Below the pieces are notes generated by a model that saw only the letters and a list, made by a program, of their open reading frames with translations, did not search any database and had not been told where the DNA came from. The translations under genes and the position numbers were made by a program. Shown here piece by piece: positions 1 through 64,000 of a stretch of 64,000 bases of DNA. Numbering within the stretch: the stretch's first letter is position 1; every line of letters begins with the position of its first letter. This stretch comes from a virus, in the IMG/VR virus record IMGVR_UViG_3300012933_000221, positions 7,911-71,910 of that record; one strand, 5' to 3'.

Positions 1-1378
1 AGAAGACTTTACTGACACAGCCAAAGGCACACGCATTAACTTCTGGACAACTCCAGAAGGACAAATTACTCCTCAGAACGTAGCAAGTATCAATTCAGTA
101 GGCCTCATCGCTACTGGTATTCAATTTAGCGGTGATGACTCACTACAAACTACCGCCGGCATTCCCTTAACAGAAAAAGCTATCGCTGATGCTCCTTATG
201 TAGCTACACTAGGCGACGATGGCAAACTAGATGCTAGTCAAATCCCAACCAGCTTAACTGGTGCTGTGGTATTTAAGGGCGTATGGAACGCTAACACTAA
301 CACACCTACACTGAGCGACACATTGCCAGCAGGTGTTGAAACAGGTTGGGAATACGTAGTATCCGATACAGGAACACGTGACATTGGTGATGGCAGTCAA
401 ATATATACTCAAGGTGACTTTGTTATATTTGACGGCACACATTGGAAAGTTGTTCGTGGTGCTAATGCTTTCGTAAGTTTAACAGGTGGCGGCGGCATCA
501 CAGTTAGCCAATCAACTGGTGCTATCACATTAGGCAGCACAGCTACACCGTTGTCTAATGTCAGCACTATAGTCAGCCGTGATTCTAGTGGCAACTTTGC
601 TGCCAATGTAATTACAGCTAACTTAACTGGCGCAGTCACAGGCACAGTGTCGGGTAATGCTGGCACAGTGACTAACGGTGTTTACACCATTGGCTCACAA
701 AGTATTGGTGGCACTAAGACATTCACAAGCACTATTGTTGGTAGCATAAACGGTAATGCTGGTACAGTCACAAACGGCGTTTATACAACTGACACTGGCA
801 CAGTGACCAACACTATGCTTGCTGGATCAATTGCCAACGCAAAACTAACTAACAGCTCAGTCACAGTAAATGGAACCAGCATAGCATTAGGTGCTAGTGC
901 TACAGTTACAGCGGCTGCTGGCACATTAACTGGCACAACATTGAACGCAACTGTAGTCACTAGTAGTTTGACTACAGTAGGCACACTAACTAACTTGGCT
1001 ATTGCTACAGGCGGAACTATTACCACTCCGCGAGTTGTGATCAACGATGGTGGTATTAGAACAGTTAGTGGTGGCACAACATTAACTATTGACTTTGCTA
1101 CGGACAGTATCATATTATGGACAGCACCAACTGGCACCGCAGTTATCACACTGAGCAACTACACAGCAGGAGCACAGGTTAAACTGATTATTGCTCTAAC
1201 AACCACTCGTGATATTACATTTGGTGTAGCAGGTGTGGCTAATAGTTCAACAGGTTCTGACAACTGGAATGGAGCAGGCGGCGGAGCAATTGACATTGCC
1301 AACACCGCAGTTCATCTTGAATACACTTGTATCACAGCCTTGGCAGCAGGATGTTATGTTAAAGTCACAGCAAACTAA
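1..1378 (+). CDS. Tail fibre protein, C-terminal part (5' end lies outside the window)
   Basis: The frame is open from position 2 with no stop. The product is Gly/Thr/Asn-rich with repeated NAGTVTNGVYT-type segments typical of phage fibre shafts. It ends with TAA at 1376-1378. Confidence 0.6.
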   Translation, partial: EDFTDTAKGTRINFWTTPEGQITPQNVASINSVGLIATGIQFSGDDSLQTTAGIPLTEKAIADAPYVATLGDDGKLDASQIPTSLTGAVVFKGVWNANTNTPTLSDTLPAGVETGWEYVVSDTGTRDIGDGSQIYTQGDFVIFDGTHWKVVRGANAFVSLTGGGGITVSQSTGAITLGSTATPLSNVSTIVSRDSSGNFAANVITANLTGAVTGTVSGNAGTVTNGVYTIGSQSIGGTKTFTSTIVGSINGNAGTVTNGVYTTDTGTVTNTMLAGSIANAKLTNSSVTVNGTSIALGASATVTAAAGTLTGTTLNATVVTSSLTTVGTLTNLAIATGGTITTPRVVINDGGIRTVSGGTTLTIDFATDSIILWTAPTGTAVITLSNYTAGAQVKLIIALTTTRDITFGVAGVANSSTGSDNWNGAGGGAIDIANTAVHLEYTCITALAAGCYVKVTAN

Positions 1379-1390
1379 GATAAGTACAAT

Positions 1391-1795
1391 ATGAAAGTAA
1401 CAGAAATCTTAACAGAAGGCTTGCAAAAGCGTGATACCTATCAAATCCTGCTAGGGTTTATCGAGTTTGCCGCTCGTAGTCTTGAGCTTAACACATTACC
1501 AAAATTTGATTTTATTTTTAACAGCGACCGAAGTGTTGAGAATAAAAGCTTTGGTGGTTACGGGTCAGAACATATTATTATCACAGTTGCCAATCGTCAC
1601 ATTATGGATGTGTGCCGTACACTAGCTCACGAACTAGTTCACTTTAAACAAGACCTAAACGACCAACTAACGGGTGAAAATCCGGGCGCTACTGGTAGTC
1701 CTCAAGAGAATGAGGCTAATGCAGAAGCCGCAGTTATTATGCGTAACTGGGGCAAGAAGCACCCGGAGTTGTTTAGTAAAGAATCTATTAGTTAA
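1391..1795 (+). CDS. SprT-like / HExxH zinc metallopeptidase-like protein (134 aa)
   Basis: Motif TLAHELVHFKQD (HExxH). A same-length paralogue lies at 46034..46438 with motif TLAHEMVHVRQM. Confidence 0.4.
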   Translation: MKVTEILTEGLQKRDTYQILLGFIEFAARSLELNTLPKFDFIFNSDRSVENKSFGGYGSEHIIITVANRHIMDVCRTLAHELVHFKQDLNDQLTGENPGATGSPQENEANAEAAVIMRNWGKKHPELFSKESIS

Positions 1796-2151
1796 GCGTA
1801 CAGCTCTCGGTGCTTGAGCATTGCTAGCTGTCTAGCCAAAAACAATTTCCAACGAACTTCTTCACTGATATCGTCCTCGTGTTCTATCTTGTTTAGATCA
1901 CGTCGACGGTAGCCTGTAGCAATGTCATCTGTTTGTACAAAGTCATCGTCATTGTCGTCTATGCCAAATGGAACAGCACGTTGAACTTTACTTTTTACAA
2001 TCCGCTTGTTCTTTGCATGGACCCGAACGTTTTGTATCGCAGTCTGCGGTTGGGCAACGGAGACTGAATTCTTCGTAGTACTCTCTTTCCCATTTGCCTG
2101 GCTTAATGTTATCATTAGCATGACAATCAGGGTGCTTATAAAGCGTTTCAT
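1792..2151 (-). CDS. Secreted hypothetical protein
   Basis: N-terminus MKRFISTLIVMLMITLSQANG looks like a signal peptide. The overlapping ORFs 1988..2170 and 2006..2227 are less likely. Confidence 0.35.
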   Translation of the reverse strand: MKRFISTLIVMLMITLSQANGKESTTKNSVSVAQPQTAIQNVRVHAKNKRIVKSKVQRAVPFGIDDNDDDFVQTDDIATGYRRRDLNKIEHEDDISEEVRWKLFLARQLAMLKHRELYA

Positions 2152-2240
2152 TTCGTGTCCTCATCAACATAATATGTTCCTTTTAAAGGGCATATATATA
2201 CAACGCCTTAGCACAGCGTTTCGTTGACATACTTTGAACA

Positions 2241-2262
2241 AATAAAAAGGGCCCGTAGGCCC
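2241..2262 (-). terminator. Rho-independent terminator (minus strand)
   Basis: Hairpin GGGCC-cgta-GGCCC. On the minus strand it is followed by TTTTTATT. Confidence 0.5.
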
Positions 2263-2299
2263 TAGTGAATGTTACGCTATTCTGGCGAAAAAGCTATGC

Positions 2300-2566
2300 T
2301 TACTTCTTTGAGCCCGCATTTACGAACCCGTAGAACTTTTCAGCAGCTTCCAAGATTTTATCCATTCCTGGAAATTCTGGCATTGCTACTGTGCTAACAA
2401 TTTGACCGGTTTTCTCGTCCTTCTGAGCAGTCATCTGCCAACCTGCAACTTTGACTTGGTAGTCTTGCATAACAACATCTTTAGCCATAGCTAGGATGTC
2501 TGAACGGATTTCGTAGCCATTCTTGTTGAATTTAACTTCTGGTAGTTTTGGAGCTTCGTATGACAT
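2300..2566 (-). CDS. Hypothetical protein
   Basis: Internal ATG with an AAGG Shine-Dalgarno (SD). It sits 4 nt downstream of the stop of the upstream minus-strand gene. Confidence 0.35.
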   Translation of the reverse strand: MSYEAPKLPEVKFNKNGYEIRSDILAMAKDVVMQDYQVKVAGWQMTAQKDEKTGQIVSTVAMPEFPGMDKILEAAEKFYGFVNAGSKK

Positions 2567-2570
2567 GATA

Positions 2571-2777
2571 TTAAGCCTTCTTGTAAAATGCGTTCGATGC
2601 ATTCTTGGTGAATGCAGTAGCGATTGCAAGGCTTGCTTCGACCGCAGTCTTAGTAGCGGCTGCTTGTGCGTCAATTAGCTTGGTTAGCTCTGCTTTGAAC
2701 GTTGCGTCAACTGGCAATGCAGTAACGAATGTCTTTTTGCTAGTCTGGATAGCGTCGATAATTTGATTGTGAAACAT
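2571..2777 (-). CDS. Hypothetical Ala-rich protein
   Basis: ORF of 68 aa in tandem with 2300..2566 on the minus strand. Confidence 0.35.
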   Translation of the reverse strand: MFHNQIIDAIQTSKKTFVTALPVDATFKAELTKLIDAQAAATKTAVEASLAIATAFTKNASNAFYKKA

Positions 2778-2847
2778 TTTAATCTCCTGTGTGTTAATGT
2801 TTGTGTGTTACAATGTCTTTGCAACATTGTTTATTATATAGCCTCTT

Positions 2848-3408
2848 TCACTTAAAAGCAACAAATTTAGGCATTCTTTTGCCCCAATAGTCCATGACTG
2901 CTAGGTTGCTGTCAGTGGCTTCGTCTACGAAAGTTTTTATACTCGGGTTGCTCAACTCAATGCTAGCTTGTGTTTCTCCATACTCACTAGTCATCTGGAT
3001 ACCGTACTTCTTACATAGGTGTCGAATGACGCTGTTAGTGCTCAAACACACCATACTGCCATGAAGGAAGTCGTGTGTTCTGCACCATTGGATAGCACGT
3101 TTCATAAGGTAATTGCCCATGCCCTGCCCTTGGTAGCCCTTGAGTACACTGAATGCCAGTTCCATATTGTGCTCTTCGTCGATCGCAATATGACCAACGG
3201 CGATAAAGTCTAAGTCATCGTTTTCGATAGCAAACAGAATGTTATGCTCGTGATCCGCTTCCCACTTATCACATAAGTCATCAATGACTTCATCGCTTAG
3301 TGGATTGGCAAATCGCAACGTCTTACTGTCGCGATCCAATGCTTTCAAATGTTTACGGTACTTCGGATATTCGTGTGGAAGTACTCTACGAACCGTACTG
3401 TATGGCAT
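2848..3408 (-). CDS. GNAT family N-acetyltransferase
   Basis: GNAT motif A, QGQGMGNYLMKRAI, in a 186-aa ORF. Confidence 0.6.
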   Translation of the reverse strand: MPYSTVRRVLPHEYPKYRKHLKALDRDSKTLRFANPLSDEVIDDLCDKWEADHEHNILFAIENDDLDFIAVGHIAIDEEHNMELAFSVLKGYQGQGMGNYLMKRAIQWCRTHDFLHGSMVCLSTNSVIRHLCKKYGIQMTSEYGETQASIELSNPSIKTFVDEATDSNLAVMDYWGKRMPKFVAFK

Positions 3409-3612
3409 ATTAGTCTCTGATAGTTAGTTGGGCAGTTTTATAGTCGCCCATTCTAGCAAAATGACAAGCTAGTGAAGCCTTTTGCATTGACTGGAAAAAG
3501 TCTACGATAAATTTAAACATGTTGTGTCCTTGTATGTATGTTTGTAGTCACTCATGGTTTCTACTAAGTATTTATTTCATTGTATGCTGCTCTGCAACAA
3601 AAGTCAAGAGAG

Positions 3613-3641
3613 TTGATTTTCATAAGTATAGATTGTATACT
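3613..3641 (+). promoter_or_regulatory. Sigma70-like promoter (TTGATT-17-TATACT)
   Basis: -35/-10 hexamers with a 17-bp spacer, about 30 bp upstream of the 3671 ATG, in the divergent region. Confidence 0.35.
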
Positions 3642-3670
3642 ACGATAAATACATTTGGAATTAAACATAT

Positions 3671-3928
3671 ATGCGTAAAAGTACCAGAAGCATTTTACAA
3701 GAACTAAGTGACTTAGGAGTCAAGCGTGACACCGATTTAATTATCGAGAGTCGCGGCTCTAACCTCATCGACAGCGCAGTTAACCTACTTAATTTAATTA
3801 GAGAAAACTACGATGTTGAAACAGCAGCCGAATTAGAACGTAGATTTCTAAACTCTATTAAGAGTGGCGACGGTACTAAATTCAAACGTGGTATCAAGCG
3901 CATCCAAGAAGGTAAAGATAATGGCTGA
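3671..3928 (+). CDS. Hypothetical protein
   Basis: ORF of 85 aa. Its stop overlaps the next start (ATGGCTGA). Confidence 0.4.
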   Translation: MRKSTRSILQELSDLGVKRDTDLIIESRGSNLIDSAVNLLNLIRENYDVETAAELERRFLNSIKSGDGTKFKRGIKRIQEGKDNG

Positions 3929-4718
3929 GAAAGGTAGTAAGATCTTCGGCGATACGGTACCGTTTCAAAAGAAGCACGCCGATGAGCTTAAGGCAAAGGT
4001 AGACAAGTATCTACACAAGTTAGGACTAGAATCTACTCTAGTTGGATCTACAAGTGATCCCGGACGTGATCCAGAAGAAGTTGCCAGTGACTTAGATACC
4101 ATGGTCGACTTAGACAGTATCATCCAAGCTCTCAATCCACAACTAAATTCAGCAGATAAAAAAGACACTGTTGAAAAAGCAGCAAGACGTTCTCTAGCAG
4201 CCGCACTTCAAGAACTTGGATTGCAAACATCACAAGCAGGTGTTAATGTATTTGTTCGAGTACCGTACGGCGCACATGCACATCAAGTTGACTTAGAGTG
4301 TATCCGCAAAGTAGGCAAAGTCAGCAGATATCATCAGCATAAAATCCCAAGAGGTAGTCCTTACAAAGGTGTTAGCAAACAGCTTATGCTTGCAGTGCTA
4401 GCCAAGCAAAAAGGCTACATGTACTCTGCATGGGAAGGGTTGTATGTTCGTACACCAGAAAACAAGAAAGGCGATCTAGTTGCAGATGACTGGGACGAGA
4501 TGGCTAAAGTACTACTTGGACCTAACGCATCAGGCGAAAACCTAAGCAGTGTAGAAGCTATTCTGCAGAGCTTGCCCGCAGATGAAGGTCAAGCCTTGCT
4601 AGCACACGTACAGCAAGATAAGAACTGGGTACAAAAACCAGTAGCTGAAAGCGTGTATAAAAACGCAGGCAAGCTGCAAGAGTGGTTTAAGGATATCTCT
4701 AAAAAAATACCTGATTGA
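3921..4718 (+). CDS. Hypothetical protein
   Basis: Start chosen at the ATG overlapping the upstream stop. Product is 265 aa. Confidence 0.45.
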   Translation: MAEKGSKIFGDTVPFQKKHADELKAKVDKYLHKLGLESTLVGSTSDPGRDPEEVASDLDTMVDLDSIIQALNPQLNSADKKDTVEKAARRSLAAALQELGLQTSQAGVNVFVRVPYGAHAHQVDLECIRKVGKVSRYHQHKIPRGSPYKGVSKQLMLAVLAKQKGYMYSAWEGLYVRTPENKKGDLVADDWDEMAKVLLGPNASGENLSSVEAILQSLPADEGQALLAHVQQDKNWVQKPVAESVYKNAGKLQEWFKDISKKIPD

Positions 4719-4801
4719 GACGGATTTTTTTAGATAGAGCTAAATATTATTACAAAGGCCTGCAAAGGGTAGGCCGCAAAGCATATTGAGGAGACATTAT
4801 T

Positions 4802-5194
4802 ATGCCATCACTATTAGGTACAGACGTAGCAGCTAACTACTTGAAGACACTTCCAAGCACACAATTTGGAACACGTCAACTTAGCGTTTTAAACATTGCA
4901 ATCGACGGCGTATTCGTAAGCCACGCAGATGCAAACAGCTTGTTCAGCAAGGCAGTTCGTGCATTGCAACAAACTGCTGAAGTTTGGGCAGTATTCACCC
5001 CAGTTGACGCAGGAACAGATAGCTTCAACGTTATCATTTCCGCTGATTCACAAACAACTGGTGACACACACGTTACCGGCGGTACTGACACTGGTTCAGG
5101 CTACGGCATCTTAGAAGCATCTATTGAAGCTGGTTGCGGCGTTGCTGCAACAGTAACAGCAGTTGCTGGTTTCGTTGCTCCATTCCGCGGTTAA
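4802..5194 (+). CDS. Hypothetical (possibly virion) protein
   Basis: ORF of 130 aa with a GAGGAG SD. A TAAATATT late-type motif lies upstream and a terminator follows. Confidence 0.4.
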   Translation: MPSLLGTDVAANYLKTLPSTQFGTRQLSVLNIAIDGVFVSHADANSLFSKAVRALQQTAEVWAVFTPVDAGTDSFNVIISADSQTTGDTHVTGGTDTGSGYGILEASIEAGCGVAATVTAVAGFVAPFRG

Positions 5195-5223
5195 TTAGTT
5201 TATTCTCAGGGATGGGAAGGGAG

Positions 5224-5251
5224 AGCCTCACTTTTATAGTGGGGCTTTTTT
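5224..5251 (+). terminator. Rho-independent terminator
   Basis: Hairpin AGCCTCAC / GTGGGGCT followed by TTTTTT. Confidence 0.55.
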
Positions 5252-5269
5252 ACGGCTGTTAAATATGCG

Positions 5270-5674
5270 ATGGAATATAGATTGTACACGCTCGCAGACA
5301 TTACTAATACTGGACAGTTTAAAACAGGCACTGGTCGCGAGTTAGAGAAGAACCAAGAACAAAATTTTAAAACTATATTGCAAACAATTGGATTAAGATC
5401 TAATGTGATATACAGCAGACCTCCTAAGTTACTTACAGGGTTTGGAATAGACTACGGGTTCGAGATGAAGGATGAAGTTAACATTTGGTGCTTTGACTTT
5501 AGCACAGAACGAGACGATATCTGGTTAGAGAACGGTGATCAGTTAGCACTGCTACAGGTAGACTTTGAGTTAGTGCCTTTTATCACAGAACTTACTGAAA
5601 GCATTGCGCTACAGCCAGCAGTATTTCAACCATTAGGTGAAGGTAGAAATATTGTATTTGAAGTACTAACATAA
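5270..5674 (+). CDS. Hypothetical protein
   Basis: ORF of 134 aa. A TTAAATAT motif lies just upstream. Confidence 0.4.
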   Translation: MEYRLYTLADITNTGQFKTGTGRELEKNQEQNFKTILQTIGLRSNVIYSRPPKLLTGFGIDYGFEMKDEVNIWCFDFSTERDDIWLENGDQLALLQVDFELVPFITELTESIALQPAVFQPLGEGRNIVFEVLT

Positions 5675-5756
5675 ATATAATGTACAATTTTAGGCACATC
5701 ATTAAGGCATCTTTACACATTCGATTAAGTCGAATCATATCCTAAGGAATTGCCTC

Positions 5757-6029
5757 ATGGCCACATCAAACGAAAAAATAGCAGTATTAGAGACTGAGTT
5801 TAAGAATCTTAAAGACGACCTAAAAGACATCCGAGTTGATGTTAAAGAAATGTCAACTGCGCTAGTTGAGAAACTAGACGAAATGGAAAAAGGTGCTAAG
5901 GCAGCACACAAGGATCTAGGCGAGCGACTAGAAGTTATCGAAAGATGGCGCTGGTGGCTAATGGGCGTTGGTGTAGCAGTAGGCTACATTGCCAGTCACT
6001 TTAAAACAATACAATCAGTTTTCGGATAA
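5757..6029 (+). CDS. Coiled-coil protein with a C-terminal TM helix
   Basis: Charged heptad-like N-terminus and a hydrophobic WRWWLMGVGVAVGYIASHF C-terminus. Confidence 0.4.
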   Translation: MATSNEKIAVLETEFKNLKDDLKDIRVDVKEMSTALVEKLDEMEKGAKAAHKDLGERLEVIERWRWWLMGVGVAVGYIASHFKTIQSVFG

Positions 6030-6031
6030 TT

Positions 6032-6733
6032 ATGCGAGTTACAGAGCTGTCAGTAAAGCCTATATCATATCACGACACTCTAAATCCGGTTCTATGGAAC
6101 GGAAACAAGTTAGACACGCAAGTTCGCTATAAGCTAATGCTTATTGCCAAACACTTCGCAGATTTTCTCAACGTACCACAACTTAATCTAAGAGACATTA
6201 CACTTAGCGGATCAAATGCCAGCTACGGATACTCAGAGTATTCAGATGTTGACCTGCATCTAGTAGCAGACATTCCGGAAGATCGCCCTGAGATAGCAGA
6301 ACTATACGCTGCAAAGAAGAATCAATACAACACAACTTACGATATTAAAATCAAAGGTATCGATGTAGAATTATACGTACAAGACAGTACGCAAACACAT
6401 CACTCAGCAGGCATCTATTCTGTACTTAACGACACATGGATAAGCGAGCCAAAGCATTCAGCGCCGCGAGTAAGCGATCAAGAAGTTAAGAGCAAGGCTC
6501 GCAATTATGCAGGGCGTATCAATCAAGCCCTAAGATCAAAAGACTTAAATACTGCAAGAGAGACAATGGATAACATCCGTCGATTACGCCAAGCGGGATT
6601 AGAAGCTGGCGGTGAAAACTCCGTTGAGAACTTAGCATTTAAACTGTTAAGAAGTCGTGGACAGATTGACAAGTTATACAGTTTTATAAACAAATTACAA
6701 AGTGCTGAGTTAAGCATCGGAGAACAAAAATGA
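6032..6733 (+). CDS. Nucleotidyltransferase-fold protein
   Basis: LSGSNASYGYSEYSDVDLHLV fits the Pol-beta-type NTase motif GS-x9-DxD. Confidence 0.45.
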   Translation: MRVTELSVKPISYHDTLNPVLWNGNKLDTQVRYKLMLIAKHFADFLNVPQLNLRDITLSGSNASYGYSEYSDVDLHLVADIPEDRPEIAELYAAKKNQYNTTYDIKIKGIDVELYVQDSTQTHHSAGIYSVLNDTWISEPKHSAPRVSDQEVKSKARNYAGRINQALRSKDLNTARETMDNIRRLRQAGLEAGGENSVENLAFKLLRSRGQIDKLYSFINKLQSAELSIGEQK

Positions 6734-7770
6734 AAGTAAATCAAATCGTTAACGAACATAAGAAGGGCGTTCGTGCTATGAAATATGGCAAGAAGACTAA
6801 AGGTGCTGTTCCAGTATACGGTCCTGATGCTAACAACGCAAAACTAAAACCCGTTAAGCCAACGGGCACAATTAGCGAAGAAGCTAAGATTACTAAGACT
6901 GGCCCCGACGGTGTAGAAATTACAGCAGACACTGGAATTAAAACTACGTTGCCGGCAGACAAGGCGGCGGCATTGCAGCCGGATCCACAGAACCCTAACG
7001 AATATGATTTAAATCCAGCAGCAACTGCTCCGACAGGTGGAGACATGGCTGGCCCTAAAGTCGGCGCCAATGTAGAAATTAAGACAGCAGAAGATACAGG
7101 CAGTGTACAAACAATTCCTACACAAGAATTTGTTAAAGGTGTTTATAGCATTGCAGCAGAATACAAAGGCGAAGCTCCTAACCCAGAAGAAGTTAAGAAG
7201 TTAATGGTCTTAGCACCTAACGGCGAAGTCGACGTAGAGAAAACTTTTACTAAGATCTATGCTGCCTTCCAAGCTAGCATTCCGCAAATTGAACAAATGA
7301 TTAAAGAGATAGATGCTCTTATTAATAGTCCAGAGGGGCAAGCTGCAATGGCAAACCAAGCTCCAGAAGTTAACCCAGAATTAACACGTATCCGAGAGTT
7401 GTCTGGTATGACTGATGAAGATACAGTAAGCCCAAGATTCAACGGTTATCAGCAAACAGCGCACGACAACGGCGACACAACTGACGATTATTCAGCAGGT
7501 CCAGTGTCACTTAAAACTCGCAAGGATGCAAAAGGAAACACAGTATCGACAGATGCTCAATATGAGTTAGGCCCAAATACAATTAATATGAATCAGAACC
7601 AAGTTGGCGTTAAGACCATTGGTGCTACTGGTCCACAAGCAGATCAGTTTGTTGGCACTGATGCTAGTGCAAGACGTTTAGGTGTTGATCCATCTAAAGT
7701 ACAACGTCAACTTGCAGTTAAAGAAAATGCAGAACTTACTGCTATGTTAACTATCGCCGGTTTACGATGA
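6730..7770 (+). CDS. Hypothetical protein (possible virion-internal protein), C-terminus IAGLR
   Basis: Product of 346 aa, overlapping ATGA start/stop couplings. N-terminus MKVNQIVNE and C-terminus ...TIAGLR are shared with neighbouring ORFs. Confidence 0.5.
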   Translation: MKVNQIVNEHKKGVRAMKYGKKTKGAVPVYGPDANNAKLKPVKPTGTISEEAKITKTGPDGVEITADTGIKTTLPADKAAALQPDPQNPNEYDLNPAATAPTGGDMAGPKVGANVEIKTAEDTGSVQTIPTQEFVKGVYSIAAEYKGEAPNPEEVKKLMVLAPNGEVDVEKTFTKIYAAFQASIPQIEQMIKEIDALINSPEGQAAMANQAPEVNPELTRIRELSGMTDEDTVSPRFNGYQQTAHDNGDTTDDYSAGPVSLKTRKDAKGNTVSTDAQYELGPNTINMNQNQVGVKTIGATGPQADQFVGTDASARRLGVDPSKVQRQLAVKENAELTAMLTIAGLR

Positions 7771-8753
7771 AAGTATTTGAAGTAACTAGTCCAAGAAGCG
7801 GCGGCGATGTTCAATACCAGCCAGTAGTTGATAAGGGTCCTAAGACTCCTGAAGAACTAGCTGCTATTAATGCGCAACGTGCAGCATCGGGCGAACAAGC
7901 TGCTGATGTTGCTGACTATAATGCAAGACAGGCCAGCGGACTATATGCTCAATCGCCTAAGTCAGTTCAACAGACCACTGCACCAGTTACTCCTACTGCA
8001 CCAGTTACTCCAACTCCACTAGCAGCACCGCAAGTAGCAGCGCCTGCTAAACGACAATGGGGCACAGGGGTACTTGGTCTCGGCAGTCAAGGCCCAGAGG
8101 TAGAAGCATTGCAGCGCCGCCTTGGTATTCCTGCAGATGGCAAGTACGGACCACAAACAAAAGAAGCAGTTATTGCACTTCAAAAGAAGATTGGCGTTAC
8201 CCCTGACGGAGCTTACGGACCAAAGACTAAAGCTGCTGATAGTAAGCAGATGCCTGCCTTACCTGGCTCAAAGCCTGCACCAGAAATTGATCTAGCAGTA
8301 CAACCTAAACCTACAGTTAAACCTGCAAGAGATAACGTTGCTCAAGCAAATGCATATATGGATCAGCAAAGTGCAGCAGCTGATCAAAAATGGGCTGATA
8401 ATCGTGCAAGAAGATCAGCAGCACGACAACGATCAGATAACGCAAATGCAACTGTAGATGCAGAATTAGCAGCAATGGATAAAGCGACTGCTGGAATAAA
8501 AGCTGGAACACAGTTACCAACAGCTCCGAAGTTTAGAATAGAAAAATCTACGTATGCACCAATCCAAGGACAGGCTCAGCCACCAAGCTATACTGTCACT
8601 GACATCGAACGTGGTGTGCAAGTGTTTACAGGCAAAAGCGATAAGGAAGCTATGAATTATGTTAACCAGAATGACCCAGCCGGTGCTGCACAAACAGGCA
8701 TAACAGCTAACGAGTCGCTTGATAGAATACTACAAATAGCAGGCCTAAGATGA
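7767..8753 (+). CDS. Peptidoglycan-binding domain protein, C-terminus IAGLR
   Basis: Two PG_binding_1-like repeats: LQRRLGIPADGKYGPQTKEAV and LQKKIGVTPDGAYGPKTK. The C-terminus is ...QIAGLR. Confidence 0.55.
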   Translation: MKVFEVTSPRSGGDVQYQPVVDKGPKTPEELAAINAQRAASGEQAADVADYNARQASGLYAQSPKSVQQTTAPVTPTAPVTPTPLAAPQVAAPAKRQWGTGVLGLGSQGPEVEALQRRLGIPADGKYGPQTKEAVIALQKKIGVTPDGAYGPKTKAADSKQMPALPGSKPAPEIDLAVQPKPTVKPARDNVAQANAYMDQQSAAADQKWADNRARRSAARQRSDNANATVDAELAAMDKATAGIKAGTQLPTAPKFRIEKSTYAPIQGQAQPPSYTVTDIERGVQVFTGKSDKEAMNYVNQNDPAGAAQTGITANESLDRILQIAGLR

Positions 8754-8956
8754 AAATCAATGAATTGATCAACGAGTTCCAAATTTGGACTACTAATGAA
8801 GAAGCAGACTTGCTGAAGCGATTGAGCAAGCCTGTAAAGATCTCTCAACTTGACGAGCATGATCAGTTCAGGATTCAGGCCATGATCCGCAAGAGTTTGG
8901 TAACTAAAGTAGGACACATAGATCCTAGCGTAGTTGCAAATGACCAAACAAAATAA
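8750..8956 (+). CDS. Hypothetical protein
   Basis: Product of 68 aa with N-terminus MKINELINE. Translationally coupled to the upstream gene. Confidence 0.4.
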   Translation: MKINELINEFQIWTTNEEADLLKRLSKPVKISQLDEHDQFRIQAMIRKSLVTKVGHIDPSVVANDQTK

Positions 8957-9413
8957 AAATACTAAGAAAAAATTCGTACCTAAGCCTAAGCTAGCTGAAC
9001 TAGCAGGACAGTTTGATATAGAGTTTAAAAAGCACGTTCAAGTAACGCTGTTAAAAAACGGAGCTGTTGGGTACAAAGATTTTGTTATCAAACAGAACAC
9101 TAATGAAAACTGGTGCATTTTTCATATAAGAAACTTGCAAGATTCAATAGGTGAGTTTAAACTTAAGACCTGTGCGCTACTAGCTGCAAAAGCATACAGC
9201 ACAACAAGTATTAATCACTTCATTGAAATACAAGATTTAGACAATAGATACTGGGCAAGTCATAGCGATATGCTAGTCTACAAGCGCATAATTAAGAAAC
9301 AAGTACCTCTAGATAGATATATAATACTACTAAACAAACTAGAAGACAGCGAAGTCAAAGAGCGCGAGTTAAAGCGCAAAATAACTTCATTGTTTCATAT
9401 GTCGTTTGCATAA
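8940..9413 (+). CDS. Hypothetical protein
   Basis: The ATG at 8940 is preferred over the TTG at 8934. Confidence 0.4.
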   Translation: MTKQNKNTKKKFVPKPKLAELAGQFDIEFKKHVQVTLLKNGAVGYKDFVIKQNTNENWCIFHIRNLQDSIGEFKLKTCALLAAKAYSTTSINHFIEIQDLDNRYWASHSDMLVYKRIIKKQVPLDRYIILLNKLEDSEVKERELKRKITSLFHMSFA

Positions 9414-9441
9414 ATACATACAAATAGCTTAGGAAGCCATC

Positions 9442-10407
9442 ATGCAGATTAAAGAATTTTCACAACCAATTACAAGCAAGACGCTTAACGAAAACGTAGC
9501 CAAGACATTTGGCGTTAAATTAAACCTTGAACAATTTTCAGATGTTCAACTAGAAGATGTTCGTAACAAACTACGTACTGAAGTTAGCCAGTTTGAAATG
9601 AGCGAAAGCTATGATGCTGTCCACGAAAGCGGCAAGTATCAGAAGACTCGTGCATTGTTAGACGTTATCAATCAAGCAATCTTAGAACGTGAAGAGTCGT
9701 CAGAAGACGAAGAAGAAGTAGACGAAGACTTCGAAGAAGAAGAACAAACTAACGAAAGTAGAAATACTTACTACGCAACGTTGCGTCAAAAGGCTAGAGA
9801 GCAATCAGTTCCAGAAAGCTGGATCAAGAGTGCTATCCACCGCATTGAATTAGGCGAATCAGATCAAGAAGAATTAGCAAGTGAATTAACTATTCGTTAC
9901 GAGCTAACAGAATCACAAGCAGAACATATTGTATATCTAAGCGAAAGCGAACAATCAAAAGCAGAGATTATCATGGCCACCAAGGACATGGTTGATCGTA
10001 TCACTGGCTGGCTAGAAGATGTGGCAACCATGAAGGCAGAACAGCTCCTTGAACTATTAGACTCTATAAGAGATGAACTAGGAAGTGATGTTGCAGAACA
10101 ATACTCACAGGCAATTAAGCCAGCATTAGAAAACATTTATTCAACACTAGAATCAGCACGTCAATCACTAAGCTCAGGCTTATCAATTGTATCAGGCGGT
10201 GAAGCTCCTACAATGGGCGCTCCAGTAGGTGGAACTCCAGACTTAGGTGGCGCACCTGATATGGGTGGCGACATGGGAGCACCAGAAGGTGAACCAGCAG
10301 GCGAGCCAATGGCAGACTTAGGCGGCGATGCCGGACGTATGAAGCGTGAAAGCGTTGACTACAGCCGTAGACTTAGCCAACTTTTAAACACACCAAAAAA
10401 AAAGTAA
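9442..10407 (+). CDS. Acidic hypothetical protein with a Gly/Pro-rich tail
   Basis: Product of 321 aa with poly-acidic stretches and a GGxPD repeat tail. An ATAAATAC motif lies upstream. Confidence 0.45.
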   Translation: MQIKEFSQPITSKTLNENVAKTFGVKLNLEQFSDVQLEDVRNKLRTEVSQFEMSESYDAVHESGKYQKTRALLDVINQAILEREESSEDEEEVDEDFEEEEQTNESRNTYYATLRQKAREQSVPESWIKSAIHRIELGESDQEELASELTIRYELTESQAEHIVYLSESEQSKAEIIMATKDMVDRITGWLEDVATMKAEQLLELLDSIRDELGSDVAEQYSQAIKPALENIYSTLESARQSLSSGLSIVSGGEAPTMGAPVGGTPDLGGAPDMGGDMGAPEGEPAGEPMADLGGDAGRMKRESVDYSRRLSQLLNTPKKK

Positions 10408-10436
10408 ATGAAAATATAGATCCCCTGGTTAACTTA

Positions 10437-10733
10437 TTGCAATCGGTTTTATCCAATGCAAATTTTGACCAGGCGACTAGCTCTCTAACTTGGAGAGCGT
10501 TAAACGCCCTAGCATCTCAACAAGGTGCACCAGCAGTCGATTACAAACGTTTTGACAAACGCTGGCAAGATGAAGGCGAAGAAGGTATCCTACACCAATT
10601 AGTTGATCGCTATGACGGACAAGGATTAGTACTTAAAACCGACGAACACGAACACCCAGAAGTGCAAGGCAAGCCAAAGCAAGGTCAGATTTCTGCTATG
10701 GCAAAACGAGCAACCGCAAAAGCTAGACGTTGA
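10437..10733 (+). CDS. Hypothetical protein
   Basis: ORF of 98 aa. Confidence 0.35.
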   Translation: MQSVLSNANFDQATSSLTWRALNALASQQGAPAVDYKRFDKRWQDEGEEGILHQLVDRYDGQGLVLKTDEHEHPEVQGKPKQGQISAMAKRATAKARR

Positions 10734-10758
10734 CATTTTAAAACAAAGGTGTTATACT
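10730..10758 (+). promoter_or_regulatory. Sigma70-like promoter (TTGACA-17-TATACT)
   Basis: Consensus hexamers 8 bp upstream of the 10766 ATG. Confidence 0.45.
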
Positions 10759-10765
10759 AGGCTAT

Positions 10766-11452
10766 ATGAGTCTATTAATCCCTAAATTTGAATATAAACC
10801 AGTTGTCCGCGAGCAGGTAGAAGGTAAGCGATTATATGCTACCCCTGGCGGCAACAAAGTTCCTAGTGTTACTACAATCCTAGATAAAACTAAAAGTGCA
10901 GAAAGCCGAATGGCACTTGCCAATTGGCGTAAAGCTGTTGGCGAGAAGAAAGCACAAGATATTACAACTGAAGCAGCTAATCGAGGTACGCGAATGCACA
11001 AGTACCTTGAGGACTATGTTACTAACGGTGTAATGAATGAGCCGGGCACTAATCCGTTCTCACAGCAAAGCAATAAGATGGCGAACATCATTCGCGAACA
11101 AGGTCTTATCAACGTCGATGAGTTTTGGGGACTAGAAGTTCCATTATACTACGAAGGACTGTACGCAGGTACAACTGACTGTGTAGGACAATGGAAGGGC
11201 AAGCCTGCTATCATCGACTACAAGCAGACCAACAAACCCAAGAAGCGTGAGTACATTGATGATTACTTTGTACAGCTAACAGCATACGCACAAGCTCACA
11301 ATAACATGCACGGTACAGACATTCGTACTGGTGTTATTCTTATGTGTTCAAAGGACTTTGAATATCAAGAGTTTGTTATCGAACTAGACGAGTTTGACAT
11401 GTGGGCAGATCGTTGGTGGGATCGAGTTTCTCAGTACTACAAAGAGAACTGA
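10766..11452 (+). CDS. PD-(D/E)XK-type nuclease-like protein
   Basis: Spacing of D...(D/E)xK: TTDCVG ... IIDYKQ. Confidence 0.45.
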   Translation: MSLLIPKFEYKPVVREQVEGKRLYATPGGNKVPSVTTILDKTKSAESRMALANWRKAVGEKKAQDITTEAANRGTRMHKYLEDYVTNGVMNEPGTNPFSQQSNKMANIIREQGLINVDEFWGLEVPLYYEGLYAGTTDCVGQWKGKPAIIDYKQTNKPKKREYIDDYFVQLTAYAQAHNNMHGTDIRTGVILMCSKDFEYQEFVIELDEFDMWADRWWDRVSQYYKEN

Positions 11453-11463
11453 GTAAATACTCC

Positions 11464-12945
11464 ATGATCCAGAAACCGCATTTAATTCTACTAACCTCAA
11501 CACGAGGTTCTGTTTGGCAACGTTCTATTGGTGCATACCAAATTGCACACAACTGTCGTCAGAACGGATTCCGTGTTCAAGTACTTGACTTCACTGACTT
11601 CTTTAGCGAAGCAGAGTTGAATCAAGTATTTGATGCGTTAGTAAGTCCAGAGCTTATCGCCATAGGAGTTAGTAGCACATTCTACTCAAGACCTAGCGAT
11701 GCAGCAGATGTCGACCCTGCGTGGATACCTGTGGCAAACTCTGACATCCGCGGTGATGCAAGACCTGATCCAAAACTACGCAAAGCAATTGAGAGAGTAA
11801 AAGAACTACATCCACAAGTCAAGCTGATTGCTGGTGGCGCCAATAGTTGGCAGATGCTAGATGATCCATTGTTTGATACTGTATTCCACGGATACAGTGA
11901 TGAAGCAGTTGTTGACTTCCTTAAAGGTTCGAAGCGTATCTGGCCTAAGGAGCACGGCAAGACTATCATTGACGGAGACCAGTACGAGTTTAATATTGAA
12001 AAGCTAAGTCATCGTTGGTTGCCAGAAGATGTTGTACTGCACGGCGAAACACTACCAATCGAAATTGCTCGTGGATGTATCTTTAAGTGCCGGTTCTGTA
12101 GCTATCCGTTAAACGGTAAGAAGAAGCTAGACTACCTACGTGATGTAGAAGAGATCAAGCAAGAGCTAATCGACAACTATAACAACTACGGTACAACTAA
12201 CTACTTCTTCACTGATGACACATTTAACGACAGCACTTTTAAGTTAGAGCAGCTACACAAAGCATTCACTAGCTTGCCGTTTAAGATACGATTTGTCTGT
12301 TACTTGCGAGCAGACTTGCTACACAGATTCCCTGAACAGATACCATTGTTATTAGAAATGGGTCTAGGTGCTGTAGTATTTGGTATCGAGTCGCTGCACC
12401 CTAAAGCTGCTAAAGCAATTGGCAAGGGCATGGACCCAGAGAAGCTAAAGCCGTTCCTGCTAGACTTATACTATAAGCACTGGCAAGAACGTGTGAGTAT
12501 CACTTGTTCGATGATCGTAGGCTTGCCAGGCGAAAGCAAAGAACATCTAAGAGCTAGCCATCAATGGTTTAGGGATCAGGGCGTTATCTTTAACGACAAC
12601 TGGTGGCCATTAAAGATCACTACAAAAGGGCACTACAAAGCTGAGTTTGACAAGGACTGGGACAAGTGGGGTTACACTATGGATGAAGACGGTGAGTGGA
12701 CTTCTGAGTTCATGACTCATCGCGAAGCATTTGCCCTTAGTGAAGAGTTTAACGATCAAGGCTTGTACGGCGGCAATGCTCCAGGCAGTTGGCTAATGTT
12801 TGCATTGCTTAGTTTCGGATACCCGTTTGAAGAGCTACAAAAGTGGGAAAATAAGAACTTGCCCTGGAAGAGTCTGATTAAGAAGAAACTTAGAATGGTG
12901 CAAGATTACAAGAAAACCCTGTTTAATCTGCTACAGACGCCGTAA
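11464..12945 (+). CDS. B12-binding-domain radical SAM protein
   Basis: CIFKCRFCSY CxxxCxxC motif, with an N-terminal flavodoxin/B12-like region. The ATG at 11464 follows the upstream stop. Confidence 0.6.
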   Translation: MIQKPHLILLTSTRGSVWQRSIGAYQIAHNCRQNGFRVQVLDFTDFFSEAELNQVFDALVSPELIAIGVSSTFYSRPSDAADVDPAWIPVANSDIRGDARPDPKLRKAIERVKELHPQVKLIAGGANSWQMLDDPLFDTVFHGYSDEAVVDFLKGSKRIWPKEHGKTIIDGDQYEFNIEKLSHRWLPEDVVLHGETLPIEIARGCIFKCRFCSYPLNGKKKLDYLRDVEEIKQELIDNYNNYGTTNYFFTDDTFNDSTFKLEQLHKAFTSLPFKIRFVCYLRADLLHRFPEQIPLLLEMGLGAVVFGIESLHPKAAKAIGKGMDPEKLKPFLLDLYYKHWQERVSITCSMIVGLPGESKEHLRASHQWFRDQGVIFNDNWWPLKITTKGHYKAEFDKDWDKWGYTMDEDGEWTSEFMTHREAFALSEEFNDQGLYGGNAPGSWLMFALLSFGYPFEELQKWENKNLPWKSLIKKKLRMVQDYKKTLFNLLQTP

Positions 12946-12994
12946 ATGCATTTATGTTTAGTACGATAAATACTAGACATTAAGGATACACGTT

Positions 12995-14617
12995 ATGGCT
13001 GTGGTGCAAATCTCCAGAATTCAAGTCCGTAGAGGACGTAAACAACAAGGTACAGGATTACCTCAATTAGCTTCGGGCGAAATTGCATGGGCAATTGATA
13101 CCCAAGAACTTTACATCGGTAACGGCGCAGTAAGTGAAGGTGCACCGGAAGTTAACAATACAAAGATCCTAACAGAACACGACAGCTTGCTAGACCTAGC
13201 TGGTCAGTACGAATACAAAGCAGGTGATGATAGCATCGTTACAGGCGTTGAGCAAAACTATCCGGTCATCCGTTCACTACAGCAAAGACTAGATGAGAGT
13301 GTAACAGCTTTTAGCTTTGGTGTAGTAGGAGACGGCATTGTTGACGATACTGCTGCCCTACAACGAGCTATTGATCAACTATACATGACTGCTACAGCTC
13401 GAGCAAACACTGCAACCCGCATGGTGTTAGAACTACCTGCCGGCACATATACCTTAACTGACACCCTGTACATTCCTAGCTATGCAACCATTGTTGGCGC
13501 TGGAGTCGGTAATACTGTTATTAACTACATTGGAAACGATGTGGTGTTTAAAGCAGTTAACGACAGCTCTCGCCCTGGAGATATTGATCCAGACGGTATC
13601 AGTGATAGTAATCAACCTAAGTTCATTACTATCCGTGGATTAACTATTAATTCTGCAACTACAAACAAAACAGTTCTACACCTTGACTCGGTGTTAGACA
13701 GCACATTTGAACAGCTTAATATTACTGGTGAGTGGGCAGACACCGTAGACTTAGCAACTACTGGTGCAATCTACTTAGGATATTTCAGCGGTGTAGTTAC
13801 ATGCGAGCGTAACAAGTTTGAAAACGTAACAGTTGACGGATTTACATACGGTGTGTTTGCCAAGGGTGATGTAACAAATAATAAATTTATCGACAACGAC
13901 TTTAGCAACTGTTATCAAGGCTTCCGTTTAGGAAGAGGTATTAACGGTGTTCCTTCATCTGGACAGGCAACTGGACCACAAGGCACATTGATTATCAATT
14001 GCAGATTTACTGACATTAAACGCCAAGCTGTATACGTTGATAACGGATTTGGTACTAGTGTAACCAAGTGTACATTTACTAACGTTGGCAATAACGGTGG
14101 TGGATCAGCAGGTGCATTATACACTCAGGTACAGTTCCAAGTTGGCAATAACTCTGCAACAAATAACTTCTCTGACAGAGCTAGTACGCTGGCAACTGAC
14201 AACCTAGGTGCGCCGTATGCGGGCGAAGCAGGTGGTGTTGTTGCTACTGCTGCGTTTGGCGCAAAGCAAATTGAGTTGCAAACAACCGGCAGTTCGCTTC
14301 TTGCGTTCCGCTTGCCAATTGCAACAGGTGTAACTGGTTATGCAATTAACTATACCTACCAAAGTACTACTAGAGCACAATCTAGACAAGGTACTATCAC
14401 AGTCGCAATTGATGCACTTAACGATGCAGTTCAATTGAGTGACGACTACAACTTCGTTGGCGCAGCCGGTGATGCAGATACATTGGACTTCAGTGCTCAA
14501 TTATTAGCAATCCATAACGGCAGCATTAACGATACTATCGGCATCTACTACAAAAACACCAGCGTAGGCGATGTAGCCGTTTTCACATATTCATACTCTG
14601 CCGTCCAAGGCTTATAA
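12995..14617 (+). CDS. Tailspike / depolymerase (pectate-lyase-like beta-helix)
   Basis: AFSFGVVGDGIVDDTAALQRAIDQ matches the pectate_lyase_3 signature. The protein is Asn/Gly/Thr-rich. An ATAAATAC motif lies upstream. Confidence 0.6.
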   Translation: MAVVQISRIQVRRGRKQQGTGLPQLASGEIAWAIDTQELYIGNGAVSEGAPEVNNTKILTEHDSLLDLAGQYEYKAGDDSIVTGVEQNYPVIRSLQQRLDESVTAFSFGVVGDGIVDDTAALQRAIDQLYMTATARANTATRMVLELPAGTYTLTDTLYIPSYATIVGAGVGNTVINYIGNDVVFKAVNDSSRPGDIDPDGISDSNQPKFITIRGLTINSATTNKTVLHLDSVLDSTFEQLNITGEWADTVDLATTGAIYLGYFSGVVTCERNKFENVTVDGFTYGVFAKGDVTNNKFIDNDFSNCYQGFRLGRGINGVPSSGQATGPQGTLIINCRFTDIKRQAVYVDNGFGTSVTKCTFTNVGNNGGGSAGALYTQVQFQVGNNSATNNFSDRASTLATDNLGAPYAGEAGGVVATAAFGAKQIELQTTGSSLLAFRLPIATGVTGYAINYTYQSTTRAQSRQGTITVAIDALNDAVQLSDDYNFVGAAGDADTLDFSAQLLAIHNGSINDTIGIYYKNTSVGDVAVFTYSYSAVQGL

Positions 14618-14664
14618 CCGTTTAACTAGACAAAGCTAAAATATACGTGTATTATTAGCTTTGT

Positions 14665-14684
14665 CACAATGATATATCATTGTG
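14665..14684. promoter_or_regulatory. Perfect 20-bp palindrome CACAATGATATATCATTGTG upstream of nrdA
   Basis: Perfect inverted repeat with an ATATAT core, about 150 bp upstream of the nrdA ATG. It resembles an NrdR-box-type operator. Confidence 0.4.
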
Positions 14685-14834
14685 CATGTTTATACGGCAA
14701 TAAATCATCACGAAATCAAGCATAAGTCGTTGACTTTCAAGAAGAATTTGGATAGAGTTTCTGCTCACTAAATACTTCCTAATTAGATTGTTCGGATGTT
14801 AATTAAAGATACAACTGTATAAAAAGCGGAAGAA

Positions 14835-17159
14835 ATGAATAAAATAACAGTAATAAAAAGAAGCGGTATTAAAGAGCCGTTGAACTTGGATAAGTGGCAA
14901 ACTCAGATTGCAAAAATTTGTAGCGGCATTGCAGATGTTAGTCAATCAATGATTGAAATTAAAGCACAGCTACACTTCTACGACGGCATCACTACTAAAG
15001 AAATTGACGGCATCACTTTACGTGCTATTGTAGATTTAATTGATGTAGAATCAAACCCAGATGTTGGACACGTTAACTATCAATACGTTGCAGGCAAACA
15101 ACGATTGTCAATGTTGCGCAAAGATGTGTATGGCGACTACGAAGTCCCTAGTCTATACAACATTGTGGTTAAGAACGTTGCCATTGGTTTATATACTCCT
15201 GAACTACTTGAGTGGTATACTAAAGAAGATTGGGATAGAATGGACTCGATGCTCGAGCACGAGAAGGATGAAGAATACAGTTACGCAGCAATCGAACAGC
15301 TAATTGAAAAGTATCTTGTAAAGAATCGTTCAACAAAAGAAATTTATGAAACACCACAGATCCGATACATGGTCGCTGCGGCGACGGTATTCCACAAGGA
15401 AGAACCAAACAGCGCACGTATGCGATACATCAAAGAGTACTACAATGCGGCATCGGATGGTCTCTTTACTTTGGCTACACCTGTTTTGGCTGGCTTGGGG
15501 ACTCCTACAAAACAATTTAGCAGTTGCGTTCTTATCCGCTCTGATGACGACCTCGATTCTATCTTCGCTAGCGGAGAAATGATGGCCAAGTATGCTAGCA
15601 AGCGAGCTGGCATTGGTTTAGAGATCGGTCGATTACGTAGTTTAGGTTCTCCCATCAGAGGTGGCGAAATCCAACACACTGGTATGATCCCATTCCTAAA
15701 GAAGTGGTTTGGTGATTTACGTTCATGTTCACAAGGCGGTATCCGTAATGCAAGTGCTACAGTATTTTACCCAATTTGGCATCACCAGTTTGATGACCTT
15801 ATTGTGCTTAAGAACAATCAAGGTACAGAAGAAACTCGAGTCCGACACATGGACTACGGAGTGGTCTTATCCGCCTTCTTCTGGAGACGATTTAAGAACA
15901 AAGAAAACATAACATTCTTTGATCCTAACGAGGTTCCGGACTTGTATGAAGCGTTCTATAAAAACACTGCATTGTTCGAAGAACTCTATGTCAAATACGA
16001 ACAGCGTAAAGACTTGAGAACTAAGACTATGGCAGCTGAGGAAGTATTCAAGTCTGGCATATTGAAAGAGCGTACTGATACAGGACGTATCTATCTAGTG
16101 TTCATTGACAACGTAATGAACCAGGGTCCGTTCGACCCAGAGTACCATACAATTTACCAAAGTAACCTTTGCTGTGAAATTCTTTTACCTACTAAGTCCT
16201 TTAAACGTCTGGATGACAGCGATGGTCGTATCGCACTTTGCACATTGGGCTCAATCAATTGGGGTGCGTTCCGTAACCCAGAAGATATGCGCCGCGCTTG
16301 TCGTATATTGCATCGTAGCCTCAACAACATTCTTGACTATCAAGACTTTCTTTCCATCCAGTCTAAACTATCCAACGACGAAATTAGACCGCTCGGAATC
16401 GGTATCACCAACCTCGCCTACTGGCACGCCAAGCGTGGGCTCAAGTACGGTGAGAAGGATGCTCTAGCTGAAGTTAAGACTTGGCAAGAGCACCAGTCAT
16501 TCTACTTAACAGAGATGTCAGTTGAGTTAGCTAAGGAACGCGGCAAGTGTCTAGGATCAGACCAAACACGTTACGGTCAAGGGAAGTTTCCTTGGGAACT
16601 ACGTGCTAAAGGTGTTAACGAGTTAGCAGACTTCAGTCCTGAATTAGATTGGGAAACGCTACGTGCTGCTATGATCCAATACGGTGTTCGTAATGCCACT
16701 AACGGTGCTGTTGCTCCTGTAGAGTCTAGCTCAGTTGTTATCGGATCGACTAACGGTATTGAAATGCCGATGAGTTTGATCTCTGTTAAAGAATCTAAGG
16801 CAGGATCGTTTGTTCAGGTTGTACCTGAGTATCACAAGTTGAAGAACAAGTATCAACTGATGTGGGATCAAACAGACTGCGAAGGCTACTTGAAGACTGC
16901 GGCTGTTATTGCAGCCTACACTGATCAATCAATTAGTACTAACACATTCTACAATCCAGCACACTTCCCGGATCGTAAAGTTCCAACTACATTGATCGCC
17001 AAGAACTTGATGCAAGCTCACTTATGGGGGTTAAAAACTTTCTATTACAGTTTGATTAATAAGAAAGGTAGTAAGGCAGTTGACGAAGAAGCTCCGGTGC
17101 AAGCACTAGCTGCTATTGACTTCGACGATGTAGATGATTGTGAGAGTTGTAAACTATGA
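14835..17159 (+). CDS. nrdA: Ribonucleoside-diphosphate reductase alpha subunit
   Basis: N-terminal ATP-cone followed by a class Ia RNR catalytic core. Product is 774 aa. Confidence 0.9.
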   Translation: MNKITVIKRSGIKEPLNLDKWQTQIAKICSGIADVSQSMIEIKAQLHFYDGITTKEIDGITLRAIVDLIDVESNPDVGHVNYQYVAGKQRLSMLRKDVYGDYEVPSLYNIVVKNVAIGLYTPELLEWYTKEDWDRMDSMLEHEKDEEYSYAAIEQLIEKYLVKNRSTKEIYETPQIRYMVAAATVFHKEEPNSARMRYIKEYYNAASDGLFTLATPVLAGLGTPTKQFSSCVLIRSDDDLDSIFASGEMMAKYASKRAGIGLEIGRLRSLGSPIRGGEIQHTGMIPFLKKWFGDLRSCSQGGIRNASATVFYPIWHHQFDDLIVLKNNQGTEETRVRHMDYGVVLSAFFWRRFKNKENITFFDPNEVPDLYEAFYKNTALFEELYVKYEQRKDLRTKTMAAEEVFKSGILKERTDTGRIYLVFIDNVMNQGPFDPEYHTIYQSNLCCEILLPTKSFKRLDDSDGRIALCTLGSINWGAFRNPEDMRRACRILHRSLNNILDYQDFLSIQSKLSNDEIRPLGIGITNLAYWHAKRGLKYGEKDALAEVKTWQEHQSFYLTEMSVELAKERGKCLGSDQTRYGQGKFPWELRAKGVNELADFSPELDWETLRAAMIQYGVRNATNGAVAPVESSSVVIGSTNGIEMPMSLISVKESKAGSFVQVVPEYHKLKNKYQLMWDQTDCEGYLKTAAVIAAYTDQSISTNTFYNPAHFPDRKVPTTLIAKNLMQAHLWGLKTFYYSLINKKGSKAVDEEAPVQALAAIDFDDVDDCESCKL

Positions 17160-17350
17160 TTAAATTAGACGCATATAATATAAGTTTTATGCTAATGGAT
17201 GCATGGCGCAAGTATGCTATGCAGTCTAGTGGCACTGGTGAGAAGTTAGGCAACGTACCTGTGTATGTTGAGCTAAATGGTAACCTAGTACGCATTAGTG
17301 ATGTAGATACTAGTGATGGTAAAATAATTTTAAAGACAGAAAATGAGTAA
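17156..17350 (+). CDS. Small hypothetical protein
   Basis: Product of 64 aa, coupled between nrdA and nrdB. Confidence 0.3.
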   Translation: MIKLDAYNISFMLMDAWRKYAMQSSGTGEKLGNVPVYVELNGNLVRISDVDTSDGKIILKTENE

Positions 17351-18443
17351 AGCACAATATAACCTAACAACAAAAACAGACTATTTGAATCGCAAGATGT
17401 TTCTGGATCCTGCAGGCCCAGTTACTATCCAACGCTTTGAAGAAGTTAAGTACAAGAAGATTGCAGACTATGATACTACTGCTCGTGGATTCTTTTGGCA
17501 ACCAGAAGAGATTAGCTTAACTAAAGACAGTGCCGACTTTAAAGATGCAAGTGACGCAGTTAAGCATATCTTCACAAGTAACTTGCTACGTCAAACAGCA
17601 TTAGATAGTTTGCAAGGTCGTGGACCTACACAAGTGTTTACACCTGTGTGTAGTATTCCAGAACTAGAGGCATTAATGTACAACTGGGGCTTCTTTGAAA
17701 CTAACATTCATAGCAAGAGTTACAGTCATATCATCCGCAATATCTACAACGTGCCTAAGGATGTGTTCAACACTATTCATGACACACAAGAAATTGTAGG
17801 CATGGCGTCAAGTGTAGGCAAGCACTATGACAAGCTACACCAAATTAACTGTGCTGTAGAATGTAATGGCGACATTAAGGAAGAGGATCACATTAGAGCA
17901 ATCTGGATGGCCTTACATGCTAGCTATGCGTTAGAAGCGTTCCGCTTTATGGTATCATTTGCTACCTCACTAGCAATGGTCGAGAACAAGATCTTTATTG
18001 GTAATGGTAACATTATTAGTTTGATTCTACAAGACGAGTTGTTACACAAAGGTTGGACTGCATACATCATTAACCAAGTTGTTAAAGAAGATCCACGCTT
18101 TGCGCAAGCTAAGATTGAATGTGAAGCTGAAGTGTACGAATTGTATATGGATGTTATTCGAGAAGAAAAAGAGTGGGCAAAGTATTTGTTTAAACTAGGT
18201 CCAGTTATTGGCCTTAACGCTAACATCTTGATCGACTTTGTTGACTACACCGCAGTTGGTGCATTGAAAGATATTGGCATCAAGTACCTAAGCACAGCGC
18301 CAAAGTCAACTCCTATTCCTTGGTTTAACAAGCATACAGATACTAGCAAAAAGCAAACAGCACTACAAGAAAACGAAAGCACTAACTATGTTATCGGAAT
18401 TATGGGAGAAGCACTTGACTACGATGCTCTCCCAGAACTATAA
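17343..18443 (+). CDS. nrdB: Ribonucleoside-diphosphate reductase beta subunit
   Basis: Ferritin-like R2 fold. It immediately follows nrdA. Confidence 0.85.
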   Translation: MSKAQYNLTTKTDYLNRKMFLDPAGPVTIQRFEEVKYKKIADYDTTARGFFWQPEEISLTKDSADFKDASDAVKHIFTSNLLRQTALDSLQGRGPTQVFTPVCSIPELEALMYNWGFFETNIHSKSYSHIIRNIYNVPKDVFNTIHDTQEIVGMASSVGKHYDKLHQINCAVECNGDIKEEDHIRAIWMALHASYALEAFRFMVSFATSLAMVENKIFIGNGNIISLILQDELLHKGWTAYIINQVVKEDPRFAQAKIECEAEVYELYMDVIREEKEWAKYLFKLGPVIGLNANILIDFVDYTAVGALKDIGIKYLSTAPKSTPIPWFNKHTDTSKKQTALQENESTNYVIGIMGEALDYDALPEL

Positions 18444-18451
18444 GGATTAAA

Positions 18452-18694
18452 ATGATTACAGTATATTCAAAAAATGATTGCCCGTTTTGCGACAGAGCAA
18501 AGGCATTATTGGAAAGCAAAGGCATTCCATTTAAAACAGTTATGATGGAAGAAACACCAGACGCACGTGAGTTCCTAATGGATCAAGGTCTGCGTAGTGT
18601 TCCACAGATTTTCAAGGACGGCGTTCTCCTTCCTGGCGGCTATCAAGGCCTTGCAGGTAAAGACGAAGAATTTTTTAACACACTAAAAGGATAA
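18452..18694 (+). CDS. Glutaredoxin
   Basis: CPFC active site and an SVPQIF motif. The product resembles GrxA/NrdC and sits downstream of nrdAB. Confidence 0.75.
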   Translation: MITVYSKNDCPFCDRAKALLESKGIPFKTVMMEETPDAREFLMDQGLRSVPQIFKDGVLLPGGYQGLAGKDEEFFNTLKG

Positions 18695-18695
18695 T

Positions 18696-18986
18696 ATGTT
18701 AATTGACAAAGGCGTAAGCGAAGGTGAAGTAATCACTTTAAAACTAACATCAGGCGAAGAACTAGTTGGAAAACTAACACAAGAGACAGACGCTTATTAC
18801 AAGCTATCACGTCCAATGGTAATTGGTATGGGCGAACAAGGTCCGGGACTAATGCCTTACCTATTCACAGTACATCCAGACAAGGAAGTAAAGTTGTCTA
18901 AGATTACAGTAACAGTAGCAGAAGCAACTGATGGTAACTTTGCTAAACAGTTCCTTGAATCTACATCAGGCATCAAGTTAGTCTAA
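18696..18986 (+). CDS. Hypothetical protein (baseplate neighbourhood)
   Basis: Product of 96 aa, coupled to flanking genes. Confidence 0.4.
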   Translation: MLIDKGVSEGEVITLKLTSGEELVGKLTQETDAYYKLSRPMVIGMGEQGPGLMPYLFTVHPDKEVKLSKITVTVAEATDGNFAKQFLESTSGIKLV

Positions 18987-19423
18987 TGTTAAGTGTAACG
19001 GCAGCAACTGTAGGAATGGCAACACCGTTTACGCAAGTAATCGATGTTCAAGTTGAGACCATAGATGAGCTAACAGGCGAAACTATTATTGGTCCTTCTG
19101 ACACTGTTCCTGTAGTCACTGCCAGCTTTACTGATCCAGGAGTTGTTATTACTACTGAAATTGGTAAGGTAACTATATCCGGACTTTATCGTAAGATTAT
19201 CGTTACTTCGTGGACATACATTAATTTGACAGGTACAATCGTAACTGAACAGATGGCTCCAGAAGTAGGAACATTTAAGATGATCACTAAGGTTGATAGT
19301 CCTGCTAACTTAAAAGAGATATGCACGTATACTATAGACGGCGATTCGTTTATACATACTGTGGACTTAGGTAGTTACTCATCAATTGGCACTACACTAA
19401 AATCATTACTAGCGACGGTATAA
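18986..19423 (+). CDS. Hypothetical protein
   Basis: Product of 145 aa, coupled to flanking genes. Confidence 0.4.
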   Translation: MLSVTAATVGMATPFTQVIDVQVETIDELTGETIIGPSDTVPVVTASFTDPGVVITTEIGKVTISGLYRKIIVTSWTYINLTGTIVTEQMAPEVGTFKMITKVDSPANLKEICTYTIDGDSFIHTVDLGSYSSIGTTLKSLLATV

Positions 19424-19424
19424 T

Positions 19425-19736
19425 ATGAGTGGAAAACCAATAACACGAGTCGGTGATAAGACAACGGGTCACGGCCCGTATAAGCCACGTCCTGCAACAG
19501 GCGGCAGTGGCAATGTATTTGTCAACGGTATTGCAGTTAACCGAGTAGGCGATGGATGGGCACCACATGGTGCAAGTCCCGCATACAACGGAGATCCGCA
19601 TCCCGGAGAAGGTAATCATACAACGTCAGCTGGATCCGGTACTGTGTTTGCTAATGGCAAAGCAGTTGCCCGAATTGGAGATCCAGTTGAAGGTGATACT
19701 ATTGCCGCAGGAAGTTCGAACGTATTCGCCGGTTGA
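19425..19736 (+). CDS. PAAR-repeat spike-tip protein
   Basis: PAAR-like repeats (RVGDKTTGHG, NRVGDGWAPHG, ARIGDPVEGD). T4 gp5.4-like. Confidence 0.6.
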   Translation: MSGKPITRVGDKTTGHGPYKPRPATGGSGNVFVNGIAVNRVGDGWAPHGASPAYNGDPHPGEGNHTTSAGSGTVFANGKAVARIGDPVEGDTIAAGSSNVFAG

Positions 19737-19760
19737 CATCTAGAATAAGTGTGTTATAAT
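19733..19760 (+). promoter_or_regulatory. Sigma70-like promoter (TTGACA-16-TATAAT)
   Basis: Consensus hexamers directly upstream of the 19766 ATG. Confidence 0.4.
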
Positions 19761-19765
19761 AACGT

Positions 19766-20263
19766 ATGAACATTTATTTAGATATGGATGACGTAGTTGC
19801 AGACTGGCACAGCTACGCACAAGACATCCTCAAACTACGCTGGGATCGGAATGGCGAACGCATTCCACAAGAACAATGGGATAAGATTAAAGAAGACTTG
19901 CGCTTCTATCGTAATCTTCCATTAATGGACGGAGCTCACGAGCTAGTTGACATGTGTAAAGAATATGTCGCTGCTAATCCGCAATACCACTTACGTTTCT
20001 TAACAGCACTACCGCATGATTATTCAATGCCGTTGGCAGTTAGTGATAAGGTATTGTGGGCAGCTGATCACTTCCCAGGTATTCCAGTTACAATTGGACC
20101 ATTTAGTTACGACAAGTGGCGCCATTGTAAAGTCAAGGGCGATATTCTAATCGACGACAGACATAGTAACTGTTCAGAATGGGAAGCTCAAGGCGGAGTA
20201 GCTCACGTCTTTACAACGTGGGAAAACTGCAAACCATGGTTAACGGCAACGTTAAAGCCATGA
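19766..20263 (+). CDS. 5'(3')-deoxyribonucleotidase (HAD family)
   Basis: N-terminal DMDDVVADW DxD motif, as in the NT5C family. Confidence 0.6.
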   Translation: MNIYLDMDDVVADWHSYAQDILKLRWDRNGERIPQEQWDKIKEDLRFYRNLPLMDGAHELVDMCKEYVAANPQYHLRFLTALPHDYSMPLAVSDKVLWAADHFPGIPVTIGPFSYDKWRHCKVKGDILIDDRHSNCSEWEAQGGVAHVFTTWENCKPWLTATLKP

Positions 20264-20322
20264 TTGCCCCTACAAAGAAAAACAAGCATTAAATATTAAC
20301 AGCATTACACAGGAGAAATCAA

Positions 20323-20523
20323 ATGGCTAAAAATAAATATCAAGAGTTTACAGCAATTGTTGAAGCAATGGAATCAGACTTCGAAAAGTTTTACGACAAA
20401 GAAGTTGGTGCCGCAGGTACTCGTGTTCGCAAAGCATGTCAAGATTTGGCAAAGCTATGCAAAGAAACACGTAACGATGTAACCGCAGTTAAGAACGAAC
20501 GTAAACCAGCAACGGCAAAATAA
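20323..20523 (+). CDS. Small basic DNA-binding-like protein (Hc1/histone-H1-like?)
   Basis: AAGTRVRKACQDLAKLCKETR resembles the Hc1-type motif. Product is 66 aa. Confidence 0.35.
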   Translation: MAKNKYQEFTAIVEAMESDFEKFYDKEVGAAGTRVRKACQDLAKLCKETRNDVTAVKNERKPATAK

Positions 20524-20760
<237 letters not shown>

Positions 20761-20766
20761 AGTAGT

Positions 20767-21108
20767 ATGCGTCCTTGGAATAGAGAGGATACACAAAATT
20801 GGATTTCCCAATTAGAGAATCGAATCTCTGACATTGAATATTACATCAATCGGACAACCGAGTGGTGTGATAATAATGGAGTTTGGGATACTCAAAAAAT
20901 ATTCGCTTGTTTAGCTATGACAGTCATTTGGGTTAGCCATATGCGCAATGAGCCTATTTCAAGACGCGAACTACTTGAGTTACTCGGGCAACCAGAAGCA
21001 TTAAATTGCGAAGATGCCGAGTACACTATGGATCCTTCTATGCTCGACAAGGATCTGAACGAAATACTTATTTTAATTGTTTTGAGTTTTGACGACGAAA
21101 CTAATTGA
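20767..21108 (+). CDS. Hypothetical protein
   Basis: Product of 113 aa, immediately downstream of the ACP. Confidence 0.4.
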   Translation: MRPWNREDTQNWISQLENRISDIEYYINRTTEWCDNNGVWDTQKIFACLAMTVIWVSHMRNEPISRRELLELLGQPEALNCEDAEYTMDPSMLDKDLNEILILIVLSFDDETN

Positions 21109-21133
21109 CATTACGCATTGCGTAGTGTATAAT
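21105..21133 (+). promoter_or_regulatory. Sigma70-like promoter (TTGACA-17-TATAAT) with a spacer hairpin
   Basis: Consensus hexamers. The spacer contains TACGC-att-GCGTA. Confidence 0.45.
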
Positions 21134-21164
21134 AGTCACATGTTGAATACATTAGGATAATTGT

Positions 21165-21560
21165 ATGAGTATGCATTTACATCACCCTAGTCTTAGCACC
21201 ACTGGCAAGAAGAAGGGCAAAGTAAAATGGGCAAGTGCTGAACACAAGCGCAAAGCTGAACAAGCTGATGCCGATTGGAAAGACCTCCAAAAACGTTGGG
21301 GTGTTGAAGCAGAAGAAAAGAAACGTACTCGAGCTCTAGCCGCACCAAGTTTGAGCAGTTCGTATAGTTTAAAAATCCCAGAAGGTCGTAATACTACGGC
21401 TCATCTCAAAAGTGTAGATACCGGCGGCAATGCTACATTGAAAGCTCCAAAAGTGTATACAGGTACTAAAGTTAAAGGCATTGCAACAATGCATAAGAGT
21501 AACGCAGTGCCAGTGTTTAGTGACGAAGAAGCAGTTGACATTTCAAGAATGAGACGTTAA
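21165..21560 (+). CDS. Hypothetical basic protein
   Basis: Product of 131 aa. Confidence 0.4.
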   Translation: MSMHLHHPSLSTTGKKKGKVKWASAEHKRKAEQADADWKDLQKRWGVEAEEKKRTRALAAPSLSSSYSLKIPEGRNTTAHLKSVDTGGNATLKAPKVYTGTKVKGIATMHKSNAVPVFSDEEAVDISRMRR

Positions 21561-21726
21561 ACTGTTACTAAGTAAAACTAGTACTTTTCCTTGAAAAAAT
21601 AAGGATAATTACTTATTGTGCCGATAGGTTTTGGCACACAAGCAGTAGGCTTTAACGCACAGGAGATGTATCGAGCCATTAATGACGGAACTAGCAATTC
21701 CTGATCCAGCGTAAAGGAGAAATAAC

Positions 21727-22257
21727 ATGATACGCATCATAAAATTTATAGTTTTTACCCTAGTTTTTCTAGCGGTATCATATGTAGGATACGAGACGGT
21801 TACTCATAAGTTAACCACACTAAAGGAATCTCAAGTCTACGCAAGCCCAATCACAGCCGATATGAGACAAAAGCAATTAGATTGCCTCGCTCGAAATATC
21901 TATCACGAAGCTGGCTACGAGCCATTTGAAGGTAAAGTAGCTGTCGCACAAGTCACAATCAACCGTACAGAATCTGGACAATTCCCAAGCGACATTTGTC
22001 AGGTTGTACATCAAAAGAACGTTGTATACGAAAAGGTCCTTTGCCAGTTCAGTTGGTATTGCGACACAGCAAGCCTAAAGAAACCAATAAACGGCCCTGT
22101 ATACACAGAAAGCATGGAAGTAGCAAAGAAGGTATTATTGGAAGGATTTAGATTGCCATCTATTAAAGATGCTCTTTATTTCCATGGGGATTATGTTAAC
22201 CCTAAATGGGGTAAGAAACCCATTGCCAAAATTGGCCGTCACATCTTTTATCGTTAA
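21727..22257 (+). CDS. Cell-wall hydrolase, SleB family (endolysin-like), N-terminal anchor
   Basis: Hydrolase_2 signature CLARNIYHEAGYEP...VAQVTINR...ICQVVHQ...HIFY. An N-terminal hydrophobic segment is present. Confidence 0.7.
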   Translation: MIRIIKFIVFTLVFLAVSYVGYETVTHKLTTLKESQVYASPITADMRQKQLDCLARNIYHEAGYEPFEGKVAVAQVTINRTESGQFPSDICQVVHQKNVVYEKVLCQFSWYCDTASLKKPINGPVYTESMEVAKKVLLEGFRLPSIKDALYFHGDYVNPKWGKKPIAKIGRHIFYR

Positions 22258-22265
22258 GGACTAGC

Positions 22266-22601
22266 ATGAATACTACTCAAGTTAAAAAAATTGCACAAGA
22301 CATGTTTGACATGGACCTTTGGGTTAAAACAATTAAAGAACATGCATCACATATGAGCGCAGAGACAATGGGATGGACTGCTATCATCCTAATGCATCTA
22401 GCTACAATCCCAACTATGGTAGCTGTACTAACAGGGCTAACTGAAAAAATGCCGCCTGTTGATATGGTTCTGTTTAGTTGGGCAGGATTATTTTGCTTTT
22501 TTGTAAAAGCTGTGATCCAAAAGGACTTGCTAAACATTGTTACTATCGGGTTTGGTTTCTTTATTCAAGCTTCGTTGTTGGCACTGATCGTCTTCAAGTA
22601 A
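22266..22601 (+). CDS. Three-TM membrane protein (holin-like)
   Basis: Three hydrophobic helices in 111 aa, directly downstream of the hydrolase. Confidence 0.4.
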   Translation: MNTTQVKKIAQDMFDMDLWVKTIKEHASHMSAETMGWTAIILMHLATIPTMVAVLTGLTEKMPPVDMVLFSWAGLFCFFVKAVIQKDLLNIVTIGFGFFIQASLLALIVFK

Positions 22602-22631
22602 CGATAAATATTAGATATTAAGGAGCATATC

Positions 22632-23201
22632 ATGCCATCAGGATTTCAACAAGATCTAAACCAACTACAACCAGTATTCTACCGCGTTGTAATCACAATG
22701 AGTAACTCAACTTATTACCCTACTACAGACGGTAATGACAACGGTGGAGTTACACCAACTAGCGCAGACAGCTTTGCTGTTAAGCCTGCTACCCTAGCAA
22801 TTTCGCAACAACGTGCCCGTGGAAATATGCGTTTCCGCAACATCGTTAACGCTCTTACTGGATTAGCAGATTGCCAAATCATGGACATTACTATTACTGA
22901 AGCAACAGTTGATGTTCAAGCAACTAGTTTAGCATTTACTGTCAAGTACGACCGTGACGGATTTATTCCAGTTACCGGTACAGCTATTGACGGTTCAACT
23001 GCTATCACAACTACTGCTATTGCATTGAAAAATGAAATTGCAAAAGCAATTCGTTTATCTACTTCAGCTACTGCTAGAACTCCAGTTACAACAGAAGACG
23101 GTCAAACTACTGTTACTGTTACACATACCGGTGCAACTGCCGCACAAACATACGGCACAGTTGCAGTTTCATTAATTGACGAAACAACATTGTTAGACTA
23201 A
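22632..23201 (+). CDS. Hypothetical (likely structural) protein
   Basis: Product of 189 aa with an AAGGAG SD. An ATAAATAT motif lies upstream. Confidence 0.45.
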   Translation: MPSGFQQDLNQLQPVFYRVVITMSNSTYYPTTDGNDNGGVTPTSADSFAVKPATLAISQQRARGNMRFRNIVNALTGLADCQIMDITITEATVDVQATSLAFTVKYDRDGFIPVTGTAIDGSTAITTTAIALKNEIAKAIRLSTSATARTPVTTEDGQTTVTVTHTGATAAQTYGTVAVSLIDETTLLD

Positions 23202-23202
23202 T

Positions 23203-24465
23203 ATGATCTTAGCTTGGTTACTCCTACTTACAGGCTTAACAATTTCAGCAGTCGCGATCTACTACTCAGTAGTAGGCCTGGCTGCTATTTTCTCAGCCGC
23301 AGTTATTCCCATCATTGTTATGGGTTCAGCATTGGAAGTAGCCAAGTTAGTATGCGCTAGCTGGTTAAAAGCAAACTGGACGCAAGCACCCCGACTAATG
23401 AAAATATACATGACTACCGCAGTCATTGTATTAATGATTATTACGTCAATGGGTATCTTTGGATTCTTGTCAAAAGCACACAGCGATCAAAGTTTAGTCT
23501 CTGGCGATGTAATGGCTAAGATTAGTGTTTACGACGAAAAAATCAAAACAGCAAAAGACAACATAGATGCAAACCGCAAAGCTCTTAAACAAATGGATGA
23601 AGCTGTCGACCAGGTTATGGGTCGCAGTAATGATGAAAAGGGTGCCGACAAAGCTGTGGCAATCCGCAGAGGTCAGCAAAAAGAACGTAGTCGTCTTCAA
23701 TCCGAGATTGCGGCCGAGCAAAAAATCATTGCTCAAATCAATGAAGAACGTGCGCCGATCGCTGCCGAGGTCCGTAAAGTAGAAGCAGAAGTTGGCCCGT
23801 TAAAATACATTGCAGCCTTTGTATATGGCGCAACAGATGAAAGTATTTTAGAGAAAGCAGTTACTTGGGTTATCATTACAATTATTGTAGTGTTCGATCC
23901 GTTAGCAGTTATCATGTTACTAGCTGCACAGATGACATTCGGTTGGAAGAAAGAAGAAGAAGCGGCTGCTGCTCCTGTTTATGTCGCCGATGTTACTATG
24001 CCAGACTATGAACCTGATGACGGTCCATTAACTGAAGAGCAAGTTGAACAGATTAAAGAAGATGCACAACCATTTCTACCAACAGGTGAAGTAGTTAGCA
24101 CTAGCACACTGTTTGTCGATGCAGGCGAGCATCCACAAGATACGTTTGAACATGAAATTGAACAAGAAGAAGTTATCGTTGATCAGGCACCGACAGTAAC
24201 GTTGCCCGATACACTAGCACCAGCAGAGATCGCTGAGCCAGTCAAAGTAGAGTCTGAGTTAGATAAGTGGAATAAGATGATCGAGCAAGCGGAAGCAGAG
24301 CTTGAAAAAGAAAAGAAACAACTTATCGAAGCCGAGGCTGAAAAGTATCAACCAATTCCAGAAGTAGAACGTCCAGGCGACTACTTACCAGAAGAAGAAT
24401 CAAAAAAAAAAACTTACATGACGAAGGATCAAACAGGGACAATTCAGTTGAAGAGTCGGGAGTAA
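23203..24465 (+). CDS. Membrane-anchored coiled-coil acidic protein
   Basis: Multiple N-terminal TM helices, a coiled coil and an acidic C-terminal half. An A10 run precedes the stop (see findings). Confidence 0.5.
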   Translation: MILAWLLLLTGLTISAVAIYYSVVGLAAIFSAAVIPIIVMGSALEVAKLVCASWLKANWTQAPRLMKIYMTTAVIVLMIITSMGIFGFLSKAHSDQSLVSGDVMAKISVYDEKIKTAKDNIDANRKALKQMDEAVDQVMGRSNDEKGADKAVAIRRGQQKERSRLQSEIAAEQKIIAQINEERAPIAAEVRKVEAEVGPLKYIAAFVYGATDESILEKAVTWVIITIIVVFDPLAVIMLLAAQMTFGWKKEEEAAAAPVYVADVTMPDYEPDDGPLTEEQVEQIKEDAQPFLPTGEVVSTSTLFVDAGEHPQDTFEHEIEQEEVIVDQAPTVTLPDTLAPAEIAEPVKVESELDKWNKMIEQAEAELEKEKKQLIEAEAEKYQPIPEVERPGDYLPEEESKKKTYMTKDQTGTIQLKSRE

Positions 24466-24708
24466 TCGGTTATGTACAAAATTCCGAACAAGCAAGTCCT
24501 AGCTCGCTATGGTCTGCAATAAACGGAAGAGAGAACATTAAAACAATTGACGAATTATATAAACTATACTCCGAAGACCAATTTAACAACGTAATAGTTG
24601 ACCCAACTACTGATCCAGAGTTATATAACTTTGTAGAAGAAACCAAAACTAAACCTCGTTTTAACGATTACCAGAAAGAACAACTAGCAAACTTTGTAAG
24701 CAGGATAT

Positions 24709-25128
24709 ATGAACTTAGGAAAAATTAATCTCATCACCCCACCGGATAAATTGTTTAACTTGAATTTAAACTACTTGTTAGTTAAACCATCAACTCATGT
24801 TAAACAGCAGTTCCAGACTATCTTAAGTCACTCAATTGAAGAAGTAAACGTATTCATTTACGATCAAGAAGAAACTGATGTCAGCTGGCTACTAAGTGTA
24901 GCAATGCAAAGCGATGTTGTTATTATTGACGTTGACAGTTGTGATCCTACTACACAGAAGTTTATCACATTCTTGTTAGCACAACCAAATACGCACTACA
25001 TTACTAACGACGAGCTTACTCCTTACAACTTGATTAGCAAGAATCGAATCTATGATTTGGACTTCATTGTGAAACAGTTGATGGAAGAGGATGACGAAGA
25101 AGGCGAATTGGACGATGACGAACAGTAA
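24709..25128 (+). CDS. Hypothetical protein with an acidic C-terminus
   Basis: Product of 139 aa with a poly-D/E tail. Confidence 0.4.
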
Positions 25129-25348
25129 GCGAACCGGTACTGGTATTGTTATAAAAGATACCGAGAATATCAACGTAGCACTTCGCCGATTCAAACGTAA
25201 AGTGGAAGAAGGTGGAAAATTGGACGAACTAAGAGCTCGTGAATTTTACGAAAAACCGACTACTGAACGAAAACGAAAAGCCGCTTCGGCAAAGCAGCGT
25301 TATAAGAAAAAACTCCAAAACGAGCAACTTCCCCCAAAATTATATTGA
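25115..25348 (+). CDS. rpsU: Ribosomal protein S21 homologue
   Basis: VALRRFKR ... [14 protein letters not shown] ... LY closely matches bacterial S21. The internal ATG overlaps the upstream gene end. Confidence 0.8.
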
Positions 25349-25400
25349 CAGTTGCTATAATATCTGTTATACTTAATGTTACTTTTAAAGAAAGAACTTT

Positions 25401-25985
25401 ATGGCTAAAACAGATATTATGATTGACTTGGAAACATTGGCGACATCTCCGGATGCCGCCATTCTTACGATTGGCGCAGTAAGATTTGATCCATTCGGTC
25501 GAGAACTAACAGATCCAGAAATGGATAGCTTTTACGTAAGAGTTGACCTAGATAGTTGTGACGAGCTTGGACTAGTTACAAATGACGATACAATCGAGTG
25601 GTGGTCAAAGCAGACCCCGGAAGCAAAGTATGAAGCATTTGAAAATCCAGATCGATTGCATATTCGCGAAGCAATGGATCAACTGTATAAATTTTGTTGG
25701 GGTGCGCAACGTGTATGGTCAAACGGTAGCGGCTTTGACATTGTCATCTGTGAAGTAGTTTACAAACGTCTACAAAAAGCAGTACCGTGGCAGTTCTGGC
25801 AGTCACGTGATTGCCGCACTGCATATGATTTGGGCATTAATCCGCAAAAGCCAAAAGAAACTGCTCACAATGCGTTAGCCGATGCGTACCAGCAAGCAAT
25901 TTGTATTCAGAACGTATACAATACATTGCGATTAAGTACCACATCAGATGGTTCTTACATTACCCCATTTATTAAAACAAAATGA
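25401..25985 (+). CDS. DEDD 3'-5' exonuclease (T4 DexA-like)
   Basis: IMIDLETLATSPDAAILTIGAVRFDP resembles the DexA/DnaQ Exo I region. Confidence 0.6.
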   Translation: MAKTDIMIDLETLATSPDAAILTIGAVRFDPFGRELTDPEMDSFYVRVDLDSCDELGLVTNDDTIEWWSKQTPEAKYEAFENPDRLHIREAMDQLYKFCWGAQRVWSNGSGFDIVICEVVYKRLQKAVPWQFWQSRDCRTAYDLGINPQKPKETAHNALADAYQQAICIQNVYNTLRLSTTSDGSYITPFIKTK

Positions 25986-26275
25986 ACGAACTAAACGAAG
26001 ATAGTAACGAAGTAATGGACATCCTCCAAGAGGAGGCTGCTGAAGTTATTCAAGCAGTAAGTAAGATTAGACGCTTTGGAATTGATAACGAAAAGCCGGG
26101 CGCTGATCAAAGTAACCGTGAACATTTGGAAGAAGAGCTTGGCGACATGCTAGCTATGATTGATATCCTAATGGTTAACGGTCTAGTTGATTGGGCAAAC
26201 TTGCATTCTGCAAAACGGGCCAAAGTTGAGAAACTAAAAAAGTGGTCAAATATCCCAAATCTTGATAAGATCTGA
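25982..26275 (+). CDS. MazG-like nucleotide pyrophosphohydrolase
   Basis: EEAAEVIQA ... EELGDMLAMIDIL EExxE/D motifs. Confidence 0.55.
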   Translation: MNELNEDSNEVMDILQEEAAEVIQAVSKIRRFGIDNEKPGADQSNREHLEEELGDMLAMIDILMVNGLVDWANLHSAKRAKVEKLKKWSNIPNLDKI

Positions 26276-26341
26276 GATAAATAATTTTGTAGACGCCGTA
26301 AAGGGTTTACATTATTCTTGCTTAATTAAAGGAGAAAAGAT

Positions 26342-28243
26342 ATGAGCAAAATCATCGGTATCGACTTAGGTACAACAAATAGCTGTGTAGCGATTCTAGA
26401 AAACGGAATTGCTAAAGTAATTGAAAACAGCGAAGGTGCTAGAACAACACCCTCAATCATTGCATATACTAAAGACGAAGTTCTTGTAGGTGCAACAGCA
26501 AAACGACAAGCAGTCACAAACCCAAAGAATACAATCTACGCAAGCAAGCGACTTATCGGTCGTAAGTTTGACGAAGCCGCAGTACAGAAAGACATTGACC
26601 TAATGCCTTACTCAATCATCAAAGCTGACAACGGCGATGCATGGATTGAAGCTAATGGCGAAAAACTTGCTCCACCGCAAGTGTCAGCTGAAGTACTACG
26701 CAAAATGAAAAAGACTGCCGAAGACTATTTAGGTCATTCAGTAACACAGGCAGTTATTACAGTACCAGCTTACTTTAATGATAGTCAACGTCAAGCAACT
26801 AAGGATGCAGGTAAGATTGCGGGCTTGGAAGTATTGCGTATTATCAACGAGCCAACAGCGGCTGCTCTTGCCTACGGCGTAGACAAAGCTGACAAGAAGG
26901 ATCGTAAGATTGCAGTGTTCGACTTAGGTGGTGGTACATTCGACGTATCCATTATCGAAATTGCCAACATTGATGGCGACAAGCAAATTGAAGTATTGTC
27001 AACTAACGGCGATACATTCCTAGGCGGTGAAGACTTTGACCAAGCCATCATGGACTACTTGGTTGCAGAGTTTAAGAAAGACAACGGCGTTGACTTGAAG
27101 AGCGATATGCTTGCTCTACAACGTTTGAAAGAAGCTGCTGAAAAGGCCAAGATCGAATTGTCAACAGCCGCAAGCACAAGTGTTAACTTGCCATACGTAA
27201 CAGCAGATGCAAGTGGACCTAAGCACTTGAACGTTACCATTAGCCGTGCTAAGTTTGAAGGTCTAGTAGATGGATTGATCCAGCGTACACTAGCACCATG
27301 TAAGACTGCTATGCAGGATGCTAAGGTTACAGCCGCTGACATTGACGAAGTTATTCTAGTCGGTGGTCAGACACGTATGCCTAAAGTACAAGAAGCAGTT
27401 GAGAAGTTGTTTGGTAAGACTCCACGCAAGGACGTTAACCCAGACGAAGCAGTTGCCGCAGGTGCAGCTATCCAAGGTGCTGTTCTAGGTGGCGATAAGA
27501 CAGACGTTCTATTGCTAGACGTTACTCCATTGTCGCTAGGTATCGAAACAATGGGCGGTGTGTTTACCAAGTTGATTGGTAAGAATACGACTATCCCAAC
27601 TAAGCATTCACAAATATTCTCTACAGCCGATGACAATCAACCAGCAGTTACTATTAAAGTAGCACAAGGTGAACGTGAACTATTCAAGTACAACAAAGCA
27701 CTAGGCGAGTTTAACTTGGAAGGTATTGCTCCTGCAATGCGCGGCACACCACAGATTGAAGTTACCCTTGATATCGACGCCAACGGTATTATGCATGTAA
27801 GTGCTAAGGATAAGAACACTGGCAAAGAAAACAAGATCACAATTAAGTCCGATTCAGGCTTAACTGATGCAGAGATTCAACGTATGGTACGTGAAGCTGA
27901 AGAAAACGCAGAGTCTGATAAAAAGGCAAAAGAGTTAATCGAAGCACGTAATACAGCTGAAGCTCAAAGTCACACACTTAATAAAGACTTTGAAACATAC
28001 AAAGATCAATTGAGTGAAGAAGAAAAGACCACTTACGAAACAGCTAAAACTGCTTTGAACGAAGCAGTCAAAGGCGAAGACGTAACAGCAATCAACGACT
28101 CTATTACCAAGCTATTCGAATCGGCTAGCCCAGTAATGGCAAAGAAACAAGCAGCTGACCAAGCTAAGGAACAGAGCGCTCAATCTGGCGAGCAAACTGT
28201 AGATGCGAGTTTCACAGAAGTTGACAAAACAGACACACAGTAA
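26342..28243 (+). CDS. dnaK: Chaperone DnaK (Hsp70)
   Basis: N-terminus [22 protein letters not shown] and a full substrate-binding domain. Product is 633 aa. Confidence 0.95.
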
Positions 28244-28255
28244 TATAATAAACAC

Positions 28256-28278
28256 GTAGGGCGCCTTCGGGGCCCTAC
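28256..28278 (+). promoter_or_regulatory. Stable hairpin between dnaK and ibpA
   Basis: GTAGGGCGCC-ttcg-GGGCCCTAC stem-loop with no T-run. Possible processing or attenuation site. Confidence 0.3.
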
Positions 28279-28308
28279 AAAGTTCTTGCTTAATATAAGG
28301 AGATAATT

Positions 28309-28728
28309 ATGACACAACTAAGAACTATTAATGCGGCAGACCTTGCCCAACTAAGCAGAGCCCTAGTCGGCTTTGATCGATACTTTAGCTCACAAGCTAC
28401 CAACAGCAATTACCCACCACACAACATCGTTAAGTATAGTGACGATACGTATGCTATCGAAGTTGCGGTTGCAGGCTTTACAAAAGATGAAATTAGTGTT
28501 AGTATTGATCAAGACCAGTTAACTATCCGTGGTGTAATGAATCGCCCAAATAAAGGTGATATCGAATACCTACATCGTGGACTAGCTGCTCGAGATTTTG
28601 AACAGACATTTACTCTTGCTGAGTATATGGAAGTTCGAGGTGCTAAGGTTGCAGATGGAATGTTACAAATTGACATCCAGCGCATTGTTCCTGAGGCACT
28701 CAAACCTCGTCAAATCACAATTAACTAA
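28309..28728 (+). CDS. ibpA: Small heat-shock protein IbpA/IbpB-like (Hsp20)
   Basis: GFDRYF ... YPPHNIVKYSDDTYAIEVAVAGF ... IDIQRIVPEALKPRQITIN aligns along the whole length with enterobacterial IbpA. Confidence 0.85.
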   Translation: MTQLRTINAADLAQLSRALVGFDRYFSSQATNSNYPPHNIVKYSDDTYAIEVAVAGFTKDEISVSIDQDQLTIRGVMNRPNKGDIEYLHRGLAARDFEQTFTLAEYMEVRGAKVADGMLQIDIQRIVPEALKPRQITIN

Positions 28729-28742
28729 GTGTAAATAAACCC

Positions 28743-28760
28743 GGGGGAGGAAACTCCCCC
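28743..28760 (+). promoter_or_regulatory. GGGGGAG-GAAA-CTCCCCC hairpin (GNRA tetraloop)
   Basis: Perfect 7-bp stem with a GAAA loop, between ibpA and clpS. No T-run follows. Confidence 0.3.
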
Positions 28761-28764
28761 ACTC

Positions 28765-29079
28765 ATGGAGAATATAATGCCAGGTACCGATATCCAAATC
28801 GACGAAAAGATCAAATCTACAGTTTCCGAGCCAAAGCGCTGGAAAGTAGTATTCCTAAATGATGATGCTACACCAATGGAATTTGTAATTGAATTGCTAA
28901 CTCAAGTATTCAAACACACAGCTGATTCTGCAAAGGATATCACTATGCAAGTTCACGAAACAGGTTCGGGCATTGCTGGCGTGTACAGTTTTGAAATCGC
29001 AGAAGCTAAGGCTGTTGAAGCAACTAGTCTTGCTCGTGCAAACGGATTTCCGTTACAAATTAAAATGGAAGAAGAATGA
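28765..29079 (+). CDS. clpS: ClpS ClpAP adaptor
   Basis: KVVFLNDDATPMEFVIELLTQVF matches the ClpS core. Confidence 0.8.
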   Translation: MENIMPGTDIQIDEKIKSTVSEPKRWKVVFLNDDATPMEFVIELLTQVFKHTADSAKDITMQVHETGSGIAGVYSFEIAEAKAVEATSLARANGFPLQIKMEEE

Positions 29080-29618
29080 GTTTAAAAGACCTAACACACG
29101 CAGCCCACAAAAGTGCTGAAACACAGCCGTTCGTAAAAGTATTGTTCTCAGGTAGAATCGATCCGTTGTTGTATGCACAGTACTTGAAAAATCAGCATCC
29201 TATCTACGAAGTACTAGAAGTATGCGCAATGGCAAATGGTCTTCTAAATGGTATGCCCGACATTCGTCGTGCTCCTGCTATCTTAGATGACTTTGCAGAG
29301 CTATGGGGTGATGAACCAATCCCAGAACTCCGTCCAGTTGTAGGACGCTACATGGACTATATCATGAGCATCAAGGACGATCCTAAGAAGCTCATGGCAC
29401 ACTTGTATGTTCGCCACATGGGTGACTTGGCAGGTGGACAAATGATTGCTAAACGAGTTCCTGGCTTAGGCAAGTACTATCAGTTCAAAGACCCAGAAGG
29501 ACTAAAAGCAGCTATTCGCGAAAAACTTAGCGATGATATGGCAGACGAAGCTATTGTATGCTTTAAGTTTGCAGAAGAGCTTTTCCAAGAAATGCAAGAG
29601 TTAGTTGATGAAAAGTAA
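29076..29618 (+). CDS. Heme oxygenase
   Basis: HLYVRHMGDLAGGQMI matches the HO signature YxRYxGDLSGGQ. The N-terminus carries the proximal His. Confidence 0.65.
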   Translation: MSLKDLTHAAHKSAETQPFVKVLFSGRIDPLLYAQYLKNQHPIYEVLEVCAMANGLLNGMPDIRRAPAILDDFAELWGDEPIPELRPVVGRYMDYIMSIKDDPKKLMAHLYVRHMGDLAGGQMIAKRVPGLGKYYQFKDPEGLKAAIREKLSDDMADEAIVCFKFAEELFQEMQELVDEK

Positions 29619-30291
29619 TGTTTGGGACACGCTGATCGGAATTCAGCATCTTTTAGAAAGTAAATTTGATGAAACAGGAACAGAAGTCTTTGAGCCGGGT
29701 ATGGATCGCTTTAATAGCCCTGGTTGGGTTAATCGTGTTTGGTCCAGTGACAGTTATCGTAGGGCTCACGTTGATGTTGTGGATGCTAGGGAGACCAAAG
29801 GCCTCTGGATGATGCATTGTTGTATCTTCCCGCATATACACAATCCAGCCCCAATCTTTGGGTTTGATGTTATTGCAGGTAAGAACAAGATCACCGGTTG
29901 CTTCTACGACTTTAGTGCCGCAGGTGATCCTGAGCATCCTATGATGGACTGGTTTGCTGATGAAGCACAGAAGCTTGAGTGGGTTAAGACTCGCAAACTA
30001 CCTGACTGGGCAGAGCGTATCTTTAGTTCAAACATGGTAGCAGCGGCTAACGTAAGCGACGAGTCTGAACTAGAACAGATTACACAGATGGCCAAGCGTG
30101 GAATTTCGCATTATCTTGCCAGTGTAGGCGAAACTAATAATACTGCTAATAACACCACACTAGCACAGAACTACTACTGTGAAAATCAAAAGCAAAACCC
30201 GCATACACCGCGTGTAATGGTTAGTTTGGGGCTAAGTGAAGAGGATGTTGCAGTCTTCATTCAGGAATGTTTGTTCCCGGAAATACGATAA
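29605..30291 (+). CDS. Ferredoxin-dependent bilin reductase (PcyA/PebS/PcyX family)
   Basis: WMMHCCIFPH and GFDVIAG regions are typical of FDBRs. The gene immediately follows the heme oxygenase and overlaps it. Confidence 0.6.
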   Translation: MMKSNVWDTLIGIQHLLESKFDETGTEVFEPGMDRFNSPGWVNRVWSSDSYRRAHVDVVDARETKGLWMMHCCIFPHIHNPAPIFGFDVIAGKNKITGCFYDFSAAGDPEHPMMDWFADEAQKLEWVKTRKLPDWAERIFSSNMVAAANVSDESELEQITQMAKRGISHYLASVGETNNTANNTTLAQNYYCENQKQNPHTPRVMVSLGLSEEDVAVFIQECLFPEIR

Positions 30292-30301
30292 ATACTCTAC
30301 T

Positions 30302-32161
30302 ATGAGATTTACTGAATTTAAAACCACTTTACTAGAATCTGCAATAAACAGAGAGTTATCTACATCTACAATGATGTACGATTTACGCACTATTGCTAAC
30401 CTTTCTTCGCAAATTGACCCAGCAGAAGAAAAAGTATTAGACAACGTTCTAAATACATTACTTTCATCTGAAGCAAAGGTAACTAAAGATCTAGCTAGAC
30501 TTGGAATTGAATTACCAGCTACTGATATTGCTCCAGAAGAACCAGTAGCAGAACCTGCACCAGTAGCCGAGCCGGTAGCAGAGCCTGTTGCAGCACCAGT
30601 AGCAGCACCAGTTGACGAACCTGCTCCTGTAGAGCCGACTGAAACAGAGCCTGAGCCGACAGAGCCAGTAGAAGACGAAGCAGAACAATTAGCAGAAGCT
30701 AAAGCAGAAGCTGTTCCTACTGCATCTGAAATTCAAGCTACAGCCGAACGTATTATGGGACACATTCAATTCTTGTTAGGACTGCCGATCTCTAAGGCAT
30801 TTCCACATAACAAGAAGATGGAAATGGTACACGACTTTGAACTGTCAATTAAACATTCGAAGGCGCTTATCAAGCAAGTAAAGAGCTTAACAGGTAAACT
30901 TAAACTATCTGAAGCTGAAAAAGAAATTGCAAAATCGTTCCTACGTGAAGTTAACGGTTTACTAGAAAAGTTAGGTGACAAGGTACAGAACTACAATGAA
31001 ACCTCTGCTGAACACAAAGCAGCAATTGGTTCAAAAGAACGTAGTCAGCTAGTTAAAAAAGAATTCAATGCTAAAGCGTTTACTAACAACCTAAAGCATT
31101 TTATGTTTGGATTGATTATTGACATTACGTTGAAGCCAGAGATACACCAAACTAACGAAGACGAAATCAAAGCTTTCTTAGAAGCATGTGTAGCAGGTAA
31201 TGTAATTGACATGATTACCTTGATCTCAGAATCAAACGGCAACGTAGAAGAACACGTAAACGAAGAGTTTATGAAGTTGTTTACTATCTTCAAGACACAG
31301 AAGATTTTCTCTTACAACCCGGGTAAAACATCGGGTGCTATCGGACCAGGTGAAATGGCATTATCAATGATGGGTAGCCCAGTACGTAAGGCTGAACAAC
31401 GTGGTGACTTGATTGTGGGTGATAAAGAAATCGAAGTTAAAGCAGGATCTTCATCAGGTGGTCGCTTAAACAGTAAGAAAATTACCAAGCCTGGCGCTGC
31501 ATGGAAAGAAGCATGGACTCCGGGTATTGAAAAGATTCTAAAATCTATTCCTCAGGGCACACCTGTTAGAATGAAAGATCCAGAGACTGGGCAAGTTGTA
31601 GGTGTTCCAAAAGAGCAGTTTACTCCTAACGTAAAGAACTACAAAAAAGCTGAAGACGGTAGTAAGACAGGCGCAGCTAAAGTCGGCGCACGTTATAACT
31701 TTAACCAGCAAGGTCTTAATGCGCTAAACGATGATTTGCTTACACCGTTTAGTACAAGAGCACTGACTACTGAATTGTTCTGGAATACATTTAACAAGAT
31801 CATCCTTAACTTAGAAGAAGTTGAAGAAAGCCTTGGTCAAACCGCAGCTGAAATGATTGATGCTGCTATCCCAGCAGAAGGCGGACGTGATGGCGGCATT
31901 GACGTTGATGCACTTATCGCAGCCTATACTAAACTAGCATACGAAAGTTATCACTTAGCAGACGGCATTACTACTATTATGTACTTGAATACAGAATCGT
32001 TAGACTATGCGCTAATTGAAAACGGCGACGATCTAGTTAGTCGTATTGGACAGGACATTAAGATCACCGGTGGATTTAACTTCAACGACGATCAGCAAAC
32101 TCCAACACCAGCTTACCTTGTTATGACACAAGCACAAGCAGCAAAAGCAGCAAACGGTTAA
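30302..32161 (+). CDS. Large hypothetical protein with a Pro/Ala/Glu-rich linker
   Basis: Product of 619 aa with a (PVAEP)n linker. An ATAAATAC motif lies upstream. Confidence 0.5.
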   Translation: MRFTEFKTTLLESAINRELSTSTMMYDLRTIANLSSQIDPAEEKVLDNVLNTLLSSEAKVTKDLARLGIELPATDIAPEEPVAEPAPVAEPVAEPVAAPVAAPVDEPAPVEPTETEPEPTEPVEDEAEQLAEAKAEAVPTASEIQATAERIMGHIQFLLGLPISKAFPHNKKMEMVHDFELSIKHSKALIKQVKSLTGKLKLSEAEKEIAKSFLREVNGLLEKLGDKVQNYNETSAEHKAAIGSKERSQLVKKEFNAKAFTNNLKHFMFGLIIDITLKPEIHQTNEDEIKAFLEACVAGNVIDMITLISESNGNVEEHVNEEFMKLFTIFKTQKIFSYNPGKTSGAIGPGEMALSMMGSPVRKAEQRGDLIVGDKEIEVKAGSSSGGRLNSKKITKPGAAWKEAWTPGIEKILKSIPQGTPVRMKDPETGQVVGVPKEQFTPNVKNYKKAEDGSKTGAAKVGARYNFNQQGLNALNDDLLTPFSTRALTTELFWNTFNKIILNLEEVEESLGQTAAEMIDAAIPAEGGRDGGIDVDALIAAYTKLAYESYHLADGITTIMYLNTESLDYALIENGDDLVSRIGQDIKITGGFNFNDDQQTPTPAYLVMTQAQAAKAANG

Positions 32162-32187
32162 CAGACTAGTTAATTTAACTCGCTTTC

Positions 32188-32218
32188 GGTAAATACAATG
32201 TAAATTACCGGGAGCGAA
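32188..32218 (+). promoter_or_regulatory. Repeated element GGTAAATACAATGTAAATTACCGGGAGCGAA (copy 1)
   Basis: Near-identical to the copy at 36158..36187. It contains a late-type TAAATA motif and CCGGGAGCGAA. Confidence 0.45.
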
Positions 32219-32287
32219 TCCGTTAAATTTTACACTAGTTTAATCTAGAGCAATTAAACTGCTCATTTAATTCAGCCCGACTATACC

Positions 32288-32320
32288 GTAAATACAATAC
32301 GGATACTAACCGGGAGCGAA
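32288..32320 (+). promoter_or_regulatory. Repeated element, copy 2 (CGTAAATACAAT...CCGGGAGCGAA)
   Basis: Ends 3 nt before the 32324 ATG. Confidence 0.45.
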
Positions 32321-32323
32321 TAC

Positions 32324-32794
32324 ATGAAAAAATTAATTATAGCCTCTATCGTGACGGCGTTTGTAACAACGAACGCCTTCGCCGTGGACCCTATTGTCAC
32401 CGATTCAACAGCAAGAAGTACAACAGAGTCAACCTCTACTACTACCGTTAAATCTCCACCACCAACGGCAGTAGCACCAGCCATTACAGTTATTAATAGT
32501 GACGTTTGTGCAGTTGCCGCATCTGGTGCGGTGCAGACACAAATTCTCGGTATTAGTATGGGCGGTACTATGACAGACTATAACTGCGAGCGAATTAAGT
32601 TAGCTCGTGGTGTATATGACATGGGCATGAAAGTTGCCGCTGTTGCAATTATGTGTCAAGACGAGCGTGTGTTCTCAGCAATGATGAACGCAGGTACACC
32701 TTGTCCAGTTGATGGTAAAATTGGCGAACAGGCAAAAGCAATCTGGGATCAAGAACCAGAACGTAAGCCACAAAAAGTTAAGAGTAAAAACTAA
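32324..32794 (+). CDS. Secreted hypothetical protein
   Basis: Signal peptide MKKLIIASIVTAFVTTNAFA. Product is 156 aa. Confidence 0.5.
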   Translation: MKKLIIASIVTAFVTTNAFAVDPIVTDSTARSTTESTSTTTVKSPPPTAVAPAITVINSDVCAVAASGAVQTQILGISMGGTMTDYNCERIKLARGVYDMGMKVAAVAIMCQDERVFSAMMNAGTPCPVDGKIGEQAKAIWDQEPERKPQKVKSKN

Positions 32795-35358
32795 TGAAGA
32801 AATTCCTAGCAATTTTATTGTTAGGGTTATCTAGTTTAGTTACTGCTCAAACAGTACAGACAACACCTAACTTGATTAAATCAGGTACTAATCACACCTG
32901 GTACGGCGTTACTACGGGTACATTACCTGGCGGGTGTTCCGCAGGCGGGTCTGGTGCTCCGTGTAGTGGCGGCCCGGCACCCATATATGACCCTGCTACA
33001 AACACCGTTAGTTTCAGTTACAATTCTAACGCAAGTGTAGGACAAACGTATGCAGTTAATCAAGCGTTAGCTAGTGTCGGCGCAGGTGTTAAAGTTAACG
33101 GTTACACTTATAGTTACGATGTTCGTAATATGAACGGTGACGATAGACAGCCGGGCATTGATACTTTTACCGTTTCACAACTTTTAAGAGGCCCTCAGAA
33201 CTCAGTACTGTTATCAAGTAATCAATTCTACAATACCAAGTTTGAGTGGAAGACAGTTACTGGAAATAAGGTAGCAACTACACCGTACAACATAGCTGAT
33301 ACTAGTTACATACAATTTGGTATATCAGGCGGCGACAACGGCTATTGGGGAGGTTACTTTGGTCCTCAGGTTCGAAACGTCAGTATGAGTCTAAACTACA
33401 GTGTCGACCCGTGTGCTACTAATCCTGCGTATAGTCCGACATGTGCAAATTATAATACTGTAGCGATCAGTGAGAACTTACTGCCTGGAATTACAGGTCC
33501 ACAAGCATACGCAATCAATCAAGCCCTAGCAGCAGCAGGTGCAGGTGCCACTATACACGGATTTAATTATGGTTACAACTATAATGCAGACGGACGTACC
33601 TGTGCAGTATGGGACTTGTTTGGTTTATGTATCACAGGATTTAACTATTCTAGTGCAGGTGTTGATACTAGTATAACGAATAGTGCAGGCACAACTGTTT
33701 ACAATGAAAGCAATACACACAATGGCGGCAATAATGGAGTGAGCGGAACATTCGCTAAGGAGTATAGATTTTCAAGTTCAGTACCAATAGCAACATTAGG
33801 TACATTTAGTATGACTCCTTGGACTCAAGGTAGTGCTAGCATTACAAACATGTACAGTAAAGCTGTCTACACAGCAGACCCTTGCTTAGACCCGTTTTTT
33901 AGTACAAGTTGTCCAGGATATCAACAAGCATTCATGACTCAACAATGTACTGCTAATCCTTTATATAACTCTGCTTGTCCGGGCTATGCACAGGCATTGT
34001 TTACACAACAGTGTAACGCTAATCAGTTGAGTAATCCTAGTTGCACAGGGTATGCTGCTGCGTACCTAGTTCAGCAATGCACAATTAATCCTTTGTACAG
34101 TACTACCTGCTCCGGATACGAAACAGCTTACTTTAATCAACAATGTACTGCTGATCCGTTATATAACAGTAGATGCACTGGATACGCTACAGCATATCAC
34201 GATCAACAATGTAGTATTAATCCTTTATATGCAACAGACTGTACCGGGTACGGTGCTGCTTACTTAACACAACAATGTAACGCTAATCCGTTGTATAGTA
34301 CACAATGCAGCGGTTATGCAGCGGCATATAAAACACAACAATGTACAGCAAACCCATTGTATGCAACAGACTGCCCAGGGTATGCAGTTGCTTACAAGAA
34401 TCAACAGTGTGCCGCAAGCGCACTATATGCATCTGATTGTCCAGGATACGATGTTGCATACAAGGCTCAACAATGTTCTGCAAACCCATTGTATGCAACA
34501 GACTGCCCTGGATATGCCGCTGCGTATAAAAATCAGCAGTGTAGTTTAAATGCATTATATGCAACAGACTGTGCTGGATATCAACAAGCATACTTTAGTC
34601 AACAATGTACATTAAACGGATTGTACGATAGAACATGTCCTAACTACTCAGAAGCGTATGCTAAAAAGATGTTGCTTGAGCAACAAGGTCTTGCTTCTAC
34701 TATAGCTACTGCCGGAGTTATTGCTCAGACAGCGCCCACAGTTGCTACTGTTAGTTCAGAAGGTACAGTGTCAGCTACTCCTTCGTCTACAGGTAATGCT
34801 ACAGTAGATAAGGCAATCACTAATACAACTACAACAGCTAATAGTGCAGCGTCCCCTGCTGCTCCAGTTCAGTTAGCACCACCACCTGCACCAATGGCTC
34901 CTACTGCTCCACAGGAAAGAAAGCCAGAAGGTAAACCCGATGGCGGCAGTCCAGCACCACAAATGGCACAAGGTGGACCTGGTGGTGATAAGCCGGCAGC
35001 ACCAACAGCACGTCAAGCACTAGCGGAACGTAGAGCCGATGCAGCAAGAAAAGAAGCAGTGGCTAAAGGATCAAATTTAGCTAATGAAATGGGCAAAGCA
35101 GCAGACATGGAGGCACAAAAGGCAATCCAGAATGTTGTTATTGCAGCAATGGGGTTTACGCCTGGATTTGATACGTATAACAAAAGTACAATTCCAGACG
35201 CAAATATCTTCTATAAGCCGTTTACGGTTTACGGAGGCCAATTAAACGTTGATAATAAAAATATAAACAGACGTTTAATGGGAGGGAGTGATATTACTCA
35301 TCAGATGATGATAGAATCACAGTTTACAAAAGGAAACTATTATGACACAAGAAAATAA
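32794..35358 (+). CDS. Secreted 854-aa protein with about 12 tandem 21-aa Cys-containing repeats
   Basis: Signal peptide MKKFLAILLLGLSSLVTAQT. Repeats are QQCxxNPLYxxxCxGYxxAYxx. The C-terminus is Ala/Pro-rich. Confidence 0.6.
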   Translation: MKKFLAILLLGLSSLVTAQTVQTTPNLIKSGTNHTWYGVTTGTLPGGCSAGGSGAPCSGGPAPIYDPATNTVSFSYNSNASVGQTYAVNQALASVGAGVKVNGYTYSYDVRNMNGDDRQPGIDTFTVSQLLRGPQNSVLLSSNQFYNTKFEWKTVTGNKVATTPYNIADTSYIQFGISGGDNGYWGGYFGPQVRNVSMSLNYSVDPCATNPAYSPTCANYNTVAISENLLPGITGPQAYAINQALAAAGAGATIHGFNYGYNYNADGRTCAVWDLFGLCITGFNYSSAGVDTSITNSAGTTVYNESNTHNGGNNGVSGTFAKEYRFSSSVPIATLGTFSMTPWTQGSASITNMYSKAVYTADPCLDPFFSTSCPGYQQAFMTQQCTANPLYNSACPGYAQALFTQQCNANQLSNPSCTGYAAAYLVQQCTINPLYSTTCSGYETAYFNQQCTADPLYNSRCTGYATAYHDQQCSINPLYATDCTGYGAAYLTQQCNANPLYSTQCSGYAAAYKTQQCTANPLYATDCPGYAVAYKNQQCAASALYASDCPGYDVAYKAQQCSANPLYATDCPGYAAAYKNQQCSLNALYATDCAGYQQAYFSQQCTLNGLYDRTCPNYSEAYAKKMLLEQQGLASTIATAGVIAQTAPTVATVSSEGTVSATPSSTGNATVDKAITNTTTTANSAASPAAPVQLAPPPAPMAPTAPQERKPEGKPDGGSPAPQMAQGGPGGDKPAAPTARQALAERRADAARKEAVAKGSNLANEMGKAADMEAQKAIQNVVIAAMGFTPGFDTYNKSTIPDANIFYKPFTVYGGQLNVDNKNINRRLMGGSDITHQMMIESQFTKGNYYDTRK
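33877..34668 (+). repeat. Tandem 63-bp (21-aa) repeats, about 12.5 copies, inside the CDS
   Basis: Periodic QQC...NPLY...C.GY..AY units. Spurious ORFs appear on both strands inside them. Confidence 0.7.
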
Positions 35359-36166
35359 ACCGGAAGACGACGAGTTAGACGACGTTGAGGGAAATGAAGA
35401 CGAAAATGTCGAAGAAAACGAAGAAGACATCGAGGATGACGAGCAACAAGACGAAGAGCAACAGGACGAAGAGAACGAGTCTAGCTCAAGTACATTAGCA
35501 GGCTTAGCCGGCGCTGCTGCTGCAAGTGCTCTAGCTAAGAAAAGTTCTAAGAAGCCAGTCAAAGGTAAAGCAGTTGCAAAGCCTAAGAAAGGCGCAAAGC
35601 CTGCTGCTAAACCTACGGCTAAACCTGCTGCTGCACCTTCTATTTCCAAGGACGGTTCAGTTGATGTAAATGCAAAGATTGACGAGATACAAAAACTTAC
35701 TGATAAAAACACAGTATGGACAGTAGCTGGCTACAGCTTTACTCCAGCAAAGCTAATGATCCTTGGTACAATCTTATCAACTGCATTAGGCGGATTGTAC
35801 GGGTCATTTGAAGTCTACAAAGACTATCAAGATATGAAGGGTAAAATCTCTAAGTACATTGCTCCTGACTTGTCTGAATTGTATAAGAAAATGGAACTTG
35901 CACAGCAAAACTCTGAGAAATCTGTACAGTACACGCAGGACATTAAAAATGACTTAAAGAGCGATATCCGTCGTTTAGAAAGCACAGTTGAACAAGTTGA
36001 ACGTGGTACGAAACAAAGTCAACGTGAAACAGATATTTCTGTAAAAGAAGTGCAATCTGAACTACGACAAACACGAAAAGAGCTTGATGTTGCAATTAAA
36101 GACATTAATTCTAGTGTAGATAAGAAGATTCAACGAGCACTAGATAATCCATTAGCCGGTAAATAA
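35342..36166 (+). CDS. Hypothetical protein: poly-acidic N-terminus, Lys/Ala-rich middle, coiled-coil C-terminus
   Basis: Product of 274 aa with an EDDELDDVEGNEDENVEENEED tract and a KPAAKP repeat. Confidence 0.5.
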   Translation: MTQENKPEDDELDDVEGNEDENVEENEEDIEDDEQQDEEQQDEENESSSSTLAGLAGAAAASALAKKSSKKPVKGKAVAKPKKGAKPAAKPTAKPAAAPSISKDGSVDVNAKIDEIQKLTDKNTVWTVAGYSFTPAKLMILGTILSTALGGLYGSFEVYKDYQDMKGKISKYIAPDLSELYKKMELAQQNSEKSVQYTQDIKNDLKSDIRRLESTVEQVERGTKQSQRETDISVKEVQSELRQTRKELDVAIKDINSSVDKKIQRALDNPLAGK

Positions 36167-36187
36167 TGTAGTAAATCCGGGAGCGAA
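36158..36187 (+). promoter_or_regulatory. Repeated element, copy 3 (GGTAAATAATGTAGTAAATCCGGGAGCGAA)
   Basis: Ends 2 nt before the 36190 ATG. Confidence 0.45.
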
Positions 36188-36189
36188 CC

Positions 36190-36972
36190 ATGGATCCATT
36201 AACCCTCTTTGCCTTAGCCAACGGAGCAGTCTCCGCGGTTAAGGCTGGGTGTAAACTCTATAAGGACATTAAAGGCGCCGCAGGCGAAGTTAAAGATGTC
36301 CTTAAAGATATGGACGAACAGTTTAAGAAACTGCATCCCCCAGAAAAGCCTGCTAGCAACGAAGCTAAGAAACAGTTCATTGAAGAAAAAGAGCGTGTTA
36401 AAGAGCTTAATCGAAAAGCTAATGATGGTTCAGAGCTGGGCATTTATCAAGAAATTGGTGAAAAGCTAGGTGAGTATTACGACAACTTCTACAAGTGCAT
36501 GGCTATCATGGAAGCTGAAGAAGACCGTGCTGAACACGAAGTTTACGAAGGCGATGCTAGCTTAGGGAAACGTGCCCTACAGCGTGTGCTAATGCGTAAA
36601 CAGTTAGAGCAGATGAGCAAAGATCTGCGTGAACTAATGGTATATCAAAGCCCACCTGAACTAGGTGCGTTATACACTGAAGTAGAAGCCATGATGAAGC
36701 ACATGGGTGCTACTCAGCGTACACTTATCCAGCAAAAGATGATGTCTGATCGTGCTAATCGTGCTCGTAGGAAAAAACGTATGGAACACTTACGTACTGA
36801 AATAGCTTTAGGCATTAGTGGTTTACTTGTGGCAGCATTTATTGGATGTACGATGGTATATGTAATACAGGATAGAATTGCCAAGTATCCGCATTTAGGT
36901 ACAGGAGTGATACCTAAGACTGAAGAGCAGCGACGATTGGACGCTGCACCAAAAACATGGACGGGTAGATAA
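36190..36972 (+). CDS. Hypothetical protein with a C-terminal TM helix
   Basis: Product of 260 aa with a hydrophobic segment near the C-terminus. Confidence 0.5.
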   Translation: MDPLTLFALANGAVSAVKAGCKLYKDIKGAAGEVKDVLKDMDEQFKKLHPPEKPASNEAKKQFIEEKERVKELNRKANDGSELGIYQEIGEKLGEYYDNFYKCMAIMEAEEDRAEHEVYEGDASLGKRALQRVLMRKQLEQMSKDLRELMVYQSPPELGALYTEVEAMMKHMGATQRTLIQQKMMSDRANRARRKKRMEHLRTEIALGISGLLVAAFIGCTMVYVIQDRIAKYPHLGTGVIPKTEEQRRLDAAPKTWTGR

Positions 36973-37112
36973 TGAAGACACCGTGGAGTGGATTATTGCA
37001 ATACGGAACTGCGATAGCAGCGATTGTGGTAATCTCTATCGCCGGATTACTATTAATGACAGTAGTAGGTGCAGCAATAGTAGTGTCCAAATTGTTAGTG
37101 ATTATTCGTTAA
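36972..37112 (+). CDS. Small TM peptide (46 aa)
   Basis: The ATG overlaps the upstream stop (TAATG). The product is strongly hydrophobic. Confidence 0.3.
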   Translation: MKTPWSGLLQYGTAIAAIVVISIAGLLLMTVVGAAIVVSKLLVIIR

Positions 37113-37196
37113 ATAAACATGACTGAAACAAAGGCCATCCGTGAAAGAATACCAAACACTATTTACAAACCACCTAGCAAGTTGTACAATAGATAA

Positions 37197-37925
37197 ATGC
37201 GTAGAATACTATCTGCTTTGGCACTTTTTGCCATTCTTTATAATTGCCAAGCAGCCGCTGCCAAAACTCTGCCCATAACTGCAACTACCTGGCTAGTTGC
37301 TGACGAACACGGCAAAATTTTACAAAGTGAGAACATAGAGCAAGTGCGGCCAATTGCCAGCATTAGTAAACTAATGACTGCTATGGTTGTACTCGATGCT
37401 AAACAAGATCTCAACGAGCAGATTGGCCCATATACTAGACACGAGTTAATACAACTAGCATTGGTTAAAAGCGATAATAAAGCAGCTCAAGACTTATGTA
37501 CTTACTATGAAGGCGGCAAAGAAAAGTGTGTCACCGCAATGAATTTAAAAGCCAAGCTATTAGGTTTGCCTAATACTAAATTTATCGAGCCCACCGGACT
37601 AAGTGTATTCAATGTTAGCACTGCAAGAGAATTAATTGTGCTAGTTCAAGAAGCACAAAAGTATGAACAAATTACCAATGCCAGTAAGAGTTCACAAGTA
37701 AAGATTAAACTGAAAAAGAAGTGGTTAATCTTTAATAACACAAATCCAATTATTGGTAAGACTCATAGTGTCATTGTCAGTAAGACAGGATTTATCAATG
37801 CCTCGGGCGGCTGCATTGTTATGATGTTAGATACAGAAGTTGGCAGACGAATAGTAGTTGTACTTGGCAGCAAGAATACTCGCACACGTATTCCCGAAGC
37901 AGAGTTTATTGCCTCGAAGAATTAA
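37197..37925 (+). CDS. pbpG: D-alanyl-D-alanine endopeptidase/carboxypeptidase (PBP7/PbpG-like)
   Basis: Signal peptide, SxxK (ASISKLMTAMVVLDA), SDN and KTG motifs. Long collinear similarity to enterobacterial PbpG. Confidence 0.75.
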   Translation: MRRILSALALFAILYNCQAAAAKTLPITATTWLVADEHGKILQSENIEQVRPIASISKLMTAMVVLDAKQDLNEQIGPYTRHELIQLALVKSDNKAAQDLCTYYEGGKEKCVTAMNLKAKLLGLPNTKFIEPTGLSVFNVSTARELIVLVQEAQKYEQITNASKSSQVKIKLKKKWLIFNNTNPIIGKTHSVIVSKTGFINASGGCIVMMLDTEVGRRIVVVLGSKNTRTRIPEAEFIASKN

Positions 37926-38627
37926 TTACCTGATCTTAGCAAGACCTAACATCCTAAAGACTGTTAGATAAAACCATCCAGCATCAAACTCCCACCACTT
38001 GTGACTTAGCTTAGGATTGGCTGGTTCTGCATGATGATTGTTGTGCAACTCTTCTCCGCCAATAATGATGCCCCAGGGTACAATATTTGTACTTTTATCT
38101 TTAGTCGTAGTGTTGCGATAGCCAAACCAATGACCAACTCCGTTTACTACGCCAGCGGCCCAAAAGGGAATCCACAACATTTGGACACCCCACACTAACA
38201 GTCCAATTGGGCCAAGTAACACAAGATTTATAACCAACATTAAGAGAATCCCAATGCGACTATGTGGGGTGTATAGTTTACGCTCGATCCAGTCATCAGG
38301 AGTACCAACTCCGTAGACTTGAATCATGCCAGTATCTTTACTAGCAGTATGATATAGCCCGGCACCTTTGAACAGTACTCGGAAAATGCCGTAGACATGC
38401 GGGCTGTGTGGATCGCCAGGTAAGTCAGTATTTTGGTGATGCTTGCGATGAATTGCAACCCATTGCTTAGTAACCATGCCTGTTGTTAGCCATAGCCAGC
38501 AGCGCATAAAATGACTAAGAATAGGGTGGAATTGAATGCCTCTATGGGCTTGTCCTCTATGAAGAAATAGAGTAACGCAGACGATAGTAATGTGTGTTAC
38601 TACCAGGGTGTATATTAGTGTGTTCAT
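37926..38627 (-). CDS. Membrane fatty-acid desaturase (delta-9 acyl-lipid/CoA desaturase family)
   Basis: His boxes HRGQAH, HRKHH and the GGEELHNNHHAEP motif. Multiple TM helices. Confidence 0.7.
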   Translation of the reverse strand: MNTLIYTLVVTHITIVCVTLFLHRGQAHRGIQFHPILSHFMRCWLWLTTGMVTKQWVAIHRKHHQNTDLPGDPHSPHVYGIFRVLFKGAGLYHTASKDTGMIQVYGVGTPDDWIERKLYTPHSRIGILLMLVINLVLLGPIGLLVWGVQMLWIPFWAAGVVNGVGHWFGYRNTTTKDKSTNIVPWGIIIGGEELHNNHHAEPANPKLSHKWWEFDAGWFYLTVFRMLGLAKIR

Positions 38628-38653
38628 AATATACTTATCGCAACTTTTAACAA

Positions 38654-38953
38654 TTGAATAAAAAGCTGGTTACTTTATCCAGCGCTGACTTTATTATGGC
38701 TCAGCAGTGTAATTACGCCGGCAATTTACGTTTGCTAGACGGACGCCTGCCCGGTGGGCTAACCGTTACGACAACGGCCCTAAGGTGGGTTCTTAAAATC
38801 TTCAATGTATTTAACCATTTAACTTGCAATTCTTTTGTAATTATGTTTAAATACAACATGTACTATTTGTTCTGGTTAATTGTCCTTGCTGTAATAGGCG
38901 GAGCAATCTACTGGCTTATGGATTGGAAGAAACATCACCCGGACGGTGAATAA
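38654..38953 (+). CDS. Hypothetical protein with a C-terminal TM helix
   Basis: Product of 99 aa. Confidence 0.35.
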   Translation: MNKKLVTLSSADFIMAQQCNYAGNLRLLDGRLPGGLTVTTTALRWVLKIFNVFNHLTCNSFVIMFKYNMYYLFWLIVLAVIGGAIYWLMDWKKHHPDGE

Positions 38954-38967
38954 TCAAGGAGTCTATC

Positions 38968-39036
38968 ATGACACGACCTATTGCAAAGAAGCGCCTAAGA
39001 GAAGCAGCAAAACGAGCTACTAAGAAGAGCCGTTAA
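38968..39036 (+). CDS. Small highly basic peptide (22 aa)
   Basis: AAGGAG SD 7 nt upstream. Sequence MTRPIAKKRLREAAKRATKKSR. Confidence 0.3.
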   Translation: MTRPIAKKRLREAAKRATKKSR

Positions 39037-39038
39037 TC

Positions 39039-39109
39039 ATGGCAAAATTTAAAGCACACCACCCTCGCTCAGTTCGTGCAACTGCACGTCGAGTTTTGAA
39101 AAAGAAATA
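39039..39109 (+). CDS. Small highly basic peptide (23 aa)
   Basis: Sequence MAKFKAHHPRSVRATARRVLKKK. Its stop overlaps the next ATG. Confidence 0.25.
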
Positions 39110-39724
39110 ATGCACGTAATTCCATTATTTGCAAATCCGTTAGGATGGGATATGCTTGATTTGGATAATGATGCTCTAGCAGAGTATTGTTATCAACAAG
39201 AGCATACTTCACTCGATCCAAGGACTGCACTTGGTTGGCAAAGTAACTTAGTTGATACGTCAGCTGAACAGTTAGCTCCACTAGTTGAAGAAATAAAAAT
39301 CAAGTTGCAAGATGCAACTCATTTGTTTCCGGTCCTAGAAGAACATGCTCCTCAGATCACAACCAGTTGGATTAATGTTAATAAGCCAAACGGAATTTCT
39401 TTGCAGAATAATGTTGCACATTTGCATCCTGGAAGATTTTGGACATTTGTATACTATGTCAAAGCTGCTCCAGGTTGCGGAGATTTAACTTTAACTTCAC
39501 CTCTTAAAAACATGTTAAGTTATGCTATTCCAAATCAGGTTTATAGCAGATTAACTCCGTTTAATGCGCTCCAATGGACAGTAACTCCAGAGCCTGGCAA
39601 ACTAATTATGTTTCCAGGCTGGATTGAACACCAAGCGCAAGAGAACCGAAGTGATAGTGACAGAATAAGTATTGCTATAAACGCAGACTTACAAAATTTA
39701 AGTAAGATCCAGTATCCGACTTAA
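39110..39724 (+). CDS. 2OG-Fe(II) oxygenase superfamily protein (marine-phage-type)
   Basis: C-terminus LIMFPGWIEHQAQENRSDSDRISIAIN matches the FPSWLxHxV...RISxSFN pattern. Confidence 0.5.
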   Translation: MHVIPLFANPLGWDMLDLDNDALAEYCYQQEHTSLDPRTALGWQSNLVDTSAEQLAPLVEEIKIKLQDATHLFPVLEEHAPQITTSWINVNKPNGISLQNNVAHLHPGRFWTFVYYVKAAPGCGDLTLTSPLKNMLSYAIPNQVYSRLTPFNALQWTVTPEPGKLIMFPGWIEHQAQENRSDSDRISIAINADLQNLSKIQYPT

Positions 39725-39734
39725 ATACAAGATA

Positions 39735-40105
39735 GTTGTAATTCCTTTGGATAGAAGGCATTTTGGACGCGGGTTCGACTCCCGCCAGGTCCACCATTAA
39801 ACATACTCTTCCCTACCCTGGCTGGAACGGCTGTGCGGGGATAGGAGAACAGACCCGTTTGAGTATGTTTAATAATGGGCCTGCCATGGTTTCGACAGGG
39901 TGAGATATTGAAGACGGCAACTGAGTAGGCGATGACTCTAAATCAAGCAAATTAAAGTAAATGCTAACACATCTACATTCAAGCGTATCGAAGTTAACGT
40001 CGCCTTAAACGACGCTGAGTTCGCTCTAGCAGCCTAAGAAACTGCACTTGCGAGGTAGGACTTACCTTGTCATCCAAACAACCAGAACCCGCTTAGGCGG
40101 GTTTC
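39735..40105 (+). ncRNA. ssrA: tmRNA (ssrA), circularly permuted two-piece type
   Basis: Acceptor piece: T-arm GCGGG-TTCGACT-CCCGC, 3' strand CAGGTCC, ACCA (39769..39796). Coding piece starts GGGCCTGCCATGGTTTCGACAGGG at 39877, giving a 7-bp acceptor stem with G3:U. The tag ORF ANTSTFKRIEVNVALNDAEFALAA ends with TAA at 40035..40037. A terminal hairpin lies at 40087..40102. Confidence 0.7.
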
Positions 40106-40165
40106 TTTATGGTTGACACATTCTTCAAAATCGCTTATACTGTAGTTACACAGAAGGAGAAGTAT

Positions 40166-40372
40166 ATGGCCCAAGTTAAGTTCAATACAGTGTATCAAGT
40201 AGACATTATTGAAAGCGAGCGTGGTTGGGGCAGTAAAGTTGACGAAACACTTTACTTTGACAATCAAGCAGAAGCTGTCAAATATGCTGAAGACTACAAC
40301 AAAAAATATAACACCGCAACTGAAGTACCTGATTGGTATATGTATGCTCGTTACGCAGGTAAAGTTGGGTAA
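40166..40372 (+). CDS. Hypothetical protein
   Basis: AAGGAG SD before the ATG at 40166. Product is 68 aa. Confidence 0.4.
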   Translation: MAQVKFNTVYQVDIIESERGWGSKVDETLYFDNQAEAVKYAEDYNKKYNTATEVPDWYMYARYAGKVG

Positions 40373-40379
40373 ATACAAG

Positions 40380-40886
40380 ATGAAAATATACGAACTAAAC
40401 CAATCCGCAGATATTGTGCATAGAGCCAAAACTCTAGCTTCAAAATTACATGCTAACCAAAGATATGGAGTACATCCGTATATTGTTCACCTTGCGGCAG
40501 TTGCTCGAAAAGTACAAGAAGCGGGCGGATCTCCCGAACTGATTGCAGCAGCATGGCTTCATGATAGTTTGGAAGATACGCCGATTACACAAGACGAACT
40601 TCGTGACCAATTTGGCAATACTGTAGCAGATGTAGTTTGGGCAGTTACTGGTGAAGGTCACAATCGTAAAGCCAAATTGGCTAGCGTAATTGGAAAGATT
40701 GCAAATACGCCTGGTGCCGATCTAGTCAAAAGTGCAGATCGTTTGTGTAACACACAAGCATGTATCGACGACAAATTGGTTGACAAGGCTAGAATGTACA
40801 AAGGTGAACACGATCAATTGGGCCCTGTATTGGGAACTAATCCATTAGCCAGACAATTATATAAAATATTTGTCCAAATGGATTGA
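40380..40886 (+). CDS. Small alarmone hydrolase (RelA/SpoT-type HD domain)
   Basis: HANQRYGVHPYIVHLAAVARKV...AAAWLHDSLEDT matches the SpoT hydrolase motif AHxxQxRxSGEPYIxHP...AALLHDxxEDT. Confidence 0.55.
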   Translation: MKIYELNQSADIVHRAKTLASKLHANQRYGVHPYIVHLAAVARKVQEAGGSPELIAAAWLHDSLEDTPITQDELRDQFGNTVADVVWAVTGEGHNRKAKLASVIGKIANTPGADLVKSADRLCNTQACIDDKLVDKARMYKGEHDQLGPVLGTNPLARQLYKIFVQMD

Positions 40887-40975
40887 CTCAGGACTGTTTC
40901 GACGTTATAATTAACACATAAATAAAAAAGCAATGCGATAGACGCAAAGCTGACATACTTAGAAAGGATTTTTCT

Positions 40976-41995
40976 ATGTCAAAAGAATATGGTACCCTTG
41001 TCCTTATTGGACGTTTTCAACCCTTACACAATGCTCACTTAGAGATTATCAAACGTGCAACCGCACTGACAGATAACTTAGTGATTATTACAGGTTCGGC
41101 TGCTCAACCCCGCACTTACAAAAACCCGTTCACTAGTGCCGAACGGGCGCAAATGATTAAAGCCGCAACAGGCGGTCTTGCAATGCAAATTCACATTGAA
41201 GAAAATGTGGACACTATCTACAATGACCAAGCATGGGCAGTTCGTGTTCAAGGCATTGTAAGCAAATATCGAATCCTTGGCACAAAGACTGCTGTCATTG
41301 GTCACAAGAAGGATGAAAGCTCATTCTACTTAGACATGTTCCCTCAATGGGGCTATGTTGATATTGAAGAAATCGAGCCATTGAGTGCCGTTAACATTCG
41401 CGACCTGTACTTCCGTCGTGATGCTAACATGAACTTCATTAAGGCAGTTGTGCCGCAAAGTACATTTGTCTACTTAGATGCTTTTAAAGATACTGCTGAG
41501 TACGAACAAATTATCCGCGAACGTGAGTTCGTTGAAACTTACAAGAAGCAATATGCCTCATTGCCTTACCCACCGATCTTCAGTACTGCTGACGCAGTTG
41601 TAATCCAAAGCGGACACATCTTGCTGATCAAACGCCGCGCTGAGCCCGGTAAAGGCTTGTGGGCACTGCCCGGCGGTTACGTCAACGCTAACACTGACAA
41701 GTCAGTTGAAGATGCTGCCATTCGTGAGTTGCGTGAAGAAACTATGATTAAGGTTCCTGCTCCTGTGTTGCGTGGTAGCATTGTGCGCAGTAAGGTGTTT
41801 GACGCAGTTGATCGTAGTCCACGTGGACGTATTATTACACACGCCTTTTACATTCAACTGCCCGACGGCGAGTTGCCTAAAGTAAAAGGTAGCGACGATG
41901 CAGAGAAAGCCCGTTGGGTTCCTATTGCAGAGGTCAAGAGCGAAGAGTGCTTTGAAGACCACTACGAAATTATTCAACACTTCTTAGGTGCGTAA
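40976..41995 (+). CDS. nadM: Bifunctional NMN adenylyltransferase / Nudix hydrolase (NadM-Nudix, NatV-like)
   Basis: N-terminal GRFQPLHNAH nucleotidyltransferase motif. C-terminal Nudix box GLWALPGGYV...AIRELREETMI. Confidence 0.75.
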   Translation: MSKEYGTLVLIGRFQPLHNAHLEIIKRATALTDNLVIITGSAAQPRTYKNPFTSAERAQMIKAATGGLAMQIHIEENVDTIYNDQAWAVRVQGIVSKYRILGTKTAVIGHKKDESSFYLDMFPQWGYVDIEEIEPLSAVNIRDLYFRRDANMNFIKAVVPQSTFVYLDAFKDTAEYEQIIREREFVETYKKQYASLPYPPIFSTADAVVIQSGHILLIKRRAEPGKGLWALPGGYVNANTDKSVEDAAIRELREETMIKVPAPVLRGSIVRSKVFDAVDRSPRGRIITHAFYIQLPDGELPKVKGSDDAEKARWVPIAEVKSEECFEDHYEIIQHFLGA

Positions 41996-42173
41996 AATGA
42001 GTCAATATGATATCACAGTTAAGATACGTGTTACTGTTGACAATGGCGGCGGCATGACAGCAGCAGAGTGGGCCAACTACATTGCCAAGTCATACGCTGA
42101 AATGGCACTGAAGTATAAAAGTATTGGCGCTGATGAAGTTGTTCATGTTGATGTGGAGGCTGTATGCAAATAA
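41988..42173 (+). CDS. Small hypothetical protein
   Basis: Product of 61 aa. Confidence 0.35.
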   Translation: MRKMSQYDITVKIRVTVDNGGGMTAAEWANYIAKSYAEMALKYKSIGADEVVHVDVEAVCK

Positions 42174-42415
42174 TTAAATGTTGGGACATTCAAACGTGGG
42201 ATGGTGGTGACCGCCACAATCACAAGTACTATGTCAAGACTGAAGAAGACGCTCGTGCATGGTTGGAAAAGAACAAGTATGATGCGATTTACGAACGCGA
42301 GTTTGTTATCCTTGATGACTTAACCGAAGTCGAAGCGTTCAAGAATGGCCAGCTTCGTAAGCAAGCATTGGCTAAACTAACTGATGCTGAAAAAGTTGTA
42401 CTGGGGTTAAAGTGA
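42164..42415 (+). CDS. Small hypothetical protein
   Basis: Product of 83 aa. Confidence 0.35.
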   Translation: MQIIKCWDIQTWDGGDRHNHKYYVKTEEDARAWLEKNKYDAIYEREFVILDDLTEVEAFKNGQLRKQALAKLTDAEKVVLGLK

Positions 42416-42609
42416 TGGTAACAGTTGTAAGCACAGTTCCGCATCCAAGTGTAGTCAAAGAAACTATCTGCAAGAACTGCGGTGCTACATTACAATATGT
42501 GCCCGTGGATATCAAGCGTGAAGAAAGTAGAGACTACACTGGCGGACTAGATGTGTATCATTATATCAAGTGTCCCCCATGTGGTGATAAAGTTTATGTT
42601 AAAAGGTAA
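42412..42609 (+). CDS. Zinc-ribbon protein
   Basis: CKNCG ... CPPCG in 65 aa. Confidence 0.4.
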   Translation: MMVTVVSTVPHPSVVKETICKNCGATLQYVPVDIKREESRDYTGGLDVYHYIKCPPCGDKVYVKR

Positions 42610-42614
42610 TTAAA

Positions 42615-43076
42615 ATGAAGACAGTAAAAGGTGATTTGTTAGCAATGGCTAAAGCAGGAGACTTTGACATTATTGTTCAAGGTTGTAATTGTCACAACGT
42701 GATGGGCAGTGGTATTGCTCGTCAAATTCGAGATCAGTTTCCCGATGCATGGCTTGCTGATCAAGAAACATTGTCAGGTGATCGTAACAAGTTGGGCCGT
42801 TATACTATTGGTATGGGCGGACGCTTGGTTGTAATTAATGCCTATACACAGTATAATACTGCTAAGTTCCCAGGGCAGGATGTTTTTGAATACAACAGTT
42901 TTGAAAACATTTTGGAAAATCTAGTTGCCCGTTTTGGTAAATATCGAATCGGTTTGCCAATGATTGGAATGGGTTTGGCAGGAGGAGATCCTGCTCGAAT
43001 TATGCCCATGTTGGAAAAGTTCGCAGAGCAAATGGCTGAAAATGGCGGCTCTGCTACATTGGTTGAATTTGGTTAA
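42615..43076 (+). CDS. Macro-domain-like (ADP-ribose binding/processing) protein
   Basis: GDLLAMAKAGDFDIIVQGCNCHNVMGSGIA ... IGLPMIGMGLAGGDP fits macro-domain topology. Confidence 0.5.
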   Translation: MKTVKGDLLAMAKAGDFDIIVQGCNCHNVMGSGIARQIRDQFPDAWLADQETLSGDRNKLGRYTIGMGGRLVVINAYTQYNTAKFPGQDVFEYNSFENILENLVARFGKYRIGLPMIGMGLAGGDPARIMPMLEKFAEQMAENGGSATLVEFG

Positions 43077-43090
43077 TATAGGAAAATAAA

Positions 43091-43291
43091 ATGGCTGATT
43101 TTTTGGAAGACGCAGAAGCAACAACCAATTTGCTACTGCAAGAGGCATTGCGTAACAGAGCAAAAGTACCAGATAAAACTGGCTTCTGTTTGGCTTGTGA
43201 TGAGCCGACTGAAGGTGCATTTTGCTCAGGTGAATGCCGAGAAGATTACGAACGAATTGCCCGATTGAAGGCAATTAGTGGTAAGAAATAG
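43091..43291 (+). CDS. Small C4 zinc-finger protein
   Basis: CLAC-x9-CSGEC. Ends with one of the rare TAG stops. Confidence 0.4.
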   Translation: MADFLEDAEATTNLLLQEALRNRAKVPDKTGFCLACDEPTEGAFCSGECREDYERIARLKAISGKK

Positions 43292-43320
43292 TTGACGTAG
43301 AAACGGTTTTACGTTATACT
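43292..43320 (+). promoter_or_regulatory. Sigma70-like promoter (TTGACG-17-TATACT)
   Basis: Upstream of nadV. Confidence 0.45.
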
Positions 43321-43373
43321 ATAAACAAGTCCAAGCGATAGACGCCTGGCAATTTAAATAAAGGAACTTTATT

Positions 43374-44777
43374 ATGAAACTCGCTCAAAACATTATCTTA
43401 AACACTGACTCTTACAAAGTGTCGATGTTCAAACAATACCCAGCAGGTACTACAGGTGTATACTCGTATATCGAGAGTCGCGGGGGCCGTTACGATCGAA
43501 CAGTTATGTTCGGACTCCAGGCTTTTATCAAAGAATACTTACTCGAACCAATCACTCAATCAGACATTGATATTGCTGACGAAATCCTTACCGCACACGG
43601 TGAGCCTTTCCCTCGAGCCATGTGGCAACACATTCTTGACAAGCACAATGGATACCTCCCAGTTGTTATCCGAGCAGTTGCTGAAGGTACGGTTGTACCA
43701 GTTTCAAACGTTCTCGCAACTATTGAAAACACAGACCCAGAATGCTTCGCGTTAACTACATGGTTAGAAACAGCCTTGCTTCGTGCAGTTTGGTATGGTA
43801 CTACTGTAGCCACACAAAGCTGGACTATTAAACAAGTCATTAAAGACTATTTGGAGAAATCAGGTGACGTTACTGGGCTCGATTTTAAGTTGCACGATTT
43901 CGGTGCTCGTGGTGTTTCTAGCATGGAATCAGCGGGTATCGGAGGTGCGGCACACTTGGTTAACTTCATGGGTAGTGATACTATTACTGGTGTTCTGTAT
44001 GCTCGCGAATACTATGGTGCTGGGGTTGCAGGTTTTTCTATCCCTGCCGCTGAACACTCAACAATCACTAGTTGGGGCCGTGATGGTGAAGTAAAAGCCT
44101 ATAGCAACATGGTTGCACAGTTCGGCAAGCCCGGCGCTATTGTTGCAGTTGTGTCTGATAGCTACGACATCTACGAAGCATGTAAAATGTGGAGTACCGG
44201 TGACTTGAAACAACAAGTTATCGATTCGGGTGCTACTGTTGTTATCCGTCCTGACTCTGGCGATCCTGTTGATGTGTTGCCTAAGATGATTGCTATCCTT
44301 GGACAAGGCTTTGGTTTTACTAAGAACAGCAAAGGCTACAAAGTACTCAACAATGTGCGTTTGATCTGGGGTGATGGTATTAACATCCAAAGCATCCAAG
44401 CTATTATGCGTATTGTAGTAGACTTGAATGGCTGGAGTGCTGATAACCTTGCGTTTGGTATGGGCGGTGCATTGCTCCAACAAGTGGACCGCGATACTCA
44501 AAAGTTCGCTATGAAATGTTCGAGTGCGGAAATTAACGGTAAATGGGTCGATGTAATGAAAGATCCAGTTACTGACACTGGCAAGCGAAGCAAGGCAGGT
44601 CGTGTTCAACTTTGGACTAACAGTGGTGGTGAGTTTGCTTCTAGCGTAACTGCTCCTACTGGTTGGACTGATAAAGGCATTGGTGGTTGGGTTCCTGCAC
44701 TGCAAGAAGTCTACCGCGATGGTAAACTTGTCAAAGAAATGTCCTTTGATGAAGTTCGAGCAAACGCTCGCAAATAA
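43374..44777 (+). CDS. nadV: Nicotinamide phosphoribosyltransferase (NadV/NAMPT)
   Basis: Full-length NAPRTase-family type II fold. Product is 467 aa. Confidence 0.85.
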   Translation: MKLAQNIILNTDSYKVSMFKQYPAGTTGVYSYIESRGGRYDRTVMFGLQAFIKEYLLEPITQSDIDIADEILTAHGEPFPRAMWQHILDKHNGYLPVVIRAVAEGTVVPVSNVLATIENTDPECFALTTWLETALLRAVWYGTTVATQSWTIKQVIKDYLEKSGDVTGLDFKLHDFGARGVSSMESAGIGGAAHLVNFMGSDTITGVLYAREYYGAGVAGFSIPAAEHSTITSWGRDGEVKAYSNMVAQFGKPGAIVAVVSDSYDIYEACKMWSTGDLKQQVIDSGATVVIRPDSGDPVDVLPKMIAILGQGFGFTKNSKGYKVLNNVRLIWGDGINIQSIQAIMRIVVDLNGWSADNLAFGMGGALLQQVDRDTQKFAMKCSSAEINGKWVDVMKDPVTDTGKRSKAGRVQLWTNSGGEFASSVTAPTGWTDKGIGGWVPALQEVYRDGKLVKEMSFDEVRANARK

Positions 44778-44791
44778 GTTATAAAGACTTA

Positions 44792-44820
44792 TTGACAGGA
44801 CCTCCGGGTCCTGTTATAAT
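44792..44820 (+). promoter_or_regulatory. Sigma70-like promoter (TTGACA-17-TATAAT) with a spacer hairpin CAGGACC-tccg-GGTCCTG
   Basis: Consensus hexamers. A perfect 7-bp hairpin fills the spacer. Confidence 0.5.
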
Positions 44821-44858
44821 TAACGCACTTAGAAACACAGTATTGAAAGAGAATTTTA

Positions 44859-45950
44859 ATGTCATACTTTTTGAAATCAGGTAACACTTTCCGAGTCTCT
44901 GCTAAAGAGGCAATGGACATCCGTGAGCAACTGCCTGCTGGCAACTATGTTGTCAAAGAGATGCCTATGGATGGCCCACTTTACCTTGAAATGATTGATA
45001 GCTTCGAAGTCAAGGGCAAGAAGTACGGTGACTTGAATAAGAACACAGATCGTATTCTTAATACATTTATGAGCCGTCCTGCTAGTACTGGCGTAATGCT
45101 TGCTGGCGAAAAAGGTTCTGGTAAGAGCTTGCTGGCAAAGAACTTGTCAATTGAAGCGGCTGCTCGAATGGGCATTCCTACTATTGTTATCAACGCACCT
45201 TGGGTCGGTGACAAGTTCAACAGCTTTATCCAAAGCATTGAACAGCCTGTTGTGATCTTGTTTGACGAGTTCGAAAAGGTCTATGATTCCGACGATCAAG
45301 AAAAGGCACTAACATTGCTTGACGGTGTATTCCCAAGCAAGAAGTTGTTTGTCCTTACTTGTAACGACAAGTGGCGTGTGGATCAACACATGCGCAACCG
45401 TCCAGGCCGTATCTTCTACATGTTGGACTACAAAGGTCTTGACTCAGCGTTCATTACTGAATACTGTAATGACAACCTCAAGCCAGCCTTGTTGAAGCAC
45501 ACAGAGAAGCTGTGCCAAATTGCCAGCTTGTTTGCTCAGTTTAACTTTGACATGTTGAAAGCCACTGTCGAAGAAATGAACCGCTACGATGAAGAACCAC
45601 AAGACGCTCTGCGTATGTTGAACGTCAAGCCAGAGTTCGACGGTGGCAACAAATTCGACATCAAGGTTATCCGAAACGGTGAAGAACTGAAGGACGACGA
45701 ATTGGAAAGCAACCAATGGAGTGGTAACCCACTTCAGAGCAATGTTCGTATCCACTACAAGGACTACGAAGATGAAAAGGATTCTGACGGCGACTACCCT
45801 TGGGATTGGACAAATGTCACTTTCAGTGCCGCAGACTTGACCAAGATTGACAGCAACGCTGGCAAGTTCGTGTTCGTGGCAAAGGACGGAACTACTTTGG
45901 TCCTTAACAAGGTCAAAGAAAAGTCTTTTAGCTACTACGATGCATTTTAA
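44859..45950 (+). CDS. AAA+ ATPase
   Basis: Walker A LAGEKGSGKSLLAKNL, Walker B VVILFDEFEK and sensor region CNDKW. Confidence 0.6.
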   Translation: MSYFLKSGNTFRVSAKEAMDIREQLPAGNYVVKEMPMDGPLYLEMIDSFEVKGKKYGDLNKNTDRILNTFMSRPASTGVMLAGEKGSGKSLLAKNLSIEAAARMGIPTIVINAPWVGDKFNSFIQSIEQPVVILFDEFEKVYDSDDQEKALTLLDGVFPSKKLFVLTCNDKWRVDQHMRNRPGRIFYMLDYKGLDSAFITEYCNDNLKPALLKHTEKLCQIASLFAQFNFDMLKATVEEMNRYDEEPQDALRMLNVKPEFDGGNKFDIKVIRNGEELKDDELESNQWSGNPLQSNVRIHYKDYEDEKDSDGDYPWDWTNVTFSAADLTKIDSNAGKFVFVAKDGTTLVLNKVKEKSFSYYDAF

Positions 45951-45976
45951 CCCAAAATGCTAATCAAAACCCGGTG

Positions 45977-46005
45977 TTGACACATCGGGTTTTTTCTTGT
46001 ATAAT
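45977..46005 (+). promoter_or_regulatory. Sigma70-like promoter (TTGACA-17-TATAAT) overlapping an upstream terminator hairpin
   Basis: CCCGGTG-ttgaca-CATCGGG hairpin plus a T-run, with the -35 hexamer in the loop. The conserved leader ATACATAGAAACAAAGAAAG follows. Confidence 0.5.
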
Positions 46006-46033
46006 TAATACATAGAAACAAAGAAAGTCCAAA

Positions 46034-46438
46034 ATGGAATTCCTAGTCAAGGGCAGTAAACGAAACAAGAAGTTTGTTGAAGCGATCCTTCCTAGTTTAA
46101 TTGATCAATTGAATTTGGCTAATAGCCGAAAAGCAGTAGTAGTCCAAATTGAAGACGACGGCACTGATAATATGGGTTCAACTATTCCTGTAGATGCACT
46201 TGACTCCTATATTGTTGTTATTAAACCACATCGTAAACTTAAAGATATTGGATTTACCCTTGCCCACGAAATGGTGCATGTGCGCCAAATGGCAAAGGGA
46301 ATTTTGAAGCCAGCTAAAAATGGCACGATTTGGGCAGGCAAACACTACGGTAAGAAAACCAAATATTTGGAAATGCCGTGGGAATTAGATGCTTTCGCCA
46401 AACAAGAAATTCTTTTTAGAAAAGCTATTGACGCATAA
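46034..46438 (+). CDS. SprT-like / HExxH zinc metallopeptidase-like protein (paralogue of 1391..1795)
   Basis: TLAHEMVHVRQM. Same 134-aa length as the paralogue. Confidence 0.4.
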   Translation: MEFLVKGSKRNKKFVEAILPSLIDQLNLANSRKAVVVQIEDDGTDNMGSTIPVDALDSYIVVIKPHRKLKDIGFTLAHEMVHVRQMAKGILKPAKNGTIWAGKHYGKKTKYLEMPWELDAFAKQEILFRKAIDA

Positions 46439-46456
46439 GTCAAAAGACGTTATAAT
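46428..46456 (+). promoter_or_regulatory. Sigma70-like promoter (TTGACG-17-TATAAT)
   Basis: The -35 lies within the end of the upstream CDS. The leader ACATACAGACACACAATAGAAAG precedes rIIA. Confidence 0.45.
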
Positions 46457-46491
46457 ACTAACATACAGACACACAATAGAAAGACTTTTAC

Positions 46492-48660
46492 ATGGCTATC
46501 ATTGCAAGCGCACCACAAGACCAAGCAGTTTTGAGCAACGTTGGTGAAATTGGCGAGTTCCGTATCCGCAACTCTGCTAAAGCATTCAGTATTTTGAGCT
46601 CGGGCTTGTATGCAAACAAGATCCGTGCTATCGTTCGCGAATTGTCCTGCAACGCAGTTGACTCGCACATCGCCGCAAGAAAACAAGAAACACCCTTTGA
46701 TGTCCATTTGCCTAACCAATTGGAACCTTGGTTTTCTATTCGCGACTACGGCACAGGATTGACACATGAACAAGTTACCCAAATCTACACCACTTACTTC
46801 GAGTCCACAAAAACCAACTCCAATGAGTTTATCGGAGCTCTCGGCCTCGGCTCAAAGAGTCCTTTCAGTTACACGGATAACTTTACCGTCACCGCCATCC
46901 GTGACGGTGTTAAAGGCATTTACTCCGCCTTCATCAACGGAGATGGAGTACCGAGTATTGCGCAAATGATGACTGAAGAAACTGACGAGCCTGCTGGCGT
47001 TGAAGTAAAGTTCAGCGTTAACGATCGTTATGACTTCGACAAGTTCCGTCAGGAAGCTCGATTTGTTTACAAGTATTTCAAGTTGCAACCTGTTGTGACT
47101 GGCTATGCTGATTTTAAAATCGAAACAGTTGAATACGAAAGCAAGGACATCGTTCCAGGCGTTCACCAAGCTAAGAGCGGACATCGTAGTGTTGCCATTA
47201 TGGGCAATATTGCTTATCCTATTGACATTCCGCAAGCTGACCAAACGTTGGGCGAACTGACTCGATTGCTCCAATGCAGTTTGGAAATCCACTTTGGTAT
47301 CGGTGAATTGGACTTCCAAGCGTCACGTGAAGGCTTGAGCTACATTCCACAAACTGTGAACGCTATTAAAGCCAAGCTGGAATCATTGAACGCAGTATTG
47401 GCTGGCAAGTTGGCTGAAGAAGCAGATGTGATCCCTAACTTGTGGGATCGTGCTATCTTCTTGCAAAAGCGTAAGGACAACTACTTGTGGGGTGCCGCAG
47501 TTAAGAAATATGTTGCCGACACTAATCTGGTAACATACGATGACGGCCGTTATGGTGGTACTAAGACTTTTAAGATGGGTGTTGAAGACCTGGCTAAAAA
47601 GTATAATATCACAGTTCGTGGTTTCAATTACAACAAGCACAGCAAAGCCTACAACAACAAGAAGAGTGAAATCGACTACGGTAACGTGCGTAATGCTAGT
47701 GGCAGCTACGACATGTTCCACTACTGGGGCTTCACTGTTAGCGACTATGTCAACTTTGTTGTAAACGACACTAAGATCGGTGCTGTTGAACGTGCTAAGT
47801 ATCACTACCGCGAAACTAAGCCAGATCAAAACAATATCTCTGTCTACGTGTTGGACCCTGCTGACAAGACTAAGCCAATGAAAACTGCGGCTTTCTTCAA
47901 AGCAATCCATAATCCAGGTGATAACAAGCGTTTTGTGGCGAGTGCGTTTTTGAAGAAAGAACGTGAAGCAGGCAACTTGAAGAACGTGACTATCCTGTCA
48001 TTGCAAGAACGCGGCTTCGGCGGCTACTATCGTCAGAAAGAGATGGTTTGGCGTGATGCAGGTAAAGCTGACTCGTTTGATAAGACCCATACTTTCTACT
48101 ACTTGCCTTTGAGCGGATTCAATCCGATCAGCAAAGTAGTTGGCGGCTTCAACGTTAAGAACTTGTTCACTGATTTGAAAGAGTGCGGTGTTGCTGGTTT
48201 GCGTAATCAAACTATCTACGGTGTGCGTAAAGGTGACATTGAGTTTATTAAAACTCAAAAGAACTGGGTAAACATCGAAGACCACATTGCTAAGGAGTTG
48301 TCGACGATTGACAATAAATTAGTTATGAGTTTGGTGTTGCAGGCTGTTGACAAATTTAACTTGATGTCGTATAATTACAGTATTGTCAGCGATGTAACGT
48401 ATGCTAACAGTCCTTATTTGGCGTTAGTAACACAGTTCAAAGACTTTAGCAAAGTTGAGTACAGTGAACAGAGCTTGAAAAACTTGTGCCGTATGTATGC
48501 TACTAACGTAACATTCAATCCACAAGCTACAGTAGATCAGTTTGTTGAACAATGCAAGGCAGTCGGAGAGCGTTATCCGTTGTTGGCTTACTTGCGCAGT
48601 GCTCCAAGCGCAGAAGTGGCAAATTATATTAACATGGTTGATACACAGAAAGGTATTTAA
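46492..48660 (+). CDS. rIIA: rIIA-like protein (GHKL ATPase N-terminal domain)
   Basis: Product of 722 aa. KAFSILSSGLYANKIRAIVRELSCNAVDSH (N box), IRDYGTGL (G1) and FIGALGLGSKSPFSYTDNFTVTA match the T4 rIIA N-terminal region as recalled. Confidence 0.65.
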   Translation: MAIIASAPQDQAVLSNVGEIGEFRIRNSAKAFSILSSGLYANKIRAIVRELSCNAVDSHIAARKQETPFDVHLPNQLEPWFSIRDYGTGLTHEQVTQIYTTYFESTKTNSNEFIGALGLGSKSPFSYTDNFTVTAIRDGVKGIYSAFINGDGVPSIAQMMTEETDEPAGVEVKFSVNDRYDFDKFRQEARFVYKYFKLQPVVTGYADFKIETVEYESKDIVPGVHQAKSGHRSVAIMGNIAYPIDIPQADQTLGELTRLLQCSLEIHFGIGELDFQASREGLSYIPQTVNAIKAKLESLNAVLAGKLAEEADVIPNLWDRAIFLQKRKDNYLWGAAVKKYVADTNLVTYDDGRYGGTKTFKMGVEDLAKKYNITVRGFNYNKHSKAYNNKKSEIDYGNVRNASGSYDMFHYWGFTVSDYVNFVVNDTKIGAVERAKYHYRETKPDQNNISVYVLDPADKTKPMKTAAFFKAIHNPGDNKRFVASAFLKKEREAGNLKNVTILSLQERGFGGYYRQKEMVWRDAGKADSFDKTHTFYYLPLSGFNPISKVVGGFNVKNLFTDLKECGVAGLRNQTIYGVRKGDIEFIKTQKNWVNIEDHIAKELSTIDNKLVMSLVLQAVDKFNLMSYNYSIVSDVTYANSPYLALVTQFKDFSKVEYSEQSLKNLCRMYATNVTFNPQATVDQFVEQCKAVGERYPLLAYLRSAPSAEVANYINMVDTQKGI

Positions 48661-48661
48661 A

Positions 48662-49684
48662 ATGAGTTATCCATATTTGATTCAGGGCAGTAACATTGTT
48701 GTCGTTATCGGCAATAAGAGTCACACAATTAGCAAGACCCACATTACCTATAATAAGGTACTGGAAGCTATCAAAGCTAACGATTGGGATTCGTTGCCCG
48801 ATATTATCGAACCTAAAAAGGTTGTGTTGAACTTTGGCAAGGGCAATGTGTCAATCCAAGGCGAAACATTGTTCTGGAAAGGCAAGGAACTTAACACTGG
48901 CTTGTCAGTGCGTATGATCCAAATGTTGCAAGAAGGCTTCCCTGTTGAACCTATGGTTAACTTCATGGAAAACTTGTACGCTAACCCTAGCAAACGTGCT
49001 GTCACTGAATTGTATGGCTTCTTGGAAAAGAACAACTTGCCAATCACTCCAGATGGTCACTTCTTGGCTTACAAGAAAGTGCGCAACAACTTCTTGGACA
49101 TCCACAGTGGTACAATGGATAACTCCGTTGGTACTGTTGTTGAAATGGAACGACACGAAGTTGATGACAACAAGGATGTAACTTGTTCAACTGGTTTGCA
49201 CTTCTGCGGTATGAGCTACTTGCCACACTTTGGTGGCGGTGATAGCCGTACAGTTATCGTTAAGATTAACCCAGCTGACGTTGTAAGCATTCCAAGTGAC
49301 TACAACGATGCTAAGGGTCGTGCATGCCGTTATGAAGTCATCGGTGAGTTGAACGTTAATCCAGAAGATGCGTTTACTAAGCCAGTGCAAGACAATGCTG
49401 TTGGTACTAAGACGTTTACTCGTCCAGTGCCAACTGGTCCAAAGACTGGTGACACTGTGTTCAAGCGTGGCTACACTGATGGCTTTACTTGTTCAGCTTA
49501 TGCTAACCCTTACAACTATGGTTCAAAGCAACATAAGGACTATAGCGAAGGATTTAACATGGGCCAAGGCGACTATGATGCTGGCAATGCAGAACGTTAT
49601 CGTTATGCGAAGACGCTGGCAGCTGGTTACGGTGCAGTGCCGCTAGATAATGGTGTTTGGCCTTTTCCTCCTAAATCTAATTAA
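48662..49684 (+). CDS. rIIB: rIIB-like protein
   Basis: CSTGLHFCGMSYLPHFGGGDSRTVIVKINPADVVSIPSDYNDAKGRACRYEV matches the conserved rIIB core. The gene immediately follows rIIA. Confidence 0.6.
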   Translation: MSYPYLIQGSNIVVVIGNKSHTISKTHITYNKVLEAIKANDWDSLPDIIEPKKVVLNFGKGNVSIQGETLFWKGKELNTGLSVRMIQMLQEGFPVEPMVNFMENLYANPSKRAVTELYGFLEKNNLPITPDGHFLAYKKVRNNFLDIHSGTMDNSVGTVVEMERHEVDDNKDVTCSTGLHFCGMSYLPHFGGGDSRTVIVKINPADVVSIPSDYNDAKGRACRYEVIGELNVNPEDAFTKPVQDNAVGTKTFTRPVPTGPKTGDTVFKRGYTDGFTCSAYANPYNYGSKQHKDYSEGFNMGQGDYDAGNAERYRYAKTLAAGYGAVPLDNGVWPFPPKSN

Positions 49685-49699
49685 TCAAGGAACATAAAA

Positions 49700-50548
49700 A
49701 TGTTTACTATTGTATTTTTTCTATTGCTGGCTATTGTAGCCGCTGGTGCTATTGCTCTGTTGCTTAAACAGACAGCATTAGGTATTTTGTCAGGACTTAT
49801 CATCTTCATCGGTGGTATTGGATTTAGTTCGTTCACTGTTATCAGTGCAGGACACACAGGTGTTATTGTTACTTTGGGTGAGGTTAATCCTGTAACACTT
49901 ACTGAAGGTTGGCACTTTGTTAATCCAGTAAGTCAAGTTAAAGACGTTAACGTTCAACTTCAGCGTACTCAACTAGCAGGTGCTAATGCATCCACTAAGG
50001 ACTTGCAGGTTGTACACACTGACATCGTTGTCCAGTATCGTTTACACGCAGACAAGGTACCGCACATCTACAAAGAGTATGGCTTGAACGTAGATGACAA
50101 GGTTCTTGGTCCAGCTATTAACGAAGCGTTCAAATCAATTACTGCCAAGTACACAAGTGAGGAATTGGTTACTAAGCGTCAAATTGTTTCAGATGAAATC
50201 CAAACTATGTTGAAAAGCAAAGTTGCTCCGTTTGACATTGATGTAAGTGGTATTAGTTTGGTTAACTTTGGCTTTAGTGCTGAATACCAAAAGGCCATTG
50301 AACAGAAGGTTATTGCTACACAACAAACAGCCAAAGCTGAACAAGACTTGGCACGTATCAAAGTTGAAGCTGCAAGCCGTATTGCTCAAGCCGAAGGTGA
50401 AGCCAAAGCTATCGCTATCCAGGCAAGTGCTATCCAAAGCCAAGGTGGACAGAACTATGTTCAACTGCAATGGATTGAAAAATGGGATGGTAAGTTGCCA
50501 ACTCATATGTTGCAAGGTGGACAAACGCTAATGAATATTGGCAAGTAA
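49700..50548 (+). CDS. SPFH/band-7 (HflK/C-, prohibitin-like) membrane protein
   Basis: N-terminal TM segment, then GHTGVIVTLGEVNPVTLTEGWHFVNPVSQVKDV SPFH core and a coiled-coil tail. Confidence 0.65.
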   Translation: MFTIVFFLLLAIVAAGAIALLLKQTALGILSGLIIFIGGIGFSSFTVISAGHTGVIVTLGEVNPVTLTEGWHFVNPVSQVKDVNVQLQRTQLAGANASTKDLQVVHTDIVVQYRLHADKVPHIYKEYGLNVDDKVLGPAINEAFKSITAKYTSEELVTKRQIVSDEIQTMLKSKVAPFDIDVSGISLVNFGFSAEYQKAIEQKVIATQQTAKAEQDLARIKVEAASRIAQAEGEAKAIAIQASAIQSQGGQNYVQLQWIEKWDGKLPTHMLQGGQTLMNIGK

Positions 50549-50566
50549 TCCAAACTAGTTTGGTTA

Positions 50567-50590
50567 GAAAGGGTCTTGACGGACCCTTTC
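50567..50590 (+). terminator. Terminator hairpin GAAAGGGTC / GACCCTTTC with the -35 hexamer in its loop
   Basis: Perfect 9-bp stem followed by GTTTTGTG. A CCAAACTAGTTTGG palindrome lies at 50550..50563. Confidence 0.5.
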
Positions 50591-50604
50591 GTTTTGTGTA
50601 TAAT
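50576..50604 (+). promoter_or_regulatory. Sigma70-like promoter (TTGACG-17-TATAAT) plus conserved leader
   Basis: Followed by ATACACATAGCAACAAAGAAAG. Confidence 0.5.
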
Positions 50605-50632
50605 ATACACATAGCAACAAAGAAAGCAGTCG

Positions 50633-50974
50633 ATGATTTTTGAACGAGCAGTATATCCAGAAGGCATCAAGCCCGGCGATTTCATTCAAACTACCAAACA
50701 TTTTGGCGACATCTTCTTTGAAGTTAAGAGTTGTTACAATTCAGGCGATTACTGGAGTATTACCTACATCACTTATGACAAGTATGGGTCAACTCCACGA
50801 ACTGAATCGGCCAACGGTGTAACTGCTATTCGCCGAGTTATTCCTGCTGAAATGGCAGTGCCAACTATCATGATGAAGCGCGAGCGTTTCAAAGCATCGT
50901 TTGGACAGTATGATCCATTCTACGGTTTTGCACCTGTGGGCACACCACTTCGCAACAAAGAAAGCGTATTATGA
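50633..50974 (+). CDS. Hypothetical early protein
   Basis: Product of 113 aa. Confidence 0.4.
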   Translation: MIFERAVYPEGIKPGDFIQTTKHFGDIFFEVKSCYNSGDYWSITYITYDKYGSTPRTESANGVTAIRRVIPAEMAVPTIMMKRERFKASFGQYDPFYGFAPVGTPLRNKESVL

Positions 50975-51300
50975 TTACCGCAAAAGAAGCCAAAGAACTG
51001 TACGACCAAAGTGGGCAAGAGGTTGCTGACTACTTGAAGCACAGTGTTGAGCAACGAGTGAAGGCTGCTGCCGAAGGTGGTAAGCGTCAAGTGTTTATCG
51101 ATATGGGTAGCGTGAAGCAGTTTGAGTACTTACAGAGCACTATTACACCTTTGCAAAAGGCTGTAGAATGGAGACTCAAAGAGTTGGGTTATCGTGTTGA
51201 GATTAGGTTAGACGGGGCATCTTATGTGCCACGAGGTCTAGCAGACGACAATGGCAACGGCCCGACAATTCAAAACTACGGCATTGTCATTAGTTGGTAA
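50971..51300 (+). CDS. Hypothetical early protein
   Basis: Product of 109 aa, coupled by ATGA. Confidence 0.4.
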   Translation: MITAKEAKELYDQSGQEVADYLKHSVEQRVKAAAEGGKRQVFIDMGSVKQFEYLQSTITPLQKAVEWRLKELGYRVEIRLDGASYVPRGLADDNGNGPTIQNYGIVISW

Positions 51301-51304
51301 AGAC

Positions 51305-51333
51305 TTGACAGCATACCAAAATCATTGTATAAT
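51305..51333 (+). promoter_or_regulatory. Sigma70-like promoter (TTGACA-17-TATAAT) plus conserved leader
   Basis: Followed by TAACACATAGCAACACACAGAAAG. Confidence 0.5.
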
Positions 51334-51363
51334 TAACACATAGCAACACACAGAAAGCATCAA

Positions 51364-51612
51364 ATGCGTAATATTGAAAACGTGGTAGACTTCGCAGACC
51401 TTTGTATTTTTGCACAAGAAATTGGCGTAGCACACTACAATGCGGCACACAGCATTTTGGACAAGGACTTTTATCCGTCAAGCGATATGGGTCCAAGTAT
51501 TGAACTTTACAAAGGTGAAGTAGCTCAATACACTGACAACACACAAGCAATCGAGATCCTGACCAGGTTCATGGAATCTAAGAACGTCGATTTTATCAAC
51601 ATCACAGCCTAA
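51364..51612 (+). CDS. Hypothetical early protein
   Basis: Product of 82 aa. Confidence 0.4.
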   Translation: MRNIENVVDFADLCIFAQEIGVAHYNAAHSILDKDFYPSSDMGPSIELYKGEVAQYTDNTQAIEILTRFMESKNVDFINITA

Positions 51613-51623
51613 GGTAGTACAAA

Positions 51624-52583
51624 ATGGGTTCATGGTATAAAACATGCGGTCTTAGCCAAATGGCTGTTCGTGACGATGATGAAGTAATGGTGTTCGTTCT
51701 TGAGAAGAACTTGGACGAAACAGATCGTTGCTACAGCACAGCATTTTGGGCTCCTAGCCTACTTCCGTTCTACTCCAAATACGGCGACTATGGTCGTGGT
51801 GCTGATGACTCAGGCATTGCACTTCCTTACATTATGGAAGGTATTAAACAGAGCCTTGTAGAAATGGAACTCGGTGATAACGAATATCACGACATTGAAA
51901 TCAAACGCGACAGGTTTGACATTGAACTGTTTTACGAAGCTGTTCACGAAGGCCGCTTGTTCAAATCAGACTGGCGTGGCGACAAACAAATGATTGACTT
52001 CGTTATGATCCGTAAGGACATTGCAGACGACATCCTTGCCAACTTCCAGCGTGAAGAATATGTGGGCGAAGGCGGTGAGTGCGGTTACAATAATAACTAC
52101 AAGATGGTCACCTTTGCCAAGATCCTTGAGGACTTGCCAGACTTTATGGTCAAGCTAGCAGAATTTGTCAAACCTGAAGATGAGCTTGATGACCGTGCTA
52201 ATGACGCATTGCTCCGTATGAAGTTTGGGGGCGGATTGAGCACAGTCTTCAAATACGAAGACAATAACCTTGTGGGCAAATGGGTGCGTGGCGATGGGTA
52301 TCGTTTCAGCCGCTTGGCTAATCCAAACGAAATCGTCCTCGACTTGATGGAAGCAGGTAAGGTTAAAGAAGCTACTGAAGTTATGGTCGAGTTGCTCAAA
52401 GGCATGTACCTCAACTGCTTCATGGAAATGACACGCCGCAACTGGGCACCAGGTGGCCACGAAGGTTCGCAAGGTAACGAGGCACACGGCTATCGCATTA
52501 TGGCAGAAGCTACCCTTCGAGCACTTGATCGTGCAAAGGCAGAGTATTTGAAAGAAGTAGACGACGAGTATTCAGAGTTTTAA
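51624..52583 (+). CDS. Hypothetical protein
   Basis: Product of 319 aa. Confidence 0.45.
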   Translation: MGSWYKTCGLSQMAVRDDDEVMVFVLEKNLDETDRCYSTAFWAPSLLPFYSKYGDYGRGADDSGIALPYIMEGIKQSLVEMELGDNEYHDIEIKRDRFDIELFYEAVHEGRLFKSDWRGDKQMIDFVMIRKDIADDILANFQREEYVGEGGECGYNNNYKMVTFAKILEDLPDFMVKLAEFVKPEDELDDRANDALLRMKFGGGLSTVFKYEDNNLVGKWVRGDGYRFSRLANPNEIVLDLMEAGKVKEATEVMVELLKGMYLNCFMEMTRRNWAPGGHEGSQGNEAHGYRIMAEATLRALDRAKAEYLKEVDDEYSEF

Positions 52584-52793
52584 ATGAACACCCGATTTAA
52601 ACAACTTGCTGAAAAGGCCGGCTATCATCCAGATGTATATGAACTATGCAAACCCGGCATGGAAAAGTTCGCCGAGTTGATTGTGCAGGAATGTGCTAAT
52701 TTTGTTGAGAACATATTTGATGACGATGGCGGACACGCCCCTTGTGAAGATTACGCAAAGGGGATTAAGAAACATTTCGGAGTTGAAGAATGA
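52584..52793 (+). CDS. Small hypothetical protein (paralogue A)
   Basis: KQLAEKAG ... FAELIVQECA ... IKKHFGVEE. Paralogous to 52987..53193. Confidence 0.45.
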   Translation: MNTRFKQLAEKAGYHPDVYELCKPGMEKFAELIVQECANFVENIFDDDGGHAPCEDYAKGIKKHFGVEE

Positions 52794-52990
52794 ACGAAGA
52801 ATTAAAACCGTTTTTAGCAGGATTTGACCTTGCTGGTCAGCGTTTGCCAAACGGAAAACTACAATCATATGGACTCCAAGAAGGTCTAATGGATGACTGG
52901 CCCGAAGAAGTTGAGTTGTTTGGCATTACATACGTGCTGGAAAAAGTTATCAAAGGCGAAGAAGGATACGAATCAGGAGTATATGTATGA
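52790..52990 (+). CDS. Small hypothetical protein
   Basis: Product of 66 aa, coupled on both sides. Confidence 0.4.
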   Translation: MNEELKPFLAGFDLAGQRLPNGKLQSYGLQEGLMDDWPEEVELFGITYVLEKVIKGEEGYESGVYV

Positions 52991-53193
52991 ACGAACGAAT
53001 TAAACAACTTGCCGAACAGGCTAAGGAGTATGCTCGTGGTTTCACTTACCAACATGAGGTTTTTGAGAAAAAGTTTGCTGAGTTGATTGTTCGGGAATGT
53101 GCTGAGGTTATAACAGAAACACGCTGGCATCTTCCACCAACACAACAACAAATTGCTATTGGTATCAAAGAACATTTCGGAGTGAAAGAATGA
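52987..53193 (+). CDS. Small hypothetical protein (paralogue B)
   Basis: KQLAEQAK ... FAELIVRECA ... IKEHFGVKE. Confidence 0.45.
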   Translation: MNERIKQLAEQAKEYARGFTYQHEVFEKKFAELIVRECAEVITETRWHLPPTQQQIAIGIKEHFGVKE

Positions 53194-53426
53194 TTACAGA
53201 TATTATCAATCGTGAGATCAAGATAGATGACTTTGTGGTATTCTACAGCAACATCTACCAAGTTAAAGCACTGGGCAAAGCTCGTGAAGGCGGCAGAGGA
53301 AATGTTAAAATGCTAATTTGGAACGGTGGACACACTTCACGCCCAGTAACCAAATTCTCAAAAGATATTGCCGTTTTGGATAAGAATCATGTGATGCTTT
53401 GGCAAATTAGCCAAGGTGCTGCTTGA
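53190..53426 (+). CDS. Small hypothetical protein
   Basis: Product of 78 aa. Confidence 0.4.
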   Translation: MITDIINREIKIDDFVVFYSNIYQVKALGKAREGGRGNVKMLIWNGGHTSRPVTKFSKDIAVLDKNHVMLWQISQGAA

Positions 53427-53451
53427 CATCTATTCGCAATCGCTGTATAAT
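53423..53451 (+). promoter_or_regulatory. Sigma70-like promoter (TTGACA-17-TATAAT) plus leader
   Basis: Followed by ACACACATCAACAACAAAGG. Confidence 0.45.
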
Positions 53452-53477
53452 ACACACATCAACAACAAAGGTTATCT

Positions 53478-54575
53478 ATGAAAAAGATTCTAGTAGCAGT
53501 CATGTTTGGCTTAATGGCTATTGCCGCACAAGCTGAGGCAACATTTGAACAAGTCCAAACGCTAATTCAGCAACGTGAATACCAGGCGGCTGCAAGTGGC
53601 TTGGAAACAATCATCCAAAATCATCCAAAGTCCGCTAAAGCGTTCTACGCAATGGCGCAAGCACAAGCAGGACTTGGCAATTTGGATAAGGCGCAAAAGG
53701 CATTAAACATTGCAACCGGCCTGAACCCAACACTAGACTTTGCTCCAGCTAGCTCTGTGGCAAGTTTGAAACAAGCAATTACTCCGCAAACTGCAAAGAT
53801 CGAAACCATTGAGGAATCACACTTCTGGCGAAACACAATTATGGCGCTGATCCTAGCATGTGCTATTGGTTTTGCATTCATGCTGTATATGCGTAAAGAA
53901 CAAGAAGCTGAAGAAAAAGCTGAAGCAGAACGTGAAGCTGAATTGGATCGTATCCGCACAGAGCGTGATGCAAAGCGTAAGCAAGAACACATGGAAATGC
54001 TTGCTCAACAAGATGCACAACGCAAAGCTGAATTGGCTGCTGAGGCTGCATTGAAGGCGCACAAGAATTACGGTCATGAACGTTTCGACCCAGCTAACCC
54101 TGACAAGTTAAAGACTGTTAAACAAGTGAAAGACGAAGCCGCAGAAAAGCAACGCTTGTTCCTTGAGGCAGAAGCACGTCGTGAACGTTTGCGAGCAGAA
54201 GCCGCAGAAGATGAAGCTCGCCGAGCACGTATGACATACTCTGCTCCAGCGCCAACTGTTGTGCATACTAACTCTGGCAGCAACGACATGTTGACTGGTG
54301 TGTTAATTGGTAACATGTTGAGTGGCTCACATCACGATCATAGCTCACATGATACCACTATCATCCGTGAAACTGTACGTGAAACTCCAAGTCGCTCTAG
54401 CACATGGGATGACACTCCAAGTAAGCCATCACGTAGCTCAAGCTGGGATGATGACAGTTCTTCTAGCTCAAGCAAGAGTAGCTCAAGCTGGTCAGACAGT
54501 TCAAGCTCATCTAGCTCAAGCTGGGACAGTGGTTCAAGCTCAAGCGATAGTTCAAGTTCATCAAGCTGGGATTAA
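53478..54575 (+). CDS. Membrane protein: signal peptide, TPR-like region, TM, charged coiled coil, Ser-rich SSSWD-repeat tail
   Basis: MKKILVAVMFGLMAIAAQA signal, a mid TM helix, a (KAEAEREAEL) charged helix and a C-terminal (S)nWD repeat. Confidence 0.5.
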   Translation: MKKILVAVMFGLMAIAAQAEATFEQVQTLIQQREYQAAASGLETIIQNHPKSAKAFYAMAQAQAGLGNLDKAQKALNIATGLNPTLDFAPASSVASLKQAITPQTAKIETIEESHFWRNTIMALILACAIGFAFMLYMRKEQEAEEKAEAEREAELDRIRTERDAKRKQEHMEMLAQQDAQRKAELAAEAALKAHKNYGHERFDPANPDKLKTVKQVKDEAAEKQRLFLEAEARRERLRAEAAEDEARRARMTYSAPAPTVVHTNSGSNDMLTGVLIGNMLSGSHHDHSSHDTTIIRETVRETPSRSSTWDDTPSKPSRSSSWDDDSSSSSSKSSSSWSDSSSSSSSSWDSGSSSSDSSSSSSWD

Positions 54576-54577
54576 TT

Positions 54578-54718
54578 ATGCTAATGTCTAACATTATCAT
54601 GCTGGTGTTTATGGCAATTTTTTTGGTGATGATATTCTTCATGTTTGATGATATTATCCTTAAAGGATACTTTGCTACTAAACTTCGTAAACGTTTTAAT
54701 GTAGAGAGTTTGAAATGA
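54578..54718 (+). CDS. Small TM peptide (46 aa)
   Basis: Hydrophobic core IIMLVFMAIFLVMIFFMF. Confidence 0.3.
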   Translation: MLMSNIIMLVFMAIFLVMIFFMFDDIILKGYFATKLRKRFNVESLK

Positions 54719-54825
54719 TTATAATTGTAGAATTTTTAATGGCATGCGGTTTGGTAGCTATTGTAGGTAGTTTAATCTACACAGGCTACCGTGCTGGCAA
54801 GGCAGAAAAGAAAGAAGAAAAATGA
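54715..54825 (+). CDS. Small TM peptide (36 aa)
   Basis: ATGA overlaps on both sides. Hydrophobic core FLMACGLVAIVGSLIY. Confidence 0.3.
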   Translation: MIIIVEFLMACGLVAIVGSLIYTGYRAGKAEKKEEK

Positions 54826-55004
54826 ACTCCATTGTGTTTGTTCTAATCGCACTAGTCAACAACGGGCACTTTAATAATGCTGTTGTTCCTACATTGGAAT
54901 TTAGTACTCGTGAAAAGTGTGAACGTGCTATTAACACATTTAAGAACGAAAGCGACGGACGTGACGGTAGTGTTCGTATGCGATGCGTGGCGATTGAAAA
55001 ATGA
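54822..55004 (+). CDS. Small hypothetical protein
   Basis: Product of 60 aa with a hydrophobic N-terminus. Confidence 0.35.
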   Translation: MNSIVFVLIALVNNGHFNNAVVPTLEFSTREKCERAINTFKNESDGRDGSVRMRCVAIEK

Positions 55005-55122
55005 TGTTAACTAAAATCTTGCTAGACAAAGACGACCGTATGCTACGAATCGGCTTTGGTAAGAACAAAGGCCTTTGGTTTGCTCGTATTGATTTGTGGT
55101 GCGTTGGTTATAGGATTTCAAA

Positions 55123-55371
55123 ATGAAAACAGTTTTAATGCTCGTTATGGCGAGTGCGGTTTTAGTAGGTTGTGACAATCGTCCACTGGATCAACGTGAA
55201 TACTCTAAGACAACTATGAGTAACATTCCGGAACTTGCGGATTGCGTCTACATTAGGATCGACGATGTGCGTATCATGCGCTGTCCGAAGAGCGACACTA
55301 CTGCAACTTACACAGTGCCGAGCGGCAAGTCACGTAAGACAGTGACAACTATTGTGAGCGACGACAAATGA
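55123..55371 (+). CDS. Lipoprotein
   Basis: Lipobox LVGC after a signal peptide. Product is 82 aa with 3 further Cys. Confidence 0.5.
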   Translation: MKTVLMLVMASAVLVGCDNRPLDQREYSKTTMSNIPELADCVYIRIDDVRIMRCPKSDTTATYTVPSGKSRKTVTTIVSDDK

Positions 55372-55862
55372 AACTGTTCGGACGCTCAAGCGGTTACTAC
55401 TTATTCTGGACTGGTGCAGTTTACCTGACAACAGGTATAACATTATCATTGTCCGAGTATAGCGAATATACTACATTCATTGCTCCTGTTTGGATTGCAG
55501 TATTAGGATTACCATTTGCAATTCCAGCATTTGGCAGATGGCTTAACATGGACATTACTTGGGACAAGAATATGTTTAATTGGTTTAGAACTTACAAAAA
55601 ATCCGAAGGCTCTGTTGCTGAGGATATGAATAAAGTTATGCACGATATGAATAACGTAGTTAAATTGCCAGTGCCGAAGTTAGTTCCGCCAGTACCAGAA
55701 GTAACTGAGCCAGCTAAAATCTTTTACCGTATTGGCGCAACTGATCAGAATCGTGTTGCCTTTAGTATGGGGCAAATGGAAATCACTATGAATCGAGAAG
55801 GATGCCAACAACTGATCGATCAGATAACAGTGTTCATGAACCAAATCAAGGACGAAGAATGA
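55368..55862 (+). CDS. Membrane protein
   Basis: Two N-terminal TM helices. Coupled to the lipoprotein gene. Confidence 0.45.
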   Translation: MKLFGRSSGYYLFWTGAVYLTTGITLSLSEYSEYTTFIAPVWIAVLGLPFAIPAFGRWLNMDITWDKNMFNWFRTYKKSEGSVAEDMNKVMHDMNNVVKLPVPKLVPPVPEVTEPAKIFYRIGATDQNRVAFSMGQMEITMNREGCQQLIDQITVFMNQIKDEE

Positions 55863-56149
55863 TTAGCCTAAACGTTAATCTACGCAACCCGTGGAGCCAA
55901 CAGTTTAAGAACTTGTGGAGTCATGTTTGGTATGTGCTTGAACACAAGTACCTTGAGCTAGAGTTTTACAAAGACTCTAGCATCCTATCATTTAATTTTA
56001 ATTGGACCTTACGCCAAAGTCATGCAGGGGTAGATGTTGAATTTGGCTTGCTTGGCTATTGTGTTCACGTTAACTTATATGACACTCGTCATTGGAATCA
56101 TAAAGAAGGCCGTTGGATGATTTACACAGAAGAACTAGGAGAACACTAA
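55859..56149 (+). CDS. Hypothetical protein
   Basis: The internal ATG overlapping the upstream stop is preferred over the ORF at 55802. Confidence 0.4.
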   Translation: MISLNVNLRNPWSQQFKNLWSHVWYVLEHKYLELEFYKDSSILSFNFNWTLRQSHAGVDVEFGLLGYCVHVNLYDTRHWNHKEGRWMIYTEELGEH

Positions 56150-56355
56150 TGAAAATTGAACTTAGTGATGAAGCGATCGAAGATATCATGTGTGCTACAC
56201 TTAACGAGCACATGAAGTACATGAAAAAGAATATTAAAGAACTCAAGAAGAAAAAAGGCGCTCTAGAACCGTATCAAGCACAGGACTTAGGCCATGACGT
56301 CAAGATGCTTGCAGCCATGGAAGAAGTATATGGATACTTCGGAGGTAACTTATGA
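56149..56355 (+). CDS. Hypothetical protein
   Basis: TAATG overlap. Product is 68 aa. Confidence 0.4.
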   Translation: MKIELSDEAIEDIMCATLNEHMKYMKKNIKELKKKKGALEPYQAQDLGHDVKMLAAMEEVYGYFGGNL

Positions 56356-56534
56356 GTAGCCTAGGTGTAATTCAAGAACAACCTCCTGAGTGTTGTGAAA
56401 TGTGTGGCAAGATCGATGAGTGTAGACCTTACGGACCAAACAATGAGAACATCTGTTTCGAATGTGCAACTACCAAGTGCGATCCTGCCCAAGTTGAAAA
56501 ACGCATGGCCCAGCACATTTTTGGGGAACAGTAA
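56352..56534 (+). CDS. Small Cys-rich (zinc-ribbon-like) protein
   Basis: CCEMCG ... CFECATTKC. Confidence 0.4.
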   Translation: MSSLGVIQEQPPECCEMCGKIDECRPYGPNNENICFECATTKCDPAQVEKRMAQHIFGEQ

Positions 56535-56851
56535 TGGGTACGCAAACTGACTACTTCAACAAGATCGGTTATAAGCACAAGTATGATATCGGTGACAGAG
56601 TCATCGGTACATACAAAAAGATCCCCGTAGTAGGTACAGTTGGAAACGATCGTTTGATTAATCATACTGATGGCCCAGAAATAACACTACACTTAGATCT
56701 GCCAATAAAGGTTGACAATGTGTATACATCGTTTATAATAGTTAAACATAAAGATATAAGGCGCTTGAAGTCTTTGGAAGACACTGAGCCTCTAAAACTC
56801 AAGGAAGCGGGTTCGATTCCCGCCAAGCGCACCAAACAAGGAAAGAAGTAA
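56534..56851 (+). CDS. Hypothetical protein (3' end overlaps a tRNA-like gene)
   Basis: Product of 105 aa. Confidence 0.4.
   Translation: MGTQTDYFNKIGYKHKYDIGDRVIGTYKKIPVVGTVGNDRLINHTDGPEITLHLDLPIKVDNVYTSFIIVKHKDIRRLKSLEDTEPLKLKEAGSIPAKRTKQGKK
56761..56834 (+). tRNA. Putative suppressor tRNA, anticodon CUA (reads UAG)
   Basis: Acceptor GCGCTTG/CAAGCGC + A + CCA. D-arm GTCT/AGAC (short loop). Anticodon stem TGAGC/ACTCA with loop CTCTAAA (U33, CUA, A37). T-arm GCGGG-TTCGATT-CCCGC. Confidence 0.45.
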
Positions 56852-56852
56852 T

Positions 56853-57080
56853 ATGGACATGGACAACGCCGCAGTATTTTTAGCTGGCACAATTTTATAC
56901 GCACTGGGATTTATTATCATATTAGCTGGCGTCATCGTTGCTAATAATCTGATTCACAAGTTCTGGAAATCATTCGGGTGGTCATTGTTCCCAGCATTCT
57001 TGCAACACGATGCTCCAAGATTCATGTCCCCAGAGGAAGCTGCCAGAGTTGCGCCTACTATGGATAAGCAGACTAAATAA
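56853..57080 (+). CDS. Small membrane protein
   Basis: Two hydrophobic helices in 75 aa. Confidence 0.4.
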   Translation: MDMDNAAVFLAGTILYALGFIIILAGVIVANNLIHKFWKSFGWSLFPAFLQHDAPRFMSPEEAARVAPTMDKQTK

Positions 57081-57158
57081 ATTTGTAGCAGGGTTGCTAC
57101 ACACCAACAGACTTTAAATTAACATGTGTTTAGTCTGTACACAGTAAAAGGAGATACC

Positions 57159-58055
57159 ATGATGTATCAATCAAAACTCGTTGCGAGTCTAAAAGCTAAC
57201 GGCAAAATTCTTCGCGAATTCAAAGACACAGTATACATTCCATTCGGCAGTGAATACTCATTCCTAATTAAAAACCTCCATACCCAACGAGCTTGCGTTA
57301 ATATCTTTATTGACGGTGAAAGCGTAGTTGAGGGTGGACTCGTAGTTAACGCAGGTCAAGAAATTGATCTAGAGCGTTATGTCAAAGAGGGTAGCCTTAA
57401 TGCAGGTAACAAGTTCAAGTTCATTGAACGTACATCTAGCATTGAGGAACACCGTGGAACTAAACTAGAAGACGGACTGGTGCGTATTGAGTTTCAATAC
57501 GAGAAGCAACCATTGCAAGACTGGTTTACTATGAATCGCGGATTCAACAATAATATCTACGCTAAGTCTAGCGAGTATCGCGGTGTTACTGACAAGTTTA
57601 GTGCAGGTGATGCAAATACTTGGTTACAGGCTAGTGGTTCTACTTATGCTACTACTAACGTTAGCCAAATGAATGTAGGCGGTGCGCTACGTGGTGTTGA
57701 CTACAGCAAAGGCGAGGCTGTTAAAGCTGCTGCCGCTAGTGCTATCGATCAAGTTGTGCCGCAGTCTATGAACGTACACGATGGCATGGCCACTATGGAT
57801 AGCTACAACGATGTCGGTATTACTGTTCCTGGCAGCAAGTCAACACAGAAGTTTCAGACAGTAACAATGGGTGTAATGGAAACTGAGAAGCATAGCATTG
57901 TTCTTAAACTGTTAGGCGAAACACCTGATAACAAGCCTGTACTAAAGCCTGTTACAGTTAAAGCTAAACAGAAGTGTGATACTTGCGGTAAGGTAAACAA
58001 AGCACACAGTAAGTTCTGTGTCGAGTGCGGAACTGCATTAGAAATCTTTGCGTAA
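57159..58055 (+). CDS. Hypothetical protein with a C-terminal zinc ribbon
   Basis: AAAGGAG SD before the ATG at 57159. C-terminus CDTCGKVNKAHSKFCVECG. Confidence 0.45.
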   Translation: MMYQSKLVASLKANGKILREFKDTVYIPFGSEYSFLIKNLHTQRACVNIFIDGESVVEGGLVVNAGQEIDLERYVKEGSLNAGNKFKFIERTSSIEEHRGTKLEDGLVRIEFQYEKQPLQDWFTMNRGFNNNIYAKSSEYRGVTDKFSAGDANTWLQASGSTYATTNVSQMNVGGALRGVDYSKGEAVKAAAASAIDQVVPQSMNVHDGMATMDSYNDVGITVPGSKSTQKFQTVTMGVMETEKHSIVLKLLGETPDNKPVLKPVTVKAKQKCDTCGKVNKAHSKFCVECGTALEIFA

Positions 58056-58059
58056 AGAG

Positions 58060-58089
58060 TTGACCGATGTGTCTATTTGAAAGTATAAT
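58060..58089 (+). promoter_or_regulatory. Sigma70-like promoter (TTGACC-18-TATAAT) flanked by an 11-bp inverted repeat GATGTGTCTAT/ATAGACACATC
   Basis: The inverted repeat spans the -10. Leader CTTAACACAGAAAG. Confidence 0.45.
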
Positions 58090-58117
58090 AGACACATCTT
58101 AACACAGAAAGATTTAC

Positions 58118-58654
58118 ATGGCAACTACTGATCAGACTATTGATGCACAGCGCCCACTTGCAGAGTATGCATATTCCTTGAAAAAGAAATATAACGTTAC
58201 GCACGGAATTTCTAAAAAGAAATTCATGATGTTATATGACTTAGGCGAAGTAGAACTAAGTACAGTCTGGGAAAATTTGTTTGTTACCGTACGCAACAAA
58301 TTAGGCATGCCAACAAGAAAAGAAAGTGGAGACAATTATGATTTTGTCAAAGTATTTCCTACACAAACAAGAGTGTTAGGAGATATGAAAACTACAGTCT
58401 TGCAAAAGGACGGCGATAAACGTAGGTTTGTAGTAGCAGGCGTTGAAAATAAAATTGGAATTATTTACATTGTCTGTTGGAATTGGATGACAAAGCAAGT
58501 TAACTTTTTTGCTATCCCGCCTGACGACAACGGCAATCATCCAAAATGTGGATATAAAATTCCAGTGTGTCCTAAAACTGGGGAAAGAACTGGTGGCTGG
58601 TATAATGACAACTGTGCATGTGAAAGCTTTGAAGAGTTAGTAAAAGCTGACTAA
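58118..58654 (+). CDS. Hypothetical protein
   Basis: Product of 178 aa with a Cys-containing C-terminus. Confidence 0.45.
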   Translation: MATTDQTIDAQRPLAEYAYSLKKKYNVTHGISKKKFMMLYDLGEVELSTVWENLFVTVRNKLGMPTRKESGDNYDFVKVFPTQTRVLGDMKTTVLQKDGDKRRFVVAGVENKIGIIYIVCWNWMTKQVNFFAIPPDDNGNHPKCGYKIPVCPKTGERTGGWYNDNCACESFEELVKAD

Positions 58655-58660
58655 TCCTGC

Positions 58661-59509
58661 TTACGGTGGATTGTCAGAATGTGTAACTTCGGTTGCAATT
58701 AGATTTTTAATAACCCAACCAGTTAAGTCCCACTCACCGGATTTAACTTTAGTTGTATAGTTCCACGGCTGGGCGTGATGATTGTTATGCAGGCCTGCTC
58801 CCTTAACCCACATGTTAACCCAAACGTTATTAGTAGATTTGTCAGTAGTATCAAAATTTCGATAGCCGTATCGATGACATAGCACGTTTACTAGTGCAGA
58901 CGAATGTATACTTAACGCTCCTGTAAGAACTACAAAGTACAAGCAAAATTTAAATCCAAACAAGATTGCAACTACAAATATCCCTGCCCAATAAATTTTG
59001 AAATAGTTATCTCGAATAAACTTGTGTATGGGATTCTTTAGCATATCTTTTACAATGCTTGGATTAACTGTAAAAGAAGACTTCGGCTCTAACCAAAGCC
59101 AAGATCGTAACCAATCTTTAGCCGGGTGCGGATCAAGATTCAAATCAGAGTTTTTGTGATGCGATCGATGTCGAGCAACCCAGCCTAGGCTATTTCCAGT
59201 CAGTGCCCAGATAGACAATACTGCTAATGTATTTTCCATCCACGGTGTTGTTTTATAACTTCGATGACTAAAGTATCTATGCAACCCAGCTTCTTGGCCT
59301 ATGTTGACAAATACAAATGAACCTAATACATACACTAGGAACCAAACAGGATCCCAATAATAGAACAAGCCGACAATCGAAAGGATATGTACAGCAATGA
59401 TCGATAAATGTAGTCGTCTGTGAAATGTCATCTTGTATTTATAGTAGCATTTTGGAGCCAAAAAATTTGGCCAATTTTGGCTAATCGTGTATACTAGCAA
59501 CTTAGGCAC
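58661..59509 (-). CDS. Membrane fatty-acid desaturase (second copy, delta-9 family)
   Basis: His boxes HRYFSH, HRSHH and AGLHNNHHAQP. Four TM segments. Confidence 0.65.
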   Translation of the reverse strand: MPKLLVYTISQNWPNFLAPKCYYKYKMTFHRRLHLSIIAVHILSIVGLFYYWDPVWFLVYVLGSFVFVNIGQEAGLHRYFSHRSYKTTPWMENTLAVLSIWALTGNSLGWVARHRSHHKNSDLNLDPHPAKDWLRSWLWLEPKSSFTVNPSIVKDMLKNPIHKFIRDNYFKIYWAGIFVVAILFGFKFCLYFVVLTGALSIHSSALVNVLCHRYGYRNFDTTDKSTNNVWVNMWVKGAGLHNNHHAQPWNYTTKVKSGEWDLTGWVIKNLIATEVTHSDNPP

Positions 59510-59965
59510 ACCAGGCTCATAGGCAAATCAGCGTGACATAAGGCGAGACAGCGCCAGTTAACTCTCTGTTGGGCAAGGTTCTGATGTGTGACCCACTACC
59601 CCGCCTCATCGCGCAGGCAATTTCTATTCACTACCCGAAAGGATGCTTAAACGTCTTACCACTGTAAGAAACGTTTGGATAGTCATAACAGTTGCAGGAA
59701 TTTCCAATACGCTCATTCTGACACCGGCACCGAGGTCAGATTAAAAATCGTAGAGAGTGGGGTAAGGTACAGAGCCCAGAAGCGTGGAATCCAAATACTC
59801 TCTGCCTCAGTGTGTACGAGCAACTCAACAAACATTTTTACGGCGCTCCAAAAGTGGGTGCCGTATGACTTCACAATCTAACAAAACTTAATAAAGAAAA
59901 ATAATGTGAGTGAAAACGAACATTAGGTCTCTAGACCTTTCATCACAGAGGCATTATAATAAGCT

Positions 59966-60286
59966 ATGGATTACATTTTAAGATATGAACTAACACCTGA
60001 GGATATTGAATTCCTCAATATGACTACGATTGAATACGATCTTCATAATCATACTGTAGGTGCTAATGATTCTGGATGGTGTGACATGACTACTGGTGGC
60101 AGAATTGTTGATTGTAAAGATCGAGCTATCTTTAAGGCACCTTCTGCGCAACAAATTACATTCCTACAAATTAAGTTTGGGGACCGCCTAAGAGTATTGC
60201 ACAACGGTCTAAGAGAAATATATAATATAGCTGAACAGCACAATACCAGCCCGGAAGCTGTTATTGATAACCAAGGGGATGCATAA
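59966..60286 (+). CDS. Hypothetical protein
   Basis: Product of 106 aa. Confidence 0.35.
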   Translation: MDYILRYELTPEDIEFLNMTTIEYDLHNHTVGANDSGWCDMTTGGRIVDCKDRAIFKAPSAQQITFLQIKFGDRLRVLHNGLREIYNIAEQHNTSPEAVIDNQGDA

Positions 60287-60531
60287 TGGGATTAGGACCT
60301 TGCGTTTGCCAACATTGCCAAGTGTTAGCAAGTTACTCTGAAAAACCTATTCGTGTAGTGCGAAATGCTAGTACGAGAACTGTTGGTAAATGGACAAACT
60401 GGTATTGTGAGTTCTGTGGAGAAACAGATCCAAATGATTATGCCGGGTTCGGCAGTTATGATAAGTACTTTGAGAATGAAAAAGTTCTTAGATTTTTACT
60501 AAACAAAAAGGAGAAAAGTAAAATGAAATAG
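60286..60531 (+). CDS. Small Cys-rich protein
   Basis: CVCQHCQ ... YCEFCGE. Confidence 0.35.
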   Translation: MGLGPCVCQHCQVLASYSEKPIRVVRNASTRTVGKWTNWYCEFCGETDPNDYAGFGSYDKYFENEKVLRFLLNKKEKSKMK

Positions 60532-60555
60532 ATTGAATATGCTTGTAAGGACGTA

Positions 60556-61095
60556 GTGTTCCATTTTAATAAAAAACACTTAGAAGATCAGACCATTCCT
60601 ATGTGGGTCTTAAAATTTCATGGGGAGACGTTATACGTCAATCATGTAGACTGTCAGCTACCTTGGAGTACTAAGGAAACGCCTGACAATCCGTCTACAA
60701 AAGGTAGCATCAAAGTTAAGAACGCACTACTGCGTATCAGTGATGATAACGAAGCTACACTAACAGAACTCACCTTAATAGATAAATTTCGCCTGCGTAA
60801 TCAAAAGCTAGGCATTACTCGTATCATAGCCCCGTATGGATGCGCTACGCACAAAGCTCTTTTAGCTAATGAGTACAAACACTCTCCTATTAAAACTATT
60901 AGCGGACGTTGCTCTAGTTCGTTTATCGTATGTGACTTACTCAGCAAGAATGAAGTATTGTTGGCCCAAATCAAGTACGATGACTGGCGTGAATTAAAAC
61001 CCAATGAGTCGTATTATACAGAGTATGATAATGTCAAGGAAGAAAACATAAAGGTAGATTATGGACATCCAAGTACACCATTTGAATACTCTTAA
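60556..61095 (+). CDS. Hypothetical protein
   Basis: Product of 179 aa. Confidence 0.4.
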   Translation: MFHFNKKHLEDQTIPMWVLKFHGETLYVNHVDCQLPWSTKETPDNPSTKGSIKVKNALLRISDDNEATLTELTLIDKFRLRNQKLGITRIIAPYGCATHKALLANEYKHSPIKTISGRCSSSFIVCDLLSKNEVLLAQIKYDDWRELKPNESYYTEYDNVKEENIKVDYGHPSTPFEYS

Positions 61096-61382
61096 AATTA
61101 AGCGAAGCCAGGTAAGAGAACTTATAGCTGATTTGAAACGAATGAAAATCAGACATCGTCCGTTTAATTGGCACGGTGACGAACTACATGTTCCAATATA
61201 TTCTTCAACCAAATATACTTGGCTAGCATTAAAATATTCTTAATCGTTATTGAAAAAACCTATTACGCTTATTAGAATAATTATAGCTAAAACCTATTAA
61301 AATGCTTGCATAATAGATTAAATAAAAGTACAATACATACAAGGAACAAAAGTTCTTAACATTTTTAACAAAGGAAATCAAA

Positions 61383-61922
61383 ATGAAAACAATCGGTGAT
61401 AAACTAACAGCATTCGCAGTAACAGGTGTTAAGCCAGGACAACCAGCTGACCCATACTTCACAATTACAGACCAAAGCTTCGAAGGCAAGTGGAAAGTAA
61501 TCGTGTTCTATCCAAAGGACTTTACATTCGTTTGCCCAACTGAAATCGTAGCCTACGACAAGTTGACCGGTGACTTTGCAGATCGTGATGCAGTATTGCT
61601 AACAGGTAGCACAGACAATGAGTTTTGTAAGACAGCATGGCAAATGGCACACGCTGATTTGAAGAAAATCACTCACACTCAGTTTGCTGATACACAGCGT
61701 GGTGAGTTGAGCTTGGTTGAACAACTTGGTGTGTTCTATGCTCCAGCAGGCGCAGCACTTCGTGCTACATTCATCGTTGACCCAGAAAACGTTATCCAAC
61801 ACGTTACAGTTAACAACTTGGATGTAGGTCGTAGCCCAGAAGAAACCTTGCGTATTCTTGACGCATTGCAAACTGGCGAACTTTGTGCATGTAACCGTAC
61901 CATCGGTGGCGAAACACTTTAA
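61383..61922 (+). CDS. ahpC: Peroxiredoxin (AhpC/TSA family)
   Basis: FYPKDFTFVCPTEI peroxidatic-Cys motif and RATFIVDPENVIQ. Confidence 0.8.
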   Translation: MKTIGDKLTAFAVTGVKPGQPADPYFTITDQSFEGKWKVIVFYPKDFTFVCPTEIVAYDKLTGDFADRDAVLLTGSTDNEFCKTAWQMAHADLKKITHTQFADTQRGELSLVEQLGVFYAPAGAALRATFIVDPENVIQHVTVNNLDVGRSPEETLRILDALQTGELCACNRTIGGETL

Positions 61923-61937
61923 TTAAGGAGAAGGGCA

Positions 61938-62021
61938 ATGAATAGCGAATATCAAGATTATGTAGATTATTGCAATGGGCTTGGTCGTAAAGATTGCCCT
62001 TGCCAAGGAGAAACTAGATGA
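61938..62021 (+). CDS. Small Cys-containing peptide (27 aa)
   Basis: AAGGAGAA SD. Sequence MNSEYQDYVDYCNGLGRKDCPCQGETR. ATGA overlap with ahpD. Confidence 0.3.
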   Translation: MNSEYQDYVDYCNGLGRKDCPCQGETR

Positions 62022-62524
62022 GTTTTAATGAAACAATCAAAGGTGCGTTGCCAGAATACGCAAAGGACACTAAGTTAAACTTAGACGCAGTCCTTGTGCG
62101 TAGTACATTAGATGCTGATGTTGCTATGGGTTGTGCGGTAGCAGCATTGGCTGCAACTGGTAACGGCAAAGTATTAAGTATCTTGTTAGCTGATGGGCCA
62201 GTACATGCTGACTCGGCAATGACAGCCGCTAGCATCATGGCTCAAAACAACGTATGGTATCCATACGTTGAAATGGCAGATGATGAACAGCTAAAGGGCT
62301 TGCCAGCACAGTTACGTATGAATGCAATTGCAAGTCATGGAGGAACTACAAAGGCAAACTTTGAAGCATTTAGTTTGGCTGCAAGTATTGTGGGCAAGTG
62401 TCACTTCTGTGTTAAGGCACATTATGAAACATTGAAAGCAGAAGGCTACACAGTAGAGAACCTACGTGACATTGGGCGTATTGCCAGTGTTATGAATTCA
62501 GTTGCAAAAGTTTTGAATTCGTAA
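62018..62524 (+). CDS. ahpD: AhpD-like alkylhydroperoxidase (carboxymuconolactone decarboxylase family)
   Basis: GKCHFCVKAH CxxC-H core motif. Product is 168 aa. Confidence 0.65.
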   Translation: MSFNETIKGALPEYAKDTKLNLDAVLVRSTLDADVAMGCAVAALAATGNGKVLSILLADGPVHADSAMTAASIMAQNNVWYPYVEMADDEQLKGLPAQLRMNAIASHGGTTKANFEAFSLAASIVGKCHFCVKAHYETLKAEGYTVENLRDIGRIASVMNSVAKVLNS

Positions 62525-62645
62525 TCGTTTTGTAACACTTTTGTTTGTAAATAAGAGTGCGGGCACAAGATAAGGTGTCGCTGGAACCCGTAACCAGCAC
62601 TAGATTTTCAAAATGTAGCAAAAATGCCACATTATCGCCATGGTC

Positions 62646-62674
62646 TTGACAAGAAGAACTATATACTATACAAT
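62646..62674 (+). promoter_or_regulatory. Tandem promoter 1 (TTGACA-17-TACAAT)
   Basis: Consensus hexamers in an ORF-free region. Confidence 0.45.
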
Positions 62675-62727
62675 CATGGCTAGTTAGGAAGCAGTAAATT
62701 CTTTTTGCTCAATTTTGCAAATAGGGG

Positions 62728-62756
62728 TTGACACAGATGCTAAATAACTATACAAT
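62728..62756 (+). promoter_or_regulatory. Tandem promoter 2 (TTGACA-17-TACAAT)
   Basis: Consensus hexamers. Confidence 0.45.
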
Positions 62757-62826
62757 AGAGACATGTTAACAAAAGAGGTGTTCAACAGTGTTGTAGAAAT
62801 ACAACAAAGTAGATAACCAAAAGTTG

Positions 62827-62855
62827 TTGACAGTAGAGCTGAAAGGCACTACAAT
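62827..62855 (+). promoter_or_regulatory. Tandem promoter 3 (TTGACA-17-TACAAT)
   Basis: Consensus hexamers. Confidence 0.45.
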
Positions 62856-62920
62856 AGAAACATAGCAAGCAGTAGAAGCAAGCCAGCTAAAAGTAATTTT
62901 AGCAAGTTAGCCAAAACAGT

Positions 62921-62949
62921 TTGACAGTAACGTAGAAAGACGTTATAAT
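62921..62949 (+). promoter_or_regulatory. Tandem promoter 4 (TTGACA-17-TATAAT)
   Basis: Consensus hexamers. Leader AAACACATGTTAGCAGC. Confidence 0.45.
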
Positions 62950-63610
62950 AAACACATGTTAGCAGCAATGGTGCTGTTAGCAAACCAAGTTAAAGAAAAA
63001 CAAAATGAAAGCAATTTGTAATTTTAGACAATTTAATACGATGACTAAACAGTCAGGCTCAGTAGCCTCTGTATGGTTAGCGGTGAATAGTCTAGGACAT
63101 TCAGATCGCACACCGGAGGGCTATATTAGCTCAGGGTTCTTGGAGGGAAGTGGTTATGCTTAATTAAGCAAAAACTACTAAAACTTTTAGAACCCTAGGA
63201 TTAAAAACCCTGGGGTTTTTTGTTTTCCGAGAAAGGAACAATGATTGTAAGAGATCAAAAAGAAAGTGACTGGGTAGCAATGCATACGCTATCTGAACAA
63301 GATGTTAGGAAACTAATTCTTGAAAAGATGGAACGTGCTAAGTTATTGCAGAAAGCGAATGAAAATCGCAGGCTCCAAGAGTTTGCGTAGTGTGAAGATA
63401 CAGGTAACGAGGACCTGGGGGCGCACTTTAAACATGCTTCAAACGGGCGGACTAGTGGATGGCATCTCCTTTTGTGGAGAGAAAATACTAGTTATTAAAG
63501 CGTATTGAGATCCTTTCTGGACAGTACGTTTTAATAAGCACATTCTTTATAAGCGAACATAGTTTGCTTATGGACTAGGGGTTCCTGGTTGTGAGTGTGT
63601 TAACAATTAT

Positions 63611-63696
63611 GGGTGCTCGGTCGGAGTTGGAGAGCCACGGCGAGCTGTAACCTCGTTCACATAGTGTAGTAAGTTCGAATCTTACAGCACCCACCA
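63611..63696 (+). tRNA. tRNA, long variable arm, anticodon GUA (Tyr)
   Basis: Acceptor GGGTGCT/AGCACCC + A + CCA. Anticodon stem GCGAG/CTCGT with loop CTGTAAC. Variable arm CAC-ata-GTG. T-arm GTAAG-TTCGAAT-CTTAC. Confidence 0.6.
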
Positions 63697-63701
63697 ATTA
63701 T

Positions 63702-63775
63702 TCCTGGATAGTTAAATGGTATAACAATCGGCTGATAACCGGTCATTACAAGTTCGATTCTTGTTCTAGGAACCA
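63702..63775 (+). tRNA. tRNA, anticodon GAU (Ile)
   Basis: Acceptor TCCTGGA/TCTAGGA. D-stem GTTA/TAAC. Anticodon stem ATCGG/CCGGT with loop CTGATAA. T-arm ACAAG-TTCGATT-CTTGT. Ends ACCA. Confidence 0.6.
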
Positions 63776-63847
63776 AGTTTAGGATGCTAACAGCAAAGTT
63801 AAAAACTTTTCTTTTGGTGAAAACAAAAATGCATCCTGTTTAATTAT

Positions 63848-63921
63848 ATAGCGTTGGACTTCTGGGAGGTCACCACCCTTTCAAGGTGGCTAGGCGGGTT
63901 CGATCCCCGTACGCTATACCA
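63848..63921 (+). tRNA. tRNA, anticodon UUC (Glu)
   Basis: Acceptor ATAGCGT/ACGCTAT. Anticodon stem CCACC/GGTGG with loop CTTTCAA. T-arm GCGGG-TTCGATC-CCCGT. Ends ACCA. Confidence 0.6.
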
Positions 63922-63925
63922 ATAT

Positions 63926-64000
63926 GCCGTTGTAGCTCTCTGGGAGGGTAACTGATTGTCTATCAGATTTAGGCGAGTTCGATTCTCGTCAGCGGCGCCA
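63926..64000 (+). tRNA. tRNA, probable anticodon GUC (Asp)
   Basis: Acceptor GCCGTTG/CAGCGGC + G + CCA. T-arm GCGAG-TTCGATT-CTCGT. Anticodon arm CTGA/TCAG with loop TTGTCTA. Identity is tentative. Confidence 0.5.

What the first reader, a model, noticed from the sequence alone, without database searches (positions are those of the whole stretch)
45977..58089. Early-gene promoters share a conserved transcribed leader (ACACATAGCAACAAAGAAAG); several have hairpins or palindromes in or around the spacer
At least ten near-consensus TTGACA-17-TATAAT promoters are each followed within about 10 nt by a conserved A/C-rich leader ending in AGAAAG. Examples lie at 10730, 19733, 21105, 43292, 44792, 45977, 46428, 50576, 51305, 53423 and 58060. 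Leader variants are ACACATAGCAACAAAGAAAG, AACACATAGCAACACACAGAAAG, ATACATAGAAACAAAGAAAG and CTTAACACAGAAAG. Several carry perfect hairpins between or around the hexamers: CAGGACC-tccg-GGTCCTG at 44796..44813, TACGC-att-GCGTA at 21111..21123, and an 11-bp inverted repeat around the -10 at 58066..58100. Two others (45971..45990 and 50567..50590) place the -35 hexamer in the loop of the upstream terminator. This points to a dedicated early-transcription programme, with the leader possibly acting as a translational enhancer, RNase site or regulator-binding site.
Basis: seen in the sequence. Interest (0 to 1): 0.6.

Follow-up and report, generated by a model that had tools for sequence, protein, structure and literature searches.

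The report
Phage early promoter–terminator–leader cassettes (PeSL-type)
This stretch of an uncultured large phage carries about twenty compact expression cassettes (optional terminator hairpin, near-perfect host-type promoter, short conserved 5' leader, start codon) of a kind already described in T4-type phages as PeSLs, so it is real but mostly a new example of a known design.

Summary
The window has 10 perfect TTGACA-N16-18-TATAAT sites (0.05 expected). With one mismatch or fewer there are 20, all on the gene strand.

The shared "leader" has three parts:
- a conserved start region, TATAAT-N4-ACAT, with the start at the A of CAT, 7 nt after the -10;
- a short A-rich, G-poor linker;
- a ribosome-binding element, (A)GAAAG, about 6 nt before ATG.

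Only 5 of the 11 listed promoters carry the AGAAAG leader. Two are probably leaderless.

GAAAG is specific to promoter-proximal genes: 8 of 15 against 3 of 57 (p = 6.5e-5). Stable hairpins are about three times enriched at promoters. The two best terminators put the -35 hexamer in their loop.

The same promoter-plus-leader, TATAAT-N3-CACATAGCAAC(AAAGGAG), occurs in at least 119 viral stretches, hardly at all in 596 Gb of bacterial genomes, and in coliphage RB49. That matches the PeSL cassettes of T4-type phages (PMC2839356, PMC4122927).

Best reading: host sigma-70 early cassettes, in which the 5' leader part is the start and initial transcribed sequence and the 3' part is the Shine-Dalgarno. 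A dedicated leader-binding factor is possible but unsupported. I class it as a new member of a known kind, of moderate interest.

The parts
45966..46036 (+). Cassette. Terminator hairpin 45966-45993 with TTGACA (45977-45982) in its loop and its T-tract in the promoter spacer. -10 at 46000-46005. Predicted start near 46012. Leader ATAGAAACAAAGAAAGTCCAAA. ATG at 46034 (134-aa ORF with no homologue at this slot in relatives).
50567..50635 (+). Cassette. Terminator hairpin 50567-50590 (GAAAGGGTCT-TGAC-GGACCCTTTC, then GTTTTGTG) overlapping the -35 TTGACG (50576). -10 at 50599-50604. Leader with the exact 20-mer ACACATAGCAACAAAGAAAG at 50607-50626. ATG at 50633.
51305..51366 (+). Cassette. Perfect promoter, leader taacACATAGCAACACACAGAAAGcatcaa, ATG at 51364.
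46428..46494 (+). rIIA cassette. TTGACG-17-TATAAT, leader actaACATACAGACACACAATAGAAAGacttttac, ATG at 46492. The promoter and leader are conserved upstream of rIIA in the related phages that keep a recognisable promoter there.
58060..58120 (+). Cassette with an 18-nt spacer. An 11-bp inverted repeat (58066-58076 and 58088-58098) encloses the -10, and its right arm is the start region AGACACATC. Leader ...CTTAACACAGAAAG. ATG at 58118.
44792..44861 (+). Cassette of the AAA-ATPase gene. Perfect promoter with the hairpin ACAGGACC-tccg-GGTCCTGT in the spacer (-14.8 kcal/mol). Leader with the ribosome-binding element GAAAGA. ATG at 44859. Orthologous promoters in relatives carry a hairpin around the -10 instead.
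53423..53480 (+). Cassette. Perfect promoter whose -35 TGA is the stop codon of the upstream gene. Leader acacACATCAACAACAAAGGttatct. ATG at 53478 (TPR protein). Hairpin just upstream at 53387-53426.
50952..50973 (+). Promoter-less copy of the leader's 3' half (GCAACAAAGAAAG) plus cgtatt-ATG, in front of the internal gene 50971. Either a stand-alone ribosome-binding region or a relic of a cassette.
48347..48375 (+). Perfect promoter inside the 3' end of rIIA, about 280 nt upstream of rIIB (48662-49684). A near-consensus promoter lies at the same place in most related loci.
56712..56834 (+). Perfect promoter (16-nt spacer) followed about 15 nt after the predicted start by a tRNA with anticodon CUA (56761-56834).
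62646..62949 (+). Four tandem near-consensus promoters (62646, 62728, 62827, 62921), each followed by N4-ACAT. ACATAGCAA follows 62827. They lie upstream of the tRNA cluster that starts at 63611.
40079..40168 (+). Cassette with the classical layout. Terminator CCCGC-ttag-GCGGG plus TTTCTTT just upstream of the -35 (40113). TATACT as -10. Ribosome-binding element GAAGGAG. ATG at 40166. Follows the phage tmRNA gene.
40883..40978 (+). Cassette of the NMNAT-Nudix gene. TTGACT-17-TATAAT (the -35 TGA is the upstream stop codon). 58-nt leader taacACATAA... containing the hairpin GCG-ATAGA-CGC. Ribosome-binding element AGAAAGG. ATG at 40976.
43292..43376 (+). Weak promoter (2 mismatches) of the NAMPT gene with a spacer hairpin (-11.2 kcal/mol). 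Its leader has the same GCGATAGACGC hairpin. Ribosome-binding element AAAGGA. ATG at 43374. It has no AGAAAG leader.
28221..28311 (+). Perfect promoter inside the 3' end of the phage dnaK. The transcript would begin with the hairpin GTAGGGCGCCTTCGGGGCCCTAC (28256-28278, -15.7 kcal/mol). Ribosome-binding element AAGGAG. ATG at 28309 (Hsp20).
25345..25403 (+). Cassette of the DexA-like exonuclease. TTGACA-17-TATACT (the -35 TGA is the upstream stop codon). Leader ...TTTTAAAGAAAGaacttt. ATG at 25401.
21105..21167 (+). Perfect promoter with the spacer hairpin TACGC-att-GCGTA (21112-21124). Start region agtcACATGT. Ribosome-binding element TAGGAT. ATG at 21165.
19733..19768 (+). Perfect promoter (16-nt spacer) with the ATG 5 nt after the -10. 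Probably a leaderless mRNA (NT5C-like nucleotidase). The -35 TGA is the upstream stop codon.
10730..10768 (+). TTGACA-17-TATACT with the ATG 7 nt after the -10. Probably leaderless (PD-(D/E)XK nuclease). The -35 TGA is the upstream stop codon.

Best explanation
These are PeSL-type early expression cassettes of a large uncultured phage that carries rIIA and rIIB. Each unit is read by the host's sigma-70 RNA polymerase right after infection. A unit consists of five parts:
1. in about a third to a half of cases, a stem-loop placed upstream of, inside or across the promoter, which stops or attenuates transcripts arriving from the previous unit;
2. a near-consensus -35/-10 promoter with 17 ± 1 bp spacing;
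3. a conserved discriminator and start region, TATAAT-(a/t)nAC-AC-A(+1)-T-A, that fixes initiation at the A of CAT, 7 nt after the -10, followed by an A-rich, G-poor initial transcribed sequence;
4. a ribosome-binding element about 6 nt before the start codon. In this phage's clade it is mostly (A)GAAAG(G). In a much wider set of phages and in RB49 it is AAGGAG;
5. the ATG. The whole 5' UTR is only about 20-30 nt, or absent in leaderless variants.

The 'conserved leader' is therefore the start and initial transcribed sequence fused to a Shine-Dalgarno-like element, not a separate RNA device.

**Shown here:** the sequences, their statistics, their conservation in relatives, and the match to published PeSL anatomy.

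**Inferred:** the start-site position, early timing, terminator activity, and the role of the conserved start region in efficient initiation and escape from very tight consensus promoters. By analogy with RB49, it is also inferred that the repeated leader is a substrate for homologous recombination that shuffles genes.
For: **Promoters**
- 10 perfect sites against 0.05 expected.
- 20 sites on the gene strand against 0 on the other.

**Start region**
- C at -1 in 14 of 20 promoters, A at +1 in 15 of 20, T at +2 in 13 of 20.
- In 96 non-redundant promoters of related phages: a pyrimidine at -1 in 80 of 96, A at +1 in 69 of 96, T at +2 in 62 of 96.
- Among 773 distinct promoters, ORF-opening ATGs close to the -10 peak sharply at exactly 6 nt (42 of 73). 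That puts the start at the 7th nt, which is the A of CAT.

**Selection on the start region**
- In the rIIA promoters of 20 phages, mean pairwise identity is 0.31 in the spacer and 0.74 at -6 to +4.

**The 5' half of the leader is not about translation**
- The same ACACATAGCAAC follows promoters inside phage tRNA arrays.
- ACATAGCAA follows one of the tandem promoters upstream of the window's tRNA cluster.

**The 3' end is the ribosome-binding element**
- It sits about 6 nt before ATG, where other genes have AAGGAG.
- GAAAG precedes 8 of 15 promoter-proximal genes against 3 of 57 others, p = 6.5e-5. Relatives show 26 of 59 against 35 of 411.

**Hairpins**
- 7 of 21 promoters have a hairpin of -14 kcal/mol or lower, against 9.75% of random windows, p = 0.003.
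- The hairpins occupy all five positions described for PeSLs.
- The two best terminators in 44-64 kb overlap the -35. The same design recurs in 10 other promoters from other phage contigs.

**Wider distribution**
111 of 135 matches have a TTGACA-like -35 at 17 nt.
- In 596 Gb of bacterial genomes there were 21 hits, only 3 with a -35.

**RB49**
- The srd promoter reads TTGACA-17-AATAAT-acacACATACCAACTAAGGAG-ATG.
- There are 28 promoters on the gene strand against 0 on the other, with the same grammar.

**Published definition**
- PMC2839356 and PMC4122927 define PeSLs as a sigma-70 early promoter, a stem-loop in five possible positions, and a Shine-Dalgarno plus ATG, enriched in hyperplastic regions.
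- Gene content downstream of rIIB, and in the slot between the AAA-ATPase gene and rIIA, differs from all relatives.
Against: - There are no transcript data. The start sites, early timing and termination are all inferred.
- Only about half of the promoters have a notable hairpin, and only two hairpins have a clear T-tract.
- Hairpin enrichment is modest: p = 0.02 at -11 kcal/mol and p = 0.07 at -16 kcal/mol.
- The translation-initiation regions of these genes are no less structured than those of other genes, so the 'unstructured leader' idea gains no support.
- Purifying selection on the start region and concerted evolution by recombination cannot be cleanly separated.
- The restriction of GAAAG to promoter-proximal genes is not explained by promoter function alone.
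- The host is unknown. Whether AGAAAG pairs with the 16S 3' end depends on the tail: about -5 to -6 kcal/mol with ...CCUCCUUUCU-3' but only about -1 to -2 with the E. coli tail.
Confidence: 0.72

Rival explanations
1. The leader, and especially the AGAAAG-type ribosome-binding element found only on promoter-proximal genes, is a recognition site for a phage-encoded post-transcriptional regulator. Candidates would be a RegB-like endoribonuclease or a RegA-like translational repressor. Such a factor would switch the early mRNAs on or off as one class.
For: - GAAAG precedes 8 of 15 promoter-proximal genes but only 3 of 57 others.
- The same bias is seen in relatives.
- The type of ribosome-binding element is conserved gene by gene among orthologues: rIIA has AGAAAGG and the AAA-ATPase gene has GAAAGA.
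- A promoter-less copy of GCAACAAAGAAAG precedes the internal gene at 50971.
- Early leaders lack GGAG, whereas other genes use AAGGAG.
Against: - The 5' half of the leader also occurs on untranslated tRNA-array transcripts.
- The middle of orthologous leaders varies in sequence and length.
- In the much larger set of phages carrying the same start region, the element is an ordinary AAGGAG.
- No RegA homologue is present in the window. Only RB49 RegA and a few other RB49 proteins were tested, and the rest of the genome was not seen.
- No Rfam family matches.
Confidence: 0.12
2. The shared leader has no sequence-specific function of its own. It is kept similar between cassettes by repeated homologous recombination or gene conversion, or by recent duplication, as a by-product of PeSL-type shuffling.
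For: - In RB49 and phi1, crossovers between PeSLs were mapped between the -10 and the ATG (PMC2839356).
- The window has a 13-nt leader fragment without a promoter at 50952-50964.
- Genes next to the cassettes differ from those in all relatives.
- Leaders 50576 and 51305 are near-identical, while their spacers and upstream sequences are unrelated.
Against: - Orthologous rIIA promoters across 20 phages (rIIA 52-71% identical) keep positions -6 to +4 at 0.74 pairwise identity, while the spacer has drifted to 0.31.
- The same start grammar is present in E. coli phage RB49, and the same start position in leaderless variants.
- Ribosome-binding element types are gene-specific rather than homogenised within a genome.
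Confidence: 0.14
3. The pattern is a chance or compositional effect of an A-rich genome.
For: The genome is A-rich on the + strand (A = 0.32). Outside -6 to +2, only composition is shared across all 20 promoters.
Against: - Perfect promoters: 10 against 0.05 expected.
- The 20-mer: 3 against 0.02 expected.
- ACATAGCAA occurs 3 times on the + strand, always right after a -10, and 0 times on the - strand.
- Strand asymmetry of 20 to 0.
- Conservation in many other phages.
Confidence: 0.01

Closest known systems
PeSL (promoter-early stem-loop) cassettes of coliphages RB49 and phi1 (Arbiol, Comeau, Kutateladze, Adamia, Krisch 2010, PMC2839356)
   Same: - Near-perfect TTGACA-N17-TATAAT promoters repeated many times on the gene strand.
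- Stem-loops between the hexamers, overlapping the -35 or the -10, upstream of the -35, or just before the start. All five positions are seen here.
- A Shine-Dalgarno element and ATG at the 3' end.
- Location next to variable small ORFs.
- RB49 leaders read acacACATACCAACTAAGGAG and gcacACATCGACAACAAAGGAG, which is the same grammar as here.
   Different: - The phage here is uncultured and only distantly related (rIIA 35% identical to RB49).
- The ribosome-binding element is mostly (A)GAAAG instead of AAGGAG.
- Stems are not the GGGG...CCCC type.
- No marked AT-rich block upstream of the -35.
- The promoters overlap the ends of upstream genes. At 6 sites the TGA of TTGACA is the upstream stop codon.
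- Promoter, terminator and mini-circle activity are untested here.
PeSLs of vibriophages nt-1 and KVP40 (Comeau, Arbiol, Krisch 2014, PMC4122927)
   Same: - The stem-loop consensus A3-4G3-loop-C3T3-4 matches GAAAGGGTC...GACCCTTTC (50567-50590) and the related AAGGGG...CCCCTT hairpins in relatives.
- A large genome at about 42% GC with many tRNAs and NAD-salvage genes. That KVP40 carries such NAD-salvage genes is from my own knowledge.
- Cassettes are dense in variable regions.
   Different: - The nt-1/KVP40 promoters are degenerate (TTGYVH...TAWWAT), whereas these are near-consensus.
- In those phages the stem-loop sits just upstream of the promoter. Here it is often inside the promoter.
Early promoters of T4-like phages (Nolan et al. 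2006, PMC1524935)
   Same: - Host sigma-70-type promoters 5' to early-gene orthologues, novel ORFs and tRNA genes.
- A preference for C at -3 to -1 was reported for RB69, RB49 and 44RR.
   Different: - T4 itself uses GTTTAC at the -35 and has an A-rich UP element.
- No extended transcribed consensus was described.
Strong coliphage early promoters whose output depends on the initial transcribed sequence, such as T5 N25 (PMC12464699). Lambda PL and T7 A1 also start with AT (from my own knowledge).
   Same: - Very tight promoters that start with A-T.
- For T5 N25, escape is rate-limiting and is modulated by the first ~20 transcribed bases. This is a plausible reason for a conserved start region here.
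   Different: - The sequences are not homologous.
- The escape kinetics of the cassettes here are unknown.

Membership tests
PeSL cassette (T4-type phages) | Near-consensus sigma-70 early promoter (-35, 17 ± 1 bp, -10) on the gene strand | tested here: met
   10 perfect sites against 0.05 expected. 20 sites with one mismatch or fewer on the + strand and 0 on the - strand.
PeSL cassette (T4-type phages) | Stable stem-loop next to or inside the promoter, in any of five positions, able to act as terminator or attenuator | tested here: met
   10 of 21 promoters have a hairpin of -11 kcal/mol or lower and 7 of 21 of -14 or lower, against 24.8% and 9.75% of 400 random windows (p = 0.019 and 0.003). 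All five positions are seen. The two hairpins with T-tracts are the top terminator hits. Roughly half of the promoters have no notable hairpin.
PeSL cassette (T4-type phages) | Shine-Dalgarno element and start codon at the 3' end, a short distance from the -10 | tested here: met
   Median predicted 5' UTR is 22 nt. A ribosome-binding element lies about 6 nt before ATG.
PeSL cassette (T4-type phages) | [quoted passage not shown] | tested here: not met
   AT fraction of the 20 nt upstream is 0.62, against a window mean of 0.58 (sd 0.10). Many promoters overlap the coding sequence of the upstream gene.
PeSL cassette (T4-type phages) | Many copies per genome, concentrated in gene-content-variable (hyperplastic) regions next to ORFans | tested here: met
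   13 sites with one mismatch or fewer lie in 44-63 kb. Most genes between 49.7 and 58.7 kb, and gene 46034, have no homologue in the 17 related loci compared, whereas rIIA and rIIB are conserved in all of them.
PeSL cassette (T4-type phages) | Recombination between cassettes (mini-circles, or indels bounded by cassettes) | not testable with these tools
   Indirect evidence only: a promoter-less 13-nt leader copy at 50952-50964 and a replaced gene between the AAA-ATPase gene and rIIA.
PeSL cassette (T4-type phages) | Demonstrated promoter and terminator activity | not testable with these tools
   This needs reporter or run-off assays. It was shown only for phi1 and RB49 (PMC2839356).
PeSL cassette (T4-type phages) | The carrier is a T4-type phage | tested here: inconclusive
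   rIIA, rIIB and DexA homologues are present, with rIIA 35% identical to RB49. No core replication or virion genes lie in the window, and there is no close cultured relative.
Shine-Dalgarno element | Complementarity to the 3' end of the host 16S rRNA at a suitable distance from the start codon | tested here: inconclusive
   The spacing is right (about 6 nt). AGAAAG pairs at -4.8 to -6.0 kcal/mol with a ...CCUCCUUUCU-3' tail but only -0.9 to -1.8 with the E. coli tail. The host is unknown. A betaproteobacterial-type tmRNA in the phage hints at a long-tail host; that this lineage has such a tail is my own knowledge.
Leaderless mRNA | The transcript starts at the A of the start codon | tested here: inconclusive
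   ATG lies exactly 6 nt after the -10 in 42 promoters of the phage set. The two window cases are at 5 and 7 nt. No 5'-end data exist.
Known RNA families (Rfam) | A match to a curated leader, riboswitch or sRNA model | tested here: not met
   Only a tmRNA and tRNAs were found in the window. Nothing was found in 40850-43420 at E ≤ 1.

The most novel reading that the evidence does not exclude
The (A)GAAAG element is a second, early-specific class of translation signal. It is confined to the first gene after each early promoter and conserved at orthologous genes across a clade of uncultured large phages. It lacks the GGAG core that the phage's other genes use. A phage factor (a nuclease, a repressor or a ribosome modifier) or the host's 16S 3' tail would tell the two classes apart. 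That would give the phage a translational early/late switch layered on the transcriptional one, the mirror image of T4 RegB, which destroys GGAG-containing early leaders.
Probability: 0.1. Interest if true: 0.65.

Novelty: new member of a known kind. Interest (0 to 1): 0.35.

Why it matters
- The finding extends PeSL-type promoter-terminator-leader cassettes, so far described only in cultured T4-type phages of enterics and vibrios, to a large clade of uncultured phages with contigs up to about 350 kb.
- One start and leader sequence, TATAAT-N3-CACATAGCAAC-AAAGGAG, is shared by well over a hundred viral stretches and is nearly absent from bacterial genomes.
- That sequence is a ready-made signature for calling early genes, predicting transcription starts and finding leaderless genes in metagenomic phage genomes.
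- It is also a natural set of very compact, insulated, strong expression cassettes.
- It does not open a new kind of biology unless the early-specific GAAAG element proves to be a regulatory class of its own.

Tried and rejected
- **Close cultured relative.** Megablast of 45-53 kb against 50,697 phage records found nothing. BLAST of the window's own cassette gave only marginal hits.
- **Host origin of the motif.** The scan of 596 Gb of bacterial and archaeal genomes gave 21 hits. Only 3 had a -35, and two of those lie in one Haliscomenobacter MAG; one of them matches viral locus L067 closely. The promoter plus leader was therefore not copied from host promoters that are on record.
- **rRNA-promoter mimicry.** A sub-family with a boxA-like downstream sequence turned out to sit inside phage tRNA arrays, not rRNA operons.
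- **Unstructured leader.** Folding energy of -22..+18 does not differ from that of other genes (-2.0 against -2.75 kcal/mol, p = 0.40). The 'A/C-rich' description is mainly A-rich and G-poor.
- **AT-rich UP region.** Not marked.
- **Paralogy of genes 50633 and 50971**, as an explanation for the internal leader copy: no similarity.
- **Rfam.** Nothing on the leaders.
- **RegA, ModB, Srd, RpbA and gp55 homologues of RB49** in the window: none.
- **NAD-capping promoter consensus.** As I recall it, the consensus has a purine at -1 and S at +2. That does not fit C at -1 and T at +2, so I did not pursue it.
- **Literature search for the sequence itself.** It returned only unrelated primer hits.

Full report
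**What the window is.** The 64-kb window is a phage sequence with no close cultured relative. Megablast of 45-53 kb against 50,697 phage records found nothing. Ninety of 100 greedy ORF calls are on the + strand. Recognisable genes include:
- rIIA (46492-48660; best tblastn hit 30% identity to Xanthomonas phage XacN1, then to Aeromonas T4-like phages) and rIIB (48662-49684);
- NAMPT, an AAA ATPase and a Band-7 protein;
- NrdA and NrdB, a DnaK homologue, and Hsp20, a DexA-like exonuclease and an NMNAT-Nudix protein;
- a permuted betaproteobacterial-type tmRNA and several tRNAs.

Thirty-seven related loci carry rIIA at 46-78% identity. They come from IMG/VR contigs of up to 300 kb.

**Check of the observation: promoters.** The promoters are real and far beyond chance.
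- There are 10 perfect TTGACA-N16-18-TATAAT sites against 0.05 expected.
- With one mismatch or fewer there are 20 sites on the + strand and none on the - strand.
43292 has two mismatches.

**Check of the observation: leader.** The leader is real but applies to a subset.
- The 20-mer has 3 matches at 3 mismatches or fewer, against 0.02 expected.
- A leader ending in AGAAAG follows five of the listed promoters: 45977, 46428, 50576, 51305 and 58060.
- GAAAG also follows 44792 and the unlisted 25345 and 40883.
- 10730 and 19733 have the ATG 7 and 5 nt after the -10, so they have no leader.
- 21105, 43292 and 53423 have different leaders.

**Check of the observation: hairpins.** The two terminators that hold the -35 hexamer in their loop are the two best terminator-like sites in 44-64 kb.

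**Anatomy of the 'leader'.** I aligned the 20 promoters on the -10. Position-specific conservation stops at about +2: A-rich at -6 to -4, C at -1 (14 of 20), A at +1 (15 of 20) and T at +2 (13 of 20). Beyond that only an A-rich, G-poor composition is shared. In 96 non-redundant promoters of the relatives the same three positions stand out: a pyrimidine at -1 in 80 of 96, A at +1 in 69 of 96 and T at +2 in 62 of 96.

The 3' end of the leader, (A)GAAAG, ends about 6 nt before the ATG. That is exactly where the phage's other genes have (A/T)AAGGA(G). The leader therefore breaks down into four pieces:
1. the discriminator and start site;
2. a short initial transcribed stretch;
3. a ribosome-binding element;
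4. a spacer.

Predicted 5' UTRs are short, with a median of 22 nt.

**Where transcription probably starts.** No transcript data exist, but comparison gives a sharp answer. Among 773 distinct consensus promoters in the window and the fetched phage loci, long-ORF-opening ATGs that lie within 15 nt of the -10 pile up at exactly 6 nt (42 of 73). Many of these read TATAAT-acacac-ATG. The A of such an ATG occupies the same position as the A of ACACAT in the leadered cassettes. I take this as good indirect evidence for three things: initiation is at the 7th nt after the -10, the family uses leaderless mRNAs, and the conserved CAT is the start site.

**Is the start region under selection?** The rIIA promoter is retained in 20 phages. 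Its 17-nt spacer has drifted to 0.31 mean pairwise identity, which is essentially random. Positions -6 to +4 stay at 0.74, with T at +2 invariant. After about +8 the orthologous leaders vary in sequence and length but remain A/C-rich, and they end in AGAAAGG. Selection therefore acts on the start region and on the ribosome-binding element, not on the leader as one sequence block.

- It gave 135 matches, 108 of them distinct. 111 of the 135 have a TTGACA-like hexamer at exactly 17 nt.
- Most continue ...CAACAAAGGAGc-N5-7-ATG.
- One sub-family continues into a small hairpin and lies inside phage tRNA arrays with dozens of tRNAs.
- In the window, ACATAGCAA occurs three times, each right after a -10. 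One of these is in the tandem promoters upstream of the tRNA cluster.

The same initial transcribed sequence thus heads both translated and untranslated transcripts. That points to a role in initiation, promoter escape or 5'-end stability rather than ribosome recruitment.

The same pattern found only 21 matches in 596 Gb of bacterial and archaeal genomes, and 3 of them had a -35. Two of those 3 lie in one MAG, and one of them matches viral locus L067 closely. The motif is therefore phage-borne and not copied from known host promoters.

**The ribosome-binding element.** GAAAG lies within -18 to -3 of 8 of 15 promoter-proximal genes but only 3 of 57 other ATG genes (Fisher p = 6.5e-5). Crude gene calls in the relatives give 26 of 59 against 35 of 411 (orthologues are counted repeatedly, so that p-value is inflated).

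The element type is gene-specific and conserved among orthologues: AGAAAGG for rIIA and GAAAGA for the AAA-ATPase gene.

AGAAAG would pair at -4.8 to -6.0 kcal/mol with a 16S tail ending ...CCUCCUUUCU-3', but only at -0.9 to -1.8 with the E. coli tail. The AAGGAG of other genes pairs at -7.5 to -9.3 with either tail. The host is unknown. The phage's betaproteobacterial-type tmRNA hints at a lineage which, to my knowledge, has the long tail. In either case the first gene after each early promoter has a weaker, GGAG-free element than internal genes.

This restriction to promoter-proximal genes is the one feature that the simple promoter explanation does not cover. Two readings are possible: the element rides along with the cassette, or it marks a regulatory class (see the rival and the novel case).

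A promoter-less copy, GCAACAAAGAAAG-cgtatt-ATG, lies in front of the internal gene 50971. The flanking genes are not paralogues. This copy fits either a stand-alone ribosome-binding region or a cassette remnant.

**Hairpins.** For each of 21 promoters I took the best single hairpin between -40 and +25.
- 10 are at -11 kcal/mol or lower and 7 at -14 or lower. In 400 random windows of equal size the fractions are 24.8% and 9.75% (p = 0.019 and 0.003).
- They occupy every position relative to the promoter:
  - upstream of the -35: 40113, 53423;
  - across the -35: 45977, 50576;
  - between the hexamers: 21105, 43292, 44792;
  - around the -10: 58060;
  - at the start of the transcript: 28221.
- At 45966-45993 and 50567-50590 the loop is TGAC of the -35 hexamer and the T-tract lies in the spacer. 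A transcript coming from upstream would end about 10 nt before the -10.
- The same design recurs in ten further promoters from other contigs.
- In orthologues of the AAA-ATPase promoter the hairpin encloses the -10, with the arms gtatgtgtct and agacacatac. The arms change together, or through G·T pairs. In the window the hairpin of that same gene sits in the spacer. The hairpin is retained while its position moves, as expected for an insulator of read-through transcription.

**Comparison with what is known.** Arbiol et al. (PMC2839356) described PeSLs in coliphages RB49 and phi1, and Comeau et al. (PMC4122927) extended them.
- PeSLs are repeated cassettes with near-perfect TTGACA-N17-TATAAT promoters, a Shine-Dalgarno element and an ATG at the 3' end.
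- The stem-loop can lie between the boxes, overlap either box, lie upstream of the -35, or lie just before the start.
- Promoter and terminator function were shown experimentally.
- The cassettes are enriched in hyperplastic regions, and crossovers between cassettes were mapped between the -10 and the ATG.

That is the anatomy found here. The link is also direct at sequence level.
- A consensus leader query hit intergenic sites in RB49, phi1, JSE and other Escherichia phages listed with them. E-values were borderline, 3e-2 to 3e-3.
- The RB49 srd promoter reads TTGACA-17-AATAAT-acacACATACCAACTAAGGAG-aatcaatt-ATG.
- RB49's first 50 kb has 28 consensus promoters on the gene strand and none on the other. 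They show C at -1, A at +1, T at +2, an A/C-rich stretch and AAGGAG.
- Nolan et al. (PMC1524935) had noted a preference for C at -3 to -1 in RB49-type early promoters, early promoters 5' to tRNA genes, and agreement of the RB49 consensus with 5'-end mapping.
- The stem consensus reported for nt-1/KVP40 PeSLs, A3-4G3-loop-C3T3-4, matches 50567-50590 and several hairpins in relatives.
- Consistent with the hyperplastic-region association, rIIA and rIIB are conserved in all 17 relatives compared. The cassette-flanked gene between the AAA-ATPase gene and rIIA, and most genes between 49.7 and 58.7 kb, have no counterpart there.

One PeSL feature is not met: the region upstream of the -35 is not notably AT-rich. 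The reason is that these promoters overlap the ends of upstream genes. At six promoters the TGA inside TTGACA is the stop codon of the upstream gene.

**Mechanism, with what is shown and what is inferred.**
- Shown: the sequence architecture, its statistics, its conservation pattern, and its near-identity in grammar to experimentally characterised PeSLs.
- Inferred: host sigma-70 holoenzyme starts at the A of CAT.
- Inferred: the conserved discriminator and first about 8-12 transcribed bases are kept because very tight consensus promoters are limited by escape. Escape from such promoters is known to depend on the initial transcribed sequence, as in T5 N25 (abstract of PMC12464699, seen).
- Inferred: the hairpins terminate or attenuate upstream transcripts, so each unit is insulated.
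- Inferred by analogy with RB49: the repeated 20-60 bp of homology allows recombination that swaps the genes between cassettes.

**Verdict.** The finding is genuine and statistically solid. It is a new occurrence of a known kind of element. It adds some features not spelled out before:
- a start and leader consensus shared by well over a hundred environmental phage stretches;
- terminators with the -35 in their loop;
- stop codons embedded in the -35 hexamer;
- frequent leaderless variants;
- a GAAAG-type ribosome-binding element specific to promoter-proximal genes.

I score interest at 0.35.

Noticed in passing
window 56761-56834 (promoter at 56712): A tRNA with anticodon CUA, an amber-suppressor type, with an encoded CCA end. 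ARAGORN calls it 'tRNA-Pyl' and Rfam scores it as tRNA at 47 bits. It lies about 15 nt after the predicted start of a perfect promoter and overlaps a 105-aa ORF call. TAG is the stop codon of only 2 of 87 called genes (TAA 62, TGA 23). This may hint at TAG read-through or recoding elsewhere in the genome.
   Followed up: partly
window 40935-40945 and 43335-43345; L021 near 1714 and 3018; L022 near 1452: The 5' leaders of the two NAD-salvage genes (NMNAT-Nudix at 40976 and NAMPT at 43374) both contain the identical hairpin GCG-ATAGA-CGC. Relatives keep it. L022 has CCACTAG-ATAGA-CTGGTGG, with the same loop and compensated stem changes. There is no Rfam match at E ≤ 1. It may be a shared cis-regulatory element for phage NAD salvage.
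   Followed up: partly
window 10753-10768 and 19755-19768; many loci: Probable leaderless mRNAs. In the phage set, 42 promoters have a long-ORF ATG exactly 6 nt after the -10, often as TATAAT-acacac-ATG. The two window cases are at 7 and 5 nt.
   Followed up: partly
window 10730, 19733, 21105, 25345, 40883, 53423: At six promoters the TGA inside the -35 hexamer TTGACA is the stop codon of the upstream gene. At 28221 and 46428 the upstream stop codon lies inside the promoter. The packing is extremely tight.
   Followed up: yes
window 39683-40072: A phage-encoded permuted (two-piece) tmRNA of the betaproteobacterial type: Rfam beta_tmRNA at 111 bits and tmRNA_permuted at 127 bits. ARAGORN gives the tag peptide as DAEFALAA. 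It is followed by a terminator and by promoter 40113. It is a possible clue to the host.
   Followed up: partly
window 62646-62949; L016 11249/11332; L019 11717/11795: Tandem arrays of near-consensus promoters 80-100 bp apart, four of them in the window, upstream of the tRNA cluster that starts at 63611. Relatives have similar tandem pairs.
   Followed up: partly
window 48347-48375: A perfect promoter inside the 3' end of rIIA, about 280 nt before rIIB. A near-consensus promoter lies at the same place in most related loci despite being in coding sequence.
   Followed up: partly
window 26342-28728: The phage encodes a full-length DnaK (about 68% identical to bacterial DnaK sequences present in phage records) followed by an Hsp20. 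The Hsp20 transcript would start with a strong 5' hairpin (28256-28278).
   Followed up: partly
L039, L047, L074, L134, L148, L156: Viral contigs with very large tRNA arrays. Rfam reported 160 matches across these six loci (68 kb in all), and those listed were all tRNAs. The arrays are interspersed with the same consensus promoter, followed by ACACATAGCAACAAACGATAGAGTCAGTTGC, a 5' hairpin.
   Followed up: partly
window 40166 and 40209-40886: The ATG with a good GAAGGAG element right after promoter 40113 is in a different frame from the long HD-domain ORF, which was called from a TTG at 40209. The true start or starts here are unclear.
   Followed up: no

Follow-up and report, generated by a model that had tools for sequence, protein, structure and literature searches.

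Organisation of the locus

The stretch of DNA analysed here (64,000 nucleotides, hereafter the window) derives from a large uncultured phage. Its rIIA is 30% identical to that of the jumbo phage XacN1 and 31–36% identical, over shorter stretches, to those of T4-type Aeromonas and Acinetobacter phages. Searches of 50,697 GenBank phage records with the DNA of the region, and by tblastn with the leader peptide and ORF2 described below, gave no match, and no cultured relative was found. For AhpD, no exact match was found in the assembly index; among relatives with an AhpD at least 89% identical, the DNA between AhpD and the module described here ranges from 38 to more than 4000 bp.

The module consists of one to four tandem promoters, a small ORF, a long hairpin, an intrinsic terminator, an optional 49-aa ORF, a structured element (block X) and a tRNA array, in that order (Table 1). 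It is conserved in at least 100 distinct related phage contigs. Nhmmer recovered 80 instances, 70 of them distinct, each with one to four consensus promoters upstream at intervals of ~75–110 bp. A first-pass annotation of the window had described 62530–63240 as ORF-free; the region indeed has no ORF longer than 60 amino acids and is followed by four tRNAs from 63611, but it contains a 52-aa ORF that is kept in frame in 67 of 68 related modules.

Table 1 Coordinates of predicted features of the module in the window.
Feature	Position	Strand	Description
Imperfect hairpin	62615..62630	+	GTAGC-A5T-GCCAC; ~15 nt upstream of the -35 of promoter P1
Promoter P1	62646..62674	+	TTGACA-17-TACAAT, 11/12; spacer type 'ACTATATAC / ACTAAATAAC'
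Promoter P2	62728..62756	+	TTGACA-17-TACAAT, 11/12; spacer type 'CTAAATAAC'
Hairpin	62789..62806	+	TGTTGTA-GAAA-TACAACA; ~20 nt upstream of the -35 of promoter P3
Promoter P3	62827..62855	+	TTGACA-17-TACAAT, 11/12; imperfect GAAA-loop hairpin in spacer (62833–62852)
Promoter P4	62921..62949	+	TTGACA-17-TATAAT, 12/12
5'-terminal stem-loop of the promoter P4 transcript	62957..62982	+	GUUAGCAGCA-AUGG-UGCUGUUAGC
Leader ORF, 52 aa	63005..63163	+	MKAICNFRQFNTMTKQSGSVASVWLAVNSLGHSDRTPEGYISSGFLEGSGYA, then stop; A-rich start region, no clear Shine-Dalgarno sequence
Hairpin A, in ORF	63045..63076	+	Outer helix of CCAA/TTGG type, inner covarying stem; ends on Trp codon TGG (63074–63076)
DRTPE codons	63104..63118	+	GAT CGC ACA CCG GAG; fold-switch point for ribosome position in footprint model
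6-bp hairpin	63118..63132	+	GGGCTA-TAT-TAGCTC; coding; one subfamily only
Antiterminator, long irregular hairpin	63133..63196	+	-27.2 kcal/mol, z -5.2; holds 3' end of leader ORF
Intrinsic terminator	63191..63226	+	AACCCTAGG (63191–63199), 9-nt loop, CCTGGGGTT (63209–63217), T6GT4 (63216–63226)
ORF2, 49 aa	63242..63390	+	MIVRDQKESDWVAMHTLSEQDVRKLILEKMERAKLLQKANENRRLQEFA, then stop; SD AAAGGA; starts 15 nt past the T-run
Block X, conserved structured RNA	63391..63610	+	5' H-type pseudoknot (Pa; H1 63401–63417, loop AACGAGG; Pb)
tRNA array start	63611..64000	+	Tyr-GTA, Ile-GAT, Glu-TTC, Asp-GTC; window ends inside the array

The promoter array

The four TTGACA-17-TA(C/T)AAT promoters reported in the first-pass annotation at 62646, 62728, 62827 and 62921 match the consensus at 11 or 12 of 12 positions and are also conserved in the relatives. 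They are 82, 99 and 94 bp apart and all have a -35/-10 spacer of 17 nt. Allowing one mismatch at most, TTGACA-N17-TAYAAT is found 20 times in the window compared with 1.34 expected (0/100 shuffles reached 20). Eleven sites are exact, four of which fall within this 300-bp stretch, and outside the array no two promoters in the window are closer than ~450 bp. Taking a tandem sigma-70 array to be at least two near-consensus promoters in the same orientation and about 100 bp apart, the predicted promoters form such an array here, and arrays of two to four are predicted in most of the 70 relatives.

The promoters are accompanied by small stem-loops. At the position of the imperfect hairpin before promoter P1 the relatives have a perfect GTGGC-A5N-GCCAC, and the TGTTGTA-GAAA-TACAACA hairpin is kept, with a GAAA or AAAA loop, before their last or second-to-last promoter. 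The spacer of promoter P4 itself contains a hairpin (GTAACGT-AGAAAG-ACGTTAT, 62927–62946), represented in the relatives by a covarying 6-bp stem with a GNRA loop. The motif GTTAGCAA, part of the 5'-terminal stem-loop of the promoter P4 transcript, recurs downstream of several cassettes. The likeness of the sequences downstream of the promoters, which had been noted before, is real, but it reflects the repetition of promoter cassettes, whose starts these are, rather than individual RNA genes. No terminator-like site was found between the four promoters, and no inter-promoter segment has the make-up of an independent small-RNA gene, namely a promoter and a 3' end that belong to it alone and are conserved together with it.

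In 62 of the 68 related modules (those with enough downstream DNA) the first tRNA gene, tRNA 1, is 210–736 nt past the terminator, and promoters scoring at least 10/12 are rare in between; in the window no site of 9/12 or better was found on the + strand of 63227–63610. The scans used the sigma-70 consensus, and phage middle or late promoters of another consensus could lie anywhere. Some relatives (L041, L055, L147, L172 and others) have a consensus promoter directly before tRNA 1, so the tRNAs there are not solely dependent on read-through. The earlier proposal of a promoter array driving stable RNAs beside the tRNA cluster thus stands in outline. The route is different, as the promoters share one small ORF and one terminator that could be overridden, and do not each make a small RNA.

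The leader ORF

Leader ORFs in the module set are 30–60 codons long, and that of the window is preceded by an untranslated leader of ~48 nt from promoter P4. In 67/68 modules frame 0 runs for 40 codons or more without a stop, compared with 17/68 and 9/68 for the other two frames. When anchored on the motif, the distance from the ATG to GATCGC takes nine different values between 81 and 111 nt, all of which are multiples of three. A codon-position or dN/dS-like signal is absent (31625, 27660 and 32296 differences at the three positions), hence frame openness and multiple-of-three indels were used as the evidence for coding. Judged by these measures, the leader ORF is under coding constraint.

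The peptide itself varies freely except for one Trp and, in the subfamily of the window, the sequence DRTPE; elsewhere the change is almost neutral, with 4795 synonymous and 12528 non-synonymous single-base codon differences in the leader. The synonymous positions of DRTPE are almost fixed and include the minor codons GAG and CGC. All five codons can be read by phage tRNAs; matching them to a special subset of these tRNAs was uninformative because the arrays cover most amino acids. Regulatory codons cognate to what the regulated genes encode do not occur as a run in the leader, and Pfam and PHROGs returned nothing for the leader peptide or ORF2. At the 3' end of the ORF the motif GGGTCC(N)GGAG is read in two frames, as GS.. 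and RV.., and by this comparison the 3' end is constrained as RNA and not as protein.

Hairpin A has a mean energy of -10.7 kcal/mol and a covarying inner stem, and may be a pause hairpin; it does not compete with helix P1 (see below) and is weak or absent in other leader families. That the Trp is conserved only as the 3' strand of hairpin A was rejected as a full explanation, since these other families keep the Trp in the absence of a stable hairpin. The sequence GGGCTATATTAGCTCAGGG (63118 onwards), previously suggested to be a tRNA-like remnant, lies in the ORF as codons G-Y-I-S-S, forms the 6-bp hairpin of Table 1 and occurs only in the ...EGYISSGFLEGSGYA subfamily; neither ARAGORN nor Rfam (E up to 10) finds a tRNA remnant in 62530–63610. 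In 30/65 leaders, the regulatory hairpin contains an SD-like GGAG(G/A) and, 5–9 nt downstream of it, a GTG, ATG or TTG with TAA as the next codon. With an SD-like element and a start-stop, the switch would respond to how many free ribosomes are available.

Two overlapping hairpins

The 3' end of the leader ORF, including its stop codon (63161–63163) and an SD-like GGAGGG (63142–63147), lies inside the predicted antiterminator. Its base is helix P1, in which AGGGTTCT (63133–63140) pairs with AGAACCCT (63189–63196), followed by helix P1b (GGAG/CTTT), helix P2 (AGTGGTT, 63149–63155, with AACTACT, 63173–63179) and the tip GCTTAATTAAGC. The T-run hairpin that the first-pass annotation had placed near 63205..63222 is confirmed as the intrinsic terminator of Table 1, which a simple terminator scan missed because the loop is 9 nt. 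The sequence AACCCT (63191–63196) is common to the 5' arm of the terminator and to the antiterminator. An overlap of 4–7 nt between the two is found in 65/65 sequences, so that only one of them can form.

Both helices are conserved across the relatives. Helix P1 has seven pairs with 99.3% of cells paired, compared with at most 63.5% in slid controls; most of its pairs are invariant, so that covariation rests on three of the seven (32 cells changed on both sides). The terminator stem is 7–9 bp and 96.7% paired across 61 sequences. The two share alignment columns 32–35, and the C/U of column 35 is compensated in each, with AU 37, GC 20 and GU 3 pairs in helix P1 and UG 24, CG 20 and UA 15 pairs in the terminator. 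These counts are from a motif-anchored alignment in which the variable middle was cut out, as a plain MAFFT version misaligned the 5' arm of helix P1 by 1–2 columns.

The mean fold energy is -28.7 kcal/mol for the long-hairpin fold and -11.7 kcal/mol for the terminator hairpin. The full terminated leader RNA of the window (271 nt, -86.5 kcal/mol, z -5.7) has a minimum free energy (MFE) fold that keeps the terminator alongside a shortened hairpin, which indicates that the two states are close in energy. In many MFE folds the DRTPE nucleotides (CCAG) pair with the 3' arm of the terminator; this pairing was dropped as it is only 4 bp, and a single clade accounts for its lone apparent covariation (CCT with CCAGGG-type terminators). 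In the leader, no 1:2 structure that would serve as an anti-antiterminator was found.

Two marks of an attenuator, a terminator after an ORF and an antiterminator that shares nucleotides with the terminator, are both present. A small ORF ends no more than 85 nt upstream of 96% of module terminators, compared with 24% of 504 other terminator-like hairpins. Capture of the terminator 5' arm by upstream sequence in the MFE fold (score of at least 0.7) is found for 78% of module terminators and 43% of the 504 others, the latter being a high background. The stop codon is 14–27 nt past the start of helix P1 and 20–31 nt before its 3' strand. Sequence comparison establishes the predicted promoters, the ORF and its frame, both helices with their overlap, this constancy of geometry and a location of the module upstream of tRNA arrays.

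Searches of Rfam at the gathering threshold and at E up to 10 returned tRNAs, tmRNA and weak terminator-driven matches and nothing else. In cmscan of 60000–64000 (E up to 10) the weak terminator-driven matches fell at 63148–63232, well below gathering scores, with no T-box or known riboswitch.

Ribosome position and choice of fold

The effect of a ribosome on the leader was modelled by folding only the RNA 3' of it, which assumes that there is no pairing across the ribosome. The complete terminator was obtained in 0/65 leaders with the A site at D or R of DRTPE, in 25–50/65 at E, in 53–60/65 two codons past E and in 65/65 at the stop codon. Without a ribosome it was complete in 2/65. When a plain 28-nt footprint was placed at the stop codon and pairing around the ribosome was allowed, the terminator was complete in only 20/65, and the clean switch from 0/65 to 65/65 therefore depends on the assumption that RNA cannot pair across the ribosome. 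In geometry and in this model, the ORF overlaps the 5' strand of the antiterminator and the position of the ribosome selects the fold.

ORF2, block X and the tRNA array

ORF2 is present in about three quarters of the modules and has no matches to known families. Block X, which follows it, has an invariant GGGCGG (63445–63450) 3' of its pseudoknot, with further helices after that. The pseudoknot was written by hand and then counted, RNAalifold having given one hairpin only. Block X matches no Rfam family and has no sequence or family relationship to the RNA C/D of T4. The suggestion of a T4 RNA C/D analogue in the first-pass annotation is borne out in that there is a structured RNA in a comparable position, although it lies at 63391–63610, downstream of the promoter region to which the suggestion referred. 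Block X may be a cis-acting leader element rather than a stable product. Its L3 loop, GCACTTTAAACA, is reminiscent of the boxA antitermination sequence; no claim is made for this, the GCACT part being base-paired. The arrays of the relatives contain 16–22 or more tRNAs.

Leaders without sequence similarity

The same architecture was found in variants that are unrelated in sequence (L041/L055, L067 and L031). An independent set of loci was assembled by anchoring on block X, without reference to the leader. In this set 38 of the 46 testable loci have a terminator and a small ORF, and in 37 of these 38 the partner strand of the antiterminator lies within the last 2–33 nt of the ORF. The leader ORFs fall into at least five families that cannot be aligned with each other, and all 38 contain a single Trp (14.6 expected). 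The antiterminator differs wholly in sequence from one variant to another but keeps its place with respect to the stop codon. In 16/34 loci the ATG is 6–10 nt past the -10, which, going by the predicted promoters, implies a leaderless mRNA. Such a start is meaningful only for a translated ORF.

A proposed attenuator for phage tRNA genes

Taken together, these computational results suggest that the module is probably a leader-peptide transcription attenuator in which slow translation leads to read-through into the tRNA genes. We infer translation of the ORF, the choice of fold by ribosome position, the sign of the regulation and the supply of the tRNA genes by read-through. The region would be the control head of a phage tRNA operon, with four tandem consensus sigma-70 promoters all firing in the same direction into the short leader ORF. 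The 3' part of the ORF would provide the 5' strand of the antiterminator, the 3' strand of which would take up the first 4–7 nt of the terminator 5' arm. A ribosome that reaches the stop codon during synthesis of the terminator by RNA polymerase would hold the 5' strand, the terminator would form and only a short leader RNA would be made (~270 nt from promoter P4). With no ribosome, a late one, or one stalled no further than the D-R-T codons, the long hairpin would form first and block the terminator, and transcription would continue into ORF2, then block X and then the tRNA array. Overall, poorer translation would mean more phage tRNA. Owing to the tandem promoters, initiation would be very frequent, as a stable-RNA operon requires, and the switch would be loaded at all times.

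A further step, which we offer as speculation and think somewhat unlikely, is that the leader serves specifically to sense damage to the host translation apparatus, acting with block X as an inducible counter-defence and a homeostat of tRNA supply. Depletion or cutting of host tRNAs (by anticodon nucleases or through decay during infection), or limiting ribosomes, would stall the ribosome on the leader, at either the invariant Trp or the D-R-T-P-E codons or by way of an arrest peptide that contains Trp. With the antiterminator formed, the four promoters would drive transcription into the phage array, with its 20 or more tRNAs, and block X may keep the polymerase going through this untranslated array.

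Alternative explanations

The leader could instead be a small-protein gene of the ordinary kind, expressed at a very high level and closed by a terminator of its own; its 52-aa peptide would be an early effector, for example against a host function. The long hairpin would then be a stabiliser of the mRNA 3' end or an RNase III site, and the tRNAs would be reached by leak-through or from other promoters, such as the consensus promoter found right before tRNA 1 in some relatives. With strong tandem promoters and a terminator behind them, early expression would be massive; the ORF is kept in frame with a fixed motif, and leader peptides that act in trans are known (peTrpL, PMC7298713). The peptide, however, changes almost neutrally outside Trp and DRTPE, falls into at least five unalignable families in the leader-independent set, and at its C-terminus uses two different frames of a conserved RNA motif. 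In addition, the hairpin always captures nucleotides of the terminator 5' arm and the shared base is compensated, neither of which a stabiliser or RNase III site needs, and the module nearly always precedes block X and a tRNA array. This makes a small-protein gene improbable. We regard as quite improbable that a trans-acting factor (a protein, small molecule or tRNA) chooses the fold by acting on the long hairpin or hairpin A, the ORF being secondary, in the manner of riboswitch, TRAP, BglG or T-box type attenuation. The strongly structured leader RNA, the conserved hairpins with covariation, the conserved GGAG element and the near-fixed synonymous positions of DRTPE, which hint at a constraint on the RNA, would all agree with such a factor. 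Against it, no Rfam family, T-box included, was found at E up to 10, and the upkeep of the frame, the multiple-of-three distances and the leaderless starts are hard to explain without translation. The variable sequence of the antiterminator, kept in position with respect to the stop codon, also argues against a specific binding site.

It had further been proposed that the four promoters are separate units for short regulatory or stable RNAs, or decoys that soak up host sigma-70 holoenzyme. The promoters are of consensus grade with similar initial transcribed regions, the hairpins between them are conserved (including GNRA-loop hairpins with covarying stems), and terminated attenuator RNAs can act as sRNAs (rnTrpL, PMC6614838). 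Both versions are nevertheless very improbable given the lack of terminator-like sites between the promoters and of Rfam matches. The number of promoters also varies from one to four among relatives while the layout of ORF, terminator and tRNAs is fixed, and a decoy needs neither a conserved ORF nor a switchable terminator.

Significance

Phage tRNA genes have been known for 50 years and their purpose is debated, with proposals from codon supply to escape from tRNA-cutting defences (PMC10264068, PMC11555353, PMC12409363). Our literature searches found nothing on the regulation of phage tRNA gene expression, nor on attenuation at phage tRNA clusters or tRNA operons. The switch type itself is classic in bacteria, but no description of leader-peptide attenuation for tRNA genes or for phages was found. 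If the proposed attenuator operates, at least one abundant family of large phages would make its tRNAs on demand, and attenuation by leader peptide would extend to stable-RNA genes and viruses, in part with leaderless leaders. The analysis also brings to light a new pseudoknotted structured RNA, block X, and the element is compact (~600 bp) and suited to a reporter assay. Even if the switch were constitutive, a stack of consensus promoters feeding a terminator would be an unusual design.

Comparison with known systems

The early A1-A2-A3 promoters of T7 and P1-P2 of the rrn operons are tandem strong promoters. Like these, the array has several sigma-70 promoters in the same direction within a few hundred bp, heading an early or stable-RNA unit; unlike these, it would feed an attenuator, and its cassettes carry conserved stem-loops upstream of the -35 and in the spacer. 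RNA C/D of T4 (species 1 and 2 RNAs) lie in the T4 tRNA cluster, and block X is likewise a conserved structured RNA at the edge of a phage tRNA cluster, but it has a pseudoknot and separates the attenuator from the first tRNA. In the PeSL (promoter-early stem-loop) cassettes of T4-type phages, a stem-loop and an early sigma-70 promoter are associated with variable gene content (PMC2839356, PMC4122927). The cassettes described here are also predicted to be small stem-loop and promoter units next to variable DNA, that between AhpD and the module, but they are stacked in tandem and the phage is only distantly related to the T4-type phages.

Mycobacteria have leaderless short-ORF attenuators, in which polycysteine sORFs contain runs of Cys codons (bioRxiv 10.1101/834739). 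The phage module similarly has a short ORF at the 5' end of the transcript (16/34 loci), or next to it, as the putative sensor of an operon. The organisms and cargo are different, the phage ORFs share a single Trp only, and the copy in the window has a leader of ~48 nt. The ampC attenuator of E. coli (Jaurin et al. 1981) is reportedly under growth-rate control, a ribosome at the leader SD and start-stop preventing the terminator. An SD-like sequence and start-stop inside the regulatory hairpin are also seen in the 30/65 phage leaders noted above, although there the start-stop closes a longer conserved ORF and a ribosome would favour the terminator.

There is also a parallel in layout with the ribosome-mediated attenuators of the trp, his, leu, thr, pheA and ilv operons, which have been reviewed and modelled (PMC1183508). 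The phage module shares with them a short leader ORF (with translation predicted in this case) and a terminator that precedes the regulated genes and has bases in common with an alternative hairpin. The ORF overlaps the 5' strand of this hairpin, and conserved codons lie just upstream of the switch point. It differs in that the regulated genes are phage tRNA genes and not biosynthetic enzymes, and in having up to four consensus promoters. Classical attenuator leaders are shorter than the 30–60-codon leaders found here. The phage leaders also have no run of regulatory codons and no 1:2 anti-antiterminator, and so correspond only partly to the classical scheme; as a result, the default in an untranslated phage leader should be read-through and not super-attenuation.

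Phage genome and relatives

The window comes from a large phage genome of virulent type, and its genes lie almost all on one strand. They include rIIA/rIIB, NAMPT, class I ribonucleotide reductase, DnaK, AhpC and AhpD, of which the AhpC, AhpD-like and DnaK genes are unusual auxiliary genes; the full-length DnaK is 67-70% identical to gammaproteobacterial DnaK sequences. No DNA-level match to the region was found among GenBank phages, and the nearest rIIA, that of the Xanthomonas jumbo phage XacN1, is 30% identical. The phage family is abundant in IMG/VR, where at least 594 stretches encode a relative of the window AhpD; 80 of these (89-97% identical, on contigs of up to 353 kb) were kept. A tmRNA is also present in four relatives (L009, L025, L071 and L078), and its sequence type points to a betaproteobacterial host. 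The window has a tRNA with anticodon CTA, and its 43 long ORFs end in 34 TAA, 9 TGA and no TAG codons, which suggests amber avoidance or suppression; this tRNA recurs in L027 and L056.

Features of the window in and around the module
Feature	Position	Details
DnaK gene	26342-28243	full length
Permuted tmRNA	39683-40072	two-piece type, betaproteobacterial kind; tag peptide DAEFALAA per ARAGORN
Amber-suppressor-like tRNA	56761-56834	anticodon CTA (reads UAG; ARAGORN label 'Pyl')
AhpC	61383-61922	AhpC-type peroxiredoxin
AhpD	62018-62524	AhpD-like, CMD
Two-hairpin element	62565-62606	45 nt; GGGCAC-AAGATAAG-GTGTC, then GCTGG-AACCCGTAA-CCAGC
Four promoters (P1-P4)	62646, 62728, 62827, 62921	+ strand; TTGACA-17-TAYAAT, 11-12/12 matches
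Leader ORF	63005-63163	stop codon 63161-63163
Hairpin A	63045-63076	inside leader ORF
DRTPE codons	63104-63118	leader peptide motif
Putative antiterminator, helix P1	63133-63140 with 63189-63196	AGGGTTCT with AGAACCCT
Putative antiterminator, helix P1b		GGAG/CTTT
Putative antiterminator, helix P2		AGTGGTT with AACTACT
Putative antiterminator, tip		GCTTAATTAAGC
Terminator	63191-63226	hairpin plus T-run
ORF2	63242-63390	49-aa conserved peptide, HTL[ST]xE..K[LM]I..K.ERA
Block X	63391-63610	conserved, non-coding, between ORF2 and first tRNA
tRNA genes	start 63611	

A conserved module upstream of the tRNA genes

Among the AhpD relatives the DNA 3' of AhpD differs widely, and any tRNA cluster has 2-4 consensus promoters 700-900 nt upstream; since the promoter array always lies 5' of the tRNA clusters, it travels with the tRNAs and not with AhpD. 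The common order is promoters, small ORF, terminator, usually a second small ORF, a conserved non-coding block and tRNAs. A profile built from ten module copies and searched among 200 fetched loci returned 80 instances, 70 of them distinct, with 1-4 promoters (mostly 2-3) ~75-110 bp apart, the last ~70 nt 5' of the leader ATG or directly on it. The distance from terminator to first tRNA is 210-736 nt in 62 of 68 modules, and a promoter with at least 10/12 matches seldom lies between the two in these 68. The two-hairpin element just past the AhpD stop codon also follows, with compensatory changes, the stops of unrelated genes in L095, L059, L068, L045 and L065, and may be an mRNA 3'-end or processing signal.

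The first-pass annotation reported four tandem consensus promoters and a hairpin plus T-run ahead of the tRNA cluster; both are real. The promoters are 82, 99 and 94 bp apart. Across the window 20 sites match TTGACA-17-TAYAAT with at most one mismatch (1.3 expected), so the phage habitually uses consensus promoters throughout its genome; four exact matches inside 300 bp are found, within the window, only in the array upstream of the tRNAs. The promoter units resemble one another, with an A-rich stretch 5' of the -35 element and the initial transcribed sequence AGAGAC(A/T)AGTTAGCAA. The cassettes carry a conserved upstream hairpin, either TGTTGTA-GAAA/AAAA-TACAACA (62789-62806 in the window) or GTGGC-A5N-GCCAC, and one of two spacer types, ACTAAATAAC-like or a covarying 6-bp stem with a GNRA loop; a spacer stem of at least 6 bp is found in 24 of 62 last promoters compared with ~1 of 62 after shuffling. 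Hairpins within the 17-nt -35/-10 spacer were seen in the window at 62927-62946 and 62833-62852 and in the promoters at 44792-44820 and 21105-21133; that of promoter 44792 reads CAGGACC-TCCG-GGTCCTG, and in relatives of P4, the last of the four promoters, the spacer stem covaries and its loop is GNRA.

The leader ORF

The region had been annotated as ORF-free, with no ORF longer than 60 aa; none exceeds that length, but a 52-aa ORF is present. In 67 of 68 modules its frame stays open over 40 codons or more; the other two frames do so in 17 and 9 of 68. With the ATG anchored on a GAGAAAC..AAA motif and any frame permitted, its distance to GATCGC takes nine values, from 81 to 111 nt, every one a multiple of three. 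Differences between leaders show no preference for any codon position, and synonymous changes occur no more often than expected by chance. By sequence comparison the small ORF appears to be a real reading frame whose sequence is almost free.

In the window's subfamily K-Q..G..W is kept, followed after 9-16 residues by D-R-T-P-E, the codons of which are almost fixed at synonymous sites, minor codons included (in window genes GAG makes up 26% of Glu codons and CGC 16% of Arg codons). The conserved nucleotides GGGTCC(N)GGAG, 3' of DRTPE, are read in two frames (..GS.. or ..RV..), so this part of the ORF is conserved as RNA. The last sense codon, with an SD-like GGAG(G/A) 5-9 nt upstream of it, is GTG, ATG or TTG in 30 of 65 sequences and is followed by TAA in 62; this start-stop-like arrangement could hold a ribosome at the leader end.

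A putative antiterminator overlapping the terminator

On folding, the RNA made before the terminator 3' arm forms, in almost all of the 65 distinct sequences, a long irregular hairpin (-27.2 kcal/mol, z -5.2 in the window), which contains the leader stop codon and whose 3' strand takes 4-7 nt of the terminator 5' arm in 65/65. In the motif-anchored alignment of the attenuator (A2), helix P1 is 99.3% paired (slid controls, at most 63.5%), with two-sided changes in three pairs and 32 cells, for example GGGTCC/GGACCC versus GGGTTC/GAACCC; the terminator is 96.7% paired. One base, C or U, belongs to both structures and has G or A as its partner in each (AU 37, GC 20, GU 3 in P1; UG 24, CG 20, UA 15 in the terminator). 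The mean energy of the fold with the long hairpin is -28.7 kcal/mol compared with -11.7 for the terminator hairpin, and without a ribosome the complete terminator folds in only 2 of 65. The two structures are predicted to be mutually exclusive.

P1 begins 7-15 nt past the end of the DRTPE E codon, and the leader stop codon lies 14-27 nt past the P1 start and 20-31 nt before its 3' strand. When pairing across the ribosome was disallowed and only RNA 3' of it folded, the complete terminator formed in none of the 65 sequences when the A site was on D or R, in 25-50 when it was on E, in 53-60 two codons past E and in all 65 with the ribosome at the stop codon; by these counts DRTPE would be the exact point where a stalled ribosome ceases to permit the antiterminator. 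With pairing around the ribosome permitted, a ribosome at the stop codon gave the terminator in only 20/65, and the clean positional result thus depends on the no-pairing assumption of the model.

Independent variants and controls

Relatives missed by the profile have an identical layout in unrelated sequences. The leader of L041 and L055 is MMQNISYQSQSWCSKQ..YRHISGACPG, ending in GTCCAGGATAA, and here GTCCAGG is perfectly complementary to the terminator 5' arm CCTGGAC; L067 and L031 are two more versions. Between the two promoters of L031 and its first tRNA (10700-11000), a different GC-rich stretch of ~300 nt, apparently structured, replaces block X.

The initial search used DRTPE nucleotides, which is a bias; a second locus set was fetched via block X instead. 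In this set a small ORF (27-64 codons) precedes the terminator in 38 of the 46 loci with enough upstream DNA, and a segment capturing the terminator 5' arm lies within its last 2-33 nt in 37 of the 38. The control was 504 other terminator-like hairpins from the same loci. A small ORF ends near 96% of module terminators versus 24% of controls, which makes the association highly specific; at least 70% of the 5' arm is captured in 78% versus 43%, and the capture test on its own is only moderately specific. The case for the putative antiterminator rests mainly on covariation and on recurrence in unrelated sequence.

Proposed mechanism and signal

A leader-peptide transcription attenuator, read by the ribosome, is the most likely interpretation, at moderate confidence, in which we infer the steps from translation of the leader ORF onward. 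The tandem promoters would provide the high initiation rate expected of a stable-RNA operon. A ribosome at the leader end would occupy the antiterminator 5' strand, so that the terminator folds and the leader RNA alone is released (from P4, 271 nt; folding gives -86.5 kcal/mol, z -5.7, with a 5' stem-loop). If no ribosome were present, or one came late or had stalled at D-R-T or earlier, this strand would be free, the long hairpin would form first, and polymerase would run on into ORF2, block X and the tRNA genes. In the minimum free energy fold of the leader RNA ending at the terminator, the A-rich region where translation starts (AAAAACAAAA, 62996-63005) pairs with the terminator U-tract (63216-63226), which may be incidental or could silence translation of the released RNA.

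The earlier proposal of four small RNA genes, or of decoy promoters for sigma70, is not supported; its link to stable-RNA expression stands, through the putative attenuator and not the mechanism proposed. Attenuation would place the tRNAs under negative feedback on translation capacity, with slow decoding yielding more phage tRNA. This fits the phage's investments in translation (tmRNA, DnaK, suppressor tRNA and, in relatives, more than 20 tRNAs) and also current thinking, in which phage tRNAs make up for host tRNAs lost through decay or anticodon nucleases (PMC10264068, PMC11555353, PMC12409363).

The leader ORFs contain no runs of regulatory codons. Trp is present in 38/38 leaders of the block-X-anchored set (14.6 expected), exactly once in 32 of them, even though these leaders split into at least five unalignable families. 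In the window's subfamily TGG closes hairpin A; no stable hairpin at the Trp codon was found in the other leader families. The signal could be the supply of Trp-tRNA or of some other tRNA, ribosome supply, or a Trp-containing arrest peptide.

ORF2 and block X

ORF2, present in about three quarters of modules, begins 15 nt past the terminator T-run and encodes a helical-looking peptide with no matches in Pfam, PHROGs or GenBank phages. Block X is a structured RNA that has relatives in ~59 loci (e.g. L062:5217-5410) and matches no Rfam family. Its 5' domain is an H-type pseudoknot (Pa, hairpin H1 with loop AACGNGR, Pb) that in the block X alignment (A3) is 91.7% paired, with two-sided changes in 12 of 15 pairs and a covariation score of 0.433 versus 0.137 in shuffles; an invariant GGGCGG and further helices, judged by eye, follow. 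Block X may work in cis as a leader element, for instance by supporting processive antitermination along the long untranslated array, or it may be a stable product.

Comparison with known systems

Literature searches turned up no account of attenuation at phage tRNA clusters or at tRNA operons of any kind. The start-stop-like leader end calls to mind the ampC attenuator, and the tandem promoters recall rrn P1-P2 of a stable-RNA operon. The leader ORF is leaderless in half of the block-X-anchored set, with its ATG 6-10 nt past the -10 element; leaderless attenuator ORFs of mycobacteria set a precedent for this (10.1101/834739). Block X, if a stable product, would be like T4 RNA C/D. The promoter cassettes resemble the stem-loop/promoter composites (PeSLs) of T4-type phages (PMC2839356, PMC4122927), and the great variability of the sequence that separates AhpD from the module would fit the PeSL picture.
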